A stretch of 16,142 nucleotides of DNA. Source: a virus. The notes beneath the pieces are model-generated. The model was not told the origin of the DNA, did no database searches, and saw only the letters and a program-made list of their open reading frames with translations. Positions within the stretch are counted from its first letter, which is position 1, and every line of letters begins with the position of its first letter. Location of the stretch: UHGV virus genome UHGV-0156413; one strand, written 5' to 3'. Of this stretch, positions 1-16,142 are shown piece after piece. The translations under genes were made by a program, and so were the position numbers.

Positions 1-49
1 TACAATGCGGGTTTGAGCGGCATAAATTACCACTGAAAGCCCTTAAACG

Positions 50-1063
50 TTACTCTACTGTGGACACTGTGTGGACACTCTCGGCCTCAGTACCACCTCT
101 TAGCGGATTAAGAGAAATGGCGTCCTGAAGGTACTCTGGCGCAAAATGAGCGTAAACCATAGTTTGCTCAATCCGCGTGTGACCTAGTATCCGTTGTAGC
201 GTGATAATACTTCCTCCATTAATCATGAAATGAGTGGCAAAGCTGTGCCTTAGTGCATGTGTGGCTTGCCCCATTGGCAAATCCGGTTTTATTGCTTTCA
301 TTGTTCGTCTGAAGCGAGGGTAATCAGCATCAGGGAATAAAAAACCTCGTTTGTTATCCGCGATCATTTTGGCAACAGCCTCTGAGATCGGGACGGTGCG
401 TGGTTTGTTTGTTTTCGTTTTAACAAACGTGACGCGGTTATGGATGATATTTTCTGCTTTCAAACGAGCTGCTTCTCCCCAACGTGCTCCAGTACTCAGG
501 CAAAGAATCGCAATCTTTTTGTTGTCGCCGTCAAGAGCAGCAAGCAGTAAGGCAATTTCTTCCTGCGTGAGATAGCCTGTGTCTGGTTTTTCCTCCTTAA
601 GCCTTTTTGTCCCTCTGATAGGGTGCTCACCAAAGAATAACTCCGCTTCAATCAGGGCTGTAAACATGCCGCTAATACATGTTAAATCACGATTGATACT
701 CGAAGGTTTAATACCCTGACTTCTTCGGGTGGCGCAGTACTGGCTGATAAGCGATTTCGTAATTTGAAATGCGCATGGGTCATTCGTTATTTTTGTGAAG
801 ATTTCAATTTTTCCAAGATTAGATTTCCCATGCTCTTCGTGTTTACCCTTTAAATCCCACCAGATCTGTGTCAGCTCCGACAGACGTCGCTTGTCTGTTG
901 GTTTTGATAGCCATTCTTTATTGTGGTGGTTGTACAACGTGTATTTCTCGAAAGCGACAGCTTCGCTTTTCTTATCAAACTTCCTACGGATGCGTTTTCC
1001 ATTACGTCCAGTAGGGCGGATGTCCACTTCATATCGACCATCATCGAGTTTTTTGATTGCCAT
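50..1063 (-). CDS. int: Tyrosine site-specific integrase (P2 Int-like)
   Basis: 337-aa ORF; C-terminal region HALRHSFATHFMINGG...LGHTRIEQTMVYAH fits the tyrosine-recombinase catalytic signature. Lies downstream of the repressor on the same strand, as in P2. No att core recognised in nt 1-49. Confidence 0.93.
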   Translation of the reverse strand: MAIKKLDDGRYEVDIRPTGRNGKRIRRKFDKKSEAVAFEKYTLYNHHNKEWLSKPTDKRRLSELTQIWWDLKGKHEEHGKSNLGKIEIFTKITNDPCAFQITKSLISQYCATRRSQGIKPSSINRDLTCISGMFTALIEAELFFGEHPIRGTKRLKEEKPDTGYLTQEEIALLLAALDGDNKKIAILCLSTGARWGEAARLKAENIIHNRVTFVKTKTNKPRTVPISEAVAKMIADNKRGFLFPDADYPRFRRTMKAIKPDLPMGQATHALRHSFATHFMINGGSIITLQRILGHTRIEQTMVYAHFAPEYLQDAISLNPLRGGTEAESVHTVSTVE

Positions 1064-1178
1064 CAGAAAACCCTCCGAGTGGTGTGTTTTTTTGCGACTA
1101 CTAATCGCTTTTTTCGTGGTGGCTCAAATTTAGCCACCAATAGTAGGCACTTGTGATGAATATATTCACGATGAATTG

Positions 1179-1478
1179 TTAACCAGTCTTTTGACCGGAG
1201 TGGGGCGACGTTGTTTCGTTTTGCCCAAAGTGTGCGAGAGCGGGCGCAATTTGCCCGGACTCAGGAGCGATCTGATTGGTCATGAACCATAAAGTGTATT
1301 TGGTGAATTGTGGGGTCTGCAGGATGTTCATCATGACATCTGTTGGAGGTGTTGAACGACCACTTTCATAGTAACTCAGCGTGCCATACGGAACCCCTGT
1401 TAAATCAGCAAGTTGTTGTCTGCTCAAATACTCTGATTTTCGCATTAAGACTATCTTCTCGCTTATCGTGTTTGACAT
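1179..1478 (-). CDS. C: Immunity repressor (P2 C-like, helix-turn-helix)
   Basis: 99-aa ORF with N-terminal HTH-like segment (LSRQQLADLTGVPYGTLSYYESG); divergent from cox and upstream of int, the P2 arrangement. Length matches P2 C as I recall it. Confidence 0.88.
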   Translation of the reverse strand: MSNTISEKIVLMRKSEYLSRQQLADLTGVPYGTLSYYESGRSTPPTDVMMNILQTPQFTKYTLWFMTNQIAPESGQIAPALAHFGQNETTSPHSGQKTG

Positions 1479-1592
1479 GGTGTTTAGATCTCAATAGTAT
1501 TTAGTTTAGATGTAGATTGTTTAGTGCTTGGATGTGGGCACTAAAAGGCATTATAAGACATTAAACGCAATTCATGAGGGCTAGAGGACGAC
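1479..1592. promoter_or_regulatory. Lysogeny/lytic switch region between C and cox (expected repressor and early promoters plus operators)
   Basis: 114-bp AT-rich spacer between divergent C and cox; direct repeats GTTTAGATGT (1504-1513) and GTTTAGTGCT (1519-1528) are candidate repressor half-sites. Exact promoters not resolved. Confidence 0.5.
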
Positions 1593-1868
1593 ATGAGCAA
1601 GCAAGTAACACTCATGACTGATGCGATTCCTTATCAGGAGTTCGCAAAACTAATAGGAAAATCGACAGGAGCGGTTCGTCGGATGATCGATAAAGGAAAG
1701 CTGCCTGTAATTGATATGACCGATCCACAATCAGCTTCAGGTCGTGCAGGTGAATATTGGGTATACCTTCCGGCATGGAATAACGGACTAAAACTGGCTT
1801 ATGAAAGCCGCCCTAAAGAGATTCGTGACGGCTGGTTGATGTGGTTAGGTCTCGGTGAACCACGTTAA
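1593..1868 (+). CDS. cox: Cox-like excisionase / early-operon regulator
   Basis: 91-aa ORF, first gene rightward of the switch, opposite to C. Size and position match P2 Cox; start codon preceded by GAGG. Confidence 0.88.
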   Translation: MSKQVTLMTDAIPYQEFAKLIGKSTGAVRRMIDKGKLPVIDMTDPQSASGRAGEYWVYLPAWNNGLKLAYESRPKEIRDGWLMWLGLGEPR

Positions 1869-1878
1869 GGAGAACCGT

Positions 1879-2049
1879 ATGAATGAGCCTCGTTGTATTG
1901 CTCAGTTACTGCGTAACGAAAGCCCCAGGGCGATTGACTTCACCATCACCCACGGTAAGGGGCGTAAGGGAATCATTATCCGCACCAAAAAACAGAGTCC
2001 GTTAAAAAAGGCTCTGACCTTTCTGAAAAGCCGGAGGGTATGGAAATGA
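1879..2049 (+). CDS. Small early-operon hypothetical protein
   Basis: Internal ATG at 1879 preceded by AAGGAG (about 1865-1870); basic 56-aa product; sits between cox and B where P2 has a small ORF. Function unknown. Confidence 0.45.
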   Translation: MNEPRCIAQLLRNESPRAIDFTITHGKGRKGIIIRTKKQSPLKKALTFLKSRRVWK

Positions 2050-2546
2050 CAGTGATGACGCTCAATCTCGTTGAAAAACAGCCAGCAGCTATGCGCCGGA
2101 TAATTGGCAAGCATCTTGCCGTCCCTCGCTGGCAGGATACATGTGATTATTATAATCAGATGATGGAGCGCGAACGGCTAACGGTTTGCTTTCATGCACA
2201 GTTAAAACAGCGTCACGCAACGATGCGTTTTGAAGAAATGAACGACGTCGAACGTGAACGACTGGTTTGTGCAATTGATGAATTGCGTGGCGCATTCTCA
2301 AAACGCCGTCAGGTTGGTGCAAGTGAGTATGCATATATTAGTTTTTTAACAGTCAGTCAGCGTCGCACTTTATTTATGCACGCACGACTGACTGAAAAAG
2401 AATTCAACCAGCCATACTGGCGAATTAATGAAGAATCATGTTACTGGCGTGATGCTTTGTTCCGTGCATTACGTGAATTATTCAGTCTGTTTGAGTATGC
2501 ACCGACAATTCTGACGTCGGTAAAACCAGAGCAATATCTGCATTAA
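2046..2546 (+). CDS. B: Replication protein B (helicase-loader-like, P2 gpB-like)
   Basis: ORF in the P2 B position; start at 2046 (MTVMTLNLVEK...) preferred over 2040 on Shine-Dalgarno spacing (GGAGGG at about 2029-2034). Length close to P2 B as recalled. Confidence 0.85.
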   Translation: MTVMTLNLVEKQPAAMRRIIGKHLAVPRWQDTCDYYNQMMERERLTVCFHAQLKQRHATMRFEEMNDVERERLVCAIDELRGAFSKRRQVGASEYAYISFLTVSQRRTLFMHARLTEKEFNQPYWRINEESCYWRDALFRALRELFSLFEYAPTILTSVKPEQYLH

Positions 2547-2567
2547 ATAATTAACCAGAGTTTTTAA

Positions 2568-2595
2568 CGCACTTAATCGTGCGGGGCTTCTTTTT
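2568..2595 (+). terminator. Weak hairpin plus T-run between B and the next ORF (possible attenuator/terminator)
   Basis: Stem CGCAC (2568-2572) / GTGCG (2579-2583), loop TTAATC, followed by GGGCTTCTTTTT. Short stem, so weak. Confidence 0.25.
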
Positions 2596-2609
2596 GCCTG
2601 GAGAAAGTC

Positions 2610-2834
2610 ATGCATACAGTTTCTGAAAATCAGTGCGGTATATACGCATTACTGCTGCAACAGGCCAGAACCGAAGCACAGGCCGACGCTGCGACGCGCT
2701 TTTCTTCTCATCTTGACGCCATGATTCGCCACATCACAAAGGCGGAGTTATCCCGCGTGGAGATAGTCGAGCTGCTCAGTCAGGAGTCGGAAAAATTTCA
2801 CAATATCGGATTGTCTCGCGGGAAGGTGCTTTGA
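2610..2834 (+). CDS. Hypothetical early protein (P2 orf80 position)
   Basis: 74-aa ORF with GGAGA upstream of ATG; stop overlaps next start (ATGA), suggesting translational coupling. Confidence 0.6.
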
Positions 2835-3136
2835 TGTCCTGTTCTCATTCAGTTGTATTACTGAATAACGCCTTAAAAATCGCCGTTATGAAAAATGGCG
2901 ATTTGTCTCTTATTCAACTTTGTCTTGATAAAGAAAAACGCGACATAACTGAATCTGTTATCGCGATTTATCAGAATGAATTAAACCTCCTGTCTGATGT
3001 GGTCAATTTACTTGTTAAACGCGCTGTATTCCACAAGCAAATTTCATCCGTGGATGAGCTGACAAAATTAACGACAGAAATCGCCAGCTATTGCGCTGAT
3101 GAATTCAAGAAACTGAACGATAAAAGGAGCTGGTAA
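2831..3136 (+). CDS. Hypothetical early protein (P2 orf81 position)
   Basis: 101-aa ORF, start overlapping upstream stop, same strand and operon context. Confidence 0.6.
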
Positions 3137-3360
3137 TGCCGGACAACGTAGATTTTATTCAGGAACAACAGGCTGAATTACTGGAGCGCCAGATTAACGC
3201 GGCAAGGGTAAAACATTGCGGTGTTTCTTCGCTGGTTTGCGAAGAGTGTGATGCGCCAATACCTGCTGCCCGTCGTGCGGCTTATCCGTCAGCCACGCGT
3301 TGTGTTTCCTGTCAGTCAGTCTTTGAAGCAAAAAACAAACATTACCGGAGAACGGCATGA
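3136..3360 (+). CDS. DksA/TraR-type C4 zinc-finger protein (P2 orf82 position)
   Basis: 74-aa ORF with C-x2-C-x17-C-x2-C (CEEC...CVSC), typical of TraR/DksA-family zinc fingers in phage early operons. Confidence 0.7.
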   Translation: MPDNVDFIQEQQAELLERQINAARVKHCGVSSLVCEECDAPIPAARRAAYPSATRCVSCQSVFEAKNKHYRRTA

Positions 3361-3632
3361 GTATTCGTATTGAAATTGGCGAACGTTATGTCGTTACCAG
3401 TGACAGCTTTCAGTTTATTCTCCACGAGAAAAAGAGAGCGGAAAGCGGTAAAAACGCCGGTCAGGAATGGCTGTCGGTGGTTGGTTATTACCCGAAATTA
3501 AGCCAGCTCGTTTCCGGCCTGATGCATCACGATATTCTGACCGGAAGCGCAAAGTCTTTTGCTGATTTAAACGCGCAGGTTGAGCAACTCAGCAAGCGTT
3601 GTTCAGAGGTTTTTGGCTCATATGGCAGTTAA
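3357..3632 (+). CDS. Hypothetical early protein (P2 orf83 position)
   Basis: 91-aa ORF, start overlaps upstream stop; its 3' end overlaps the start of A. Confidence 0.6.
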   Translation: MSIRIEIGERYVVTSDSFQFILHEKKRAESGKNAGQEWLSVVGYYPKLSQLVSGLMHHDILTGSAKSFADLNAQVEQLSKRCSEVFGSYGS

Positions 3633-5898
3633 AGCCTCCGGGCGTTGTGTCCCTCCGTCAGCATTTGCCGCAGGCACCGGTAAGACGTTTACCGGTGCTT
3701 ATGCATGGAACGCGCCACGCGAGGCCGTCGGGCGCGAAAGACCCCTTACACGTGACGAGATGCGTCAGGTGCAAGGTGTTTTATCCACGATTAACCGCCT
3801 GCCTTACTTTTTGCGCTCGCTGTTTACTTCACGCTATGACTACATCCGGCGCAATAAAAGCCCGGTGCACGGGTTTTATTTCCTCACATCCACTTTTCAG
3901 CGTCGTTTATGGCCGCGCATTGAGCGTGTGAATCAGCGCCATGAAATGAACACCGACGCGTCGTTACTGTTTCTGGCAGAGCGTGACCACTATGCGCGCC
4001 TGCCTGGAATGAATGACAAGGAGCTGAAAAAGTTTGCTGCCCGTATCTCATCGCAGCTTTTCATGATGTATGAGGAACTCAGCGATGCCTGGGTGGATGC
4101 GCATGGCGAAAAAGAATCGCTGTTTACGGATGAGGCGCAGGCTCACCTGTATGGTCATGTTGCTGGCGCTGCACGTGCTTTCAATATTTCCCCTCTCTAC
4201 TGGAAAAAATACCGTAAAGGGCAGATGACCACGAGGCAGGCATATTCTGCCATTGCCCGTCTGTTTAACGATGAGTGGTGGACTCATCAGCTTAAAGGCC
4301 AGCGTATGCGCTGGCATGAGGCGTTACTGATTGCTGTCGGGGAGGTCAATAAAGACCGTTCTCCTTATGCCAGTAAACATGCCATTCGTGATGTGCGCGC
4401 GCGCCGCCAGGCAAATCTGGAATTTCTTAAATCGTGTGACCTTGAAAACAGGGAAACCGGCGAACGCATCGACCTTATCAGTAAGGTTATGGGCAGTATT
4501 TCTAATCCAGAAATTCGCCGGATGGAGCTGATGAACACCATTGCCGGTATTGAGCGTTACGCCGCCGCAGAGGGTGATGTGGGGATGTTTATCACGCTGA
4601 CCGCGCCGTCAAAGTATCACCCGACACGTCAGGTCGGAAAAGGCGAAAGTAAAGCCGTCCAGCTAAATCACGGCTGGAACGATGAGGCATTTAATCCAAA
4701 GGATGCGCAGCGTTATCTCTGCCGCATCTGGAGCCTGATGCGCACGGCATTCAAGGATAATGATTTACAGGTCTACGGTTTGCGTGTCGTCGAGCCACAC
4801 CACGACGGAACGCCGCACTGGCATATGATGCTTTTTTGTAATCCACGCCAGCGTAACCAGATTATTGAAATCATGCGTCGCTACGCGCTCAAAGAGGATG
4901 GCGACGAAAGAGGAGCTGCGCGAAACCGTTTTCAGGCAAAACATCTTAACCGGGGCGGTGCTGCGGGATATATCGCGAAATACATTTCAAAAAACATCGA
5001 CGGCTATGCACTGGATGGTCAGCTCGATAACGACACCGGCAGGCCGCTGAAAGACACTGCAGCGGCTGTTACCGCATGGGCGTCAACGTGGCGCATCCCG
5101 CAATTTAAAACGGTTGGCCTGCCGACAATGGGGGCTTACCGTGAACTACGCAAATTGCCTCGCGGCGTCAGCATTGCTGATGAGTTTGACGAACGCGTTG
5201 AGGCTGCACGTGCCGCCGCAGACAGTGGTGATTTTGCGTTGTATATCAGCGCACAGGGTGGGGCAAATGTTCCGCGTGATTGCCAGACTGTCAGAGTCGC
5301 CCGTAGCCCGTCGGATGACGTTAACGAGTACGAGGAAGAAGTCGAGAGAGTGGTCGGCATTTACGCGCCGCATCTCGGCGCGCGTCATATTCATATCACC
5401 AGAACGACGGACTGGCGCATTGTGCCGAAAGTTCCGGTCGTTGAGCCTTTGACTTTAAAAAGCGGCATCGCCGCGCCTCGGAGTCCTGTCAATAACTGTG
5501 GAAAGCTCACCGGTGGTGATACTTCGTTACCGGCTCCCACACCTTCTGAGCACGCCGCAGCAGTGCTTAATCTGGTTGATGACGGTGTTATCGAATGGAA
5601 TGACACGGAGGTCGTGAGGGCGCTCAGGGGGGCATTAAAACACGACCTGAGAACACCAAATCGTCAGCAAAGAAACGGAAGCCCGTTAAAACCACATGAA
5701 ATTGCACCATCGGCCAGACTGACCCGGTCGGAAAGAATGCAAATTACCCGTATCCGCGTTGACCTTGCTCAGAACGGTATCAGGCCGCAGCGATGGGAGC
5801 TTGAGGCGCTGGCGCGTGGCGCGACCGTAAATTATTACGGGAAATCTTTCAATTATCAGGTCGCTGATGAGTGGCCTGGATTTTTGTTACCCATTTGA
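3622..5898 (+). CDS. A: Rolling-circle replication initiator (P2 gpA-like HUH endonuclease)
   Basis: Start taken at ATG 3622 (MAVKASG...) rather than the upstream ORF-track start. Contains HUH-like motif PHWHMMLF and tyrosine motif GYIAKYISKNIDGY typical of Rep/gpA nickases. Confidence 0.9.
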   Translation: MAVKASGRCVPPSAFAAGTGKTFTGAYAWNAPREAVGRERPLTRDEMRQVQGVLSTINRLPYFLRSLFTSRYDYIRRNKSPVHGFYFLTSTFQRRLWPRIERVNQRHEMNTDASLLFLAERDHYARLPGMNDKELKKFAARISSQLFMMYEELSDAWVDAHGEKESLFTDEAQAHLYGHVAGAARAFNISPLYWKKYRKGQMTTRQAYSAIARLFNDEWWTHQLKGQRMRWHEALLIAVGEVNKDRSPYASKHAIRDVRARRQANLEFLKSCDLENRETGERIDLISKVMGSISNPEIRRMELMNTIAGIERYAAAEGDVGMFITLTAPSKYHPTRQVGKGESKAVQLNHGWNDEAFNPKDAQRYLCRIWSLMRTAFKDNDLQVYGLRVVEPHHDGTPHWHMMLFCNPRQRNQIIEIMRRYALKEDGDERGAARNRFQAKHLNRGGAAGYIAKYISKNIDGYALDGQLDNDTGRPLKDTAAAVTAWASTWRIPQFKTVGLPTMGAYRELRKLPRGVSIADEFDERVEAARAAADSGDFALYISAQGGANVPRDCQTVRVARSPSDDVNEYEEEVERVVGIYAPHLGARHIHITRTTDWRIVPKVPVVEPLTLKSGIAAPRSPVNNCGKLTGGDTSLPAPTPSEHAAAVLNLVDDGVIEWNDTEVVRALRGALKHDLRTPNRQQRNGSPLKPHEIAPSARLTRSERMQITRIRVDLAQNGIRPQRWELEALARGATVNYYGKSFNYQVADEWPGFLLPI

Positions 5899-6158
5899 GT
5901 GAAAATGCAGCGTGATTTTATATGCCTTTGAATGGATTATGCGAAGCGCCTCTAAGGCAGATGAGGAGCAATAGCATGCTGAAGTAGAAGGCTAAATTGT
6001 ATTGAATCGCTAGCATGTAATTTAAGGCAGCTATTTGATTCGAGTCATAAAAGAGCATCTATTTCGGCTAATAAAACCATTGCGAGTGACCTTTTGTCGA
6101 AGCATAATTCATCTCGAGCGAAGTCTTGCTAGTCTTTCATCGGAATGATGACAGGCGC

Positions 6159-6188
6159 AAAAAAACCACCCTGGCAGGTGGTTTTTTT
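6159..6188. terminator. Bidirectional rho-independent terminator
   Basis: A7-CCACC (6159-6170), loop CTGGCA, GGTGG-T7 (6177-6188): GC stem flanked by an A-run and a T-run, so a U-tract follows the hairpin in either orientation. Lies downstream of A and just 3' of the minus-strand small ORF. Confidence 0.6.
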
Positions 6189-6200
6189 GTTTGAAGCATA

Positions 6201-6314
6201 CTAAAGAATAATACTTACATGGATATTACTGACGTTTACTGACAAACCACTTGGACTACCATATGGATAGCCAAAGAGGGCCAGAACGAGAATGCAGTAA
6301 TAGCACTTCTTCAT
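6201..6314 (-). CDS. Putative small hydrophobic peptide (37 aa; not in the ORF track)
   Basis: Minus-strand ATG at 6314-6312 preceded by CAGGAGGAGAT; translation MKKCYYCILVLALFGYPYGSPSGLSVNVSNIHVSIIL then stop; terminator immediately 3'. No homology assessed. Confidence 0.3.
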   Translation of the reverse strand: MKKCYYCILVLALFGYPYGSPSGLSVNVSNIHVSIIL

Positions 6315-6884
6315 ATCTCCTCCTGTAAGCAGAGGGCAATTTCCGCCGATATATGCGCTTCTAAGGCGGAGTTAATATTTAGCGAAGTCTTGCCCTGAAA
6401 TAATGCTCTGTTTAAACGCAAAGTGATCTGGCATATCACCGAACAGAGAGCCTGAACAACACAACATATAGTATGTCGTTGTTTCTGGTTGCATTTTATG
6501 TTGTGTAATACTGGTTTTGCATCAAGGATGTTTGAGCTTTTTTTGATATAGCTCAAAGTAAAAAGCAGGGACTACGGATGATAAGGTATTGAAAGCAATG
6601 TAAATTTTTTAAAGTTATTGGTGGCTAAAAAATGCACGATTTCAATGTGGCGGACTTAAATAAGCAATTAAAAAAGTCATAAATATCACTAAAATCATGG
6701 TGTTACGTTTTTTGTGGGAGCTGCGGTGACGCTTAAGTTGATTTGTCATTAAATAAGCCGTGCATGCAACAAGTGAATGTTTTTGCATGCGTCGGGGATG
6801 CCCGTTCCCGCTGCTTGCGGTCAGAGCTGGTGCGGATCCATAGTATCTATGCAACTGCATTAAAACCGCCACATGAAGCGGGCG

Positions 6885-6903
6885 GGCGAGGCGGGGAAAG
6901 CAC
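6885..6903. other. Putative cos site (19-nt cohesive-end sequence of P2-type phages)
   Basis: GGCGAGGCGGGGAAAGCAC at 6885-6903 matches the P2 cohesive-end sequence as I recall it; sits between A and Q as expected for a circularly permuted prophage. Memory-based, not searched. Confidence 0.55.
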
Positions 6904-6939
6904 CGCGCGTAAGATAAACAGAAGAGCGAAGGATTATGG

Positions 6940-6968
6940 TTGAGTATTTGTGTTTTTGTACATATGAT
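6940..6968 (+). promoter_or_regulatory. Candidate sigma70 promoter for the cargo operon
   Basis: TTGAGT (6940-6945), 17-bp spacer, TATGAT (6963-6968); followed by inverted repeat GTGTTT...AAACAC (about 6975-6997) and a GGAG Shine-Dalgarno before ATG 7010. Confidence 0.3.
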
Positions 6969-7009
6969 AAAAAGGTGTTTACGCTTAAAAACACATCAAA
7001 GGAGATGAT

Positions 7010-8311
7010 ATGGAAAATATAAAGATTGATAAGTTTCTCACTATTCAAAAAGTTGATATTCCTCTTAAGAAAGTGAATATATTTATTGGGCCTCAGGCAC
7101 AGGGGAAAAGTGTCATTGCAAAGCTAATAAAATATTTTAAAGATTATCCTATGGATATACTACGAGCTTCAACAGAGGGTAAAACTAAAAGAGATATATT
7201 GAAGGAGCAAAAGAATAAGTTTAGTAAAATTTTCCCTCAGCAGTATTGGGCTGATGATGAGTTTTTTATTGAGTATAGTAATAAGCACTATTGGGTGCGG
7301 ATTACTAATCGAAAAAATAGCAAAGGGTCATTGAAAATAGCCCTTTCTGAGAATTTAACGAAGACGATTGCTAAACTTCGTTTGATTGTACGAAAGGATT
7401 TAGATGAAAATATTGAGAATTCACTTGCAGAAAGCGTTACGAGAAGGCGTAAACGCGGAATTGAACATGAATTGCGAGTATGTCTTTCTCTAGGATTGTT
7501 TTCAGAACCAGAAACAAAGCTTGAAAGTGTTTTTTATATCCCCGCAGGGCGCTCTTTTTTTGCTAATTTGCAAAAAAATGTGTTTTCATTTTTATCCAGT
7601 AGTATAGAAATTGACTACTTTTTGACAGAGTTTGGTTCTCTGTATGAACAAACAAAAAAATTATTTAACCAAGATTACATGATTAGGATGCTTAGGGGGG
7701 CTGTGCCTCAACATGTTAATAAACTTGTGGAGGAGTTGATTTGCGGAAAATATATAACAGAAAAGGGTGAGGATTTTATTCGTCATGCTGCTAAGAAGAC
7801 GAATCTTAACAACTCGAGCTCAGGGCAGCAAGAAGCGTTACCAATGGCTTTAATGTTATCCTCATGGCCGTATTTACAGTCTATGACTAGTAAGAGTTTT
7901 ATTATTGAGGAGCCGGAGGCTCATCTGTTTCCTTCTGCCCAAGCAAAAGTTGTATCTTTAATAGCCTCAGCGTATAACCAAGCAGAAAGCTATTGTAGCT
8001 ATACAATAACAACACATAGTCCATATATTCTAAGTGCCTTCAATAATTTGATTCAAGCAGGTAATGCATTGAAGTGTATTAAGGGCAAGAATAATACCGA
8101 TATCGAACGCTTATATAAGCTTGTTCCAGAGTCTCAAATTATTGATTTTGATGATGTGACAGCTTATATGGTTAATGCTGGGAAAGTGACGGAAATACTG
8201 GATTCCGAACTAAATATATTAGATGCGAATGAAATAGATAGGATTTCCTCTATTTTTTCAGAGACTTTTGATGCATTGATTGATATCGAATATTCGGCTA
8301 CTGTGAATTAG
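7010..8311 (+). CDS. ABC-type ATPase of the AAA_21/OLD-like family (candidate defence ATPase)
   Basis: 433 aa. Walker A GPQAQGKS (aa 27-34), signature-like SSGQQ (aa 269-273), Walker B/D-loop FIIEEPEAHLFP (aa 297-308), H-loop TTHSP (aa 334-338). AT-rich codon usage unlike the phage backbone. Confidence 0.85.
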   Translation: MENIKIDKFLTIQKVDIPLKKVNIFIGPQAQGKSVIAKLIKYFKDYPMDILRASTEGKTKRDILKEQKNKFSKIFPQQYWADDEFFIEYSNKHYWVRITNRKNSKGSLKIALSENLTKTIAKLRLIVRKDLDENIENSLAESVTRRRKRGIEHELRVCLSLGLFSEPETKLESVFYIPAGRSFFANLQKNVFSFLSSSIEIDYFLTEFGSLYEQTKKLFNQDYMIRMLRGAVPQHVNKLVEELICGKYITEKGEDFIRHAAKKTNLNNSSSGQQEALPMALMLSSWPYLQSMTSKSFIIEEPEAHLFPSAQAKVVSLIASAYNQAESYCSYTITTHSPYILSAFNNLIQAGNALKCIKGKNNTDIERLYKLVPESQIIDFDDVTAYMVNAGKVTEILDSELNILDANEIDRISSIFSETFDALIDIEYSATVN

Positions 8312-8319
8312 GTGATTGA

Positions 8320-8757
8320 ATGTGTAAAAATTGCAAAGGAAAAACAAAAAATAAAATCATTGTGCTATCTGATAAAGGAACGTCAACGCAATTGTCAGTC
8401 ACAAATGATAATGAGTTGGAAGTTGAGCATAAGTTAATAGATGGTTGCGCTATTGTTGTTGGAGAGCGGTGTGATCATTATTTGAAGATTTATAACAATC
8501 AGGATGTTTCACATCTTTTTGTTGAACTTAAAGGAAGTGATGTTGAAAAAGCTGTTAAACAGATAGTGACAACTTTAAAGTCAGGTGTGATTAATGTAGG
8601 TGCTAAAGAAAAAAAACATGGTGCTATTGTTAGCACTAGGAATCCGCTAAACTCACCAGAAACCAATAGGTTAAAGAAGAAAATTCTTTTGAGTGACGGA
8701 GTGAATTTGCATTTCTATAAAATGAAGGCGCAGCAAAAAATAACTTCTTTTACATGA
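8320..8757 (+). CDS. Small partner protein, possible PD-(D/E)xK-like nuclease or effector (hypothetical)
   Basis: 145 aa; starts 8 bp after the ATPase stop with AGGTGA upstream. N-terminal CxxC (C2, C5); candidate catalytic core D52 ... E69-L-K71 (ERCDH ... FVELKG). Assignment is tentative. Confidence 0.7.
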   Translation: MCKNCKGKTKNKIIVLSDKGTSTQLSVTNDNELEVEHKLIDGCAIVVGERCDHYLKIYNNQDVSHLFVELKGSDVEKAVKQIVTTLKSGVINVGAKEKKHGAIVSTRNPLNSPETNRLKKKILLSDGVNLHFYKMKAQQKITSFT

Positions 8758-8770
8758 AGTGTTCTCTTGT

Positions 8771-8794
8771 ACAGGCATGCATTTGCATGCCTGT
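8771..8794. terminator. Perfect palindrome between convergent cargo operon and Q (terminator or protein-binding site)
   Basis: ACAGGCATGCA tt TGCATGCCTGT (11-bp arms); a short T-run (ATCTTTTA) follows about 8 nt downstream on the plus strand. Confidence 0.35.
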
Positions 8795-8860
8795 CGTGTA
8801 ATCTTTTACACTATATTTGTGTTGGTTCTAATCTTGTTATGTGTTTGTTTCGGTGATGGG

Positions 8861-9880
8861 TCATAATGAATAAGTTCGAAAGCGAAATACATCTTCGCCA
8901 ACCCAACAGTTAATTTCTTTACATCGCTCTTGGAGGAACGTTAGCTCGTTGCGTACAAAGACTTGTGCTGCTTTTGTTACATCTCCAAATCCTCCTGTGT
9001 TGTTGGGCATCATTCCTATCATTTGGGGAGGCACGCGATGAGCACTCATTAGATCTTCAGCACTTGCTTTTTTGATATTAAAAAAATCGTCCTTCGTTGC
9101 CACTTCACTGAGCGGGATAATTTTAATGCCGTCGGCTTTCCCCTGCGGGGCATAGAGAAACAGATTTTTAAAGTTATTGCGGCCTTTCGACTTAACCATG
9201 TTTTCGCGAAGCATTTCGATATCGTTGCGATCCTGCACGGCATCAGTGACGTACATGATGTATCCGGCATGAGCGCCGTTTTCGTAATACTTGCGGCGGA
9301 ACAGCGTGGCCGACTCATTCAGCCAGGCAGAGTTAAGGGCGCTGAGATATTCGGGCAGGCCGTACAGCTCCTGATTAATATCCGGCTCCAGCAGGTGAAA
9401 CACGGAACCGGGCGCGAAGGCTGTCGGCTCGTTGAAGGACGGCACCCACCAGTAAACATCCTCTTCCACACCACGGCGGGTATATTTTGCCGGTGAGGTT
9501 TCCAGCCTGATAACTTTACCGGTGGTGCTGTAACGCTTTTCCAGAAACGCATTACCGAACACCAGAAAATCCAGCACAAAGCGGCTGAAATCCTGCTGGG
9601 AAAGCCACGGATGCGGGATAAATGTCGAGGCCAGAATATTGCGTTTGACGTAAATCGGCGAGCTGTGATGCACGGCAGCACGCAGGCTTTTTGCCAGACC
9701 GGTAAAGCTGACCGGCGGCTCATACCATCTGCCGTTACTGATGCACTCGACGTAATCCAGAATGTCACGGCGGTCGAGTACCGGCACCGGCTCACCAAAG
9801 GTGAATGCTTCCATTTTCGGGGCGCTGGCGGTGATTGTTTTTGCCGCAGGTCGCGGTGTTTTCCCTTTTTTCTTGCTCAT
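8861..9880 (-). CDS. Q: Portal protein (P2 gpQ-like)
   Basis: 339-aa ORF immediately downstream of and overlapping the large-terminase stop (ATGA); conserved P2 Q-P arrangement; size close to P2 Q as recalled. Confidence 0.9.
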   Translation of the reverse strand: MSKKKGKTPRPAAKTITASAPKMEAFTFGEPVPVLDRRDILDYVECISNGRWYEPPVSFTGLAKSLRAAVHHSSPIYVKRNILASTFIPHPWLSQQDFSRFVLDFLVFGNAFLEKRYSTTGKVIRLETSPAKYTRRGVEEDVYWWVPSFNEPTAFAPGSVFHLLEPDINQELYGLPEYLSALNSAWLNESATLFRRKYYENGAHAGYIMYVTDAVQDRNDIEMLRENMVKSKGRNNFKNLFLYAPQGKADGIKIIPLSEVATKDDFFNIKKASAEDLMSAHRVPPQMIGMMPNNTGGFGDVTKAAQVFVRNELTFLQERCKEINCWVGEDVFRFRTYSL

Positions 9881-11292
9881 CAGTAAAACTCCAGAATGGT
9901 GGATGTCAGCGGAGTGCTGATACCGGCGGTGAGTGGCTCATTTAACAGGGCGTGCATGGTTGCCCAGGCGAGGTCGGCGTGGCTGGCTTCCTCGCTGCGG
10001 CTGGCCTCATAGGTGGCGCTGCGTCCGCTGCTGGTCATGGTCTTGCGGATAGCCATGAACGAGCTGGTGATGTCGGTGGCGCTGACGTCATATTCCAGAC
10101 AGCCACGGCGGATGACGTCTTTGGCCTTGAGCACCATTGCGGTTTTCATTTCCGGCGTGTAGCGGATATCGCGCGCGGCGGGATAGAACGAGCGCACGAG
10201 CTGGAACACGCCGACACCGAGGCCGGTGGCATCAATACCGATGTATTCGACGTTGTATTTTTCGGTGAGTTTGCGGATGGACTCCGCCTGGGTGGCAAAG
10301 TCCATGCCTTTCCACTGGTGACGCTCAAGTATTCTGAATTTGCCACCGGCCACCACCGGCGGTGCCAGCACCACGCATCCGGCGCTGTCGCCACGGTGTG
10401 ACGGGTCGTAACCAATCCATACCGGGCGGGAGCCGAACGGATTTGCGGCAAACGGCGCGTAGTCTTCCCATTCTTCCAGCGTGTCGACCATGCAGCGTTG
10501 CAGCTCCTCGAACGGGAACACCGATGCCTTGTCGTCAACAAATTCACACATGAACAGGTTTTTAAAATCGTCGGCGCTGTTTTCGCGTTTGAGCTGCTCA
10601 ATGTCGAACAATGTGCAGCCGCCTTTCAGGGCGTCCTCAATGGTGACAATCTGCCGCCACTGGCCGTCCGCACAGAGAAGACCACCGGCAAGGGCGTTAT
10701 GACTGACGTCGATTTCCACACGTTCGGCGGCGCTGGCGCGTCCCCGGTTGAACAGTTCACCCGACCAGAACGGGTAGGCGTCGTGCGCCAGTGTGGACGG
10801 GGTGGAGAAATAGGTCGAGCGCAGGTGACTCTGTGAGGCCATACCTGATGCCACCTTACGCAGTACCTGAAAATTCGGGATCCAGAAAATCTCGTCGACG
10901 TACAGGTCGCCGTTATGGCTCTGTGCGGTGTTGGAGTTGGTGCCGAGAAAAATCAGTTTTGCGCCGTTATTGCCCAGGACAATCGGGTCACCGGTCAGGT
11001 CAACGTCAACCAGCCGGGCAAAGGCGATGATGTATTCGCGGAACACATACGCCTGCGTTTTACTGGCCGACAGAAAAATCTGGTTATGACCGGTTTTCAG
11101 GGCGCGCAGCAGCGCCTCGCGGGAAAAATAAAACGTCGCGCCAATCTGGCGGGATTTCAGGATATCGCGGATGCGGTGCTCAAGCCCGGCGCGATACCAG
11201 TGCAACTGATATTCGAAAGACTGCTCAAAGAAAATCTGCTCCAGCTTTTCGATGGCCTCGTCACTGAAAAAATTCTTTTTCGGTTTGCCGCA
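9880..11292 (-). pseudogene. P: Large terminase subunit (P2 gpP-like), 5'-truncated
   Basis: Reading frame open from 11292 down to 9880 (about 470 codons) with no in-frame ATG at its 5' end; the frame runs straight into the opposite-strand O remnant. Contains deviant Walker-A-like KSRQIGAT. P2 P is about 590 aa as recalled. Confidence 0.7.
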
Positions 11293-12017
11293 TTAACCTG
11301 GAACATCTGCGCGGCATCCTGCCTGACGGTATTTTTAAGCGTTATGGCGATGTGGTCGAACTGAAGGCCGAAAAGATTGACGATGATTCGGCGCTGAAAG
11401 GCAAATGGGCGCTGTTTGCGAAAATCACCCCGACCGATGACCTTATCGCGATGAACAAGGCCGCGCAGAAGGTCTATACCTCAATGGAAATTCAGCCGAA
11501 CTTTGCCAATACCGGCAAATGTTATCTGGTGGGTCTGGCCGTCACCGATGACCCGGCAAGCCTCGGCACGGAATACCTGGAATTCTGCCGCACGGCAAAA
11601 CACAACCCCCTGAACCGCTTCAAATTAAGCCCTGAAAACCTGATTTCAGTGGCAACGCCTGTTGAGCTGGAATTTGAAGACCTGCCTGAAACCGTGTTCA
11701 CCGCCCTGACCGAAAAGGTGAAATCCATTTTTGGCCGCAAACAGGCCAGCGATGACGCCCGTCTGAATGACGTGCATGAAGCGGTGACCGCTGTCGCTGA
11801 ACATGTGCAGGAAAAACTGAGCGCCACTGAGCAGCGCCTCGCTGAGATGGAAACTGCCTTTTCCGCTCTTAAGCAGGAGGTGACTGACAGGGCGGATGAA
11901 ACCAGCCAGGCATTCACCCGCCTGAAAAACAGTCTCGACAGCACCGAAAGTCTGACCCAGCAGCGCCGCAGCAAGGCCACCGGTGGTAGCGGTGACGCCC
12001 TGATGACGAACTGCTGA
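11268..12017 (+). pseudogene. O: Capsid scaffold protein (P2 gpO-like), 5'-truncated
   Basis: Frame open from 11268 (just after an in-frame TGA at 11265-11267) with no ATG before GTG 11352; N-terminal residues of the P2 O protein (about 284 aa as recalled) are absent. Confidence 0.7.
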
Positions 12018-12075
12018 CCGGCGTCAGCCAGTCCGGGCAAACCTTCACGATTAACCCTTAATTTCAGGAAAAACT

Positions 12076-13149
12076 ATGCGCCAGGAAACCCGCTTTAAAT
12101 TTAATGCCTACCTGTCCCGTGTTGCCGAACTGAACGGCATCGACGCCGGTGATGTGTCGAAAAAATTCACCGTTGAACCGTCGGTCACCCAGACCCTGAT
12201 GAACACCATGCAGGAGTCCTCTGATTTTCTGACCCGCATCAACATTGTGCCGGTCAGCGAAATGAAAGGGGAAAAAATTGGTATTGGTGTCACCGGCTCC
12301 ATCGCCAGCACCACCGACACCGCCGGTGGCACCGAGCGTCAGCCGAAGGACTTCTCGAAGCTGGCGTCAAACAAGTACGAATGCGACCAGATTAACTTCG
12401 ATTTTTATATCCGCTACAAAACTCTTGACCTGTGGGCGCGTTATCAGGATTTCCAGCTCCGTGTCCGTAACGCCATTATCAAACGCCAGTCCCTTGATTT
12501 AATCATGGCCGGTTTTAACGGCGTGAGGCGTGCCGAAACCTCTGACCGCAGCAGCAATCCGATGCTGCAGGATGTGGCGGTCGGCTGGCTGCAGAAATAC
12601 CGCAATGAAGCACCGGCGCGCGTGATGAGCAAGGTCACTGACGAGGAAGGTCACACGACCTCTGAGGTCATCCGCGTGGGTAAGGGCGGTGATTATGCCA
12701 GCCTTGATGCACTGGTGATGGATGCGACCAACAACCTGATTGAGCCGTGGTATCAGGAAGACCCTGACCTTGTGGTGATTGTGGGGCGTCAGCTACTGGC
12801 GGACAAGTATTTTCCCATCGTCAACAAGGAGCAGGACAACAGCGAAATGCTGGCCGCTGACGTCATCATCAGCCAGAAACGCATCGGCAACCTGCCAGCG
12901 GTACGCGTCCCGTACTTCCCGGCGGATGCGATGCTCATCACGAAGCTGGAAAACCTGTCCATCTACTACATGGATGACAGCCATCGCCGCGTGATTGAGG
13001 AAAACCCGAAACTCGACCGTGTGGAGAACTACGAGTCAATGAACATTGATTACGTGGTGGAGGACTACGCCGCCGGTTGTCTGGTGGAAAAAATTAAGGT
13101 CGGTGATTTCTCCACACCGGCTAAAGCGACCGCAGAGCCGGGAGCGTAA
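12076..13149 (+). CDS. N: Major capsid protein (P2 gpN-like)
   Basis: 357-aa ORF in the conserved O-N-M-L order; length equals P2 N as recalled; AGGA Shine-Dalgarno upstream. Confidence 0.93.
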   Translation: MRQETRFKFNAYLSRVAELNGIDAGDVSKKFTVEPSVTQTLMNTMQESSDFLTRINIVPVSEMKGEKIGIGVTGSIASTTDTAGGTERQPKDFSKLASNKYECDQINFDFYIRYKTLDLWARYQDFQLRVRNAIIKRQSLDLIMAGFNGVRRAETSDRSSNPMLQDVAVGWLQKYRNEAPARVMSKVTDEEGHTTSEVIRVGKGGDYASLDALVMDATNNLIEPWYQEDPDLVVIVGRQLLADKYFPIVNKEQDNSEMLAADVIISQKRIGNLPAVRVPYFPADAMLITKLENLSIYYMDDSHRRVIEENPKLDRVENYESMNIDYVVEDYAAGCLVEKIKVGDFSTPAKATAEPGA

Positions 13150-13152
13150 CCG

Positions 13153-13896
13153 ATGACGAGTCCCGCACAGCGCCACATGATGCGGGTCTCGGCAGCGATG
13201 ACCGCTCAGCGGGACGCCGCCCCGCTGCGACATGCAACTGTCTATGAGCAGATGCTGGTTAAGCTGGCCGCAGACCAGCGCACACTGAAAGCGATTTATT
13301 CAAAAGAGCTGAAGGCCGCAAAAAAACGCGAACTGCTGCCGTTCTGGTTGCCGTGGGTGAACGGCGTGCTGGAGCAGGGCAAAGGTGCACAGGATGACAT
13401 TCTGATGACGGTCATGCTGTGGCGTCTGGATACCGGCGATATTGCCGGTGCGCTGGAGATTGCCCGTTATGCCCTGAAGTACGGTCTGACCATGCCGGGT
13501 AAACACCGCCGTACCCCGCCGTACATGTTCACCGAGGAGGTAGCGCTTGCGGCCATGCGCGCTCACGCTGCCGGTGAGTCTGTGGATACCCGCCTGCTGA
13601 CGGACACCCTTGAACTGACCGCCACGGCTGACATGCCTGATGAAGTGCGCGCAAAGCTGCACAAAATCACCGGTCTGTTTCTGCGTGACGCCGGTGATGC
13701 CGCCGGTGCGCTGGCGCACCTGCAACGTGCGACACAGCTCGACTGTCAGGCAGGCGTCAAAAAAGAGATTGAACGACTGGAGCGGGAGCTGAAACCGAAG
13801 CCGGAGCCGCAGCCCAAAGCGGCCACCCGCGCCCCGCGTAAGACACGGAGCGTGACACCGGCAAAACGTGGACGCCCGAAAAAGAAAGCCAGTTAA
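13153..13896 (+). CDS. M: Small terminase / endonuclease subunit (P2 gpM-like)
   Basis: 247-aa ORF starting 4 bp after N; basic proline/lysine-rich C-terminal tail; position and size match P2 M. Confidence 0.88.
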   Translation: MTSPAQRHMMRVSAAMTAQRDAAPLRHATVYEQMLVKLAADQRTLKAIYSKELKAAKKRELLPFWLPWVNGVLEQGKGAQDDILMTVMLWRLDTGDIAGALEIARYALKYGLTMPGKHRRTPPYMFTEEVALAAMRAHAAGESVDTRLLTDTLELTATADMPDEVRAKLHKITGLFLRDAGDAAGALAHLQRATQLDCQAGVKKEIERLERELKPKPEPQPKAATRAPRKTRSVTPAKRGRPKKKAS

Positions 13897-13995
13897 CAAC
13901 CGAATGCGCCCCGCGCCAGGGCGGCACGCCGGTCAGTGAGGGTGAATCACCTGACACTGCACCGGCGTCCACCGCCCGACTTTTCAGAGGTAGTC

Positions 13996-14505
13996 ATGAT
14001 GACGCTGATTATTCCGCGAAAGGAGGCTCCCGTGTCCGGTGAGGGTACGGTGGTCATCCCGCAACCGGCAGGCGACGAGCCGGTGATTAAAAACACGTTC
14101 TTTTTTCCCGATATCGACCCGAAGCGCGTCCGGGAACGTATGCGCCTTGAGCAGACCGTCGCCCCCGCCCGTCTGCGTGAGGCCATCAAGTCAGGCATGG
14201 CGGAGACGAATGCGGAGCTGTACGAGTACCGCGAACAGAAAATTGCTGCCGGTTTTACGCGTCTGGCGGACGTCCCGGCGGACGACATCGACGGTGAAAG
14301 CATCAAAGTTTTTTACTACGAGCGCGCCGTGTGTGCGATGGCGACCGCATCGCTTTATGAGCGTTATCGCGGCGTGGATGCCAGTGCCAAGGGCGACAAG
14401 AAGGCCGACAGCATTGACAGCACCATTGATGAACTGTGGCGGGATATGCGCTGGGCGGTGGCACGTATCCAGGACAAGCCGCGCTGCATCGTGAGTCAAA
14501 TCTGA
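13996..14505 (+). CDS. L: Head completion/stabilisation protein (P2 gpL-like)
   Basis: Start taken at ATG 13996 (MMTLIIPRKEAP...) with GAGG upstream rather than the longer ORF-track start; 169 aa; about 99 bp gap after M as in P2. Confidence 0.88.
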   Translation: MMTLIIPRKEAPVSGEGTVVIPQPAGDEPVIKNTFFFPDIDPKRVRERMRLEQTVAPARLREAIKSGMAETNAELYEYREQKIAAGFTRLADVPADDIDGESIKVFYYERAVCAMATASLYERYRGVDASAKGDKKADSIDSTIDELWRDMRWAVARIQDKPRCIVSQI

Positions 14506-14708
14506 TGAAGACCTTTGCGCTACAGGGCGACACGCTCGACGCCATTTGTGTCCGGTATTACGGGCGCACTGAGGGCGTGGTTGAGACCGTGCTCGCCGCA
14601 AATCCGGGACTGGCTGAACTGGGTGCGATGCTGCCGCACGGCACCGCCGTCGAACTGCCCGATGTTCAGACCGCGCCCGTGGCTGAAACTGTCAATCTGT
14701 GGGAGTAA
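14505..14708 (+). CDS. X: Tail protein X (P2 gpX-like)
   Basis: 67-aa product from ATG 14505 (MKTFALQGDTLDAICVRYYG...), start overlapping the L stop; size matches P2 X. Confidence 0.8.
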   Translation: MKTFALQGDTLDAICVRYYGRTEGVVETVLAANPGLAELGAMLPHGTAVELPDVQTAPVAETVNLWE

Positions 14709-14711
14709 CGC

Positions 14712-15026
14712 ATGACAGCAGAAGAAAAAAGCGTTCTGTCGCTTTTCATGATTGGAGTGCTGATTGTTGTCGGCAAGGTGCTTGCCGGTGGTGAAACCAT
14801 CACCCCGCGTCTGTTTATCGGGCGCATGTTGCTCGGTGGTTTTGTCTCGATGGTTGCCGGTGTTGTTCTGGTGCAGTTTCCTGACCTGTCACTGCCTGCG
14901 GTGTGCGGCATCGGCTCCATGCTGGGTACCACTGAGCGCAGTTTTGACGGGCGAATGACGGTCACGTTAACCGGCCAGCACAACGACACCGGCCAGCCAC
15001 TTTCGTTAACCATCCCTGTGAGTTGA
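14712..15026 (+). pseudogene. Y: Holin-like ORF (P2 gpY-like N-terminus) with an unrelated hydrophilic C-terminus; probable deletion fusion
   Basis: First about 72 aa contain two clear hydrophobic transmembrane-like segments; after ...GIGSMLG the sequence becomes hydrophilic and the ORF ends 5 bp before J. Confidence 0.55.
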
Positions 15027-15030
15027 AACC

Positions 15031-15939
15031 ATGCCGATTATCGACCTGAACCAGCTACCCGCACCGGATGTGGTCGAGGAGCTGGACTTTGAAAGCATTC
15101 TCGCTGAACGCAAGGCGACACTGATTTCCCTTTACCCGGAAGATCAGCAGGAGGCGGTCGCCCGTACCCTGACACTGGAATCTGAGCCTCTCGTCAAACT
15201 GCTGGAAGAAAATGCTTATCGTGAGCTTATCTGGCGTCAGCGTGTGAATGAGGCCGCACGGGCGGTGATGCTGGCCTGTGCCGCCGGTAATGACCTTGAT
15301 GTGATTGGTGCCAATTACAACACCACGCGCCTGACTATCACCCCGGCAGATGATTCGACCATTCCGCCGACACCGGCAGTGATGGAATCTGACACCGATT
15401 ATCGTCTGCGTATTCAGCAGGCTTTTGAGGGCTTAAGCGTCGCCGGGTCAGTGGGAGCCTATCAGTATCATGGTCGCAGTGCTGACGGGCGTGTCGCGGA
15501 TATTTCTGTCACCAGTCCGTCTCCTGCCTGTGTCACCATCTCTGTGCTGTCACGTGAAAATAACGGTGTGGCATCCGAAGACCTGCTGGCTGTGGTGCGT
15601 AACGCCCTTAATGGCGAGGACGTCAGGCCGGTGGCTGACCGTGTGACCGTGCAGTCTGCCGCCATTGTTGAATACCAGATAAACGCCACGCTGTATCTTT
15701 ACCCTGGTCCCGAAAGCGAACCCATCCGCGCTGCCGCTGTGAAAAAGCTGGAAGCGTATATCACGGCACAGCACCGGCTGGGGCGCGACATCCGTCTGTC
15801 TGCCATTTATGCCGCTTTGCATGTGGAAGGTGTGCAGCGTGTCGAACTGGCTGCACCACTGGCCGACATCGTGCTCAACAGTACGCAGGCGTCTTTCTGT
15901 ACCGAATACCGCGTCGTGACCGGAGGCTCGGATGAGTGA
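15031..15939 (+). CDS. J: Baseplate assembly protein J (P2 gpJ-like)
   Basis: 302-aa ORF, length as recalled for P2 J; followed by an overlapping start for the next tail gene. Confidence 0.85.
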   Translation: MPIIDLNQLPAPDVVEELDFESILAERKATLISLYPEDQQEAVARTLTLESEPLVKLLEENAYRELIWRQRVNEAARAVMLACAAGNDLDVIGANYNTTRLTITPADDSTIPPTPAVMESDTDYRLRIQQAFEGLSVAGSVGAYQYHGRSADGRVADISVTSPSPACVTISVLSRENNGVASEDLLAVVRNALNGEDVRPVADRVTVQSAAIVEYQINATLYLYPGPESEPIRAAAVKKLEAYITAQHRLGRDIRLSAIYAALHVEGVQRVELAAPLADIVLNSTQASFCTEYRVVTGGSDE

Positions 15940-16142
15940 TTCGCGACTGCTGCCGACCGGCTCATCACCGCTTGAGGTCGCCGCCGCAAAAGCCTGTGCG
16001 GAAATTGAAAAAACGCCGGTCAGTATTCGTGAGCTGTGGAACCCGGACACCTGTCCGGCAAATCTGCTGCCGTGGCTGGCGTGGGCGTTTTCGGTCGACA
16101 GGTGGGATGAAAAGTGGCCGGAAGCGACAAAACGCGCCGTTA
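15932..16142 (+). CDS. I: Baseplate/tail protein I (P2 gpI-like), 5' part only (runs off the window)
   Basis: ATG at 15932 overlaps the J stop; open frame to the window end (MSDSRLLPTGSSPLEVAAAKACAEIEK...). Confidence 0.75.
   Translation, partial: MSDSRLLPTGSSPLEVAAAKACAEIEKTPVSIRELWNPDTCPANLLPWLAWAFSVDRWDEKWPEATKRAV

Follow-up and report, generated by a model that had tools for sequence, protein, structure and literature searches.

A P2-like Escherichia coli prophage at yegR that probably lost late genes recently, in two stretches, and carries a full-length cargo gene pair

Intact P2-like (Peduovirus) prophages share the gene order int-C-cox-B-A-cos-(hotspot)-Q-P/O-N-M-L-X-Y...J-I, a 19-nt cos site and an att core, and cos is known to sit in the interval between A and Q (PMC9122126). 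That defective P2 prophages can carry conserved defence genes is known, and incomplete P2-like elements with defence genes have been described in "uncharacteristic genomic regions" (PMC13586616, Nucleic Acids Res 2026). The K-12 cryptic prophage PR-X (ogrK and yegZ) lies at the yegR-trhP site, and the prophage between pflA and pflB in E24377A is late-defective, with one large deletion from Q' to a tail-assembly gene and an IS21 insertion in T. The locus described here, a stretch of 16,142 nucleotides designated the window, resembles the intact prophages in gene order, cos and att core but is shorter by 663 bp at P/O and by about 3.4-4.3 kb between Y and W. Compared with the published incomplete elements, it is a single, extremely young instance in which most of the phage is still present. 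It has its site and phage family in common with PR-X, but in PR-X it is the opposite end that survives, as ogr and a D fragment, and int, C, the replication genes and any hotspot cargo are gone; PR-X is present in 358 of 5,426 complete genomes, whereas the window allele is a singleton. The same A-cos-cargo module is found in E24377A, the cargo DNA of which is 99.7% identical to that of the window (two differences in cargo A and one, at T113, in cargo B), but E24377A has a different integrase, immunity module and attachment site.

The window makes up the terminal 16.1 kb of NODE_144 (ENA ERZ773458), a gut-type contig from a short-read-style metagenome assembly with a coverage of 13.9. The prophage is P2-like and adjoins yegR in an E. 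coli background. The source contig ends inside gene I (position 78402 of 78402), and H to ogr and attR lie beyond the contig end. Positions 1..49 are the left end, from the attL core to the int stop, in the same arrangement as in the relative L011. The attL core, AAAAAATAAGCCCGTGTAAGGGAGATT, falls just outside the window: in the source contig it occupies the stretch 31-57 nt upstream of position 1, adjoining yegR, and it was placed by way of L029 (positions 1625-1651; window position equals L029 position minus 1681). Homologues of the P2 core genes (int, C, cox, B, A, Q, P, O, N, M, L, X, Y, J and I) follow one another in P2 order, collinear with annotated prophages and with a Pfam family for each gene, and Peduovirus records are 97% identical to the window at the nucleotide level in database comparison. 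The window prophage is an ordinary P2-type E. coli prophage from which two stretches of late genes were probably lost very recently.

BLAST matches between the window and L001, an intact E. coli prophage of strain IrN, were collinear at 97-98.6% identity. The closest relatives, L011, L012, L013, L033 and L037, are 99.95-99.99% identical to the window, and intact prophages at the yegR site are found in the isolates GCA_043776995.1 (L011) and GCA_964037355.1 (L013/L033). The window differs from its intact relatives by 2-3 point changes in 14.9 kb (1 + 2 mismatches relative to L011), and just two changes are private to it, a missense change in cargo B and a synonymous change in M. The host flank of the window is 100% identical to the flanks of L010 and L012, which fits deletion in place. 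An equivalent prophage, at 99.97% identity, was found in hosts with flanks that are merely 97.1% identical, indicating that the lineage has been mobile recently.

The arm from int to A was full length in every gene. The integrase gene (50..1063, minus strand) encodes a protein of 337 aa with the Pfam domains Int_N and Phage_integrase, and this exact protein occurs in 21,233 blocks of the collection, beside yegR in six listed places. The immunity repressor C (99 aa, full length, HTH_3; 1179..1478, minus strand) lies in a region that is identical in L011, L012 and L013, all intact relatives. Cox (91 aa, full length; 1593..1868, plus strand) matches Pfam Phage_Cox at 5.5e-48 over profile positions 1-87 of 87. 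Gene calls and Pfam indicated that every gene of the early operon (1879..3632, plus strand) is full length, with lengths as in L001 and L011. The operon encodes, all on the plus strand, an orf78-like protein (1879-2049), B (166 aa; 2046-2546), a DUF2732 protein (2610-2834), a first DUF5405 protein (2834-3136), a TraR/DksA zinc finger protein (3136-3360) and a second DUF5405 protein (3357-3632). The replication endonuclease A (758 aa, full length; 3622..5898, plus strand) matches Pfam Phage_GPA at 6.9e-124, and the exact protein occurs in isolates with prophages that are apparently intact over the stretch displayed.

Downstream of A lies the nearly gene-free right-end region of the phage genome (5899..6884), which contains a bidirectional terminator-like hairpin at about 6157-6191 and a 37-aa ORF (6201-6314, minus strand) with an AGGAGG ribosome-binding site that was called as a gene on the source contig. 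The region is covered at 80% or more in 149 complete genomes, where the annotation under it is limited to the end of gene A, with a DUF5405 gene in a single row; an Rfam search of 5899-6884 returned no family at the gathering score. A P2-type cos site lies intact between A and Q (6885..6903, plus strand) as an exact single match, with 0 expected by chance, to the 19-nt P2 cohesive end GGCGAGGCGGGGAAAGCAC. Its flanks, about 150 bp, agree with the ends of numerous Peduovirus genome records.

The cargo pair occupies the cos-proximal P2 defence hotspot (PMC9122126). Cargo A (7010..8311, plus strand) encodes an ABC-type ATPase of 433 aa with Pfam matches to AAA_15 (4e-20) and AAA_21 (7e-9). Walker A (GPQAQGKS), signature (SSGQQ) and Walker B (FIIEEPE) motifs were identified by eye in the translation, and the protein is identical to the copies in intact relatives. 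Cargo B (8320..8757, plus strand) encodes a protein of 145 aa that had no match in Pfam (E <= 0.01), PHROG or NCBIfam; fold and motif suggest a putative nuclease with a probable fold of the PD-(D/E)xK superfamily, which is marked by a conserved D...(D/E)-x-K motif on an alpha/beta core of the restriction-endonuclease type. It carries the private substitution T113P (A to C at window 8656), a non-conservative missense change found on a single contig only. The pair is carried by 10 of the 5,426 complete E. coli genomes and is found in intact as well as defective prophages, and cargo B is frameshifted in at least one relative with an otherwise intact prophage. The initial annotation had listed the integrase, repressor, cox, B, A and cargo genes as intact, and gene calls and Pfam agreed that all are full length. 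For the cargo, this held for the length of both genes but not for the sequence identity of cargo B to its relatives, given T113P.

An ABC-ATPase with an adjacent nuclease is also the arrangement of PARIS (AriA/AriB), Septu (PtuA/PtuB), OLD/Gabija and PDC-M29. The PADLOC candidate PDC-M29 was the only system to match both cargo genes; the match of PDC-M29A to cargo A (2.3e-31) has its best stretch in the C-terminal third only, and the match to cargo B is weak (2.4e-4). No mention of PDC-M29 was found in a literature search. The AriA profile also matched cargo A, partially and less strongly than PDC-M29A (3e-25). PARIS is not supported as an assignment, as the AriB effector (DUF4435/TOPRIM) has no Pfam match in cargo B, the fold and motif of which look PD-(D/E)xK-like. 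Neither the HNH domain of Septu nor the fused TOPRIM domain of OLD/GajA was found for cargo B in Pfam, PHROG and NCBIfam. The cargo pair is a rare candidate defence system and the sole part of the element that is possibly worth experimental work.

Beyond the cargo, the portal protein Q (339 aa; 8861..9880, minus strand) is full length, with a Pfam Phage_portal match and the same length as in L001 and L011. The first deletion comprises 663 bp (L011 17668-18330) and removed the 5' ends of P and O together with the region between them. Breakpoint mapping against L011 placed the junction at 11285..11288, with a 4-nt microhomology, TTGC. On one side of it, the truncated terminase ATPase gene P' (9880..11288, minus strand) lacks codons 1-121, encoding the Terminase_5/HTH N-terminal domain, as well as its start codon and promoter region; intact P (590 aa) contains Terminase_5, Terminase_6N and Terminase_6C, of which P' keeps only 6N and 6C in Pfam. 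On the other side, the truncated scaffold/protease gene O' (11289..12017, plus strand) is without codons 1-42, and thereby its start codon, and without its promoter region. A GTG at 11352 is the earliest start codon left in frame, and the Pfam Phage_GPO match starts at profile position 61 of 268 (intact O has 284 aa). The junction was found in none of the 5,426 complete E. coli genomes; nine full-length matches to the junction query consisted of two pieces spanning about 950-973 bp in the intact arrangement. The major capsid protein N (357 aa; 12076-13149), the terminase small/endonuclease subunit M (247 aa; 13153-13896, with the private synonymous SNP at 13542), L (169 aa; 13996-14505) and X (67 aa; 14505-14708), all on the plus strand, are each full length. 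The late-promoter region upstream of N-M-L-X presumably lay within the first deletion, and these four genes are putatively without it.

The second deletion, of about 3.4-4.3 kb, extends from the middle of the holin gene Y to the 3' end of W and removed K, lysA, lysB, lysC, R, S and V. Its junction was mapped to window position 14928, with a 1-nt overlap, and it created an in-frame Y-W fusion of 104 aa (14712..15026, plus strand) composed of codons 1-72 of Y and the final 32 codons of the baseplate gene W. The Pfam holin match of the fusion protein is restricted to positions 1-73. The fusion protein occurs on one contig only, and none of the 5,426 complete E. coli genomes has the junction. The baseplate gene J (15031..15939, plus strand) is full length, encoding 302 aa, and the identical protein is common among prophages with an intact displayed stretch. 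The tail gene I is represented by its 5' part (15932..16142, plus strand) and is cut by the contig end, not by a deletion. The element had been annotated as a defective prophage with disrupted packaging and lysis functions. Its defective state is borne out by the two deletions relative to near-identical intact isolate prophages; genes essential for virion production or lysis are lost or truncated. The losses are also wider than packaging and lysis, and extend to the N-terminus of O, to R and S, which act in tail completion, and to V and W of the baseplate. Rearrangement, rather than loss, was checked within the window: by BLAST, two segments of L001 were absent and no copy of them was present elsewhere in the window.

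We consider it probable that the prophage in the window derives, by very recent deletion in situ, from a currently circulating P2-like temperate phage that is integrated at the yegR attachment site of E. coli. Two deletions would have arisen by illegitimate recombination at junction overlaps of 4 nt and 1 nt. The first would have taken the divergent P/O control region with the 5' ends of both genes, and the second the stretch between the middle of Y and a point close to the end of W, comprising the endolysin K, lysA, the spanins lysB/lysC, R and S, the spike gene V and the larger part of W. With terminase, scaffold, baseplate and cell lysis all lost, the element alone would be dead as a phage. 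The int, C, cox and early operon genes, A with its origin, cos and the cargo pair would have remained untouched because almost no time has elapsed. C would still repress the early promoter and give immunity to phages of the same immunity type, and such superinfection immunity can reasonably be expected on the basis of P2 biology, since the C region is identical to that of intact relatives. The cargo would be expressed in the lysogen as a defence system with an ATPase sensor and a nuclease effector, if T113P is tolerated. The deletions may be neutral or mildly favourable to the host, as killing functions were removed. The window would be a further example of the quick disabling of a temperate phage by deletion, of little importance alone.

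The initial annotation had viewed the element as a decaying prophage and the retention of its cargo as a sign of benefit to the host. No decay was observed beyond the two deletions; with only 2-3 SNPs in 14.9 kb relative to intact relatives, the sequence outside the deletions is retained by default. Near-identity, singleton junctions and T113P in cargo B mean that retention of the cargo is expected without any selection, and the widespread and long-lived remnant at the same site, PR-X, has no cargo. We regard it as unlikely that the element is a domesticated remnant, in which the early arm and cargo persist by purifying selection while structural genes are lost and the cargo or immunity benefits the host. 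Several loci are consistent with domestication: independent late deletions of the lineage (L010/L031, with Q joined to H, and L014/L036, with P' joined to I) retain int-A and the cargo, L006, a yegR-site remnant in a more advanced state of degradation, retains int, C and a hotspot gene, E24377A is late-defective with the cargo module at a different attachment site, and defective P2 elements with near-identical defence genes have been published (PMC13586616). However, the comparison loci with late deletions were found by searching with A or the cargo, so that retention of the queried gene was guaranteed, and the region from Q to ogr (roughly 24 kb, estimated from a P2-size genome) is a deletion target about four times that of the 5.9 kb from int to A. 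Retention of the early arm and cargo in late-deletion variants is therefore expected by chance. PR-X, moreover, retains only ogr and the D fragment, and otherwise intact prophages include at least one with a frameshifted cargo B. The two private substitutions leave dN/dS without power and give no differential-decay signal, and one of them is T113P in cargo B. No defective allele common to diverged host lineages was found, as both junctions were absent from the 5,426 genomes and the fusion and T113P were each confined to one contig. Intact cargo beside broken phage genes is not evidence of selection in an element that is a few mutations away from an intact phage, and this element is too young and too rare to demonstrate selective retention of its cargo. 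We likewise find it very unlikely that the recurrent late-gene deletions (the window, the L010 type, the L014 type and E24377A) would reflect selection, by which hosts disarm the phage and keep a cos-bearing, excisable, replication-competent carrier of the ABC-ATPase and PD-(D/E)xK pair, possibly moved by a helper P2.

The element is known from a single metagenome contig at a coverage of 13.9 in one sample, which would also be compatible with an artefact, either a contig that mis-joined reads or a minority variant among mostly intact prophages. The break inside gene I would be expected if other P2-like sequences tangled the assembly graph. The junction overlaps of 4 nt and 1 nt are far below any assembler k-mer, making repeat-mediated mis-joins implausible; both sides of the first junction belong to the same lineage, at 99.95% identity to L011, and isolate genomes carry comparable natural deletions. 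An artefact is accordingly very unlikely. With an assembly at about 14x, the sample could nevertheless also contain the intact allele.

P2 late-gene defects can be complemented in trans, and E. coli genomes often carry several P2-like elements, in up to 5 places per genome; with cos, int, cox, B and A intact, a genome shortened by about 4-5 kb might excise and replicate and, once packaged by a heteroimmune P2-like phage that co-infects the cell, spread its cargo somewhat like a satellite, but this is highly improbable, as the window lacks P4-type helper-manipulating genes (equivalents of sid, psu, delta and epsilon), attR and ogr lie beyond the contig end, the allele was found once with no sign of spread, and the property is common to any cos-bearing defective P2 and requires no special adaptation. 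A P4-like satellite was also rejected as an identity for the window: sid, psu, delta, epsilon and the alpha primase are absent, and the window has structural genes, namely N, M, L, X, Q and J. The window has cos alone in common with P4, and its genes are those of a standard P2 plus the cargo pair.

Under the recent in-situ deletion of a circulating P2-like phage, two deletions fall on a branch with two point changes, which is much for pure neutrality. This may be a sign that late functions were selected against, or that a single complex repair event took place.

The window is an ordinary and very young P2-like prophage, and the initial annotation was correct in describing it as defective. It comprises the terminal 16,142 nt of ENA metagenome contig ERZ773458 NODE_144 (78,402 nt, coverage ~13.9), which stops inside tail gene I; the right arm of the prophage lies beyond the contig end. 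In the source contig, the P2 att core (AAAAAATAAGCCCGTGTAAGGGAGATT) follows directly on yegR and yegS and precedes the first base of the window by 31-57 nt. The prophage thus occupies the E. coli yegR attachment site, and the window runs inward from its attL end. Peduovirus (P2-like) phage records matched the window at ~97% identity, and P2-like prophages matching it were present in 2,303 of 5,426 complete E. coli genomes.

The genes for integration, immunity and replication are all full length: int (50-1063) and C (1179-1478) on the minus strand, cox (1593-1868), B (2046-2546) and A (3622-5898). An orf78-like gene lies in the early arm between cox and B, and four small early genes lie between B and A. 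The 19-nt cos sequence, the P2 cohesive end, matched exactly at 6885-6903 (0 matches expected by chance), and its flanks matched sequence at which many phage genome records begin or end. The interval between A and Q is the known position of cos (PMC9122126). Between cos and Q (8861-9880, minus strand) lies a full-length pair of cargo genes (7010-8311 and 8320-8757), and beyond Q follow, in order, a truncated P (P'), a truncated O (O'), N, M, L, X, a fusion of holin Y to baseplate gene W (Y'-'W), J and the start of I.

Compared with the intact annotated prophage of strain IrN (L001), the window was collinear, apart from two absent reference blocks and a right-end segment (5884-6732) that differed. 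No part of either block was found elsewhere in the window, which excluded relocation of the missing genes within it. Deletion 1 removed 663 bp (17668-18330 of the close relative L011) at a 4-nt microhomology, TTGC (11285-11288), and with it the first 121 codons of P, the first 42 of O and the whole of the divergent intergenic region separating the two genes. Pfam comparison with intact P indicated that P' retains Terminase_6N and Terminase_6C only, the Terminase_5/HTH N-terminus being gone, and the Pfam match of O' begins at profile position 61. Given the biology of P2, the late promoters were presumably lost with deletion 1; a search of the deleted intergenic region (L011 18032-18204) for Ogr-type dyads (TGT-N12-ACA) found no exact dyad and so gave no motif support. 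At the junction of deletion 2 (14928), nucleotide 217 of Y is fused to nucleotide 250 of W, the two sides overlapping by 1 nt. K, lysA, lysB, lysC, R, S and V are gone, as is most of W. Some references (L001 and L019) have an additional gene located between S and V, and measured against these the deletion spans 4,257 bp; against references in which that gene is missing (L023 and L027), the figure is 3,383 bp. Since the closest relatives, L033 and L037, also lack the gene, the true loss was probably ~3.4 kb. The Y'-'W reading frame (14712-15026) was preserved by chance, and its 104 aa consist of holin residues 1-72 followed by the last 32 residues of W.

Between them, the two deletions, which arose at microhomology or without homology, knock out the terminase ATPase and scaffold as well as lysis, tail completion and baseplate functions. 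The collinear comparison and the breakpoints thus bore out the view that packaging and lysis were disrupted while int, C, cox, B, A and the cargo remained full length. Both junctions derive from one metagenome assembly, and an assembler mis-join is an unlikely source for them because they overlap by just 4 nt and 1 nt.

The deletion allele is rare. A search of 5,426 complete E. coli genomes found neither junction; in the few cases where junction 1 was matched at full coverage, the match fell into two pieces that together span ~950-973 bp, as in an intact prophage. The Y'-'W fusion protein was recorded on this one contig only. Several E. coli isolates had, at this site, a prophage with an identical A protein and the same cargo, and the window differed from L011 by 1 mismatch in 11,288 nt and 2 mismatches in 3,644 nt. 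Relative to all close relatives, two substitutions were private to the window: a synonymous change in M (13542) and an A to C change at 8656 in the second cargo gene (T113P). The E. coli substitution rate is commonly quoted as a few 1e-7 per site per year, at which two changes in 14.9 kb correspond, roughly, to a few centuries at most. Over its 1.7 kb, the host flank showed 100% identity to those of L010 and L012, consistent with deletions that arose in situ. Prophages 99.97% identical were also found in hosts with flanks only 97.1% identical (L013 and L015), indicating a lineage that recently moved between hosts, and thus a live phage lineage.

The first cargo gene encodes a 433-aa protein (cargo A) that matched Pfam AAA_15 (4e-20) and AAA_21 (7e-9). 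The Walker A, signature and Walker B motifs are readable in its translation, which identifies it, by sequence, as an ABC-type ATPase. Its best PADLOC profile was the candidate PDC-M29A (2.3e-31), followed by AriA (3e-25). The second protein (cargo B, 145 aa) had no Pfam, PHROG or NCBIfam match and matched the PDC-M29B profile weakly (2.4e-4). It had 18 detectable relatives, mostly enterobacterial, and in an alignment of the window copy with 14 of these, D52 and E69-L-K71 were invariant. Codon 113 specifies T in every other copy of cargo B examined; among the 14 aligned homologues this position, within the conserved segment RNPLNSTET, is T in 11, S in 1 and P in 0. An AlphaFold2 model places residue 113 at the first position of a helix (113-126). 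T113P was considered as a change that might be inactivating, and proline at the first residue of a helix can be, and often is, tolerated. By analogy to PARIS, Septu and OLD-type systems, the most likely mechanism for the pair would be an ATPase sensor that governs a small effector nuclease. PARIS has a DUF4435/TOPRIM partner, and the cargo pair is not a PARIS member in that no such partner was detected. A cos-proximal defence hotspot has been described for P2-like phages (PMC9122126), and the cargo pair, between cos and Q, sits within it. A literature search for PDC-M29 found no papers.

The initial annotation had further proposed that the cargo was kept during decay because it benefits the host. 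Decay with cargo retention implies differential survival; here only two blocks were lost, and with no other decay every gene outside the deletions was kept by default. This adaptive reading, in which the early arm and cargo outlast the late genes, is therefore unsupported. A comparison of dN/dS between cargo and structural genes has no power with only two private substitutions, one of which is a non-conservative change inside the cargo itself. Comparative genomics at the same site gave a mixed picture that did not support selection. Two other independent late-region deletions in this lineage, one joining Q to H (L010/L031) and one joining P' to I (L014/L036), keep int through A and the cargo; the defective prophage of strain E24377A carries the same A-cos-cargo module at pflA-pflB; and a more degraded yegR-site remnant (L006) still has int, C and a hotspot gene. 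However, the comparison loci were found with int, A or cargo queries, and such queries can only return loci that have kept the queried gene. As a deletion target, the late region is also ~4x the size of the early arm (5.9 kb for int-A versus ~24 kb for Q-ogr, a rough, unmeasured figure for a P2-size genome), and four late-only events are unremarkable (about 0.8^4 = 0.4). Moreover, a 1-nt deletion within an A8 run (equivalent to window ~8610-8620) frameshifts cargo B and shortens it to 109 aa in L015/L038 and L034, whose prophages are otherwise intact; it is either a sequencing error in the homopolymer or has truly inactivated the putative nuclease. The cargo also occurs in prophages with no annotated disruption over the fetched stretch, such as those of strains 2452 and IrN, and is rare overall (10 of 5,426 complete genomes). 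Finally, the long-lived remnant at the same site in K-12, PR-X (2167183-2167811, L030), consists of ogrK and a D fragment (yegZ) only; the PR-X junction was found in 358 of the 5,426 genomes and a yegR-int junction in 811. The general phenomenon is already known, having been published for P2 in a paper that does not mention PDC, AAA_15 or E24377A (PMC13586616).

Judging from P2 biology, C would keep the lysogen immune, and the element alone would yield neither particles nor lysis. Since int, cox, A, B and cos are intact, a related helper phage could complement and package the element, and the loss of its killing functions may be neutral or mildly useful to the host.

The segment from the C N-terminus through the operator/promoter to the start of cox (1309-1614) had no near match in several otherwise close relatives (phage 720R8, L039 and L040), where its flanks were 97-98% identical; it looks like a swapped immunity module. 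At the second P2 variable locus, G-FI, which lies between the tail-fibre assembly gene and the sheath gene, L010/L031 and L014/L036 carry a gene for a 432-aa Ser/Thr protein kinase on the opposite strand; the source contig ends before this locus.

At >=80% coverage, the ~1 kb from A to cos (5899-6884) is shared by 149 complete E. coli genomes, in which almost nothing is annotated there. Its features are a terminator-like hairpin (6157-6191), strong and bidirectional, and, on the minus strand, a 37-aa hydrophobic ORF (6201-6314; MKKCYYCILVLALFGYPYGSPSGLSVNVSNIHVSIIL) with an AGGAGG ribosome-binding site. Neither the region nor the ORF matched Rfam, Pfam, PHROG or PADLOC, and the ORF may be spurious, or it may encode a small toxin or membrane peptide. 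The window held no tRNA or Rfam family; Rfam scans of the whole window and of gene-poor 5850-7050 gave zero matches at gathering score, and sub-threshold RNAI and Phe-leader matches on the hairpin were taken as chance. The relative L032, integrated at the pflA site, carries an IS21-family insertion within this terminator region (equivalent to window 6190-6194), and the 5-nt overlap in the alignment is consistent with target duplication. IS21 insertions also break late genes, namely T in E24377A and the tail-fibre assembly gene in EP91A.

What the first reader, a model, noticed from the sequence alone, without database searches (positions are those of the whole stretch)
5899..8860. AT-rich accessory island spanning the putative cos site; cargo sits on the Q side of cos
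By eye the region between the A stop and the Q stop is far more AT-rich (roughly one third GC) than the flanking phage genes (above one half GC), consistent with horizontally acquired cargo. The 19-mer GGCGAGGCGGGGAAAGCAC (6885-6903) matches the P2 cohesive end as I recall it. The cargo operon therefore lies between cos and Q, while the A-to-cos segment has only small elements and nothing resembling P2 tin or old. In the linear virion genome the cargo would be at the extreme left end next to cos.
Basis: partly seen in the sequence, partly recalled or inferred. Interest (0 to 1): 0.5.

Follow-up and report, generated by a model that had tools for sequence, protein, structure and literature searches.

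The report
Defence cargo beside P2 prophage cos
This is the well-known variable "cargo" region of a P2-like prophage, split in two by the phage's DNA-packaging (cos) site, and its payload is a catalogued but untested two-gene ATPase-plus-nuclease-like pair that most likely protects the host against other phages.

Summary
Observation confirmed. Window 5899-8860 is 36.9% GC, against 53% for gene A and 57% for the late genes. The 19-mer at 6885-6903 is identical to the annotated cohesive ends of phage P2.

The "island" is really two independent AT-rich segments separated by a conserved, 60% GC cos core:
- **A side (5899-6884):** no long gene, only a bidirectional terminator and a conserved 37-aa ORF.
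- **Q side (6910-8860):** a two-gene operon. It encodes a 433-aa ABC/SMC-type ATPase whose fold is closest to Septu/retron PtuA, and a 145-aa protein with a conserved D...ExK motif and a restriction-endonuclease-like fold.

The pair is conserved as a unit from enterobacteria to Pseudomonas and cyanobacteria. It is System #81 (45 occurrences) in the Rousset et al. 2022 catalogue of the P2 gpA-gpQ hotspot. I found no record that it was tested.

Cargo between cos and Q is a known layout (phiCTX ctx). In my survey it occurs in 8% of E. coli-type relatives and 44% of P2-like prophages from other species, carrying Lamassu, Olokun, Avs5 and others.

One caveat: this copy has a 660-bp deletion in the terminase/scaffold genes, so it probably makes no virions. 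Ordinary, already-described locus; modest interest.

The parts
5899..6884 (.). A-side variable segment (the P2 'tin-old' position) in a minimal form: 986 bp, GC 0.41, no long ORF
   Evidence: GC. 97.6-99% identical in L011 and in many complete E. coli genomes, where nothing is annotated. No Tin, Old or Orf91 homologue. No Rfam family above threshold.
6157..6190 (.). Bidirectional intrinsic terminator (A7-stem-T7)
   Evidence: Folds at -19 kcal/mol on both strands, z -3.2 and -3.7. Lies directly downstream of the 37-aa ORF on the - strand, and 260 bp downstream of A on the + strand.
6201..6314 (-). 37-aa hydrophobic ORF (MKKCYYCILVLALFGYPYGSPSGLSVNVSNIHVSIIL) with an AGGAGG Shine-Dalgarno sequence; function unknown
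   Evidence: Intact in 7 related loci in 3 variants. Window vs L012: 9 differences per 114 nt in the ORF against 115 per 770 nt in the segment. Annotated as a hypothetical protein in Salmonella phage MET_P1_103_31. No Pfam or PHROG hit.
6849..6909 (.). Conserved cos core: 36 bp on the A side, the 19-nt cohesive end, and 6 bp on the Q side
   Evidence: Majority-base frequency is >=0.9 from about -36 to +6 around the 19-mer across 74 species-representative P2-like prophages, and collapses beyond that. Matches the size of the published 55-bp P2/P4 core (cited in PMC5694545 and PMC9594776). Alignment A2.
6885..6903 (+). 19-nt cohesive-end sequence (cos cleavage product)
   Evidence: Identical to annotated P2 cosL/cosR. 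Deposited phage genome ends coincide with window 6884 and 6903.
6940..6968 (+). Candidate sigma-70 promoter of the cargo operon (TTGAGT-17-TATGAT), 37 bp right of the cohesive end
   Evidence: Consensus scan, 9/12 matches. The scan as a whole is not enriched over shuffles, so this is inference from position only. The layout is analogous to the annotated ctx promoter in phiCTX.
7010..8311 (+). Cargo gene A: 433-aa ABC/SMC-type ATPase (Pfam AAA_15/AAA_21)
   Evidence: Pfam AAA_15 4e-20. PADLOC PDC-M29A 2e-31, AriA 3e-25, with PtuA and GajA weaker. Walker A at residue 27, signature SSGQQ at 270, Walker B at 297, H-loop at 335, all intact. AF2 pLDDT 86; best PDB folds are PtuA of Septu and of retrons Eco7/Ec78/Ec83, then Rad50.
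8320..8757 (+). Cargo gene B: 145-aa partner, putative PD-(D/E)xK nuclease; AGGTGA Shine-Dalgarno inside the 8-nt gap after A
8771..8811 (.). Terminator-like hairpins between cargo gene B and the Q stop
   Evidence: 10-bp GC-rich stem at 8771-8794 plus a second hairpin with a U-run. -23.5 kcal/mol, z -5.2 on the + strand and -5.8 on the - strand.
8861..9059 (-). Diverged 3' end of portal gene Q (last ~66 codons, GC 0.43) that travels with the cargo
   Evidence: Homology to cargo-less phages resumes at 9060. This allele is 100% identical only in L004 and L001, which carry the same cargo, and at most about 78% identical elsewhere. It lacks the DTDND tail of P2 gpQ.
8861..9880 (-). Portal gene Q (right border of the hotspot)
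   Evidence: 339-aa ORF. 91-99% identical to P2-like Q proteins.
3580..5898 (+). Replication gene A (left border of the hotspot)
   Evidence: 772-aa ORF. Annotated 'replication endonuclease' in the E24377A homologue.

Best explanation
The region is the accessory-gene hotspot of a P2-like (Peduoviridae) prophage, lying between replication gene A and portal gene Q. The phage's cos packaging site sits inside it.

The conserved cos core needs about 36 bp on the A side of the 19-nt cohesive end but only 6 bp on the Q side. Foreign DNA can therefore sit immediately to the right of the nick. Here that slot holds a self-contained, AT-rich operon that reads away from cos and converges on Q. It has a candidate promoter, a 433-aa ABC/SMC-type ATPase, a 145-aa PD-(D/E)xK-like protein, and a terminator-like hairpin.

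The cassette was most likely imported by homologous recombination between the cos core and the interior of Q, because it brought its own version of the last ~66 codons of Q.

The cargo most likely works as a Septu/PARIS-style anti-phage system expressed from the lysogen. The ATPase would act as sensor and scaffold, holding or activating the small nuclease, which then cuts nucleic acid when an infecting phage is detected.

Shown: composition, cos identity, boundaries, alternative cargo at the site, conserved pairing of A and B, intact ATPase motifs, and fold similarities. Inferred: promoter use, nuclease activity, A-B interaction, and the defence phenotype.
For: **Locus.**
- GC and GC3 contrast.
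- Exact P2 cos, with phage genome ends at 6884 and 6903.
- Homology to all P2-likes stops at 6909 and resumes at 9060. L011 is an empty site and L004 has the same cargo with a different A side.
- The cos core is conserved from -36 to +6 only.
- The Q-side slot is occupied in 6/74 close relatives and 32/73 species representatives. Cargo there is AT-rich, and in 28/38 loci every cargo ORF is convergent with Q.
- Q-side cargo elsewhere includes Lamassu, Olokun, Avs5, a PD-T4-2/NsnA-like protein, and PDC-M03/M18/S02.
- phiCTX has the same layout: cosL, promoter, ctx, terminators, Q.
- The hotspot is published (PMC9122126). This cargo is its System #81, with 45 occurrences.

**Cargo.**
- A has intact Walker A, signature, Walker B and H-loop motifs.
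- A's closest solved folds are PtuA of Septu and of the retron effector complexes.
- B has an invariant D...ExK motif and restriction-endonuclease-like fold hits.
- A homologues at 42-46% identity in P. aeruginosa and Nostocales are followed by B homologues (BLASTP 8e-21 and 6e-16).
- In Enterobacter, Kosakonia and Serratia the pair sits in chromosomal islands next to toxin-antitoxin, T6SS-effector and IS genes.
- Both proteins hit the two components of the PADLOC candidate PDC-M29.
Against: - No experimental evidence for defence was found. The pair is absent from the table of tested systems in PMC9122126, and 'PDC-M29' occurs in no searchable paper.
- The promoter call is a 9/12 consensus match in a scan that is not enriched over shuffles.
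- The hairpin after B lacks a canonical adjacent U-tract.
- This prophage copy is packaging-defective, so cos function cannot be assumed here.
- The survey loci are not phylogenetically independent.
Confidence: 0.72

Rival explanations
1. The two-gene cargo is a toxin-antitoxin or addiction module that stabilises the prophage or island, not an anti-phage system. B would be a toxic nuclease kept in check by the ATPase.
For: Pfam describes AAA_21 as 'putative AbiEii toxin, Type IV TA system'. In other genera the pair lies next to HicB, SymE and HigB toxin-antitoxin genes. The pair persists in a degraded prophage (E24377A) and in this packaging-defective one.
Against: The slot is dominated by recognised defence systems in related prophages. 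The ATPase is structurally closest to the PtuA defence ATPases. TA and abortive-infection functions are also not mutually exclusive.
Confidence: 0.15
2. The AT-rich stretch is decaying junk in a defective prophage. The ORFs are remnants without function, and the cos sequence is a relic.
For: The prophage has a 660-bp deletion in P/O. Its closest complete-genome relative (E24377A) is further degraded, with an IS insertion. The A-side segment has no long ORF.
Against: Both cargo ORFs are full-length with intact catalytic motifs. They are 99% identical in 10 of 5426 complete E. coli genomes, and they also occur in L004, which has intact P and O. The A+B pairing is conserved across phyla. The cos core is identical to functional P2 cos.
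Confidence: 0.05
3. The cargo serves the phage's own life cycle, for example a packaging or replication accessory placed next to cos, rather than lysogenic conversion.
For: It sits immediately next to cos. The ATPase is of the SMC/Rad50 type, and the partner looks like a nuclease. Both could in principle act on DNA ends.
Against: It is absent from over 90% of closely related P2-like phages, which have a 167-bp spacer instead. The same pair occurs in non-phage chromosomal contexts. Its composition is foreign. No sequenced phage isolate carries it.
Confidence: 0.04

Closest known systems
P2 gpA-gpQ 'cos-proximal' defence hotspot (Rousset et al. 2022, PMC9122126; earlier the tin-old / TO region of P2)
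   Same: Same position between A and Q, same AT-rich and highly variable content, and same class of cargo. This exact protein pair is listed there as System #81, 'AAA_15/AAA_21', with 45 occurrences.
   Different: In P2 the cargo (orf91, tin, old) is on the A side of cos. Here the A side is minimal and the cargo is on the Q side. In the passages I read, the published analysis treats A-Q as one locus and does not separate the two sides.
phiCTX ctx moron (Pseudomonas P2-like phage, NC_003278) and phiRSY1 ORF1-4
   Same: Identical layout: cosL, own promoter, cargo on the strand convergent with Q, terminator(s), Q. The cosL-Q position has been called a hotspot for foreign genes in P2-like phages (PMC5694545).
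   Different: That cargo is a pore-forming cytotoxin (phiCTX) or Vgr-like and other genes (phiRSY1), not an ATPase/nuclease pair. The hosts are different genera.
Septu (PtuA ATPase + PtuB HNH nuclease), including the PtuAB effectors of type I-A retrons
   Same: Two-gene operon of an ABC/SMC-like ATPase followed by a small nuclease-like partner. PtuA chains are the best structural matches for cargo A (Foldseek E 1e-9 to 1e-8, TM 0.40-0.49). Weak PtuA HMM hits.
   Different: 11-15% identity. phmmer against PDB sequences finds no PtuA. The partner has a D...ExK restriction-endonuclease-like core, not an HNH domain.
PARIS (AriA ATPase + AriB DUF4435 TOPRIM nuclease)
   Same: ABC ATPase plus nuclease effector carried in P4/P2 hotspots. 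AriA HMM hit at 3e-25.
   Different: B has no DUF4435/TOPRIM match, and the AriA match is partial (residues 54-341).
PADLOC candidate system PDC-M29 (A+B)
   Same: Both components hit: A at 2.3e-31 and B at 2.4e-4. Same order and sizes.
   Different: The matches are distant (A in 3 stretches, B at 19 bits). It is a computational candidate for which I found no publication or test.
P2 Old (OLD-family ATPase-TOPRIM nuclease)
   Same: Shares the ABC-ATPase signature/Walker B region (tblastn E 4e-5; PDB 6p74 OLD E 0.006). Old is the classic cargo of the same hotspot.
   Different: Cargo A has no TOPRIM domain. It is a two-protein system, and it lies on the other side of cos.

Membership tests
P2-type cos site | 19-nt 5' cohesive-end sequence GGCGAGGCGGGGAAAGCAC | tested here: met
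   Exact, unique match at 6885-6903. Identical to annotated P2 cosL/cosR.
P2-type cos site | Conserved ~55-bp core around the cohesive end, shared by P2-family phages | tested here: met
   Window 6849-6909 matches the core that is conserved across 153 loci. The 55-bp figure comes from citations of Ziermann & Calendar 1990 in PMC5694545 and PMC9594776.
P2-type cos site | Located between replication gene A and portal gene Q in the prophage map | tested here: met
   A stop at 5898, cos at 6885-6903, Q stop at 8861.
P2-type cos site | Cleaved and packaged by P2 terminase | not testable with these tools
   Only indirect evidence: deposited linear phage genomes end at the homologous positions. This copy lacks an intact P gene.
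P2 gpA-gpQ defence hotspot | Variable gene content between conserved A and Q among related prophages | tested here: met
   Different cargo or an empty site in L004-L163.
P2 gpA-gpQ defence hotspot | Cargo arrangement recorded in the published catalogue | tested here: met
   Table S5A rows and Table S5B System #81 contain these protein sequences.
P2 gpA-gpQ defence hotspot | Cargo confers phage resistance | not testable with these tools
   Not in the paper's table of tested systems. No experimental report found.
Septu (PtuAB) | PtuA-type ABC ATPase | tested here: inconclusive
   Best PDB folds are PtuA chains, and the PtuA HMMs hit at 5e-11 or weaker. There is no sequence-level PDB match.
Septu (PtuAB) | PtuB HNH nuclease partner | tested here: not met
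   B has no HNH or PtuB hit in Pfam or PADLOC. Its motif and fold are PD-(D/E)xK-like.
PARIS (AriAB) | AriB DUF4435/TOPRIM effector | tested here: not met
   B has no DUF4435 or AriB hit.
PADLOC PDC-M29 candidate | Adjacent genes matching both the PDC-M29A and PDC-M29B profiles | tested here: met
   A at 2.3e-31 and B at 2.4e-4, with the genes 8 nt apart. The B match is weak.
PD-(D/E)xK nuclease superfamily (protein B) | Catalytic D...(D/E)xK motif on the central beta-strands | tested here: met
   D52 at the start of strand 53-59 and E69-L-K71 at the end of strand 62-70, invariant in 15 sequences.
PD-(D/E)xK nuclease superfamily (protein B) | Restriction-endonuclease-like alpha/beta fold | tested here: inconclusive
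PD-(D/E)xK nuclease superfamily (protein B) | Metal-dependent nuclease activity | not testable with these tools
   Needs biochemistry.
P2 tin / old cargo | Homologues of Tin or of Old (ATPase + TOPRIM) | tested here: not met
   tblastn finds no Tin match with E below 2. Old matches only the ATPase region of cargo A, at 4e-5.

The most novel reading that the evidence does not exclude
The A+B pair is a distinct, widespread and experimentally uncharacterised Septu-like defence family in which the HNH effector is replaced by a minimal (~140-aa) PD-(D/E)xK nuclease. The B family has 2317 representative clusters and is always found as a stand-alone protein of ~140 aa.

Separately, the P2 'hotspot' is really two slots on either side of an asymmetric cos core, with the right edge of the core 6 bp from the nick. 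The slots appear to share one size budget: the A side has a median of 1341 bp when the Q side is loaded, against 2727 bp when it is empty.
Probability: 0.5. Interest if true: 0.5.

Novelty: already known. Interest (0 to 1): 0.3.

Why it matters
It shows that a tool-less read of raw sequence correctly located a phage cos site and a lysogenic-conversion cassette.

Biologically it adds little to the published picture of the P2 hotspot. It offers three small points:
1. In P2-like phages the cargo can abut cos within 6 bp on the portal side. This is common outside E. coli, so pipelines that pool everything between gpA and gpQ merge two independently exchanging slots.
2. The cassette carries its own 3' end of the portal gene, which marks where the recombination happens.
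3. The catalogued but untested ATPase + PD-(D/E)xK pair is a reasonable candidate for defence-system testing, with clear residues to mutate.

Tried and rejected
- **Rfam, 5700-9000, permissive E-value:** only sub-threshold RNAI and Phe-leader hits on the terminator. No known RNA family.
- **Direct or inverted repeats flanking the cargo:** only short, low-identity chance pairs. No sign of a transposon or integrase-type insertion.
- **Tin, Old and Orf91 of P2 against the window:** nothing on the A side.
- **Other small ORFs on the A side (81, 76 and 46 aa):** no Pfam or PHROG hits, and non-ATG starts for two of them. Not treated as genes.
- **Sequence search of A and B against PDB chains:** only a faint OLD hit for A (E 0.006) and nothing meaningful for B.
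- **tblastn of A against 50,697 phage records:** two unannotated faecal contigs at 26-34% identity. No isolated phage carries the cargo.
- **Literature search for 'PDC-M29':** no paper. My recollection that the PDC candidates came from PMC10250203 was not borne out.
- **Odegrip et al. 2006 (PMC1367236):** not held.
- **Salmonella phage MET_P1_103_31 (L168):** it shares the A-side segment, but I found no cos 19-mer (up to 3 mismatches) in the fetched stretch. It could not serve as an isolated-phage example.
- **Promoter scan:** 10 sites found against 9.2 expected, so promoter assignments rest on position only.
Full report
**1. What the window is**

The ORF map and the annotated E. coli E24377A homologue show a P2-like prophage. 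The E24377A region is 99.5% identical over 5899-8860. The gene order is:
- integrase 50-1063 (-)
- repressor 1179-1478 (-)
- cox and early genes
- replication gene A, 3580-5898 (+)
- the region in question
- portal Q, 8861-9880 (-)
- terminase P, from 9880 (-)
- O, N, M, L... (+)

**2. Checking the observation**

*Composition.*

| Region | GC |
|---|---|
| 5899-8860 (the finding) | 0.369 |
| 5899-6884 (A stop to cos) | 0.406 |
| 6904-8860 (cos to Q stop) | 0.347 |
| gene A | 0.532 |
| Q | 0.505 |
| 9881-16142 | 0.573 |

The lowest-GC window of that length in the whole 16 kb starts at 5951. Third-position GC is 0.31 and 0.27 in the two cargo genes, against 0.54-0.72 in A, Q, P and N.

*The cos site.* The 19-mer GGCGAGGCGGGGAAAGCAC is unique at 6885-6903. 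It is identical to the cosL and cosR features annotated in P2 NC_001895. Several deposited linear genomes of P2-like phages end exactly at the homologue of window 6884 or 6903.

**3. Anatomy and boundaries**

I aligned the window against P2 and seven related loci. I also made a cos-anchored conservation profile over 153 loci.

The profile shows a conserved core running from about 36 bp left of the cohesive end to only 6 bp right of it (window ~6849-6909). This is the size of the published 55-bp P2/P4 core (cited in PMC5694545 and PMC9594776). Among E. coli relatives, weaker conservation extends left to about 6735-6775. The core is 60% GC, so the "island" is two AT-rich segments either side of it.

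blastn against related loci gives these relationships:
- Homology to every P2-like phage stops at window 6909.
- With cargo-less phages, homology resumes only at 9060, inside Q.
- L011 shares the whole A side (97.6% over 3501-6909) but has the ordinary 167-bp cos-Q spacer.
- L004 shares the cargo (97.8% over 6773-11288) but has a different, 1527-bp A side.

The two sides therefore assort independently around the cos core.

The last ~66 codons of Q (8861-9059, GC 0.43) form a diverged allele. It is found at 100% identity only with this cargo and is at most about 78% identical elsewhere. It lacks the DTDND tail of P2 gpQ. No flanking repeats mark the cargo.

The simplest reading is cassette exchange by homologous recombination between the cos core and Q.

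**4. The A side (5899-6884)**

This segment has no long ORF and no Tin, Old or Orf91 homologue. It has no Rfam family above threshold. It contains two recognisable elements:
- A strong bidirectional terminator at 6157-6190.
- Directly upstream of it on the - strand, a 37-aa hydrophobic ORF (6201-6314) with an AGGAGG ribosome-binding site.

The ORF is intact in seven loci and is about twice as conserved as its surroundings. One phage record annotates it as a hypothetical protein. Its function is unknown.

**5. The Q side (6910-8860)**

The layout, left to right:
- A promoter-like site (TTGAGT-17-TATGAT, 6940-6968) lies 37 bp from the cohesive end. It is weak evidence.
- Gene A (7010-8311) and gene B (8320-8757) are 8 nt apart, with an AGGTGA Shine-Dalgarno sequence in the gap.
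- A GC-rich hairpin (8771-8794) precedes the Q stop.

*Protein A* is an AAA_15/AAA_21 ABC-type ATPase with Walker A, signature, Walker B and H-loop motifs intact. Its AlphaFold model (pLDDT 86) is closest to PtuA of Septu and to the PtuAB effectors of retrons Eco7, Ec78 and Ec83, then to Rad50. At the sequence level no solved structure is close.

**6. A and B are a unit**

- A profile search for B finds 2317 representative clusters, 964 of them at E <= 1e-10. All are stand-alone proteins of about 135-150 aa.
- A homologues at 46% identity (P. aeruginosa) and 42% identity (Nostocales) are each followed by a B homologue (BLASTP 8e-21 and 6e-16).
- In Enterobacter hormaechei, Kosakonia sacchari and Serratia marcescens the pair sits in chromosomal islands, not in a P2 prophage. 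Neighbours include HicB, SymE, a T6SS Hcp-effector, IS elements and RhuM.
- PADLOC's best hits are the two components of the candidate system PDC-M29 (A 2.3e-31, B 2.4e-4), with AriA, PD-T4-4_A, NsnB, GajA and PtuA behind.

The pair is thus an autonomous mobile two-gene cassette of the "ABC ATPase + nuclease" type.

**7. Is cargo on the Q side unusual?**

I fetched 160 loci encoding Q relatives and located cos, the Q stop and the A stop in each.

| Sample | Q side loaded | Empty-site spacer |
|---|---|---|
| Closest relatives (IMG/VR, largely E. coli type) | 6/74 (8%) carry >1 kb | ~156-170 bp, as in P2 |
| One genome per species (other Enterobacterales) | 32/73 (44%) carry >300 bp, up to 3962 bp | |

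In complete E. coli genomes, 1508 of the 1575 genomes with a Q gene contain at least one "empty" junction.

Q-side cargo is AT-rich (GC 0.32-0.50, against 0.52-0.60 in Q/P). In 28 of 38 loci every cargo ORF is convergent with Q. It includes recognised defence systems:
- Lamassu LmuA/LmuB (L114)
- Olokun OloA/OloB (L153)
- Avs5 (L089)
- an NsnA/PD-T4-2-like protein (L082)
- another ABC ATPase pair (L005)
- PDC-M03, PDC-M18 and PDC-S02 candidates

When the Q side is loaded the A side is shorter: median 1341 bp against 2727 bp (Mann-Whitney p = 1e-6, not corrected for relatedness). The window fits this pattern, with 986 bp and 1957 bp.

**8. Comparison with the literature**

- The gpA-gpQ interval is the published P2 defence hotspot "adjacent to the cos site" (PMC9122126; also PMC9519451, and PMC13586616).
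- That catalogue lists this very pair as System #81, "AAA_15/AAA_21", with 45 occurrences among 18,150 loci.
- The sequences do not occur in its table of tested systems.
- Cargo between cosL and Q is the annotated layout of phiCTX: cosL 1-21, ctx promoter, ctx 362-1222, terminators, Q 1417-2469.
- For phiRSY1 the same position has been described as a suggested hotspot in P2-like genomes (PMC5694545).

The arrangement is therefore known. What I did not see stated is the two-slot view, the +6 boundary, and the apparent size trade-off.

**9. Mechanism**

*Locus level, well supported.* This is a moron-type cassette with its own expression signals. It sits where neither the cos core nor the flanking operons are disturbed, and it is exchanged by recombination between the cos core and Q.

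*Cargo level, inferred (about 0.6).* It is a Septu/PARIS-like defence system in which the ATPase senses infection and controls a PD-(D/E)xK nuclease effector.

It is not a member of Septu, because it has no HNH partner. It is not a member of PARIS, because it has no DUF4435/TOPRIM partner.

Rivals are a TA/addiction module (0.15), non-functional remnant (0.05), and a phage life-cycle accessory (0.04).

**10. Caveat on this copy**

Compared with every related locus, the window lacks 660 bp at about 11285-11288, between short GGTT(T)GC repeats. The deletion removes the N-terminal ~150 codons of P, the P/O divergent promoter region, and ~85 codons of O. The prophage is therefore probably unable to package DNA. 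L004 carries the same cargo with P (600 aa) and O (306 aa) intact.

**11. Verdict**

The feature is an instance of an already-described hotspot carrying an already-catalogued but untested candidate defence pair. Interest is modest.

Noticed in passing
window 11250-11320 (junction at ~11285-11288): A 660-bp deletion relative to all compared P2-like loci, between short GGTT(T)GC repeats. It fuses a truncated terminase gene P (441 aa left of ~600) head-to-head with a truncated scaffold gene O (221 of ~306 aa) and removes the late divergent promoter region. The prophage is probably packaging-defective.
   Followed up: yes
window 6201-6314 (- strand), with terminator 6157-6190: A conserved 37-aa hydrophobic ORF with a strong AGGAGG Shine-Dalgarno sequence, immediately followed by a bidirectional terminator. 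It is about twice as conserved as its surroundings and has no family match. It could be a small membrane protein or toxin.
   Followed up: partly
window 8861-9059 (3' end of Q): The last ~66 codons of the portal gene are a low-GC, diverged allele found only together with this cargo. Other Q-side cargoes (L005/L006) carry their own diverged Q 3' ends. This suggests the recombination junction lies inside Q and that the portal C-terminus tolerates replacement.
   Followed up: partly
loci L004-L163 (survey), window 5899-8860: The A-side segment is shorter when the Q side of cos is loaded (median 1341 vs 2727 bp, n=147). This hints at a shared size budget for the two slots. It is not corrected for phylogeny.
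   Followed up: partly
window 6866-6881 (- strand) and 6762-6791: The conserved cos core contains a GC-rich hairpin followed by a T-run (CCGCTTCATGTGGCGG TTTTAATGCA) next to the nick. Repeated TGCAT/GCATGC motifs lie further left. These are possible terminase-recognition or terminator elements. The hairpin is not more stable than shuffles (z -0.85).
   Followed up: partly
L164-L166 (P. aeruginosa), 2653-9299: The Pseudomonas homologue of the A+B pair sits between a HigB/HTH toxin-antitoxin pair and genes typical of a Pf-like filamentous prophage (DUF5447, Phage_Coat_B).
   Followed up: no
L168 (Salmonella phage MET_P1_103_31), 3340-3634: This deposited 'complete' P2-like genome shares the window's A-side segment and has two ORFs before Q. 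No cos 19-mer (up to 3 mismatches) was found in the fetched stretch.
   Followed up: no
protein B, residues 2, 5, 43, 51 (window 8320-8757): Cysteines C5, C43 and C51 are invariant, and C2 is conserved in close homologues. They sit next to the putative catalytic D52, so a structural or regulatory metal site is possible.
   Followed up: no

Follow-up and report, generated by a model that had tools for sequence, protein, structure and literature searches.

On balance, and with slightly better than even confidence, we regard the 37-codon ORF on the minus strand of the P2-like prophage analyzed here as a real gene in an autonomous cassette of ~575 bp arranged like a type I toxin-antitoxin (TA) system, in which an sRNA would restrain a membrane-targeted peptide. 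The window, i.e., the whole stretch of DNA that was analyzed, comprises 16,142 nucleotides (UHGV virus genome UHGV-0156413). The cassette appears to represent a new family, not previously annotated, that is found on P2-type prophages and Klebsiella plasmids. The first-pass annotation had described the ORF as hydrophobic and as furnished with a Shine-Dalgarno (SD) sequence and a terminator, and both the coordinates and the sequence that it gave are correct. The features discussed below are located in the window as follows.

50-1063, integrase
3580-5898, gpA replication endonuclease
8861-9880, minus strand, gpQ portal
~6030-6610, cassette: nrdDG-type promoter, structured leader, ORF, and shared terminator on the minus strand; predicted sRNA on the plus strand
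6035..6048, plus strand, TTGAT-N4-GTCAT motif with FNR/CRP-like half-sites, upstream of the sRNA promoter
6080..6108, plus strand, sRNA promoter: -35 TTGCGA (6080-6085), 17-bp spacer, and -10 CATAAT (6103-6108)
6116..6188, plus strand, predicted sRNA of ~73 nt consisting of seed, covarying hairpin, and terminator
6116-6129, plus strand, sRNA 5' seed GAGCGAAGUCUUGC
6132-6156, plus strand, sRNA hairpin
6159..6188, both strands, bidirectional intrinsic terminator A7-CCACC-TGCCAG-GGTGG-T7, common to the mRNA and the sRNA
6201..6314, minus strand, 37-codon ORF plus stop, product MKKCYYCILVLALFGYPYGSPSGLSVNVSNIHVSIIL
6314-6312 and 6203-6201, minus strand, start codon ATG and stop codon TAG
6317..6324, minus strand, Shine-Dalgarno sequence AGGAGGAG, 2 to 4 nt 5' of the ATG
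6315..6486, minus strand, predicted structured 5' untranslated region (5' UTR) of ~172 nt, its start placed from the -10 element
6342-6370, minus strand, leader hairpin SL3
6381..6393, minus strand, direct-repeat copy 1 GCAAGACTTCGCT, the predicted sRNA target in the leader, 64 nt 5' of the ATG
6406-6448, minus strand, leader hairpin SL2
6459..6612, minus strand, promoter region homologous to the enterobacterial nrdDG promoter
6474-6459, minus strand, NrdR-box-2-like sequence ATACTATATGTTGTGT, 14/16 matches to the consensus
6498-6493, minus strand, -10 TAAAAT
6525-6512, minus strand, FNR-like site TTGAT-N4-AACCA
6556-6543, minus strand, FNR-like site TTGAG-N4-ATCAA

A second repeat (5946-5961 and 6355-6370) is not kept in E. 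coli-W-type copies and was left out of the system.

Genomic setting of the cassette

The window is a P2-like prophage, and the 37-codon ORF is placed in its gpA-gpQ interval; the ORF region shows 99% identity to E. coli E24377A. In P2-type phages, the gpA-gpQ interval is a hotspot that has been shown to carry anti-phage systems, and the survey of this hotspot was built on annotated proteins (PMC9122126). Since RefSeq is blank at the cassette, protein-based surveys of the P2 hotspot cannot see it. In PADLOC, the neighboring genes at 7010-8311 and at 8320-8757 match the candidates PDC-M29A/B and form a PDC-M29A/B-like ATPase pair.

Alignment of ten independently found copies delimited the cassette, beyond which the flanks are unrelated. 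In 46 of 75 loci, all 46 of them P2-like, the cassette is located exactly 207 bp past the gpA stop codon and its sRNA is encoded on the same strand as gpA, so that the P2 early transcript would also run through the sRNA to the shared terminator. Among 23 loci, the cassette is the sole cargo in 8, in which its distance to gpQ is ~0.9 to 1.0 kb, and the remaining distances are 2.5 to 3.6 kb with extra cargo present, as in the window. The plasmid-borne copies have as neighbors Mla-type and ABC transporters, IS1, IS3, and traX/tra genes, and two diverged copies are located 2.9 kb apart on one metagenomic contig (L064). Recurrence of the same cassette in such unrelated contexts is the behavior of an autonomous, mobile unit.

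The ORF is conserved as a protein

Region 5850-7050 of the window is overlapped by 23 ORFs of at least 20 amino acids, so that chance alone could yield an ORF this long, and the case for the gene is to be judged from the comparison between copies and not from the window itself. Of 5426 complete E. coli genomes, 150 carry the ORF region, and RefSeq has no annotation beneath the ORF in any of them. Three phage records carry the region, one of which annotates a 114-nt CDS (WFG40939.1, "hypothetical protein"), and a few GenBank entries also label the ORF as a hypothetical protein. Approximately 390 plasmids, almost all of them from Klebsiella, contain the region at ~74% DNA identity, and further copies were found in Enterobacter plasmids, in Citrobacter and Kluyvera contigs, and in metagenomes. 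The cassette is absent from plasmid pKPN3 of K. pneumoniae MGH 78578, a strain with a dRNA-seq/RIL-seq study. A protein-pattern scan of species-representative genomes retrieved two loci, and an exhaustive HMMER search of representative sequences retrieved six real relatives (37 to 38 amino acids; 56% to 59% identity). Pattern scans of IMG/VR and of metagenomes added 65 further loci, in which every full-length copy has an intact ORF and in which the invariance of the sRNA seed is imposed by the search pattern itself; evidence on the seed is consequently counted only from the ORF-anchored set and from the 10 copies found independently.

The ORF is intact (37 or 38 amino acids) in 72 of 72 full-length copies, which represent ~16 to 17 peptide variants, and the ATG, the SD sequence, and the stop codon are retained in every one of them. 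The start context on the minus strand is cAGGAGGAGat-ATG, and the GGAG(G) of the SD sequence is kept in nearly all homologues. The sole indel is one extra in-frame codon in Kluyvera, which gives the 38-residue product. In seven diverged copies, substitutions at codon positions 1, 2, and 3 number 149, 132, and 312, respectively, and dN/dS values are 0.08 to 0.41 in the frame of the ORF versus ~1 to 3 in the other two frames. As judged from these patterns, the ORF is a genuine protein-coding gene under purifying selection, which bears out, computationally, the core of what the first-pass annotation had proposed. Two upstream ORFs (81 amino acids, 6311-6556; 40 amino acids, 6372-6494) were considered as coupled or leader genes and rejected, as both contain stops or frameshifts in diverged plasmid-type copies, which indicates that the conservation of the leader is at the nucleotide level and not coding.

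The predicted peptide

The product has 37 residues, a GRAVY value of 0.91, a net charge of +2, and a hydrophobic core at approximately residues 4 to 15; it is thereby a small (<60 amino acids) hydrophobic protein with a dedicated predicted mRNA, as is general for type I TA systems. The N terminus is a short, signal-peptide-like hydrophobic segment, and the peptide may be targeted to the membrane. The family consensus is M-[KN]-[KR]-x3-C-I-L-V-L-[AT]-L-[FIL]-G-Y-P-x-[GD]-x-[PQ]-S-[GN]-[LW]-S, past which the C-terminal half shows a strict, beta-strand-like alternation of hydrophobic and polar residues and ends in ...NIHVSIIL with no charge. The AlphaFold2 single-sequence model has two helices at low confidence (pLDDT 70) and conflicts with this beta-like residue pattern. 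The peptide matched no family in Pfam (E of ≤10), NCBIfam, PHROGs, or PADLOC and shows no sequence similarity to any of the known type I toxins, and a full-text search with the peptide and seed strings found no paper.

The beta-like alternation makes the C-terminal half atypical of helical, pore-forming type I toxins. The earlier suggestion of a possibly type I toxin-like peptide is partly supported: a predicted antisense partner goes with the ORF throughout, but the C-terminal half does not resemble that of a classical alpha-helical toxin. We infer the possible toxicity of the peptide from the architecture of the cassette.

The mRNA promoter is homologous to the nrdDG promoter

Positions 6516-6612 of the window (97 nt) are 81% to 83.5% identical to the treC-nrdD intergenic region in all 5426 of the 5426 E. 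coli genomes. This intergenic region is the nrdDG promoter, and the homologous stretch covers ~97 to 130 bp. Both FNR sites, the -10 element, and NrdR box 2 are shared by the cassette and the E. coli nrdDG promoter, whereas the cassette has ~11 bp inserted between the -10 element and box 2, and past box 2 its sequence is unrelated, with the 37-codon ORF in place of nrdD. These elements were compared with an NrdR-binding oligonucleotide that has been used experimentally (PMC12176259) and with the FNR/NrdR1 overlap in the literature (PMC2892513). NrdR box 1 is retained in plasmid-type copies only and is degenerate in P2-type copies. nrdDG is activated by FNR, and its FNR site and NrdR1 overlap (PMC2892513). 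A consensus promoter scan missed the mRNA promoter, and its assignment rests on the nrdDG homology. The derivation of this promoter from that of nrdDG, or an ancestry shared with it, suggests that the cassette mRNA is probably activated by FNR under anaerobiosis, and it is possibly repressed by NrdR.

A convergent sRNA is predicted downstream of the ORF

The first-pass annotation had proposed a search for a cis-antisense RNA on the plus strand across 6200-6320, but no plus-strand promoter-like site was found in that region. The predicted antisense partner is instead downstream and convergent and overlaps the mRNA in the terminator only. Its promoter was flagged by a consensus scan of the window, and across 10 copies the -10 hexamer CATAAT is invariant and the -35 hexamer reads TTGCG(A/G), with a freely diverging spacer and a variable discriminator of 7 nt. 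In the same copies, GAGCGAAGUCUUG is invariant from position 6116 onward and the 13-nt seed is unchanged. The TTGAT-N4-GTCAT motif is present in 9 of the 10 copies at a varying distance from the -35 hexamer.

The pairing of the sRNA hairpin is kept despite sequence change (UCAUC/GAUGA, CUCCU/AGGAG, and CUUCU/AGAAG), and four pairs have double, compensatory changes. In 8 of 10 copies, the hairpin folds more stably as plus-strand than as minus-strand RNA (e.g., -9.4 versus -5.5 and -9.2 versus -3.4 kcal/mol), and this G.U asymmetry argues that the functional RNA is that of the plus strand. For the predicted 73-nt RNA as a whole, the folding energy is -31.9 kcal/mol (z = -3.8). Rfam gave no match for either RNA, at the gathering threshold or at E of ≤10, in the window and four homologous loci; the hits were weak and terminator driven.

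Structured leader, shared terminator, and sRNA-leader pairing

Compensatory changes back three helices of the leader, namely, CUCUGUU/AACAGAG, GGUGAU/AUCACU, and UCCGCC/GGCGGA. Nine leader pairs are altered on both sides, versus 3.0 ± 1.0 in column shuffles (0 of 500 shuffles were as high), and 93% of the cells in these helices are paired, versus 41% to 48% in slid controls. A helix between the SD sequence and codons 7 to 9 is conserved without covariation. Partition-function folding revealed no consistent SD-sequestering partner in the leader, and masking of the predicted sRNA target caused no consistent shift in SD accessibility in the thermodynamic model.

The terminator begins 12 nt past the stop codon of the ORF and was recognized in a repeat search as a 13-nt perfect inverted repeat. 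A simple terminator scan did not detect 6159-6188, probably because the A and T runs lengthen the stem and consume the T tail. The terminator is identical in all copies bar one loop base in Citrobacter/Enterobacter, a near-invariance that exceeds the needs of termination alone.

The leader sequence complementary to the sRNA seed is GCAAGACUUCGCU (6393-6381). This leader 13-mer is directly repeated at 6129-6117, and the two sites are its only matches in the window; such a direct repeat of 13 to 16 nt, one copy in the leader and one downstream of the terminator, makes the 5' end of the sRNA complementary to the leader. In 10 of 10 independently found copies, the predicted seed-leader duplex has an energy of -25.6 to -33.2 kcal/mol, and the pairing site is always 63 to 65 nt 5' of the ATG. 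Natural variants (A to G in the leader and C to U in the sRNA) give G.U pairs and no breaks. The mRNA and the predicted sRNA also overlap over the 30-nt terminator. In addition, the loop UGCCAG of a leader hairpin equals the loop of the mRNA terminator and is complementary to the sRNA terminator loop CUGGCA, so that a kissing contact between the leader loop and the sRNA terminator loop could form. The seed target is absent from the nrdD region.

The sRNA module is present in 10 of 10 copies that were found via ORF or DNA similarity and in 29 of 29 IMG/VR contigs that were found by an ORF-anchored pattern. The ORF and the predicted sRNA are strictly co-inherited. A neighboring sRNA gene whose product is complementary to the toxin mRNA, as is general for type I TA systems, is predicted in the cassette.

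Proposed mechanism and alternative explanations

In the mechanism that we propose, the mRNA (~6486 to 6159, minus strand) would start at the nrdDG-type promoter and comprise the leader, the ORF, and the intrinsic terminator. Convergently to it, the ~73-nt sRNA (~6116-6188, plus strand) would arise from a sigma-70 promoter of its own and stop at the same bidirectional terminator. The 5' end of the sRNA is predicted to pair with the leader ~64 nt before the ATG, and the 3' end with the mRNA terminator; we propose that the sRNA would in this way keep translation of the small protein in check. It might repress by covering a standby or structural element within the leader, by provoking cleavage of the duplex, or through both routes. 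Upon loss of the sRNA, or upon strong induction of the mRNA, the membrane-targeted peptide would be released.

A nontoxic small membrane or envelope protein with a role in anaerobiosis or nucleotide stress, tuned by the sRNA and carried as a host-benefiting "moron," is possible though on the unlikely side. The nrdDG-type promoter, with its FNR sites and NrdR-like box, points to condition-specific expression; the peptide combines a signal-peptide-like N terminus with an alternating C terminus and has no long transmembrane (TM) helix; and TimP is not growth inhibitory at endogenous levels (PMC7667032). However, occurrence on plasmids and prophages, in double copy on contig L064, and in the P2 hotspot is a distribution typical of selfish or defense modules, and a dedicated, co-inherited antisense RNA pairing at -25 to -33 kcal/mol exceeds what most small membrane proteins have. 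The hotspot location would also suit selection for anti-phage defense or for superinfection exclusion by the P2-type prophage, a function that we consider unlikely and that is compatible with the TA reading; abortive infection could ensue when host transcription is turned off by an infecting phage and the sRNA is lost by decay. The cassette occupies the gpA-gpQ anti-phage hotspot, where the survey of annotated proteins would have missed it (PMC9122126), it adjoins the PDC-M29A/B-like ATPase pair in the window, and it is sometimes the sole hotspot cargo, but no PADLOC model resembles the peptide and the cassette is common on Klebsiella plasmids outside recognizable defense islands. Quite unlikely in its entirety is a fuller scenario of a new, par-like enterobacterial type I TA family whose promoter was captured from the anaerobic ribonucleotide reductase operon and reads both anaerobiosis (FNR) and dATP/ATP (NrdR), which lytic phages perturb, with abortive infection or exclusion as its role in the P2 hotspot and maintenance as its role on Klebsiella plasmids.

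Two further explanations shift the weight from the peptide to the nucleic acid. We think it very doubtful that the sRNA is the main product, acting in trans on host or phage mRNAs with the ORF mRNA as a decoy, sponge, or secondary target, even though its single-stranded 5' seed, hairpin, and U-rich terminator are classic trans-acting features. In P2-like loci, the sRNA lies on the gpA strand, 207 bp past the stop codon, where the early transcript would include it, and it could there double as the 3' UTR of gpA mRNA; its promoter, however, is conserved on plasmids without gpA. The ORF is, moreover, under clear protein-level selection, and the seed target is limited to the two repeat copies in the window, with none in the nrdD region. 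That the ORF is an untranslated chance frame within a conserved noncoding RNA or DNA element seems extremely unlikely. Short ORFs are indeed abundant in this region, and the P2-type copies are highly conserved in nucleotide sequence across the entire cassette, but frame, length, start, stop, and SD sequence are all kept at 59% to 65% peptide identity, substitutions are in excess at third positions, and the other frames have dN/dS values of ~1 or more.

If the type I TA-like reading that we favor is confirmed, the cassette would constitute a new type I TA-like family in the best-studied bacteria, would extend the par-type layout of shared terminator and direct repeats to Gram-negative hosts, and would be a case in nature in which a mobile element has taken over the FNR/NrdR-controlled promoter of nrdDG. 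This combination would tie the sensing of oxygen and of the nucleotide pool to a small membrane protein of prophages and plasmids, which is a specific and testable link. Even if the protein is harmless, it would still be a conserved, regulated small protein on clinically important plasmids.

Relationship to known type I systems

The par system (Fst, RNA I/RNA II) of Enterococcus faecalis pAD1 has convergent genes, a common terminator, and direct repeats that make the 5' ends of the two RNAs complementary, and its RNAs pair via the repeat and the terminator (PMC8167048). The cassette resembles par in being a convergent pair with one bidirectional terminator and direct repeats, in the small hydrophobic peptide (par range, ~33 to 37 amino acids), and in plasmid carriage. 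However, it has no Pfam Fst/Ldr match, its peptide lacks the charged tail that follows the TM domain in Fst-like toxins, a single repeat stands where par has DRa and DRb, and this repeat is 64 nt upstream of the ATG, whereas that of par is over the ribosome-binding site. The cassette further differs from par in its Gram-negative hosts and its nrdDG-type promoter.

The Hok/Sok system was rejected as a relative: neither Pfam nor NCBIfam gave a Hok_Gef match, and mok-like overlapping frames are broken in plasmid-type copies. Homology to TimP was likewise rejected, as BLASTP yielded no alignment to the K-12 TimP (41 amino acids) and MAFFT showed no similarity; ryfA/RyfA (RF00126) shares no DNA similarity with the cassette and gave no Rfam match, even at E of ≤10. 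In layout, timP/TimR (ryfA) has a long structured 5' UTR in which the repressing sRNA pairs outside the SD sequence (PMC7667032). With this system of Salmonella and E. coli, the cassette shares this leader arrangement, as predicted, along with an enterobacterial small protein of similar size (TimP, 38 to 41 amino acids), a signal-sequence-like N terminus, and a terminator near the stop codon. TimR is divergent and upstream, whereas the cassette sRNA is convergent and downstream, and timPR belongs to the core genome, whereas the cassette is carried by mobile elements.

Also known are antitoxins whose target is a standby site located far upstream of the SD sequence, e.g., in tisB/IstR-1 (PMC8167048). 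The cassette is similar to tisB/IstR-1, zorO/OrzO, and dinQ/AgrB in having ~13 to 20 nt of complementarity far upstream of the SD sequence, with an sRNA predicted to act on the 5' UTR. The toxin promoters of this group are stress regulated by LexA, and that of the cassette, with FNR/NrdR-like sites, is predicted to be stress regulated as well. The sRNAs of these three pairs are divergent and share no terminator with the toxin mRNA, whereas the cassette shares one, and their toxins are single alpha-helical TM peptides with no sequence relation to the cassette peptide. Taken together, the cassette appears to be built like par and like the enterobacterial pairs that target the 5' UTR, while being a member of none of these groups.

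Sequence motifs and repeats around the cassette

Three sequence elements accompany the nrdDG-like promoter, leader and 37-codon ORF:

6035-6048, plus strand: TTGAT-TCGA-GTCAT, similar to an FNR/CRP site, upstream of the promoter of the predicted sRNA
5946-5961 and 6355-6370: second direct repeat, 16 nt long and 88% identical between its two units, joining the gpA-proximal flank to the leader hairpin
6459-6468 and 6497-6506: perfect inverted repeat of 10 nt (ACACAACATA / TATGTTGTGT), enclosing the -10 element and mRNA nucleotides 1 to 25

The arms of the inverted repeat correspond to two NrdR-box-like elements, spaced 32 bp start to start, which suggests that a two-box NrdR-type operator may have been re-created in the P2-type promoter. 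The FNR/CRP-like motif was retained in nine of the ten aligned cassette copies, with variable spacing to the -35 element of the sRNA promoter, and might point to a regulator shared by the two predicted RNAs. The second direct repeat is present in the copies of the window type but is absent from those of the E. coli W type and is therefore probably fortuitous or lineage specific.

Distribution and database records

The cassette was identified in E. coli W, a strain of laboratory and industrial use (NC_017664.1; 2327585-2328163), and in an ST131 isolate (NZ_OX637964.1). Metagenome contig Ga0268256_1001162 (locus L064) carries two whole, diverged cassettes 2.9 kb apart (L064:3354 and L064:6276), one of which has an A-to-G change in the leader target that retains pairing to the sRNA seed as G.U.

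Dozens of "complete" RefSeq E. coli chromosome records start exactly at P2 gpA, including NZ_LR883965.1 (locus L006) and NZ_JALDNN010000001.1, and the cassette is located at 2409-2989 or 2413-2991 in such records. Apparently, assembly-rotation tools have taken gpA for the replication-initiator start gene. Public protein collections also contain "proteins" of 79 to 149 aa (P0004, P0007, P0015, and P0021) in which automatic gene callers have joined the ORF to leader-derived frames. These fusions arise at a mutated leader stop codon or a cut contig and are annotation artefacts.

Deletion in the terminase region

At 11285-11288, the window is missing ~660 bp that are present in related P2-like prophages (eight or more). 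The two genes affected have these window coordinates:

9880-11205: gpP
11352-12017: gpO

Terminase gpP has thereby lost ~150 codons at its N-terminal end, and the divergent P/O promoter region and the gpO start are gone as well; the prophage is probably defective. The small-ORF cassette is intact despite this loss.

Hotspot neighbours

Three features were recognized beside the cassette in the gpA-gpQ interval:

6881-6866: hairpin CCGCTTCATGTGGCGG, within a ~60-bp segment (6849-6909)
7010-8311, plus strand: AAA_15/AAA_21 ATPase, 433 aa
8320-8757, plus strand: partner of the ATPase, 145 aa

The ~60-bp segment matches ~2100 E. coli genomes and is also found in many P2-like phage records, close to the record ends; it looks like a conserved element of the P2 backbone beside the hotspot. 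The ATPase and its partner are likely to be the defence cargo of the hotspot in the window: the pair matches PDC-M29A/B, a candidate system in PADLOC, with E values of 2e-31 and 2e-4, respectively, and AriA and PD-T4-4_A gave weaker matches.

Follow-up and report, generated by a model that had tools for sequence, protein, structure and literature searches.

The P2 hotspot between replication gene A and portal gene Q (the A-Q hotspot) is rich in defence systems and carries P2 old, and it also holds non-defence cargo, for example partition systems and toxins (Rousset et al. 2022). PARIS provides a template for ATPase-gated effector release (PMC11464382), and deletion of either of its two genes is non-toxic; HEC-02, an ABC ATPase with a NERD nuclease, protects in experiment and needs both genes to do so (Payne et al. 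2024). Closer to the locus described here is PDC-M29, one of the 145 PADLOC candidates (PDCs) which Payne et al. (2024; bioRxiv 10.1101/2024.01.29.577857) call untested, and which was picked because its instances sit inside BREX, DISARM or type I RM loci. DefensePredictor set the PDCs aside as unvalidated, and a search of the open-access literature found no mention of PDC-M29 or the RefSeq accessions.

Herein we analyse a pair of genes in a P2-like prophage, denoted gene A and gene B below (gene A being distinct from the replication gene that gives the hotspot its name). Table S5B of Rousset et al. (2022) lists the pair as system #81 ('AAA_15/AAA_21', 45/18,150 loci), and the pair is absent from the lists of tested systems in that paper. 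The initial annotation had put it forward as an uncharacterised candidate; uncharacterised it is, but it has already been catalogued, as #81 and as a relative of PDC-M29.

Results and discussion

Position and boundaries of the cassette

The DNA analysed is UHGV virus genome UHGV-0156413, a P2-like prophage, and "the window" means this whole stretch of 16,142 nt, to which all coordinates refer. The pair and its borders are as follows:

6733-6909, no strand assigned: conserved cos region, common to P2- and P4-like elements by database matches
6885-6903, plus strand: cos cohesive-end core of 19 nt, GGCGAGGCGGGGAAAGCAC, an exact match
7010-8311, plus strand: gene A, ATG start, 433 aa, SMC/Rad50/PtuA-like ABC-type ATPase (ORF list, Pfam, PADLOC, AF2)
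8320-8757, plus strand: gene B, ATG start, 145 aa, putative minimal PD-(D/E)xK-type nuclease (ORF list, profiles, AF2)
8861-9880, minus strand: portal gene Q, the right cassette edge

As read from the sequence, the two ORFs are co-oriented, 8 nt apart and placed exactly where the initial annotation had put them, and they lie in a low-GC insert corresponding to the AT-rich island it had described, the GC content being 0.33-0.39 across 7000-8800 against 0.50-0.63 in the phage core on either side. Homology with other P2-like phages stops at 6909-6912, the left cassette edge; in many P2-like phage records the match covers window 6733-6909 (query 834-1010) and then breaks off, and it picks up again only at about 8880-8940. 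The cos-to-Q interval is 1,957 bp here, against about 170 bp in phage 9W or a typical P2-like phage. The 19-mer GGCGAGGCGGGGAAAGCAC matches the window exactly at one place; strain 2452 and phage P2 DC1 likewise have a single exact copy, against 0 expected by chance; the same cos core is present in cloned P4 hotspot sequences, and the linear record ON146439.1 terminates at the base equivalent to window 6884. We take this 19-mer at 6885-6903 to be the P2 cohesive end (Ziermann and Calendar 1990, cited in PMC9122126). Because the cos core lies at these positions, the cassette belongs to the cos-to-Q part of the A-Q hotspot and not to the A-to-cos part. On the P2 map it is the A-to-cos part that carries old and tin; the position within A-Q proposed at first stands, with this refinement. 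Strain 2452 has the same operon with different cargo on the A side of the hotspot. Between replication gene A and cos, no small ORF had a PHROGs match, and for known RNAs in the cargo region Rfam gave sub-threshold matches only, at the terminator at 6158-6189.

The cassette starts about 6 nt past the cohesive-end core; moreover P2 and P4 share cos, each with cargo beside it, and one P2-hotspot system is known to act on P2 relatives (Rousset et al. 2022). These points would suit a phage-benefit function tied to cos, namely interference with the packaging of P4 satellites or P2 competitors, or exclusion of cos-ended DNA. Yet relatives of the pair, both those with a 61-69% identical B and hundreds of distant ones, are found in non-phage chromosomal contexts, and distant relatives occur in phyla without P2/P4, for example in cyanobacteria, Bacteroidota and methanotrophs, so that the function cannot depend on cos adjacency and such a role seems to be very unlikely.

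Expression signals

The signals around the two genes are these:

6940-6968, plus strand: candidate sigma-70 promoter TTGAGT-17-TATGAT, with 9/12 consensus positions, 42 nt upstream of the gene A start codon
7000-7004, plus strand: Shine-Dalgarno AGGAG for gene A, five nt 5' of its start, from sequence reading
8310-8315, plus strand: AGGTGA ahead of the gene B start, from sequence reading
8771-8811, no strand assigned: palindrome 8771-8794 with perfect 11-nt arms, along with another small hairpin, where genes B and Q converge

The pair had been credited with a candidate promoter of its own and a palindromic terminator. The promoter sequence is present, but it is only a candidate, because promoter-like sites in this region number 10 against 9.1 expected from shuffles and are therefore not above chance. 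In a lysogen this promoter would allow the two genes to be expressed even though the early operon is repressed. As for the palindrome, its perfect arms and the strong hairpin at 8771-8811 (MFE -23.5 kcal/mol, z = -3.85) were found, but a canonical U-tract right after the 8771-8794 stem is absent and the terminator scan made no call there; a terminator at this place is plausible.

The ATPase and its C-terminal extension

The motifs of protein A were judged on an alignment (A2) of 22 homologues with 40-76% identity to it:

7088-7111, plus strand: Walker A, G27-P-Q-A-Q-G-K33-S34, with G27, Q29, A30, G32, K33 and S34 invariant
7817-7831, plus strand: ABC signature (C-loop), S270-S-G-Q-Q274, invariant
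7898-7918, plus strand: Walker B and D-loop, F297-I-I-E300-E301-P-E303, with E300, E301, P302 and E303 invariant
8015-8017, plus strand: H-loop histidine H336, with T335, H336, S337 and P338 invariant
8036-8308, plus strand: family-specific C-terminal extension, residues about 343-433, the region of best PDC-M29A match

These motifs and the predicted structure make protein A an ABC ATPase of the SMC/Rad50-like kind, and none of its catalytic motifs varies. Pfam assigns it to AAA_15 (4e-20) and AAA_21 (7e-9), with SMC_N and AAA_23 also matching, in agreement with the ABC/AAA_21 type given initially, and K33 is indeed the Walker A lysine as had been claimed. Since Walker A, signature, Walker B and H-loop are all intact, ATP-sandwich dimers or larger oligomers are predicted. 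In the AF2 model (pLDDT 84.9) helices reach only about 20-24 residues and no long Rad50-like coiled coil is seen; Foldseek ranks PtuA (from Septu and from retron-Septu), Rad50 and GajA as the nearest solved folds, where the PtuA structures give E-values of 3e-9 to 1e-7 with a TM-score of only 0.4-0.5 and an identity of 10-16%. The sole PDB sequence match is the OLD-family protein 6p74 (E 0.006), and the top PADLOC matches are all defence ATPases, namely PDC-M29A, PDC-M56A, PD-T4-4_A, NsnB, GajA and PtuA. Residues 291-427 align with positions 276-407 of the 410 in the PDC-M29A profile. We infer that the C-terminal extension is the module which couples A to B.

The putative nuclease

For protein B the residues of interest are the following:

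8473-8532, plus strand: putative catalytic core on adjacent predicted strands, D52 (8473-8475) and E69-L-K71 (8524-8532)
8440-8442 and 8560-8562, plus strand: residues flanking the core, D41 and Q81 respectively, by conservation
8332-8472, plus strand: cysteines C5 (8332-8334), C43 (8446-8448) and C51 (8470-8472), conserved in the B family

Searches of Pfam, NCBIfam, PHROGs and PDB sequences gave nothing significant for protein B, and no TOPRIM, HNH or DUF4435 model of Pfam, NCBIfam, PHROGs or PADLOC matched it, just as the initial annotation had seen no TOPRIM or HNH signature. When the B profile was run against a set of 5.8 billion proteins, 99/99 matches were labelled 'hypothetical' and had no Pfam domain. 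The AF2 model (pLDDT 86.4) has the topology strand-strand-strand-helix-strand, in which strands 53-59 and 62-69 are followed by helix 75-88; D52 stands at the start of the former strand, and E69-L-K71 closes the adjoining one. Among 78 B sequences from genome loci, D52, E69 and K71 are invariant and D41 is conserved in 97%; among 104 representatives with about 27% mean identity, D41, C51, E69, K71 and Q81 are invariant and D52 is conserved in at least 90%. The nuclease residues E69 and K71 suggested initially are thus invariant, as part of a conserved D...ExK signature. Fold matches of the model are weak and enriched for restriction-endonuclease-like nucleases, NucS and Mus81/EME1 being among them, and none to a characterised nuclease is significant; meanwhile the sub-threshold Pfam matches of B-family members cluster on the PD-(D/E)xK families SduA_C, HSDR_N, HSDR_N_2, PDDEXK_9, SfsA and DUF2726. 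Taken together, predicted fold and conservation indicate that protein B is a putative minimal PD-(D/E)xK nuclease.

It might be argued that B is instead a non-enzymatic adaptor or sensor, with the output coming from A or from host factors, in line with the lack of any significant sequence or structure match to a characterised nuclease. Against this, the conservation of D41, D52, E69, K71 and Q81 across the 104 divergent representatives is the pattern of a catalytic site, and the predicted topology puts these residues as in PD-(D/E)xK enzymes; we regard a purely non-enzymatic B as most improbable.

The family also conserves three cysteines (C5 in 78/78 sequences, C43 in 76/78 and C51 in 78/78), possibly a metal site adjoining the putative catalytic D52. 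At position 2 a Cys is found only in the enterobacterial clade, with D, N, S or E elsewhere.

Pairing and distribution of the two genes

At distant genome loci, B lies immediately downstream of A on the same strand in 77 of the 78 assessable cases, with a typical gap of -4 to +7, and no recurring third gene was found beside the pair. Pairwise identities of A and of B are correlated (r = 0.90; Mantel 0/999). In IMG/VR viral contigs, where about 30 distinct A-B pairs were found, the ATPases matching the A profile through the C-terminal extension carry B downstream, while those matching in the core only never do; this viral-locus search was run on a narrower B alignment, the wide one being too divergent as a query. 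Full-length homologues exist as adjacent pairs across many phyla, by which both ORFs are judged to be real genes, and the sequence comparisons describe A-B as a conserved module co-inherited across phyla without a third partner. Protein B alone has 2,343 representatives at 50% identity, from Proteobacteria, Cyanobacteria, Bacteroidota and other phyla. One protein, P0318, might have been taken for a Rosetta-stone fusion of the two, with A cut just past the H-loop and joined to a B without its N-terminus; it comes from a single 2-kb metagenomic contig with a separate A fragment upstream, and it was rejected as fusion evidence because the locus is decayed.

Within E. coli the pair is rare, being found in 10 of 5,426 complete genomes. 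In Enterobacter and Kosakonia, relatives whose B is 61-69% identical are located in chromosomal islets by SymE/HicB, IS elements and T6SS effector genes, and in the decayed E24377A prophage the A-B pair is intact despite a truncated Q and an inserted IS21 element. Around distant loci, housekeeping genes make up most of the nearest neighbours, and classical defence-island enrichment is weak, since only about 10 of 143 neighbours are defence-like. The neighbours that matched 'mad3/LmuB/AriA' are not members of the A family and resemble generic ABC ATPases.

Such a distribution has been weighed against two other functions. One is a toxin-antitoxin-like addiction or stabilisation module, with B as toxic nuclease and A as its neutraliser, serving mainly the retention of the prophage or islet: the pair is a small two-gene mobile unit which in Enterobacter and Kosakonia adjoins the toxin-antitoxin genes SymE and HicB, often forms a solo islet amid housekeeping genes, and has stayed intact in the decayed E24377A prophage. 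However, an ABC ATPase of 433 aa whose catalytic motifs are all conserved would be an atypical antitoxin, and the analogous PARIS is non-toxic on deletion of either gene. We consider this function decidedly unlikely, noting that it overlaps in mechanism with abortive-infection defence and is hard to tell apart from it by sequence. The other is an accessory to DNA repair or recombination, in which a mini Rad50/SbcC-like ATPase and a nuclease would work on host or phage DNA ends; Rad50 among the best structural matches of A, NucS and Mus81/EME1 among the fold matches of B, the many distant loci amid housekeeping genes and the place of the cassette next to cos, where DNA ends form, all speak for it. 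On the other hand, the pair is patchy, strain-specific (as the E. coli count reveals) and low in GC, it occupies a phage cargo slot as well as variable islets, and A has no long Rad50-like coiled coil and finds its closest sequence relatives among defence ATPases rather than repair proteins, all of which makes a repair role highly improbable.

Relation to PDC-M29 and to characterised systems

Like the window pair, PDC-M29 consists of two same-strand genes, one for an ABC ATPase and the other for a small protein (about 140-165 aa). PDC-M29A is the best of the 91 PADLOC matches for protein A (2.3e-31, 107.5 bits), the C-terminal extension included; the match falls into three stretches, of which the C-terminal one is best, and distant A relatives match PDC-M29A at 1e-20 to 1e-30. 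For the window B, PDC-M29B is the only PADLOC match, at 2.4e-4 and 19.3 bits over profile positions 39-119 of 164 (about half), a score we suspect to be too weak for an automatic PADLOC call. Among distant B relatives, 9/10 match PDC-M29B only, over nearly the whole profile and at 1e-6 to 1e-11, and superfamily-level homology to PDC-M29B is therefore supported; moreover, in a Bacteroides pair of the PDC-M29A type the partner protein is 29% identical to the window B. Whereas PDC-M29 was defined in BREX, DISARM or type I RM loci, the window pair resides in a P2 prophage. On these profile and identity data, the window pair belongs to a diverged clade related to PDC-M29.

The characterised systems are more remote. 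HEC-02 follows the logic proposed for the pair, joining an ABC ATPase to a separate nuclease of the PD-(D/E)xK superfamily with a (D/E/Q)xK motif, but B has no HEC-02B or Pfam NERD match even at E <= 1, HEC-02A is not in the best 25 of protein A's 91 PADLOC matches, and the window B, which is smaller, carries three invariant cysteines. PARIS shares with the pair an AAA_15/AAA_21 ATPase, a separate effector that is a nuclease (putatively so in B) and a place in the cos-adjacent hotspots of P2/P4, but B is under half as large as AriB, and neither Pfam nor PADLOC gives it a DUF4435, TOPRIM or AriB match at E <= 1; the 'AriA' match of A in PADLOC is probably generic, because those models equal the Pfam AAA_15/AAA_21 profiles in length. 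Septu and retron-Septu consist of ATPase and nuclease, as the pair would, and PtuA is the best solved structural match to A, but PtuB is an HNH nuclease while the window B has no HNH or PtuB match in Pfam and PADLOC, and A matches the PADLOC PtuA models at 5e-11 or weaker. The ATPases of P2 Old, class 2 OLD and Gabija GajA fall into the same broad ABC clade as A; in these proteins the ATPase is fused to a C-terminal TOPRIM domain, whereas A, with 433 aa, has no TOPRIM match in Pfam, and the nuclease candidate B is a separate protein of different fold. The GajA and OLD matches to A are confined to the ATPase core. Finally PD-T4-4 (Vassallo et al. 2022) has two genes including an ABC ATPase, but PD-T4-4_A matches only A residues 234-426, the C-terminal half (1e-16), and B has no PD-T4-4_B match. 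Accordingly folds, profiles and the size of B uphold the likeness to Septu, PARIS and OLD/Gabija with a much smaller partner that the initial annotation had noted, and its reluctance to place the pair in a characterised system was well founded, as confident full-length matches of both proteins to such a system were not found.

Proposed function

On balance we think it probable that A-B is a self-contained two-gene defence module against phages or other mobile elements, carried as prophage cargo, in which an ATPase gates a nuclease, and that it most likely works in the manner of PARIS, Septu or HEC-02. In favour of defence stand the place in a defence-rich hotspot, the patchy and mobile distribution, the kinship of A with defence ATPases, the nuclease-like residues and predicted topology of B, the close coupling of the two genes, the relation to PDC-M29 and the precedent of HEC-02; against it stand the non-defence cargo of P2 hotspots and the weak defence-island enrichment at distant loci. 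By analogy with these systems, protein A would act as sensor and gate and would hold B inactive in uninfected cells, its C-terminal extension probably serving this purpose. The helical inserts of A may sense a trigger that comes from the phage, and ATP binding or hydrolysis would then release or activate B. The latter would cut nucleic acid, with DNA as the likelier substrate and tRNA/RNA also considered, and the cleavage would halt the infecting phage either directly or through abortive infection.

A bolder reading, unlikely when taken as a whole, would have B found a class of effector nucleases of about 140 aa, whose PD-(D/E)xK core carries the putative catalytic Asp directly beside a three-cysteine metal site and is gated by the C-terminal domain of the ATPase. 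This would be a widespread defence family (>2,300 clusters at 50% identity) whose target or mode of activation differs from those of PARIS, Septu and HEC-02; it might, for instance, cleave tRNA or be activated in a metal/redox-dependent way. As a separate matter, the same reading would have the A-Q hotspot divided at cos into two slots whose cargo is exchanged independently, the breakpoint lying no more than about 6 nt from the cohesive end.

Conclusions

The A-B pair does not overturn current understanding; it is one more candidate of ABC ATPase and nuclease in a known hotspot. If validated, it would add a widespread and very compact system of this kind to the defence repertoire, and would give PDC-M29 and its relatives their first functional anchor. 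The 145-aa putative effector with its defined candidate catalytic residues, and likewise the effector-tracking C-terminal extension of A, would make a tractable model for the gating of nucleases by ABC ATPases. Moreover, the cos-to-Q position refines the layout of the P2 hotspot, and two slots divided by cos would matter for catalogues of prophage cargo.

Location and layout of the operon

The genes of the window (integrase, C, cox, B, replication gene A, Q, P, O, N, M and L) are those of a P2-like prophage. The two genes considered here, an ATPase gene and the small gene following it, are called A and B and are distinct from the phage genes of the same letters; they stand among their neighbours as follows.

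50-1063, minus strand: integrase, a P2-like prophage gene
Further P2-like prophage genes: C, cox and phage gene B
Ending at 5898: replication gene A
7010-8311, plus strand: gene A, ATPase of 433 aa
8320-8757, plus strand: gene B, small protein of 145 aa
8861-9880, minus strand: portal gene Q, then terminase P, O, N, M and L

The coordinates, lengths, common plus strand and 8-nt spacing of A and B are exactly those of the initial annotation, and a Shine-Dalgarno-like sequence lies upstream of each gene. The AT-rich island it described is likewise real, the GC content dropping to 0.33-0.39 over A and B versus 0.50-0.63 in the phage core. As for the transcription signals proposed for the operon, a candidate promoter is present at 6940-6968, but such sites are not commoner than in shuffled sequence; the proposed terminator is a perfect palindrome (8771-8794) with a strong fold (z = -3.85), though without a canonical U-tract. 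This palindrome after B is one of two GCATGC-containing inverted repeats in the window, the other (6762-6790, GCATGCAACAA/TTTTTGCATGC) being located in a conserved cos-proximal region and having a counterpart in P4 cos regions.

The 19-nt core GGCGAGGCGGGGAAAGCAC, which we take to be the P2 cohesive end, occurs in a single copy at 6885-6903, and the linear P2-like phage record ON146439.1 terminates at the base directly preceding it. The pair therefore lies inside the A-Q hotspot as first annotated, with its place now refined to the interval between cos and Q. In other P2-like phages the similarity to the window ends at 6909-6912 and restarts only at about 8880-8940, within the 3' end of Q; the interval from cos to Q is thus entirely taken up by the cassette and measures 1,957 bp here, versus about 170 bp for its counterpart in phage 9W. 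The core is also present in the cloned P4 hotspot constructs (Rousset et al.), and as in those constructs the cassette's left breakpoint falls about 6 nt past it; a cos- or P4-linked phage function is one of the alternatives considered for the pair. At the other edge (8861-8940), roughly the final 6-27 codons of Q diverge from other P2-like phages and similarity is found only upstream of them, which suggests that the recombination bringing in the cassette extended into this part of Q.

In E. coli strain 2452, whose core is at 4446-4464 of locus L168, the same operon occupies the same cos-to-Q place, while the cargo between replication gene A and cos consists of a GNAT acetyltransferase and two hypothetical genes, versus small ORFs only in the window. 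Since the operon is the same and the A-side cargo differs, these two examples, the only ones at hand, suggest that cos splits the hotspot into two independently varying slots. On the A-proximal side, window 5902-6740 has 91-93% identity to P2 isolate DC1 (OU784750) and Salmonella phage MET_P1_103_31, and within its counterpart DC1 carries about 1.5 kb of additional cargo with two hypothetical genes. This region also holds a 37-aa hydrophobic ORF on the minus strand (6201-6314, MKKCYYCILVLALFGYPYG...) with a strong AGGAGG Shine-Dalgarno sequence, directly followed by a bidirectional terminator (6158-6189) with perfect 13-nt arms (CAAAAAAACCACC/GGTGGTTTTTTTG). The ORF has no match in PHROGs and no annotation in RefSeq, and may encode a small membrane peptide or a toxin.

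The ATPase and its small partner

Protein A matches AAA_15 (4e-20) and AAA_21 (7e-9) in Pfam, and its catalytic motifs are invariant among 22 homologues with 40-76% identity to it: Walker A (G27...G-K33-S34, with K33 the lysine as initially assigned), the ABC signature (S270-S-G-Q-Q), Walker B (I-I-E300-E301) and the H-loop (H336). Its AlphaFold model is confident (pLDDT 84.9, pTM 0.87), and the best solved matches are PtuA of the Septu and retron-Septu complexes, Rad50 and GajA, at TM 0.4-0.5 and 10-16% identity; no TOPRIM domain is found in A. The domain matches, motifs and fold together thus refine the ABC/AAA_21-type assignment to an SMC/Rad50-like ABC ATPase, a type common in defence systems, A itself being close to no solved member.

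Protein B has no significant match in Pfam, NCBIfam, PHROGs or PDB sequences. A word-seeded search gathered 18 clusters of relatives versus 2,343 representatives at 50% identity by exhaustive profile search (1,028 of them at E <= 1e-10); they are labelled hypothetical in every source, and the best 150 of the 2,343 are mostly 130-160 aa long. Across 78 sequences from many phyla, C5, N29, C51, D52, E69, L70, K71, Q81 and P109 are invariant and D41, C43 and G72 are 97-99% conserved; among 104 broader representatives with 27% mean identity, D41, C51, E69, K71 and Q81 remain invariant, so both residues initially singled out (E69 and K71) hold at either depth. In the model of B (pLDDT 86.4, pTM 0.84), D52 starts strand 53-59, E69-x-K71 ends the adjacent strand 62-69, and helix 75-88 bearing Q81 is followed by strand 98-105. 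The modelled order of strands and helix reproduces the strand-strand-helix-strand core of PD-(D/E)xK nucleases, and the predicted catalytic residues take their usual places in it. The fold searches are only suggestive of the class: Foldseek gives BamHI, EcoT38I and FokI as best matches at E 0.02-0.1, and the sub-threshold Pfam matches of family members cluster on the PD-(D/E)xK families SduA_C, HSDR_N, HSDR_N_2, PDDEXK_9, SfsA and DUF2726. Taking invariant residues, topology and these matches together, B is very probably a PD-(D/E)xK-type nuclease, the alternative considered being a non-enzymatic B. C51 adjoins the putative catalytic D52, and the three invariant cysteines (C5, C43, C51), joined by a fourth (C2) in the enterobacterial clade, could form a metal site.

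Pairing of A and B

Using A, 80 genome loci with ATPases of 34-48% identity were collected from cyanobacteria, methanotrophs, Bacteroidota, Pseudomonas, Verrucomicrobiota, Chloroflexota and others. A B homologue lies directly 3' of the ATPase on the same strand in 77 of them, with gaps mostly from -4 to +7; the other three are a locus truncated at a contig end, a locus masked by Ns, and a genuine solo ATPase. No recurring third gene was found near these pairs, the maximum being 8/80 loci, explained by local methanotroph synteny. The pairwise identities of A and B are correlated (r = 0.90, Mantel 0/999), which fits inheritance as one unit, with a contribution from shared phylogeny.

In IMG/VR viral contigs, ATPases whose match to the A profile runs through the C-terminal extension all have B downstream, except at locus L127 and two loci cut by contig ends, and B is never present beside ATPases matching the core only; for this reason the extension (residues of about 343-433) is the best candidate for the part coupling A to B. 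In L127 (5965-7883, UViG_2913380516_000003), the ATPase is a divergent family member that matches through the extension (E 8e-32), and the place of B downstream is taken by an unrelated 203-aa protein, possibly an effector swap. An apparent A-B fusion, protein P0318 on a Logan contig (SRR27489462, L170), was rejected as a deletion-decayed locus, where the ATPase is split in two and the H-loop is joined directly to B minus its N-terminus.

Relation to known systems

Consistent with the initial annotation, the pair falls outside the characterised systems as judged by Pfam and PADLOC. B, which matches neither TOPRIM nor HNH, is unlike the DUF4435/TOPRIM partner of PARIS, the HNH partner of Septu, the NERD partner of HEC-02 and the defining partner of PD-T4-4, and the pair lacks the TOPRIM fused to the ATPase in OLD and Gabija. 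Among validated systems, HEC-02 comes closest in logic: it combines an ABC ATPase with a NERD nuclease of the PD-(D/E)xK superfamily and requires both genes (Payne et al. 2024).

Nevertheless, the pair is already catalogued, both as system #81 ("AAA_15/AAA_21") in 45/18,150 P2 loci (Rousset et al. 2022, Table S5B), where it is not found in the lists of tested systems, and as a relative of PDC-M29, one of 145 candidates picked for embedding in BREX, DISARM or type I RM loci (Payne et al. 2024). In PADLOC, the best match of A is PDC-M29A (2.3e-31) and the sole match of B is PDC-M29B (2.4e-4). Distant relatives of A match PDC-M29A at 1e-20 to 1e-30, and for four of five tested this match includes the C-terminal extension; distant relatives of B match only PDC-M29B, at 1e-6 to 1e-11 in 9/10. 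Furthermore, a Bacteroides finegoldii plasmid (NZ_OY725969.1; L090, 5848-7411) encodes a clear PDC-M29A (2e-37) with a 166-aa partner 29% identical to B. From these profile matches and the plasmid pair, the window pair is, at the sequence level, a diverged clade of the PDC-M29 superfamily. The plasmid pair is embedded in a capsular or O-antigen glycosyltransferase gene cluster, and its annotated ATPase (358 aa) begins at profile position 52, so its start codon may be miscalled.

Distribution and proposed function

The operon is present, at >= 99% identity, in 10 of 5,426 complete E. coli genomes. For example in E24377A (NC_009801.1, 1007691-1009438) it is intact at 99.7% identity and annotated as "AAA family ATPase" and "hypothetical protein"; the P2 prophage there is decayed, with a truncated portal gene, fragmented tail genes and an inserted IS21-family element. 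Deposited phages contain no near-identical operon, and they and deposited plasmids rarely encode B-like proteins (two distant matches in each). Relatives of the pair whose B is 61-69% identical are found on chromosomes. In Enterobacter hormaechei and Kosakonia sacchari (B 66-69% identical) the pair sits in a variable islet, with a glycosidase/MFS gene pair on one side and, on the other, HicB, SymE toxin, an IS3-family transposase, RhuM and a T6SS Hcp-Tlde1 effector pair; in Serratia it forms a solo islet flanked by housekeeping genes. At distant loci the nearest neighbours are mostly housekeeping genes; only about 10/143 qualify as defence-like, among them ThsB, SspB, PD-Lambda-5_B, PDC-S17 and a type II methyltransferase, hence a weak defence-island association of the wider family, as likewise reported for embedded candidates in general (Payne et al. 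2024). A toxin-antitoxin-like addiction module and a repair accessory are the further alternatives considered.

What is directly established is an intact ABC ATPase, a nuclease-type invariant site in B, strict pairing, and an extension of A co-varying with B. By analogy with PARIS, Septu and HEC-02, we lean towards an ATPase-gated nuclease, in which A would oligomerise and keep B inactive, its variable inserts would sense a phage cue, and the cue together with ATP binding or hydrolysis would free or activate B, which would cut DNA, possibly tRNA/RNA, and so block infection. The broader reading, that the pair serves defence or exclusion, is likely. It is an uncharacterised ABC-ATPase/nuclease pair of a well-known defence kind, unsurprising to a specialist and worth cloning.

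What the first reader, a model, noticed from the sequence alone, without database searches (positions are those of the whole stretch)
7010..8311. ATPase has the full ABC/OLD-like motif set split by a long insertion
Walker A (GPQAQGKS, aa 27-34) is separated by about 235 residues from the signature-like SSGQQ, Walker B/D-loop FIIEEPEAHLFP and H-loop TTHSP. This split organisation is typical of SMC/RecF-like and OLD-family ABC ATPases used by abortive-infection and defence systems, where the insertion often mediates dimerisation or sensing. The about 95-residue C-terminal extension after the H-loop is acidic and could be a partner-docking region.
Basis: seen in the sequence. Interest (0 to 1): 0.6.

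Follow-up and report, generated by a model that had tools for sequence, protein, structure and literature searches.

The report
WonAB anti-phage system in P2 prophage

Summary

It is not a lone ATPase. A 145-aa gene 8 bases downstream (8320-8757) encodes a small PD-(D/E)xK-like nuclease (D52, E69-x-K71). This gene follows the ATPase in 74 of 80 related loci from many phyla.

The pair is a member of the WonAB family (Adams et al. 2025, PMC12137116):
- Identity is 37% over 412 columns to about 400 aa of V. cholerae WonA, all that the supplement holds (E 1e-75), and 39% to WonB (E 1e-12).
- Every residue mutated in that study aligns with an identical residue here.
- The near-identical E. coli E24377A genes are hit 2 of 198 in that paper's Supplementary Table 4.

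The 35%-GC cassette sits in the gpA-gpQ defence hotspot of a P2-like prophage, directly after cos. It occurs in 10 of 5,426 complete E. coli genomes.

By homology, the WonA dimer senses infection and licenses WonB, which arrests translation without degrading DNA. The trigger and the target remain unknown. The finding is already known, so interest is low.

The parts
6885..6903 (+). P2-type cos cohesive-end sequence GGCGAGGCGGGGAAAGCAC. It marks the left boundary of the cassette.
   Evidence: Exact 19-nt match with 0 expected in 200 shuffles. The cos sequence was recalled from my own knowledge of P2. The same 19-mer lies about 100 nt from the end of the P2 record NC_070905. Homology to P2 stops at window 6909.
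6940..6968 (+). Candidate sigma-70 promoter for the operon (TTGAGT, 17 nt, TATGAT).
   Evidence: Consensus scan, 9 of 12 matches. The region as a whole has no more such sites than shuffled sequence, so this is only a candidate.
6999..7004 (+). Shine-Dalgarno sequence AAGGAG, 5 nt before the wonA ATG.
   Evidence: Read from the sequence.
7010..8311 (+). wonA homologue: a 433-aa OLD-like ABC ATPase, the proposed sensor/regulator.
   Evidence: Pfam AAA_15 4e-20 and AAA_21 7e-9. PADLOC PDC-M29A 2.3e-31. 37% identity over 412 columns to V. cholerae WonA, E 1e-75. It differs by 2 aa from E24377A RS06440, which is listed as WonA in Suppl. Table 4 of PMC12137116. AF2 model pLDDT 86.6. Foldseek top hits are PtuA, Rad50 and GajA.
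7088..7111 (+). Walker A, GPQAQGKS (aa 27-34). K33 corresponds to V. cholerae WonA K34.
   Evidence: K34A abolishes defence in V. cholerae.
7538..7552 (+). Q-loop equivalent IPAGR (aa 177-181). R181 corresponds to WonA R182. This is the OLD-type arginine variant.
   Evidence: P178, A179 and R181 are invariant, and I177 and G180 nearly invariant, in 56 homologues. Aligned to WonA. R182A abolishes defence.
7817..7831 (+). ABC signature SSGQQ (aa 270-274).
   Evidence: Invariant in 56 homologues.
7898..7933 (+). Walker B plus D-loop, FIIEEPEAHLFP (aa 297-308). E301 corresponds to WonA E300.
   Evidence: E300A abolishes defence.
8009..8023 (+). H-loop TTHSP (aa 334-338). H336 corresponds to WonA H333.
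   Evidence: H333A abolishes defence.
8024..8308 (+). C-terminal extension (aa 339-433, net charge about -9). This is the proposed WonB docking surface.
   Evidence: Composition. Positions A385, G391, I409, D410, S413, F420 and L423 are conserved. The region is covered by the PDC-M29A and PD-T4-4_A profiles. Docking is an AlphaFold3 prediction for V. cholerae WonAB and was not tested here.
8320..8757 (+). wonB homologue: a 145-aa basic protein (K+R 24, D+E 15) with a variant PD-(D/E)xK nuclease fold, the proposed effector. Its AGGTGA ribosome-binding site overlaps the wonA stop codon.
8473..8532 (+). Predicted WonB catalytic core: D52 (8473-8475) and E69-L-K71 (8524-8532).
   Evidence: E69, K71 and Q81 are invariant and D52 nearly invariant in 59 distant representatives. 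WonB K71A abolishes defence and toxicity in V. cholerae.
8771..8794 (+). 10-bp perfect hairpin (ACAGGCATGC, loop ATTT, GCATGCCTGT) after wonB. It may be a terminator shared with the convergent portal gene.
   Evidence: Read from the sequence. The terminator scan did not flag it because it lacks a T-run.

Best explanation
The ATPase is the WonA component of a WonAB-type two-gene abortive-infection system. The system is carried as low-GC cargo between cos and the portal gene of a P2-like prophage of E. coli.

Shown here:
- WonA is an OLD-like ABC ATPase with all six nucleotide motifs.
- The next gene encodes a small WonB-type PD-(D/E)xK-like nuclease.
- The two genes are almost always adjacent across phyla.
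- Both are homologous to the experimentally studied V. cholerae WonA and WonB, and every residue mutated there is conserved here.

Inferred by homology from V. cholerae (PMC12137116):
- WonA dimerises head-to-head around two ATP molecules, and WonB binds to its paired C-terminal extensions.
- After an infecting phage has begun DNA replication, ATP-dependent WonA licenses WonB.
- WonB's nuclease activity stops translation, probably by cutting an rRNA or tRNA, while leaving chromosomal DNA intact. No capsids are made, and the infected cell stops growing without lysing.
- Free WonB is removed by Lon, which limits autoimmunity.

The trigger and the substrate are unknown in any member of the family.
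For: Motifs and their invariance.

Family profiles: Pfam AAA_15 and AAA_21 above cut-off. PADLOC PDC-M29A 2.3e-31 and PDC-M29B 2.4e-4. V. cholerae WonA and WonB hit the same PDC-M29 models.

Direct BLASTP to V. cholerae: WonA 37% over 412 columns, E 1e-75. WonB 39% over 80 aa, E 1e-12. The residue equivalences are K33=K34, R181=R182, E301=E300, H336=H333 and WonB K71=K71.

Published catalogue: Suppl. Table 4 of PMC12137116 lists E24377A RS06440 and RS06445 as WonA and WonB, hit 2 of 198. The window proteins differ from these by 2 aa and 1 aa.

Gene linkage: a WonB-family ORF follows the ATPase on the same strand in 74 of 80 genome loci. Three of the six exceptions end at a contig edge. The same pair occurs in a Pseudomonas prophage, the Nostocales chromosome and an Enterobacter prophage.

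Context: the gpA-gpQ interval is the known P2 defence hotspot. GC is 35% against 51-58% in the flanks. The cassette is present in 10 of 5,426 E. coli genomes.

Mechanism in V. cholerae.
Against: No experiment exists for the E. coli version. Its identity to the tested V. cholerae proteins is only 37-39%, so the phage range, the trigger and even the substrate could differ.

The WonA-WonB complex and the WonA dimer were not modelled here.

The related PD-T4-4 complex was inactive on all DNA substrates tested in vitro. That is consistent with a non-DNA target, or with a missing trigger.

The prophage in the window seems defective. This does not by itself say whether the cassette is expressed.
Confidence: 0.88

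Rival explanations
1. It is a relative of WonAB that works differently. On this reading it belongs to the wider 'OLD-ABC ATPase + novel REase' / PD-T4-4 / PDC-M29 group, and its nuclease cuts phage DNA directly, like a restriction-type nuclease-NTPase system, rather than arresting translation.
For: The best PADLOC model is PDC-M29A/B, not a model named WonAB. The C-terminal half matches PD-T4-4_A at 1e-16. PD-T4-4 is classed among the PD-(D/E)xK nuclease-NTPase systems. Identity to the tested WonAB is only 37-39%. The fold neighbours of WonB are DNA endonucleases.
Against: V. cholerae WonA and WonB themselves hit the same PDC-M29 models, so the PADLOC label does not separate them. The partner does not match PD-T4-4_B at E<=1. 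The authors' own WonAB model retrieves the E24377A pair. PD-T4-4 showed no DNA cleavage in vitro. In V. cholerae, genomic DNA stays intact.
Confidence: 0.08
2. It is a toxin-antitoxin pair, as the Pfam AAA_21 description 'putative AbiEii toxin, type IV TA' suggests. On this reading one protein simply neutralises the other, and the pair stabilises the prophage.
For: The AAA_21 hit. The operon is small with tightly packed genes (8-base gap). It lies in a mobile element.
Against: In V. cholerae, WonB is not toxic without WonA or with an ATPase-dead WonA. That rules out simple sequestration. The AAA_21 name is only a family label.
Confidence: 0.03
3. It serves the phage's own DNA handling. On this reading the ABC ATPase plus nuclease is an accessory to cos cleavage or packaging, given its position directly next to cos. 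Alternatively, it is a housekeeping ABC-transporter ATPase.
For: It lies immediately after cos. Rad50 is among the fold neighbours.
Against: P2 itself has only about 170 bp at this place. The cassette is in only 10 of 5,426 E. coli genomes, while the flanking P2 DNA is in more than 2,000. The same pair sits in non-phage chromosomal contexts in cyanobacteria. No membrane protein is nearby, and the best transporter hit is PstB at E 0.079.
Confidence: 0.01

Closest known systems
WonAB (V. cholerae WASA-1 prophage; Adams et al., Nat Microbiol 2025, PMC12137116)
   Same: The operon order is the same in V. cholerae and nearly all loci seen (one catalogued hit lists WonB first), and the protein sizes are similar (433/145 aa here; WonB is 140 aa there). 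All ATPase motifs are shared, including the arginine Q-loop, and so is the D..ExK core. Homology extends over all of the WonA sequence available (the first ~400 aa; the stored cell is cut), at 37%, and reaches 39% for WonB. Both are prophage-borne. The E24377A allele is listed in the authors' table of hits.
   Different: The host and prophage type differ: a P2-like prophage with the cassette in the cos-Q interval, against the 48-kb WASA-1 element with the operon downstream of a regulator gene. Sequence divergence is about 60%. The E. coli WonB keeps three cysteines (C5, C43, C51) that are conserved in most of the family, and V. cholerae WonB lacks two of them. The E. coli version is untested.
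PADLOC candidate PDC-M29 (guilt-by-embedding candidates, bioRxiv 10.1101/2024.01.29.577857)
   Same: It is the best-scoring PADLOC models for both proteins (A 2.3e-31, B 2.4e-4), and it also scores highly for V. cholerae WonA/B.
   Different: The match to PDC-M29A is split into three stretches and the match to PDC-M29B is weak, so PDC-M29 is probably a sister clade. It is an untested candidate with no published description that I could find.
PD-T4-4 (Vassallo et al. 2022, PMC9519451)
   Same: An ABC ATPase plus a PD-(D/E)xK nuclease in a two-gene operon. The C-terminal half of the ATPase, including the extension, matches PD-T4-4_A (1e-16).
   Different: The N-terminal inserts differ. The partner does not match PD-T4-4_B. 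PD-T4-4 was found in an ICE-like element.
Septu PtuAB and the retron I-A effectors
   Same: PtuA is the closest solved fold (Foldseek E about 2e-9, TM 0.4-0.5). The logic is the same: an ABC ATPase that controls a small separate nuclease.
   Different: PtuB is an HNH nuclease, whereas WonB is PD-(D/E)xK-like. Sequence identity is only 10-16%.
P2 Old, class 1/2 OLD nucleases, Gabija GajA, PARIS AriAB
   Same: They share the OLD-type ABC ATPase head with an arginine Q-loop. P2 old occupies the same gpA-gpQ hotspot.
   Different: Those systems carry a TOPRIM or DUF4435 nuclease, fused or as the partner. No TOPRIM or DUF4435 is detected here.

Membership tests
WonAB | An OLD-like ABC ATPase (WonA) with Walker A, an R-type Q-loop, the ABC signature, Walker B, the D-loop and the H-loop. 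| tested here: met
   All motifs are present and invariant. K33, R181, E301 and H336 align with the mutated WonA residues K34, R182, E300 and H333.
WonAB | Sequence homology along the length of V. cholerae WonA. | tested here: met
   BLASTP 37% identity over 412 columns, E 1e-75. Only the first 399 aa of WonA were available from the supplement.
WonAB | An adjacent co-oriented WonB gene encoding a variant PD-(D/E)xK nuclease with a catalytic ExK. | tested here: met
   Gene 8320-8757 starts 8 bases after wonA. It is 39% identical to WonB, E 1e-12, with K71 aligned to K71. E69 and K71 are invariant. The fold support is moderate.
WonAB | Retrieved by the authors' MacSyFinder WonAB model. | tested here: met
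   The E24377A alleles, which differ by 2 aa and 1 aa from the window, are hit 2 of 198 in Suppl. Table 4. The model itself was not run on the window.
WonAB | Both genes are required for anti-phage protection by lysis-independent abortive infection with translation arrest. | not testable with these tools
   Shown only for V. cholerae WonAB.
WonAB | A WonA dimer with WonB bound to the paired C-terminal extensions. | not tested
   No complex prediction was available. Indirect support only: the extension is conserved, and the charges are complementary, about -9 for the tail against +9 for WonB.
OLD family nucleases / Gabija GajA | A TOPRIM nuclease domain fused C-terminally to the ABC ATPase. | tested here: not met
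   No TOPRIM hit in Pfam. The PADLOC GajA and ATPase-Toprim matches cover only ATPase residues 248-381. The 95-aa tail is too short and is not TOPRIM-like.
PARIS (AriA/AriB) | A DUF4435/TOPRIM-like AriB partner. | tested here: not met
   The partner has no DUF4435 hit and no AriB hit. The AriA profile hit reflects the generic AAA_15 head.
Septu (PtuA/PtuB) | An HNH nuclease partner, PtuB. | tested here: not met
   The partner shows no HNH or PtuB hit. NCBIfam PtuA scores 30 bits against a cut-off of 500.
PD-T4-4 | Both PD-T4-4_A and PD-T4-4_B profiles match. | tested here: not met
   The A profile matches only residues 234-426 (1e-16). The B profile gives no hit at E<=1.
PDC-M29 (PADLOC candidate) | Both the A and B profiles match in adjacent genes. 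| tested here: inconclusive
   A 2.3e-31 but in three stretches, and B 2.4e-4. PADLOC's own system rules and thresholds were not run.
ABC transporter nucleotide-binding subunit | A transporter-type NBD with a membrane permease encoded nearby. | tested here: not met
   The best transporter model is PstB at E 0.079, 12 bits against a cut-off of 343. The neighbours are phage genes and WonB.

The most novel reading that the evidence does not exclude
The E. coli P2-borne WonAB could be functionally distinct from the V. cholerae prototype. It might have a different trigger or phage range, for example rival P2-like phages or P4 satellites that share the cos site next to it. It might also have a metal-binding cysteine cluster (C5, C43, C51 beside catalytic D52) that the V. 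cholerae protein lacks. As a native E. coli allele, it could be the tractable system in which the unknown WonA trigger and WonB RNA target are finally identified.
Probability: 0.15. Interest if true: 0.45.

Novelty: already known. Interest (0 to 1): 0.22.

Why it matters
The result turns an anonymous 'AAA family ATPase + hypothetical protein' annotation into a named and experimentally grounded defence system. It also shows that WonAB is one of the cargoes of the P2 gpA-gpQ hotspot in E. coli. The trigger that WonA senses and the nucleic acid that WonB cuts are still unknown. A native E. coli allele with only 10 carriers among 5,426 complete genomes could therefore be a convenient model. It adds no new kind of biology.

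Tried and rejected
- OLD, Gabija, PARIS and Septu membership was rejected: there is no TOPRIM, DUF4435 or HNH, and the partner is unrelated to theirs.
- PD-T4-4 was rejected as the identity because the B profile does not match.
- The toxin-antitoxin/AbiEii reading was rejected on the published genetics.
- The ABC transporter reading was rejected.
- A sequence search of the PDB gave only marginal hits: OLD 6p74 at E 0.006 and PtuA at 0.35 for the ATPase, and nothing meaningful for the partner.
- The first protein search for the partner found only 18 relatives. The exhaustive profile search was needed to see the family.
- Paper searches for 'PDC-M29' and for the RefSeq accessions found nothing. 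The main text of Rousset 2022 does not mention this cassette.
- The Rfam scan of the whole window found nothing.
- No deposited phage genome carries a close copy; the best tblastn identity is 26-34%.
- The Krishnan et al. 2020 ABC ATPase classification, the source of the 'OLD-ABC ATPase + novel REase' name, is not in the searchable library. That link rests on PMC12137116 and PMC12409358.
- The promoter scan is not enriched over shuffles.

Full report
**Setting.** The window is a P2-like prophage of E. coli. It carries, in order:
- the integrase (50-1063, minus strand);
- the early genes and the replication protein gpA (3580-5898; Pfam Phage_GPA 7e-124);
- the portal gpQ (8861-9880, minus strand);
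- then terminase, scaffold, capsid (12076-13149) and head genes.

Bases 5900-8860 are 99.5% identical to E. coli E24377A (NC_009801). There the two genes are annotated 'AAA family ATPase' and 'hypothetical protein'. GC falls to 35-37% across about 6500-9000, against 51-58% in the flanks. That is typical of acquired cargo.

**Checking the observation.**
- ORF 7010-8311 translates to 433 aa.
- Every motif is at the stated residue: GPQAQGKS 27-34, SSGQQ 270-274, FIIEEPEAHLFP 297-308, TTHSP 334-338.
- The 95-residue tail has 16 acidic and 7 basic residues.
- In an alignment of 56 homologues at 40-79% identity, these motifs are invariant.
It is the Q-loop equivalent, with arginine in place of glutamine.
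- The protein passes the Pfam cut-offs for AAA_15 and AAA_21. SMC_N is below its cut-off.

**Shape of the ATPase.**
- An AlphaFold2 model built from the 56-sequence alignment is confident (pLDDT 86.6, pTM 0.89).
- Between Walker A and the signature it shows three strands (85-112), a helical hairpin (114-164, lower confidence), the Q-loop strand (171-177), a disordered loop (190-198) and a helical bundle (203-244).
- This corresponds to the Insert 1/Insert 2 elaboration described for defence ABC ATPases. It is not an unusual split.
- The closest solved structures are PtuA of Septu and the retron I-A effectors, then Rad50 and GajA (Foldseek E about 2e-9, TM 0.4-0.5, 10-16% identity).

**The partner gene.**
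- Eight bases after the stop codon lies a 145-aa ORF (8320-8757). Its ribosome-binding site overlaps the stop.
- It has no Pfam or NCBIfam family and only a weak PADLOC hit, PDC-M29B at 2.4e-4. The ATPase's best PADLOC hit is the matching PDC-M29A at 2.3e-31.
- An exhaustive profile search found 2,323 cluster representatives (972 at E<=1e-10). The 150 listed are nearly all 130-170 aa.
- C5, N29, D41, C51, E69, K71 and Q81 are invariant. C43, D52, L70 and G72 are nearly so. This gives a D...E-x-K arrangement.
- The Foldseek top hits are BamHI, PaqCI, FokI and MUS81, but none is significant.
- The nuclease fold is therefore supported mainly by the motif, and moderately by structure.

**Linkage of the two genes.**
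- The pair recurs in a Pseudomonas prophage, the Nostocales chromosome and an Enterobacter prophage.
- I fetched 80 genome loci with ATPase relatives (35-69% identity) from cyanobacteria, Methylococcales, Bacteroidota, Verrucomicrobiota, Desulfobacterota and others.
- In 74 of them a partner-family ORF lies immediately downstream on the same strand, often overlapping the ATPase stop.
- Three of the six exceptions end at a contig edge.

**Identification.**
- The literature on PD-T4-4 led to Adams et al. 2025 (PMC12137116), which describes WonAB in the WASA-1 prophage of V. cholerae.
- WonA is an OLD-like ABC ATPase. WonB is a variant PD-(D/E)xK nuclease.
- Both genes are required for defence against phage ICP1, and in E. 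coli against Vequintavirinae.
- Defence is abolished by WonA K34A, R182A, E300A or H333A, or by WonB K71A.
- Supplementary Table 4 of that paper lists E. coli E24377A ECE24377A_RS06440 as WonA and RS06445 as WonB, hit 2 of 198.
- The window proteins differ from those by two residues and one residue respectively.
- Using the V. cholerae IEC224 sequences printed in the same table, BLASTP gives 37% identity over 412 columns for WonA (E 1e-75) and 39% over 80 residues for WonB (E 1e-12).
- The mutated residues align with K33, R181, E301 and H336 of the window ATPase, and with K71 of the partner.
- V. cholerae WonA and WonB also hit PADLOC PDC-M29A/B. That untested PADLOC candidate therefore belongs to the same wider family.

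**How it most likely works.** Everything in this paragraph was shown in V. cholerae and is inferred here by homology.
- Protection holds at low MOI and growth arrests at high MOI. Infected cells swell but do not lyse.
- Phage DNA replication starts almost normally, but capsids are not assembled.
- WonB made in excess is lethal only if active WonA is present. This excludes a simple toxin-antitoxin scheme.
- Genomic DNA stays intact while translation stops. The authors therefore suggest an rRNA or tRNA target.
- WonB is degraded by Lon.
- AlphaFold3 places WonB on the surface formed by the dimerised C-terminal extensions of WonA.
It also fits the opposite net charges found here, about -9 for the tail and +9 for the partner.
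- The trigger is unknown, and no escape phages were obtained.

**Genomic position.**
- The exact P2 cohesive-end sequence lies at 6885-6903. I recalled the sequence from memory, and it was found with no mismatch.
- Homology to P2 ends at 6909.
- The cassette (6910-8860) therefore fills the cos-to-portal interval, which in P2 is only about 170 bp.
- The whole gpA-gpQ interval is the recognised P2 defence hotspot, which holds old and tin in P2 itself.
- The cassette is found in exactly 10 of 5,426 complete E. coli genomes. All copies are chromosomal and at least 99% identical.
- No close copy is found in any deposited phage genome.

**Verdict.** The ATPase is not an OLD, Gabija, PARIS or Septu protein, because it has no TOPRIM, DUF4435 or HNH domain. 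It is WonA of a WonAB system. The family was published in 2025 and this locus is in its table of hits, so the finding is already known. What remains open is the trigger, the substrate, the phage range of the E. coli allele and the role of the conserved cysteines. These are questions about the family, not discoveries made in this window.

Noticed in passing
window 6885-6909 and 6910-8860: The P2 cos sequence lies immediately upstream of the cassette. wonAB therefore occupies the cos-to-portal interval, the extreme left end of the packaged genome. That interval is only about 170 bp in P2, where old and tin lie on the other (gpA) side of cos. In eight other E. coli strains the cos-Q cassette is the same while the gpA-cos segment differs (GNAT plus hypothetical genes in strain 2452). 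The two sides of cos therefore vary independently.
   Followed up: partly
window about 11285-11288 (junction); terminase 9880-11205, scaffold 11352-12017: Compared with the intact P2-like prophage of strain 2452, the window lacks 659 bp. The missing stretch spans the 5' end of the large terminase gene, the divergent P/O promoter region and the start of the scaffold gene gpO. The prophage is probably unable to package. E24377A carries a different and larger decay (truncated portal, IS21 in the tape-measure gene) but keeps wonAB intact.
   Followed up: partly
window 5899-6884: About 1 kb between gpA and cos has no long ORF and no annotation in RefSeq, yet flanking P2-like DNA from the 5900-8860 query (mostly this segment, judging by the listed rows) matches in more than 2,000 E. 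coli genomes. It is about 90% identical to P2 (window 5801-6705). By eye it holds an A-run/hairpin/T-run at about 6158-6189, which the terminator scan did not report. It also holds a 37-aa hydrophobic ORF (6201-6314, minus strand, MKKCYYCILVLALFGYPYG...) preceded by a strong GGAGGAGA ribosome-binding site. There are no Rfam hits.
   Followed up: no
window 8320-8757 (WonB residues C5, C43, C51; also C2): Three cysteines flanking the catalytic D52 are invariant or nearly so across 59 distant WonB-family representatives. This suggests a structural metal site. V. cholerae WonB lacks the equivalents of C5 and C43, so the site is not universal.
   Followed up: partly
window 7010-8757; PADLOC models PDLC04562 and PDLC04563: The untested PADLOC candidate PDC-M29A/B is the best PADLOC match for this pair and for the cyanobacterial pair. 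For V. cholerae it is the best match for WonB, and second to the generic AriA model for WonA. PDC-M29 and WonAB therefore appear to name overlapping families, a nomenclature redundancy.
   Followed up: partly
L005 6846-7682 (Nostocales, downstream of the WonAB-like pair): In the Dolichospermum/Nostocales locus the pair is followed by a 134-aa gene with no family and a 141-aa HNH endonuclease gene on the same strand. These may be an extra effector or a neighbouring system.
   Followed up: no
L003 (Pseudomonas sp. PDM27) and L006 (Enterobacter cloacae): WonAB-like pairs also sit in non-P2 prophages. In Pseudomonas the pair is next to the S24 repressor, and in Enterobacter it lies between replication and RusA/tail-fibre genes. 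The module moves between prophage cargo slots of different phage types.
   Followed up: no

Follow-up and report, generated by a model that had tools for sequence, protein, structure and literature searches.

The closest described system to the gene pair analysed here is WonAB, which is carried by the Vibrio cholerae prophage WASA-1 and composed of WonA, an OLD-family ABC ATPase, and WonB, described as 'a variant of the PD-(D/E)xK nuclease fold' (Adams et al., Nat Microbiol 2025; PMC12137116). In V. cholerae, phage ICP1 resistance depends on both wonAB genes, and the operon on its own is enough to confer it. Defence is lost in the WonA mutants K34A, R182A, E300A and H333A and in the WonB mutant K71A; the latter also loses its toxicity, with the protein still being produced (PMC12137116). 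WonB is unstable and degraded by Lon, and its overproduction kills only when active WonA is present. Upon WonB induction, cells cease translation with their genomic DNA intact; during infection, ICP1 DNA replication starts with only a 2.7-fold defect and capsids do not assemble (PMC12137116). V. cholerae WonAB placed in E. coli protects against Vequintavirinae, and WonAB homologues were found in 0.43% of genomes (PMC12137116). Our literature search found no later paper naming the substrate of WonB or the trigger of WonAB.

Here we analyse a 16,142-nucleotide stretch of viral DNA (UHGV virus genome UHGV-0156413; hereafter, the window), which corresponds to a P2-like prophage of E. coli. A sequence-only reading had proposed that a 145-amino-acid protein encoded at 8320–8757 contains a minimal PD-(D/E)xK-like core preceded by an N-terminal CxxC, and that it acts as a nuclease effector paired with an ABC ATPase. 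We find that this protein is very probably the orthologue of WonB found in E. coli P2 prophages, and WonB is the effector half of WonAB, a two-gene system for abortive infection. WonAB has been described before, and the finding is in that sense not new.

Identity of the gene pair

The route to WonAB was a PADLOC match of the upstream ATPase to PD-T4-4_A, which led to the description by Adams et al. (PMC12137116). The corresponding genes of E. coli E24377A (NC_009801.1), ECE24377A_RS06440 (WonA) and ECE24377A_RS06445 (WonB), are hit 2 in Supplementary Table 4 of that work, obtained with the authors' own MacSyFinder model. The WonB listed there and the protein encoded in the window are one residue apart (T113 against P113).

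Direct comparison using BLASTP gives 37% identity between the window WonA and V. cholerae WonA (E = 1e-75, over residues 2–406, the length available) and 39% identity between the two WonB proteins (E = 1e-12). The WonA residues K33, R181, E301 and H336 align with K34, R182, E300 and H333 of V. cholerae WonA. In WonB, 'FVELKG' is aligned to 'FIELKG', and the E69-L-K71 element carries the same numbers in both proteins.

Gene organization and expression signals

The first gene, wonA (7010–8311, plus strand), encodes a 433-amino-acid OLD-type ABC ATPase, identified by its Pfam matches (AAA_15, 4e-20; AAA_21, 7e-9), its PADLOC matches (PDC-M29A, 2.3e-31; AriA, 3e-25; PD-T4-4_A, 1.1e-16; NsnB, 4e-16, the last to the ATPase core only) and its match to V. 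cholerae WonA. The nucleotide-binding motifs are intact: Walker A (GPQAQGKS, residues 27–34, with K33), the signature (SSGQQ, residues 270–274), Walker B (FIIEEPE, residues 297–303, with E301) and the H-loop (THSP, residues 335–338, with H336). A PAGRSFF motif containing R181 spans residues 178–184. WonA has no close solved relative, the best match being a class 2 OLD protein (E = 0.006).

A Shine-Dalgarno sequence, AAGGAG, can be read at 6999–7004 (plus strand), 5 nt 5' of the wonA start codon. A consensus scan places a candidate sigma-70 promoter (TTGAGT-17 nt-TATGAT) at 6940–6968 on the plus strand, about 40 nt 5' of wonA; the region holds 10 promoter-like sites, which does not exceed the number in shuffled sequences (9.4), and only the position of this candidate speaks for it.

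The second gene, wonB (8320–8757, plus strand), encodes a putative 145-amino-acid variant PD-(D/E)xK nuclease, an assignment drawn from the translated open reading frame, its conservation, structural models and the match to V. cholerae WonB. The open reading frame is as originally described: its translation contains GCAIVVGERCDHYLKIYNNQDVSHLFVELKG, and C2, C5, C43, C51, D52, E69 and K71 all lie where they had been placed. The product is small (16 kDa) and basic (pI 9.4). On the plus strand, the codons of its principal residues are at 8440–8442 (D41), 8470–8475 (C51-D52), 8524–8526 (E69), 8530–8532 (K71) and 8560–8562 (Q81). wonB lies on the same strand as wonA, 8 nt from its end, and its Shine-Dalgarno sequence, read as AGGTGA at 8310–8315 (plus strand), 4 nt 5' of the ATG, overlaps the wonA TAG stop codon (8309–8311). 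This overlap suggests that translation of the two genes is probably coupled.

Downstream of wonB, 14 nt past its stop codon, is a perfect 10-bp hairpin formed by a GC-rich palindrome with a 4-nt loop (ACAGGCATGC-ATTT-GCATGCCTGT; 8771–8794, plus strand). RNAfold gives −23.5 kcal/mol for the segment 8758–8830, which covers the hairpin. It lacks an adjacent U-run and was not picked up by the terminator scan; the hairpin may be a terminator or a stabiliser. A GCATGC-containing stretch also occurs near cos, at about 6755–6795.

Setting of the cassette in the P2-like prophage

Over window positions 6900–8860, the cassette region is 99.7% identical at the DNA level to E. coli E24377A (NC_009801.1), where the annotated gene order is integrase, repressor, Cox, gpA replication endonuclease, 'AAA family ATPase', 'hypothetical protein' and portal. 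The cassette is rare among complete E. coli genomes, with only 10 carriers in 5,426. Its DNA was not found in any sequenced phage of the phage collection, P2-like phages included, and the only distant WonB-like proteins in that collection are encoded by two unannotated faecal 'Bacteriophage sp.' contigs. GC content is 33–39% over roughly 6000–8800, and about 35% in the cassette, compared with 50–60% in the phage backbone; this drop marks the cassette as acquired cargo.

A P2/P4-type cos cohesive-end sequence, GGCGAGGCGGGGAAAGCAC, is matched exactly at 6885–6903 on the plus strand (0 occurrences in 200 shuffles), and the same string is found in P4 cos-proximal cloned sequences (Table S2A of Rousset 2022). 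In the linear record of the P2-like Yersinia phage VB-YPM-4, the match to the window reaches the last base of the record at window position 6884, one base short of this string. The position of cos places the wonAB cassette between cos and gpQ, the portal gene; cos is the left border of the cargo slot, and the cassette lies at the left end of the packaged genome. The gpA–gpQ hotspot of P2, inside which the cassette falls, is documented to hold anti-phage systems (Rousset et al. 2022). The exact pair of ATPase and small protein is entered there as system 81, 'AAA_15/AAA_21', with 45 occurrences (Table S5B of Rousset 2022); system 81 protein sequences are absent from the table of tested systems in that study.

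The other half of the hotspot, between the end of gpA and cos (5899–6884, about 1 kb), contains no long open reading frame and has a declining GC content. On the map of phage P2, old and tin sit between gpA and cos. In the window, this segment is 91–93% identical to segments of P2-like phages annotated solely as 'hypothetical protein', and Rfam gave no match in it or anywhere else in the window. This half of the hotspot seems to have been left largely empty or to have eroded.

The E24377A prophage (NC_009801.1, 998581–1018541) is decayed, with a truncated portal gene, most structural genes gone and an IS21-family element within the tape-measure gene. wonAB is intact in it, which is consistent with selection for the cargo outlasting the phage.

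The WonB family and its genomic neighbours

The window WonB has no significant match in Pfam, NCBIfam or PHROGs. A word-indexed search recovered 18 close relatives, and an exhaustive profile search recovered 2,312 cluster representatives at E ≤ 1e-3, 958 of them at E ≤ 1e-10. Nearly all family members are stand-alone proteins of 130–150 amino acids (about 140). A second search, using a 149-sequence profile, returned 595 proteins; among the matches listed are Bacteroidales, many cyanobacteria, Planctomycetes and Ignavibacteriales, nearly all of the named ones being called 'hypothetical protein' and none having a Pfam domain. The 149 members themselves gave few and weak Pfam matches, which are concentrated in PD-(D/E)xK families (only 10 to HSDR_N, SduA_C, SfsA, RE_TdeIII and PDDEXK_9). 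On PADLOC, the window WonB matches PDC-M29B at 2.4e-4, and 128 of the 149 family members also match this model (best 2e-13). The family is basic, with a median pI of 9.2.

Conservation was assessed on an alignment of 276 family members, most of which are 25–40% identical to the window WonB. Five residues are invariant (D41, C51, E69, K71 and Q81, each in 276 of 276), and others are nearly so: D52 (275), N29 (274), L70 (273), and G72 and P109 (272 each). The retention of the D…ExK pattern in 276 diverged members indicates strong selection, as opposed to a chance motif.

The genomic neighbourhoods of homologues were read at 13 loci, made up of five reference-genome loci found with a 16-sequence alignment (Kosakonia, two Prevotella, Muribaculaceae and Bacteroidales) and eight independent metagenome or genome contexts. 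At all 13, a WonA-like ATPase lies directly upstream of the WonB homologue on the same strand, with the two genes abutting or overlapping. In Prevotella, further neighbouring genes encode an additional AAA_15 ATPase and DNA methyltransferases (D12 class or N6_Mtase type), and the setting is that of a defence island.

Some loci depart from the common form. Two Prevotella WonB homologues (3935–4867 in locus L003 and 3893–4819 in locus L004) are 308–310 amino acids long, with the WonB domain at about residues 20–145, followed by an acidic C-terminal extension of about 160 residues that is probably helical and has no Pfam match. In a single metagenomic lineage (L009 and L010, 2169–3495), WonA is divided into two open reading frames of 134 and 237 amino acids upstream of an intact WonB, which is probably due to a frameshift or pseudogene formation. 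An intact WonB beside a split WonA fits the published harmlessness of WonB alone (PMC12137116).

The PADLOC models PDC-M29, PDC-M47, PDC-M56, PD-T4-4_A and NsnB have this ATPase type in common, and the WonB family also gave weak matches to PDC-M56B and PDC-M47B. PDC-M29, PDC-M47, PDC-M56, PD-T4-4 and NsnB may all be parts of one superfamily of ABC ATPases with small nucleases that current catalogues split.

Fold and active site of WonB

AlphaFold2 models of WonB were generated from the 16-sequence alignment and the 149-sequence alignment (pLDDT 85.5 and pTM 0.84; pLDDT 90.7 and pTM 0.87), and are mutually consistent. The predicted order of secondary structures is β(34–39)–β(53–59)–β(62–70)–α(75–88)–β(98–104)–α(113–126)–β(128–133), the β1–β2–β3–α–β4–α–β5 order of restriction-endonuclease-like nucleases. 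The usual first helix is absent from the models; in its place is an N-terminal module of β hairpins with short strands at residues 6–9, 13–17 and 24–28.

The putative catalytic residues take up canonical positions in the models. D52 lies just before the β2 strand (53–59); E69 falls among the last residues of the antiparallel β3 strand (62–70; 'SHLFVEL'), with K71 immediately beyond it. The spacing between D52 and E69 is 17 positions. Q81 is located on the helix that follows β3, and D41 is an additional invariant acidic residue. The earlier proposal of a PD-(D/E)xK-like core is supported in this way by the conservation of D52, E69 and K71, by the predicted topology and by the orthology with WonB.

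A structural search with Foldseek had been suggested together with structure prediction as a check on that proposal. The leading matches were BamHI, PaqCI, FokI, MUS81-EME1, MspJI and Cap4; no score reached significance (E of at least 0.02, TM-scores of 0.3–0.45, with probabilities of 0.84–0.94 for BamHI, PaqCI and FokI). Sequence searches of the PDB with the 16- and 149-sequence profiles returned chance-level matches only (a PPR protein, E = 0.02; Rai1, E = 0.39). Alignment by hhalign of the family profile with the FokI cleavage domain, the sequence of which was checked against PDB 1fok beforehand, gave a probability of 0.4% and a short, uninformative alignment in which FokI D450 is paired with D41 and not with D52. 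Judged by computation alone, topology and motif conservation lend good support to the predicted PD-(D/E)xK fold of WonB, and no significant score does.

Cysteine residues

The N-terminal CxxC fared less well than the nuclease core. C2 falls in an insert column of the family alignment, and two or more cysteines occur within the first 14 residues in only 49 of 275 members; the CxxC is a local, clade-specific feature. The further suggestion that C2 and C5 form a small metal-binding site with C43 and C51 does not hold across homologues, which do not share four conserved ligands.

Three of the four cysteines are nevertheless widely conserved. C5 (codon 8332–8334, plus strand) is found in 266 of 276 members and C43 (codon 8446–8448, plus strand) in 269 of 276 (about 96–97%); C51, next to D52, is present in all 276. 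C5 and C43 tend to disappear together (Fisher P = 3e-4, with phylogeny ignored): two aligned members carry substitutions at both positions, three at C43 only and none at C5 only. V. cholerae WonB, the sole WonB studied by experiment (hit 15 in Supplementary Table 4 of PMC12137116), is without C5 and C43 and keeps the C-D dipeptide before β2. Since this protein is active, a four-cysteine metal site cannot be essential to the mechanism; whatever role C5 and C43 play, as a structural metal site or a disulfide, WonB can function without it.

Mechanism and alternative explanations

If the E. coli copy follows the steps shown for V. cholerae WonAB, its WonA would dimerise and carry WonB on its C-terminal extensions, whereas free WonB would be unstable and cleared by Lon. 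Upon infection, ATP-dependent WonA together with the nuclease site of WonB would halt translation and leave the chromosome undegraded, and the phage would be blocked after the onset of DNA replication and before capsid assembly. WonB probably targets tRNA or rRNA, as RNAs of the translation apparatus, and the cassette would presumably serve as accessory cargo that guards the lysogen against competing phages. The partnership of a nuclease effector with an ABC ATPase, put forward in the sequence-only reading, is upheld by the orthology with WonAB. The V. cholerae data speak against a simple scheme of a DNase released by a sensor: WonB is toxic only with active WonA, DNA remains intact and translation ceases.

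Two further readings are put forward tentatively, with clearly less than an even chance. In the first, WonB would be an ATPase-dependent RNase of restriction-endonuclease fold, repurposed to cut tRNA or rRNA and not DNA. In the second, C5 and C43 would form a structural or regulatory site, with a metal or a disulfide, beside the invariant C51-D52 in most of the family, the E. coli copy included, a site that would have been dispensed with in V. cholerae. The idea of an RNA target is a hypothesis that has already been published. The C5/C43 site is the sole element of these readings that is without discussion in the literature covered.

Four other explanations were weighed. The best fold matches of WonB are type II and IIS restriction endonucleases, some Prevotella homologues adjoin DNA methyltransferases, and the related ABC ATPase systems OLD and Gabija act on DNA, all of which would suit a restriction-like DNase, with the ATPase recognising foreign DNA, the nuclease degrading the phage genome and the cell surviving. 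We consider this very improbable, given that in V. cholerae the replication of ICP1 is reduced only 2.7-fold, genomic DNA is intact after WonB induction and the phenotype is one of growth arrest and translation loss, that is, abortive infection (PMC12137116); moreover, the window cassette has no methyltransferase. It is very improbable that the pair works as a type II- or type IV-like toxin–antitoxin system, in which the ATPase would sequester a small toxin and defence would follow from loss of the antitoxin. The AAA_21 match is annotated 'putative AbiEii toxin, Type IV TA system', and in V. cholerae overproduction of WonB is toxic whereas its co-expression with wonA is not (PMC12137116). However, the AAA_21 name covers a broad ABC ATPase family and does not denote antitoxin function, and WonA is required for toxicity and does not neutralise it, WonB alone being non-toxic in V. 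cholerae without wonA (PMC12137116). This dependence rules out a simple sequestration or toxin–antitoxin mechanism in that system.

The core without its usual first helix, the low fold-match scores and the lack of any reported in vitro nuclease activity for the WonB family could also be accommodated by a PD-(D/E)xK-like subunit that has no catalytic activity and serves as an adaptor or binds nucleic acid, with the ATPase or a host factor supplying the actual activity. Against this, which we regard as highly improbable, a full D…ExK…Q set is kept across 276 sequences of about 30% identity, as expected of an active site, and the K71A substitution ends both defence and toxicity in the V. cholerae orthologue, the protein still being made (PMC12137116). 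The location of the cassette directly beside cos and the portal and terminase genes might in turn suggest a P2 housekeeping gene tied to cos or DNA packaging. To this explanation we attach next to no probability: GC content is about 35% compared with 50–60% in the backbone, the genes are found in 10 of 5,426 E. coli genomes and in 0 sequenced P2-like phages of the phage collection, homologous pairs occur in non-phage Bacteroidales contexts and metagenome contigs, cyanobacterial genomes encode WonB-family proteins, and the slot is a documented P2 defence hotspot (Rousset et al. 2022). The preferred reading is that of a WonAB abortive-infection pair.

The identification is chiefly of use for annotation: in P2-like prophages of E. 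coli, wonA and wonB become the names of the genes labelled 'AAA family ATPase' and 'hypothetical protein', and the pair can be added to the abortive-infection defence systems housed in the P2 cos-proximal hotspot. A curated WonB profile would be useful for a family that has 2,312 representatives, no Pfam model and members nearly always named 'hypothetical protein'. The E. coli copy would be a convenient model of WonAB, in a genetically tractable host and a natural prophage context, with the V. cholerae system being active against Vequintavirinae coliphages.

Comparison with known systems

The catalytic domains of FokI and BamHI, the best structural matches of WonB, have in common with it the strand and helix order and the D-x17-(D/E)-x-K spacing (D450, D467 and K469 in FokI), yet sequence similarity is undetectable. 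Unlike these enzymes, WonB is predicted to have β hairpins in place of the N-terminal helices and no DNA-recognition domain, and its substrate is likely not chromosomal DNA.

The combination of an OLD-family ABC ATPase, as sensor or scaffold, with a nuclease effector links wonAB to PARIS (AriA/AriB), Septu, Gabija and P2 Old. PARIS is encoded in the P4 hotspot and kills by tRNA cleavage, and P2 Old is encoded in the P2 cos-proximal hotspot. The window effector differs from those of this group in its predicted PD-(D/E)xK fold, where theirs are Toprim or HNH, and the WonAB effector requires an active ATPase for toxicity in place of being released from it. PARIS itself was considered and rejected as an assignment: the small protein matches neither DUF4435 nor Toprim, and only the ATPase resembles AriA (3e-25). 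Menshen (NsnABC) was likewise rejected. It consists of three genes, encoding NsnA (ParB-DUF262), NsnB (DUF3696) and NsnC (an inactive PIN and a nuclease domain), whereas the cassette has two genes only, with no ParB or DUF3696 match and with NsnB matching the ATPase core alone.

Closer in composition are PD-T4-4 (Vassallo et al. 2022) and HEC-02 (an ABC ATPase with a NERD nuclease), which, like wonAB, pair an ABC ATPase with a small nuclease of the PD-(D/E)xK class. Adams et al. call PD-T4-4 similar in organisation to WonAB, with differences in the ATPase inserts and C-terminal extensions (PMC12137116). Membership of the PD-T4-4 family was rejected, as the window WonB matches neither the PD-T4-4_B nor the NERD model. 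[quoted passage not shown] 2024, bioRxiv 10.1101/2024.01.29.577857), and our literature search found no papers on PDC-M29. Both genes of the window pair match this system (PDC-M29A and PDC-M29B), only moderately, which places the window in a diverged branch.

The likeness is closest to V. cholerae WonAB. Both pairs are prophage-borne two-gene operons with the same gene order and the same ATPase motifs. They differ in their location, the E. coli copy occupying the cos–gpQ slot of a P2-like phage and the V. cholerae copy residing on WASA-1, and in the presence of C5 and C43, together with C2, in the E. coli WonB.

Follow-up and report, generated by a model that had tools for sequence, protein, structure and literature searches.

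The P-O junction of the prophage described here very probably marks a recent and genuine deletion of 663 bp in a P2-like element, which inactivates the large-terminase gene P and the scaffold/protease gene O and removes the Ogr-dependent bidirectional promoter shared by the two operons. The event appears to be recent, since no other gap or frameshift relative to P2 was found between positions 9060 and 14928 and the divergence from intact siblings is only 0.02%. A second deletion, from Y to W, lies further to the right. The element is thus a prophage with more than one inactivating lesion, still early in its decay, in which the remaining genes are all intact while essential genes are truncated by comparison with near-identical, intact relatives. 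The allele is private, and it belongs to a familiar class, that of P2-like prophages inactivated by deletion in the course of ordinary prophage decay.

The window, by which we mean the whole stretch of 16,142 nt that was analysed, corresponds to the 3'-most part (positions 62,261-78,402) of an E. coli-like contig, NODE_144_length_78402_cov_13.87, from the ENA metagenome assembly ERZ773458. The assembly was produced with SPAdes, with a coverage of approximately 14x (cov 13.87) for this contig, which stops inside the prophage at window position 16142. The window begins 49 nt beyond the int stop codon, and approximately 62 kb of further contig DNA is present upstream of int. The cos site is internal, as expected of an integrated prophage. 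Together with the location of the siblings beside yegR, these observations suggest that the element is integrated in the host chromosome. The gene order, established from the ORF map, Pfam matches and colinear alignment to P2 (NC_001895) and vB_EcoM-720R8, is that of P2 in the prophage permutation (int-C-cox-B-A ... cos ... Q-P / O-N-M-L-X-Y ... J-I). The assignment to the P2-like phages (Peduovirus) is supported by 97.6-97.9% identity to NC_001895 over 5.9 kb. No Rfam match was found in the window. The features are the following:

50-1063, minus strand: int (ORF map and Pfam), followed by C, cox, B and accessory genes
3622-5898: A (ORF map and Pfam)
6885-6903, plus strand: cos, the exact 19-nt P2 cohesive-end sequence (exact match, 0 expected by chance)
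7010-8311 and 8320-8757: two-gene cargo (ORF map)
8861-9880, minus strand: portal gene Q, 339 aa, intact
9880-11288, minus strand (open frame to 11292): truncated large-terminase gene P', approximately codons 122-590 kept
11285-11288, no strand: deletion junction with TTGC microhomology (alignment to P2)
11289-12017, plus strand (open frame from 11268): truncated scaffold/protease gene O', codons 42-284 kept
12076-13149, plus strand: N, intact, gapless relative to P2
13153-13896, plus strand: M, intact, gapless relative to P2
13996-14505, plus strand: L, intact, gapless relative to P2
14505-14708, plus strand: X, intact, gapless relative to P2
14712-15026, plus strand: in-frame fusion ORF of 104 aa, Y(1-72)::W(84-115), produced by the second deletion, junction at 14928
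15031-15939: J, followed by the start of I (ORF map)

Three segments on the left side of this map differ from P2. Between A and cos (5900-6885), approximately 1 kb of AT-rich DNA (27-45% GC) contains no ORF longer than 81 aa, at a site occupied in P2 by accessory genes of the tin/old type. This stretch is present at approximately 99% identity in E24377A and other E. coli genomes, where it is unannotated, and it has no Rfam match. Between cos and the 3' end of Q, the cargo (7010-8757) encodes a 433-aa ATPase (AAA_15/AAA_21) and a 145-aa protein with no Pfam match. In PADLOC, the pair is matched best by PDC-M29, a candidate defence system (A: E = 2.3e-31; B: E = 2.4e-4), with further hits to models of AriA-like and GajA-like ATPases. 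The cargo is also found in the sibling prophages and in E24377A. Finally, Q encodes 339 aa compared to 344 aa in P2. As the similarity to P2 ends at window position 9060 (P2 401), the C-terminus of Q and the region towards cos constitute a different mosaic module, common to the siblings.

To the right of this point, two gapless blocks were observed: window 9060-11288 corresponds to P2 401-2629, and window 11285-14928 to P2 3289-6932. The alignment to the P and O region of P2, which the first-pass annotation had proposed as a check, shows a clean deletion of exactly 663 bp with its breakpoint at 11285-11288/11289. The two parental breakpoints (P2 2626-2629 and 3289-3292) share the 4 nt TTGC, which in the window lies at 11285-11288 within an imperfect GGTT(T)GC. 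Identical breakpoints were obtained by local BLAST against fiAA91-ss and L-413C, window 9800-11288 corresponding to locus positions 1001-2489 and window 11285-12100 to positions 3149-3964. Of the missing 663 bp, P contributes 364 nt (121.3 codons), the intergenic sequence 173 nt and O 122 nt (40.7 codons); one copy of TTGC accounts for the remaining 4 nt. The initial estimate by comparison with P2, of roughly 120 codons of P and 40 codons of O, is thus in agreement with the alignments to P2 and to the intact sibling L015. Illegitimate recombination mediated by microhomology, between two copies of TTGC that lay 663 bp apart, is the probable mechanism.

The layout of the reading frames at the junction is as first described. 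The P frame is closed by a TTA on the plus strand (TAA on the minus strand) at 11293-11295, the open O frame is preceded by a TGA at 11265-11267, and the two frames, reported as meeting within approximately 25 bp, overlap at 11268-11292. The observation that neither frame possesses a canonical start also holds. The first possible initiation codons in frame with the truncated P are a TTG (11205) and an ATG (10842), those in frame with the truncated O a GTG (11352) and an ATG (11451); in both frames, no in-frame start codon with a Shine-Dalgarno or other recognisable ribosome-binding site was found. A simple scan detected no sigma-70-like promoter around the new junction. No terminator able to stop plus-strand read-through into O' was detected by a simple scan of the interval separating the cargo from Q, so that weak read-through transcription of O'-N-M-L is possible.

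The window gpA is found unchanged on many E. coli contigs. At seven of the ten gpA loci listed, the prophage adjoins yegR and encodes a P of 590 aa, an O of 284 aa, a 93-aa holin and K. Five of these siblings (L015, L016, L017, L020 and L021), with identical gpA, were compared with the window and showed 99.97-99.99% identity over positions 1-14928, with 1-4 mismatches over 1-11288, 1-2 mismatches over 11285-14928 and an extra 663 bp between the two blocks. All five possess a P of 590 aa, a 173-bp intergenic region and an O of 284 aa. The E. coli prophages L015 (GCA_043776995.1), L021 (GCA_020873395.1) and L020 (GCA_013063265.1), located beside yegR, share with the window the cargo, the 339-aa Q and the gene order, and differ from it by the presence of the 663 bp and of the full-length 93-aa holin gene followed by K. 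When the 663 nt were excised in silico from L015, window 1-14928 was recreated with 3 mismatches in 14,928 nt, which shows that the deletion is not a chance pattern.

The content of the lost segment can be read from the P2 annotation, in which P occupies 1221-2993 on the minus strand, the P-operon transcription start is at 3016, a single activator-binding site at 3057-3087 serves both pO and pP, the transcription start of the O operon (O, N, M, L, X, Y, K, lysA, lysB, R, S) is at 3127 and O occupies 3167-4021. The pP start, the shared activator site and the pO start are all inside the deleted interval, P2 2630-3288. These annotations can be transferred to the lineage of the window, because the intergenic region of L015 is identical to that of P2 over 173 of 173 positions. 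The proposal that the divergent late promoters had been lost together with both 5' ends is therefore supported. Q (8861-9880), the gene that follows P in the pP operon, has lost its late promoter, and N, M, L and X, the rest of the O operon, are left without pO. What is known of P2 suggests that Ogr would no longer switch on either the P-Q operon or the O-N-M-L-X-(Y...) operon.

The proteins themselves are also affected, as the deletion takes gpP codons 1-121, the whole 173-bp divergent control region and gpO codons 1-41, leaving P' and O' each devoid of start codon, ribosome-binding site and promoter. The lost part of gpP contains the Terminase_5/HTH domain (residues 12-69 of 590 aa; Pfam), and P' keeps the Terminase_6N ATPase and Terminase_6C nuclease domains. 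What gpO has lost is the beginning of its N-terminal protease domain, with Asp19. We take the catalytic triad of gpO to be Asp19, His48 and Ser107; the sibling gpO carries D at position 19 and H at position 48. In O', the match to Phage_GPO (Pfam) starts at profile position 37, positions 1-36 being lost. Residues 1-141 of gpO constitute the maturation protease and residues 195-284 the scaffold; the protein is essential, and the S107A mutant is protease-deficient (PMC7552001). The 590-aa gpP with its Terminase_5 domain, the 284-aa gpO, and pP and pO with their shared activator site, all expected of a functional phage, are absent from the window. From the known essential roles of the two proteins, the absence of functional gpP and gpO would prevent both procapsid assembly and DNA packaging.

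The second deletion has its junction at window position 14928, where P2 6932 (Y codon 72) is joined to P2 11189 (W codon 84) with an overlap of 1 nt. It corresponds to P2 6933-11188, a loss of 4256 bp by comparison with P2, in which orf30 is present, and of 3390 bp by comparison with vB_EcoM-720R8. K, lysA, lysB, lysC, R, S, the O-operon terminator, V and the 5' part, that is most, of W have disappeared, as well as the pV activator site and the V-operon transcription start (P2 10239-10308). The lysis cassette (Y, K), the tail completion and baseplate genes R, S, V and W, and the pV of a functional phage are consequently not found complete, and the deletion at 14928 independently disables lysis and tail completion. 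With both deletions combined, three of the four late promoters (pP, pO and pV) are gone.

Within the collections searched, the junction allele is private to the ERZ773458 contig. Among 5426 complete E. coli genomes, 1522 gave a match and 1496 hold both flanks of the P-O junction; in all 40 genomes listed of these 1496, the distance between the flanks exceeds that in the window by 663 bp. When an asymmetric query of 159 nt was used, no match crossed the junction in the 1507 matching E. coli genomes, all matches starting at or after query position 20. A 44-nt junction query, whose A/T-rich part the low-complexity filter may have hidden, gave no match in the 5426 complete E. coli genomes or in 50,697 phage records. 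An exact scan for 35 nt of the junction, which copies bearing a SNP would escape, gave zero hits in the GTDB species representatives, IMG/VR and the JGI metagenomes. In the gene-position index, the truncated 221-aa O' product is present on one contig only. The Y'-'W fusion allele was likewise found on the ERZ773458 contig only.

The 441-aa, TTG-initiated P' ORF was rejected as a marker of other carriers of the deletion. The public gene index calls it in 238 blocks, for unrelated reasons, P being split by assorted frameshifts in those assemblies. In the loci L004-L009, nucleotides 26-381 of gene P showed differing indels of 1-2 nt, several of them in a T6 run beside the breakpoint of the window; such P-splitting indels are probably long-read homopolymer errors in some assemblies and real frameshifts in others. 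Among these loci, L007 carries a different deletion, ending at P2 2652.

Other P2-like prophages with incomplete late regions were encountered in the searches with gpA or the cargo. In L014, a sibling, P is joined to H, and in L018, also a sibling, P is joined to J/I. In the defective prophage of E. coli E24377A (L003), located in the pflA-pflB region and 99.5% identical to the window in the cargo region, Q is joined to the tail assembly/E region and an IS21-family insertion is present. In L007, which is a different P2-like prophage, P (P2 2652) is joined to the tube/D region, 23 bp from the breakpoint of the window (2629). These four elements resemble the window in having lost late genes by internal deletion in the same or a related lineage, and differ from it by other breakpoints and much larger deletions. 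Because they were found through gpA or the cargo, the retention of the early or cargo side among them is an ascertainment bias.

It might be argued that both junctions are artefacts of the library or of the assembly, produced by chimeric reads or by a mis-join, and that the real prophage is intact. The P-O junction rests on a single metagenome contig at approximately 14x (cov 13.87) that breaks off within the prophage, and neither junction was seen in any other collection searched. P2-like prophages are so common (1522 of 5426 E. coli genomes) that several variants could coexist in one sample. Against this, the identity shared by the parental ends amounts to only 4 nt (TTGC) at the first junction and 1 nt at the second, and no repeats that could mislead an assembler are present. 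Since de Bruijn assemblers need shared k-mers of tens of bases, repeat collapse would not account for the joins. Moreover, the window runs colinear with the siblings on both sides of the junction, differing at 3 positions in 14.9 kb and showing no signature of a strain switch there, and real, independent late-region deletions with other breakpoints exist in isolate genomes (L014, L018, E24377A and L007). We consider an artefact unlikely.

A second possibility accepts the deletions as real and considers them to have been selected. The prophage would have been domesticated into a helper-dependent element, the deletions being favoured because they silence lethal late functions, through the loss of three of the four late promoters and of lysis, and the host would keep a protective island that a helper could still package. 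The intact state of the immunity gene C, of int and cox, of the replication genes B and A, of cos and of the PDC-M29-like pair with its ATPase fits this scenario, as do the removal of pP, pO and pV together and the independent late-region deletions of L014, L018 and E24377A, in which the early region and the cargo are retained. However, these last elements were recovered by searching for the parts they retain, both alleles of the window are present on one contig only, giving no sign of spread or selection, and neutral deletional decay predicts the same pattern equally well. In addition, hallmarks of satellites such as sid-, psu- or delta-like genes are absent, and N, M, L and Q, which are head genes, have been kept. 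Selected domestication appears improbable. The same holds for the related idea of a selected, 'disarmed' prophage, unable to kill its host and providing a protective island, yet still excisable, replicable and packageable by a P2-like helper; if true, it would represent an early step from a phage towards a satellite-like element. P4-like satellites possess no head or tail genes and encode their own hijacking functions (sid, psu, delta, alpha primase). The window, which keeps Q, N, M, L, X and J in addition to replication genes A and B of the P2 type, is not such a satellite.

The comparison with phage genomes concerns the last alternative. When window 9800-12100 was used as a query, 98 phage records covered at least 80% of it, and the best 25 of these showed a two-piece match spanning 2964 nt instead of the 2301 nt of the window. 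The annotations of fiAA91-ss, L-413C, P2 and vB_EcoM-720R8 give a P of 1773 nt and an O of 855 nt. P2 and its isolated relatives L-413C, fiAA91-ss and Wphi have 97.6-98.4% nucleotide identity to the window across Q-P-O-N-M-L-X; they are functional and possess complete P and O, pP/pO, the lysis cassette and pV, all of which the window is without. P2 shares with the window the exact 19-nt cos, its control region is identical to that of the siblings of the window, and it differs from the window also in the cargo between cos and Q and in the C-terminus of Q. Functional relatives with the same short P and O were looked for and are excluded by the phage and sibling alignments. A natural, compact variant, in which a functional P2-like phage would manage with a short P, a short O and overlapping promoters, can hardly be entertained given these full-length relatives, the wider spacing of the flanks in the E. 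coli genomes listed, the failure of any of the 1507 matching genomes to cross the junction, and the lack at the junction of a start with a ribosome-binding site or of a promoter-like site; nothing was found in its favour, even though P' still has complete ATPase and nuclease domains.

We therefore retain a genuine 663-bp deletion, and ordinary decay, as the explanation of the P-O junction. The prophage should be labelled as defective and its P and O genes treated as pseudogenes, and the ORFs of 441 aa and 221 aa predicted on the contig should not be taken for real short variants of the terminase and the scaffold. Beyond this annotation the finding has little importance, adding one snapshot to the decay series at the cyaR-yegR site. 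At this site, E. coli K-12 (L024, 2,167,183-2,167,811) carries the 629-bp cryptic prophage PR-X, composed of ogrK and the yegZ pseudogene, between cyaR and yegR. PR-X derives from P2 and occupies the chromosomal location where the siblings of the window integrated. It is reduced to a 629-bp remnant, whereas the window has kept most of its genes and shows two internal deletions. PR-X illustrates the end state of the decay of a P2-like prophage, and the window is an early snapshot of the same series. With near-identical intact siblings, two microhomology deletions and no further lesions, the window provides a clean and datable case of early prophage decay, in which the loss of one short segment with a bidirectional control region would shut off two operons together.

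Follow-up and report, generated by a model that had tools for sequence, protein, structure and literature searches.

The 104-aa open reading frame (ORF) at positions 14712..15026 (+ strand) of the window, the whole 16,142-base stretch of virus genome UHGV-0156413 that was analysed, is, as judged by its alignment to phage P2, an in-frame deletion-fusion of the P2 genes Y and W (Y'-'W) and not a new kind of gene. In it, Y residues 1-72 are joined in frame to W residues 84-115, and the W stop codon is kept. The reading favoured here, with a probability of roughly 85%, is that the window derives from a defective P2-like prophage carrying two real deletions produced by illegitimate recombination, the Y'-'W ORF being the fusion scar of one of them.

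The window was compared with the annotated P2 reference genome (NC_001895) by megablast and blastn. It is a P2-like genome in the prophage permutation, collinear with P2 in gene order and 97.6-98.9% identical to it at the nucleotide level, and the anatomy of the element can be read directly from the aligned blocks. Positions 1-5882 correspond to P2 24413-30294 and include int, C, cox, orf78, B, orf80-83 and A, and the right cohesive end of P2 (cos) is found at 6856-6903. Positions 9060-11288 correspond to P2 401-2629 (Q, and P minus its 5' end), 11285-14928 to P2 3289-6932 (O minus its 5' end, N, M, L, X and the first 217 nt of Y), and 14928-16142 to P2 11189-12403 (the last 99 nt of W, J and the start of I). 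The intact tail gene X (14505..14708, +) lies directly upstream of the chimeric ORF. Downstream are the intact baseplate gene J (15031..15939, +), which encodes 302 aa with 100% amino acid identity to P2 J and keeps the native 4-nt W-J spacer, and the first 70 codons of gene I (15932..16142, +), where both the window and its source contig stop. As judged by tblastn, the immunity protein C is 100% identical to that of P2. The element and its intact sibling prophages (described below) differ from P2 in that orf30, old, tin and orf91 are absent, and an AAA_15/21 ATPase gene and a 145-aa gene are present between cos and Q. The stretch between A and Q, close to cos, has been described as a hotspot for defence genes (PMC9122126). 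In gene content, gene order, sequence and integration at the attP core, the element is a P2-like (Peduovirus) prophage, and the window is its left two-thirds.

The exact 104-aa protein was found on a single public contig (ENA ERZ773458, NODE_144_length_78402_cov_13.87), which has ~14x coverage. Its source would be a metagenome: with contigs ranked by length and the 144th still 78 kb, the large contigs of the assembly sum to more than 11 Mb. The window represents the final 16,142 bases of this contig, which stops inside gene I, 1.2 kb past the Y/W junction. A fork between gene I variants was considered for the contig end and rejected, as the variants do not part until 226 bp beyond it. The 145-aa cargo protein, which is unique through a private SNP, was used to reach 1.7 kb upstream of the window. 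There, the chromosomal context is seen directly: the attP core (AAAAAATAAGCCCGTGTAAGGGAGATTT) is exactly where P2 homology begins, attL is on the contig, and the core is preceded on that contig by yegR and yegS, which match those of an E. coli isolate with 100% identity. Many P2-like prophages and remnants are found at the yegR site in E. coli, and ogrK-yegZ of K-12 is a P2-like remnant at the same locus as the element. Judging from these flanks, the element is a bona fide integrated E. coli prophage at the usual yegR-proximal P2 site.

In the BLASTN alignment to P2, the chimeric ORF is split exactly between Y and W, with a single shared base. Y occupies 6716-6997 in P2, and the left block stops at 6932, which is 72 codons plus one base into the gene; W occupies 10940-11287, and the right block begins at 11189, exactly where codon 84 starts. 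The Y' segment (14712..14928, +), equivalent to P2 6716-6932, retains the start codon, the whole of TMD1 and TMD2 and the first half of TMD3, and its residues 1-72 differ from those of P2 Y by one substitution, P29T. The 'W segment (14929..15026, +) consists of the final 32 codons of gpW and the stop codon, and the tail that it encodes, TTERSFDGRMTVTLTGQHNDTGQPLSLTIPVS, is W 84-115 with one polymorphism relative to P2 that is shared by the sibling prophages. The split alignment is exact, with E-values of 0, which excludes a chance pattern; the sole element that could be attributed to chance is the in-frame register of the Y-W join, for which the prior is 1 in 3.

A first-pass annotation, made from the sequence of the window, had called this ORF holin-like, with a change of character after about residue 72 and a hydrophilic tail that might be the 3' end of W, and had proposed alignment of the region to P2 Y and W. 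That alignment places a Y-W junction at 14928/14929 and bears out both suggestions, since Y codons 1-72 are followed by W codons 84-115 in the W frame and ending at the W stop. The annotation was also correct that the ORF ends just before J, but the distance of 5 bp that it gave needs amending: J starts at 15031, and 4 nt separate it from the W stop codon (15024-15026), an arrangement exactly that of P2.

The Y protein of P2 has three TMDs and belongs to the class I holins; its gene is part of the lysis module Y-K-lysA-lysB-lysC (PMC3091744). The chimera shares residues 1-72 with P2 gpY, including the start codon, TMD1 and TMD2, but in the chimera TMD3 is halved. Pfam Phage_holin_3_2 (PF04550) matched the chimera with an E value of 1.8e-33, but the match is confined to positions 1-73 of the 86 in the model, all of which (1-86) are matched by P2 Y; hence, the chimera does not give a full-length match to this holin profile. 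In the Kyte-Doolittle profile, TMD1 and TMD2 are unchanged and the third hydrophobic segment collapses after residue 72, a pattern that falls short of the three-TMD topology of class I holins. The tail of Y (residues 73-93) has a net charge of +4, whereas that of the chimera (residues 73-104) is hydrophilic and W-derived with a net charge of -1, and the positively charged cytoplasmic C-terminal tail of a Y-type holin has therefore been exchanged for a W fragment. The lysis-cassette setting is also missing: unlike in P2, no endolysin, antiholin or spanin genes follow the chimera, and J comes directly next. Because the rest of TMD3 and the positive cytoplasmic tail are lost, the chimera is predicted not to be a working holin. 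A search of the chimera for the gp25-like domain (PF04965, GPW_gp25) gave no match, the W remnant being too short to score, whereas full-length W matches this model at 2.3e-14 over residues 18-104.

Searches for proteins exactly matching the gpA and gpM of the window located prophages of the same lineage in E. coli isolate genomes. Intact copies among these siblings are L014/L024 (GCA_043776995.1, at ~222.5-253.5 kb of contig DAZIFR010000001.1), L016/L026 (GCA_964037355.1), L030, L015, L019 and L020, and the intact siblings encode P (590 aa), O (284 aa), Y (93 aa), K, LysA, LysB, LysC, R, S, V and W (115 aa). Over 16.1 kb, the window differs from L014/L024 by 3 SNPs (at 8656, 13542 and 14395) and the two deletions, and from L016/L026 and L030 likewise by 3 SNPs plus the deletions. 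The Y' segment at 14712-14928 is 100% identical to the same segment in L024, and window positions 14928-16142 are 100% identical to L024, L026 and L030 at 15159-16373. The element shares with the siblings the integrase, C, cox, B, A, cos, Q, N, M, L, X, J and I, together with the yegR/yegS/gat flank, the attachment site and the hotspot cargo between cos and Q. It differs from them in the absence of 3,383 bp, extending from the C-terminus of Y to W residue 83, and of 663 bp that include the 5' ends of P and O and pP/pO. Given this direct comparison, the ancestor of the element can be considered essentially known, namely an intact prophage of the sibling type.

Comparison with the intact siblings, which are nearly identical to the window, puts the sequence missing at the Y/W junction (14928..14929), where the microhomology is 1 bp (A), at 3,383 bp (L024 11777-15159), in agreement with the roughly 3 kb of expected genes reported as absent in the first-pass annotation. 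The loss relative to P2 is 4,257 bp (6933-11189), because the siblings lack orf30 between S and V. The genes lost can be listed directly from the alignment: the last 21 codons of Y, K (endolysin), lysA (antiholin), lysB and lysC (spanins), R and S (tail completion), V (spike) and W codons 1-83. As annotated in P2, the same interval further holds the O-operon attenuator/terminator and the Ogr-binding site and start site of the Ogr-dependent promoter pV. A tblastn search with all P2 proteins found no match for K, lysA, lysB, lysC, R, S, V or orf30 within the 16,142-base window, and W matched over residues 84-115 only. Thus, the deletion has taken the endolysin and lysis accessory genes, R, S and V, and the greater part of W, as had been supposed, and none is found elsewhere in the window. 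This exclusion covers the 16 kb seen, the part of the prophage past gene I being off the contig, and a location of K-lysABC-R-S-V further along the prophage, past gene I, is very unlikely given the P2 gene order. No endolysin or spanin is left in the window for any holin to release.

These data also bear on the possibility that the ORF is a natural full-length holin variant, with the lysis and tail genes relocated within the element. The 3' 98 nt of the ORF are 100% identical to the end of W in the siblings, and have the W frame, the W stop and the W-J spacer. The Pfam holin match that ends at model position 73 of 86, the absence of homologues of K, lysA-C, R, S and V from the window, and the status of the chimera as a singleton cluster, as against the ubiquitous 93-aa Y, likewise speak against it, and the probability of such a variant is practically negligible.

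The second deletion junction, at 11285..11288, has 4 bp (TTGC) of microhomology and lacks 663 bp, corresponding to P2 2630-3292 and L024 7474-8136. In the P2 annotation, pP and pO are divergent late promoters, and the 663 bp take the start sites of both, the Ogr activator site that they share, and the 5' ends of P and O. The terminase large-subunit gene, P' (9880..11288, -), is without ~121 N-terminal residues and its promoter. The P' ORF keeps the Terminase_6N and 6C domains, and the N-terminal Terminase_5/HTH-type region of the 590-aa copies is absent. The scaffold/protease gene, 'O (11289..12017, +), is without 42 N-terminal residues, its start codon and its promoter, and matches Phage_GPO (Pfam) at model positions 61-268 only.

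Both deletions would be products of illegitimate recombination, through slippage during replication or through end joining, in a prophage that was intact until recently. In one event, Y codon 72/73 would have been joined to W codon 84 through the single shared base with excision of 3,383 bp, and the join, by chance in frame, would have created the 104-aa chimera, which terminates at W's own stop codon, 4 nt short of J. The other event would have stripped pP and pO from the element and left the late genes 'O-N-M-L-X-Y'W-J-I without their native promoter. With pP/pO and pV all gone, this string of genes would be promoterless, and the chimera is therefore probably a silent by-product that is not appreciably expressed. 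A consensus scan of the + strand from 9000 to 16142, including both junctions, found no sigma-70-like promoter, which is weak evidence.

Deletion alleles of this sort are common among E. coli P2-like prophages. Two other members of this prophage lineage are also deleted, L013 for P->H and L017 for P->J with 9 bp of microhomology, and the remnants L005, L012, L028 and L033 at the yegR site have multiple or larger deletions. The Y-side and J-side flanks were <2.9 kb apart in eight of the 1,588 complete E. coli genomes with a match. Seven of these eight were inspected, and each has an independent deletion allele with endpoints unlike those of the present element. Strain EF7-18-58 carries a Y'->'J deletion, with an endpoint at P2 6944, 12 bp from the present junction, and a Q->pP deletion. 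The others are K'->'J in SW071614, lysC->J in FDN-11 and GPEC1240 (the latter by a match of the same span and score as FDN-11), lysB/C->'J in LZHX12, V'->'J in AUSMDU00002545, S'->'V in ECJXMCRH7, and L'->R in JNE23-001, in which X and the entire lysis cassette are lost. In these seven strains and in E24377A, lysis and/or tail genes have likewise been deleted internally, and in cryptic E. coli P2-like prophages the deletion endpoints share 1-9 bp of microhomology and the ORFs left behind are truncated or fused, as here. The two-hit pattern of EF7-18-58, Y'->'J plus a deletion reaching the pP/pO region, is particularly like that of the present element. What distinguishes the element from these prophages is its Y72/W84 in-frame junction and its P/O junction, both unique in the public sequences searched. 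A deletion hotspot in Y is not claimed; the two independent endpoints are 12 bp apart, and those of the other alleles are scattered.

P2-like phages often occur as cryptic prophages (PMC6823313), and the grounding and degeneration of prophages is a general process (PMC6379469). In defective P2-like elements, nearly identical and probably functional defence genes are found beside pseudogenised core genes (PMC13586616).

The independent truncation of Y in EF7-18-58, only 12 bp away, and an in-frame fusion that retains the Y ribosome-binding site and start codon might suggest that the Y-W chimera is a selected new gene, for example a two-TMD antiholin-like protein or an exclusion factor acting against superinfecting P2-like phages. 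However, an in-frame join is expected by chance in one of three cases, the allele is a singleton and shows no evidence of having spread, and the native promoters are deleted with no replacement promoter seen. The endpoints of the other deletion alleles in the region are, moreover, scattered, and some of these alleles yield out-of-frame or pseudogene products. Selection for a new gene is accordingly judged extremely improbable, and a fusion scar is preferred as the explanation for the ORF.

A further alternative is that the strain harbours an intact sibling prophage and that both apparent deletions were created by chimeric reads or a misjoin by the assembler. Both junction alleles are on one contig from one sample at ~14x coverage, the contig ends soon after the Y/W junction, and, the deletions aside, the element is nearly identical (3 SNPs) to intact prophages, as would be expected of such an artefact. 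Furthermore, the junctions have been seen only once. No record spanning the Y/W junction was found in 5,426 complete E. coli genomes, exact scans for the junction 24-mer returned 0 matches in the GTDB representative genomes, 0 in IMG/VR and 0 in JGI metagenomes, and a cluster look-up showed the 104-aa fusion and the 221-aa 'O to be singletons among ~15 billion proteins. The 441-aa P ORF is uninformative in this look-up, being wholly inside retained sequence and called in many genomes. Independent assemblies were rejected as a proxy for read support, as a control protein with a private SNP is equally unique to the contig. This control, the 145-aa cargo protein, is one SNP from its siblings and is likewise absent from every other source, which indicates that uniqueness reflects the sampling of the strain and not an artefact. 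A k-mer (de Bruijn) graph should need junction reads to join sequences across overlaps of 1 bp and 4 bp, and a minority chimeric path would be expected to be pruned or to break the contig, whereas the contig is unbranched through both junctions. Short-microhomology deletions of the same type also occur in closed, isolate-derived E. coli genomes. An assembly or library artefact is therefore unlikely, and the deletions appear to be biological rather than produced by assembly.

A mixed population in the sample, consisting of the intact prophage and a doubly deleted derivative of which the assembler gave only the deleted path, is a related possibility. The lineage is known both intact and variously deleted in closely related E. 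coli hosts, and the contig end in gene I is unexpected, both of which would fit. Against this, a co-resident intact copy at appreciable depth would branch or break the contig at both junctions, and no break is seen; such a mixture is regarded as quite unlikely.

The preferred reading, a prophage with two genuine deletions, has clear consequences for what the element could do. It does not have the complete essential late genes and late promoters of a functional, plaque-forming P2-like phage, the missing essentials being K, R, S, V, W residues 1-83, P residues 1-121, O residues 1-42, pP, pO and pV. Having lost essential functions present in an intact relative while still integrated, it is a defective or cryptic ('grounded') prophage, and would be unable to package DNA, build tails or lyse its host. 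The integrase, C, cox, B, A and cos are kept, together with the defence-type cargo in the cos-adjacent hotspot. Hence, the host would be expected to keep P2 immunity and the hotspot cargo.

The same retained features permit a more speculative reading, in which the element is not debris but a helper-dependent, mobilisable 'mini-P2', an incipient satellite that spreads its cargo. The region with attL/int, cox, C, B, A with its origin, cos and the cargo is identical to that of the siblings and ~4 kb of late genes have been shed, so that the element might be mobilised by a helper. If so, its excision, replication and packaging could be carried out by a heteroimmune P2-like phage that infects the same cell. 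This is considered very improbable.

Under the reading of a decaying prophage, the 104-aa ORF should be labelled a Y'-'W deletion-fusion pseudogene and not a holin, and labelling the element a defective P2-like prophage avoids it being counted as an inducible phage or as a source of a novel holin variant. The feature is a fresh allele of a well-known phenomenon, ordinary prophage decay. It adds a data point to the published view that E. coli repeatedly grounds P2-like prophages through loss of late, lysis and tail functions, with immunity genes and hotspot cargo kept (PMC13586616, PMC6379469). Since several copies of this nearly clonal lineage are known with different deletions, the lineage might offer a small natural series for following the tempo of prophage decay.

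The prophage carries a second deletion, independent of the one that fused holin gene Y to baseplate gene W. At the junction at 11285-11288, where a 4-bp microhomology (TTGC) is present, 663 bp are missing. This loss removed the first ~121 codons of the terminase gene P, which is thus truncated and occupies 9880-11288 on the minus strand, and the first 42 codons of the scaffold gene O, which is likewise truncated and occupies 11289-12017 on the plus strand. The divergent late promoters pP and pO and the Ogr site were lost with the same 663 bp. The prophage is therefore doubly disabled.

The source contig ends at position 16142, 210 nt into gene I. A simple strain fork does not account for this, as P2-like phages with different versions of gene I part only 226 bp beyond the contig end. 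The contig could have broken at an inserted IS element, at a third rearrangement or because the sample holds a second P2-like element.

Two genes not found in P2 lie on the plus strand between cos and the portal gene Q, and encode an AAA_15/AAA_21 ATPase of 433 aa (7010-8311) and a partner of 145 aa (8320-8757) in which no Pfam domain was found. The top PADLOC matches of the pair were to the candidate system PDC-M29A (2e-31) and PDC-M29B (2e-4), and the match to AriA was weaker than these. The two genes probably constitute a defence pair of the known A-Q hotspot. A stretch spanning the ATPase gene is present at 99.4% identity in ETEC E24377A. The intact sibling prophages carry the pair almost unchanged, with a single substitution, SNP 8656. 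This SNP is private to the window (C versus A in all siblings) and affects the first base of a codon in the gene for the 145-aa protein, which is why that protein is unique among ~15 billion sequences. The intact siblings GCA_043776995.1 and GCA_964037355.1 further include, beyond the window (19739-20744 in the sibling sequences L024 and L026) and on the opposite strand, a gene for a 432-aa Ser/Thr protein kinase, which occupies the Z/fun hotspot downstream of G.

From gene A to cos (5883-6855, ~1 kb), P2 homology is absent, and this interval holds nothing but short ORFs and a single gene call of 37 aa, with none of orf91, tin or old. On the other side of the cargo, the 3' end of Q (8861-9059, minus strand) differs from that of P2, with a product of 339 aa versus 344 aa, and P2 nucleotide homology does not resume until position 9060. 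This places the recombination boundary of the hotspot cargo within Q.

A two-hit pattern like that of the window was found in the unrelated closed genome of E. coli EF7-18-58 (NZ_CP068591.1), at 2731-2736 and 6654-6656 of the sequence L034 from this strain. One deletion extends from Q to the pP/pO region and the other joins truncated Y to truncated J, with a Y endpoint (P2 position 6944) 12 bp from that in the window. These near-matching endpoints could reflect coincidence, a mild hotspot or a selection effect. Large deletions were also found in the window's own prophage lineage, from P to H in E. coli GCA_053633415.1 and from P to J in E. coli GCA_026861335.1. This lineage shares with the window an identical gpA, the hotspot gene pair and the yegR site, and the host flank in GCA_053633415.1 is 100% identical to that on the window's contig. 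The different deletions thus indicate one near-clonal prophage decaying independently in related hosts.
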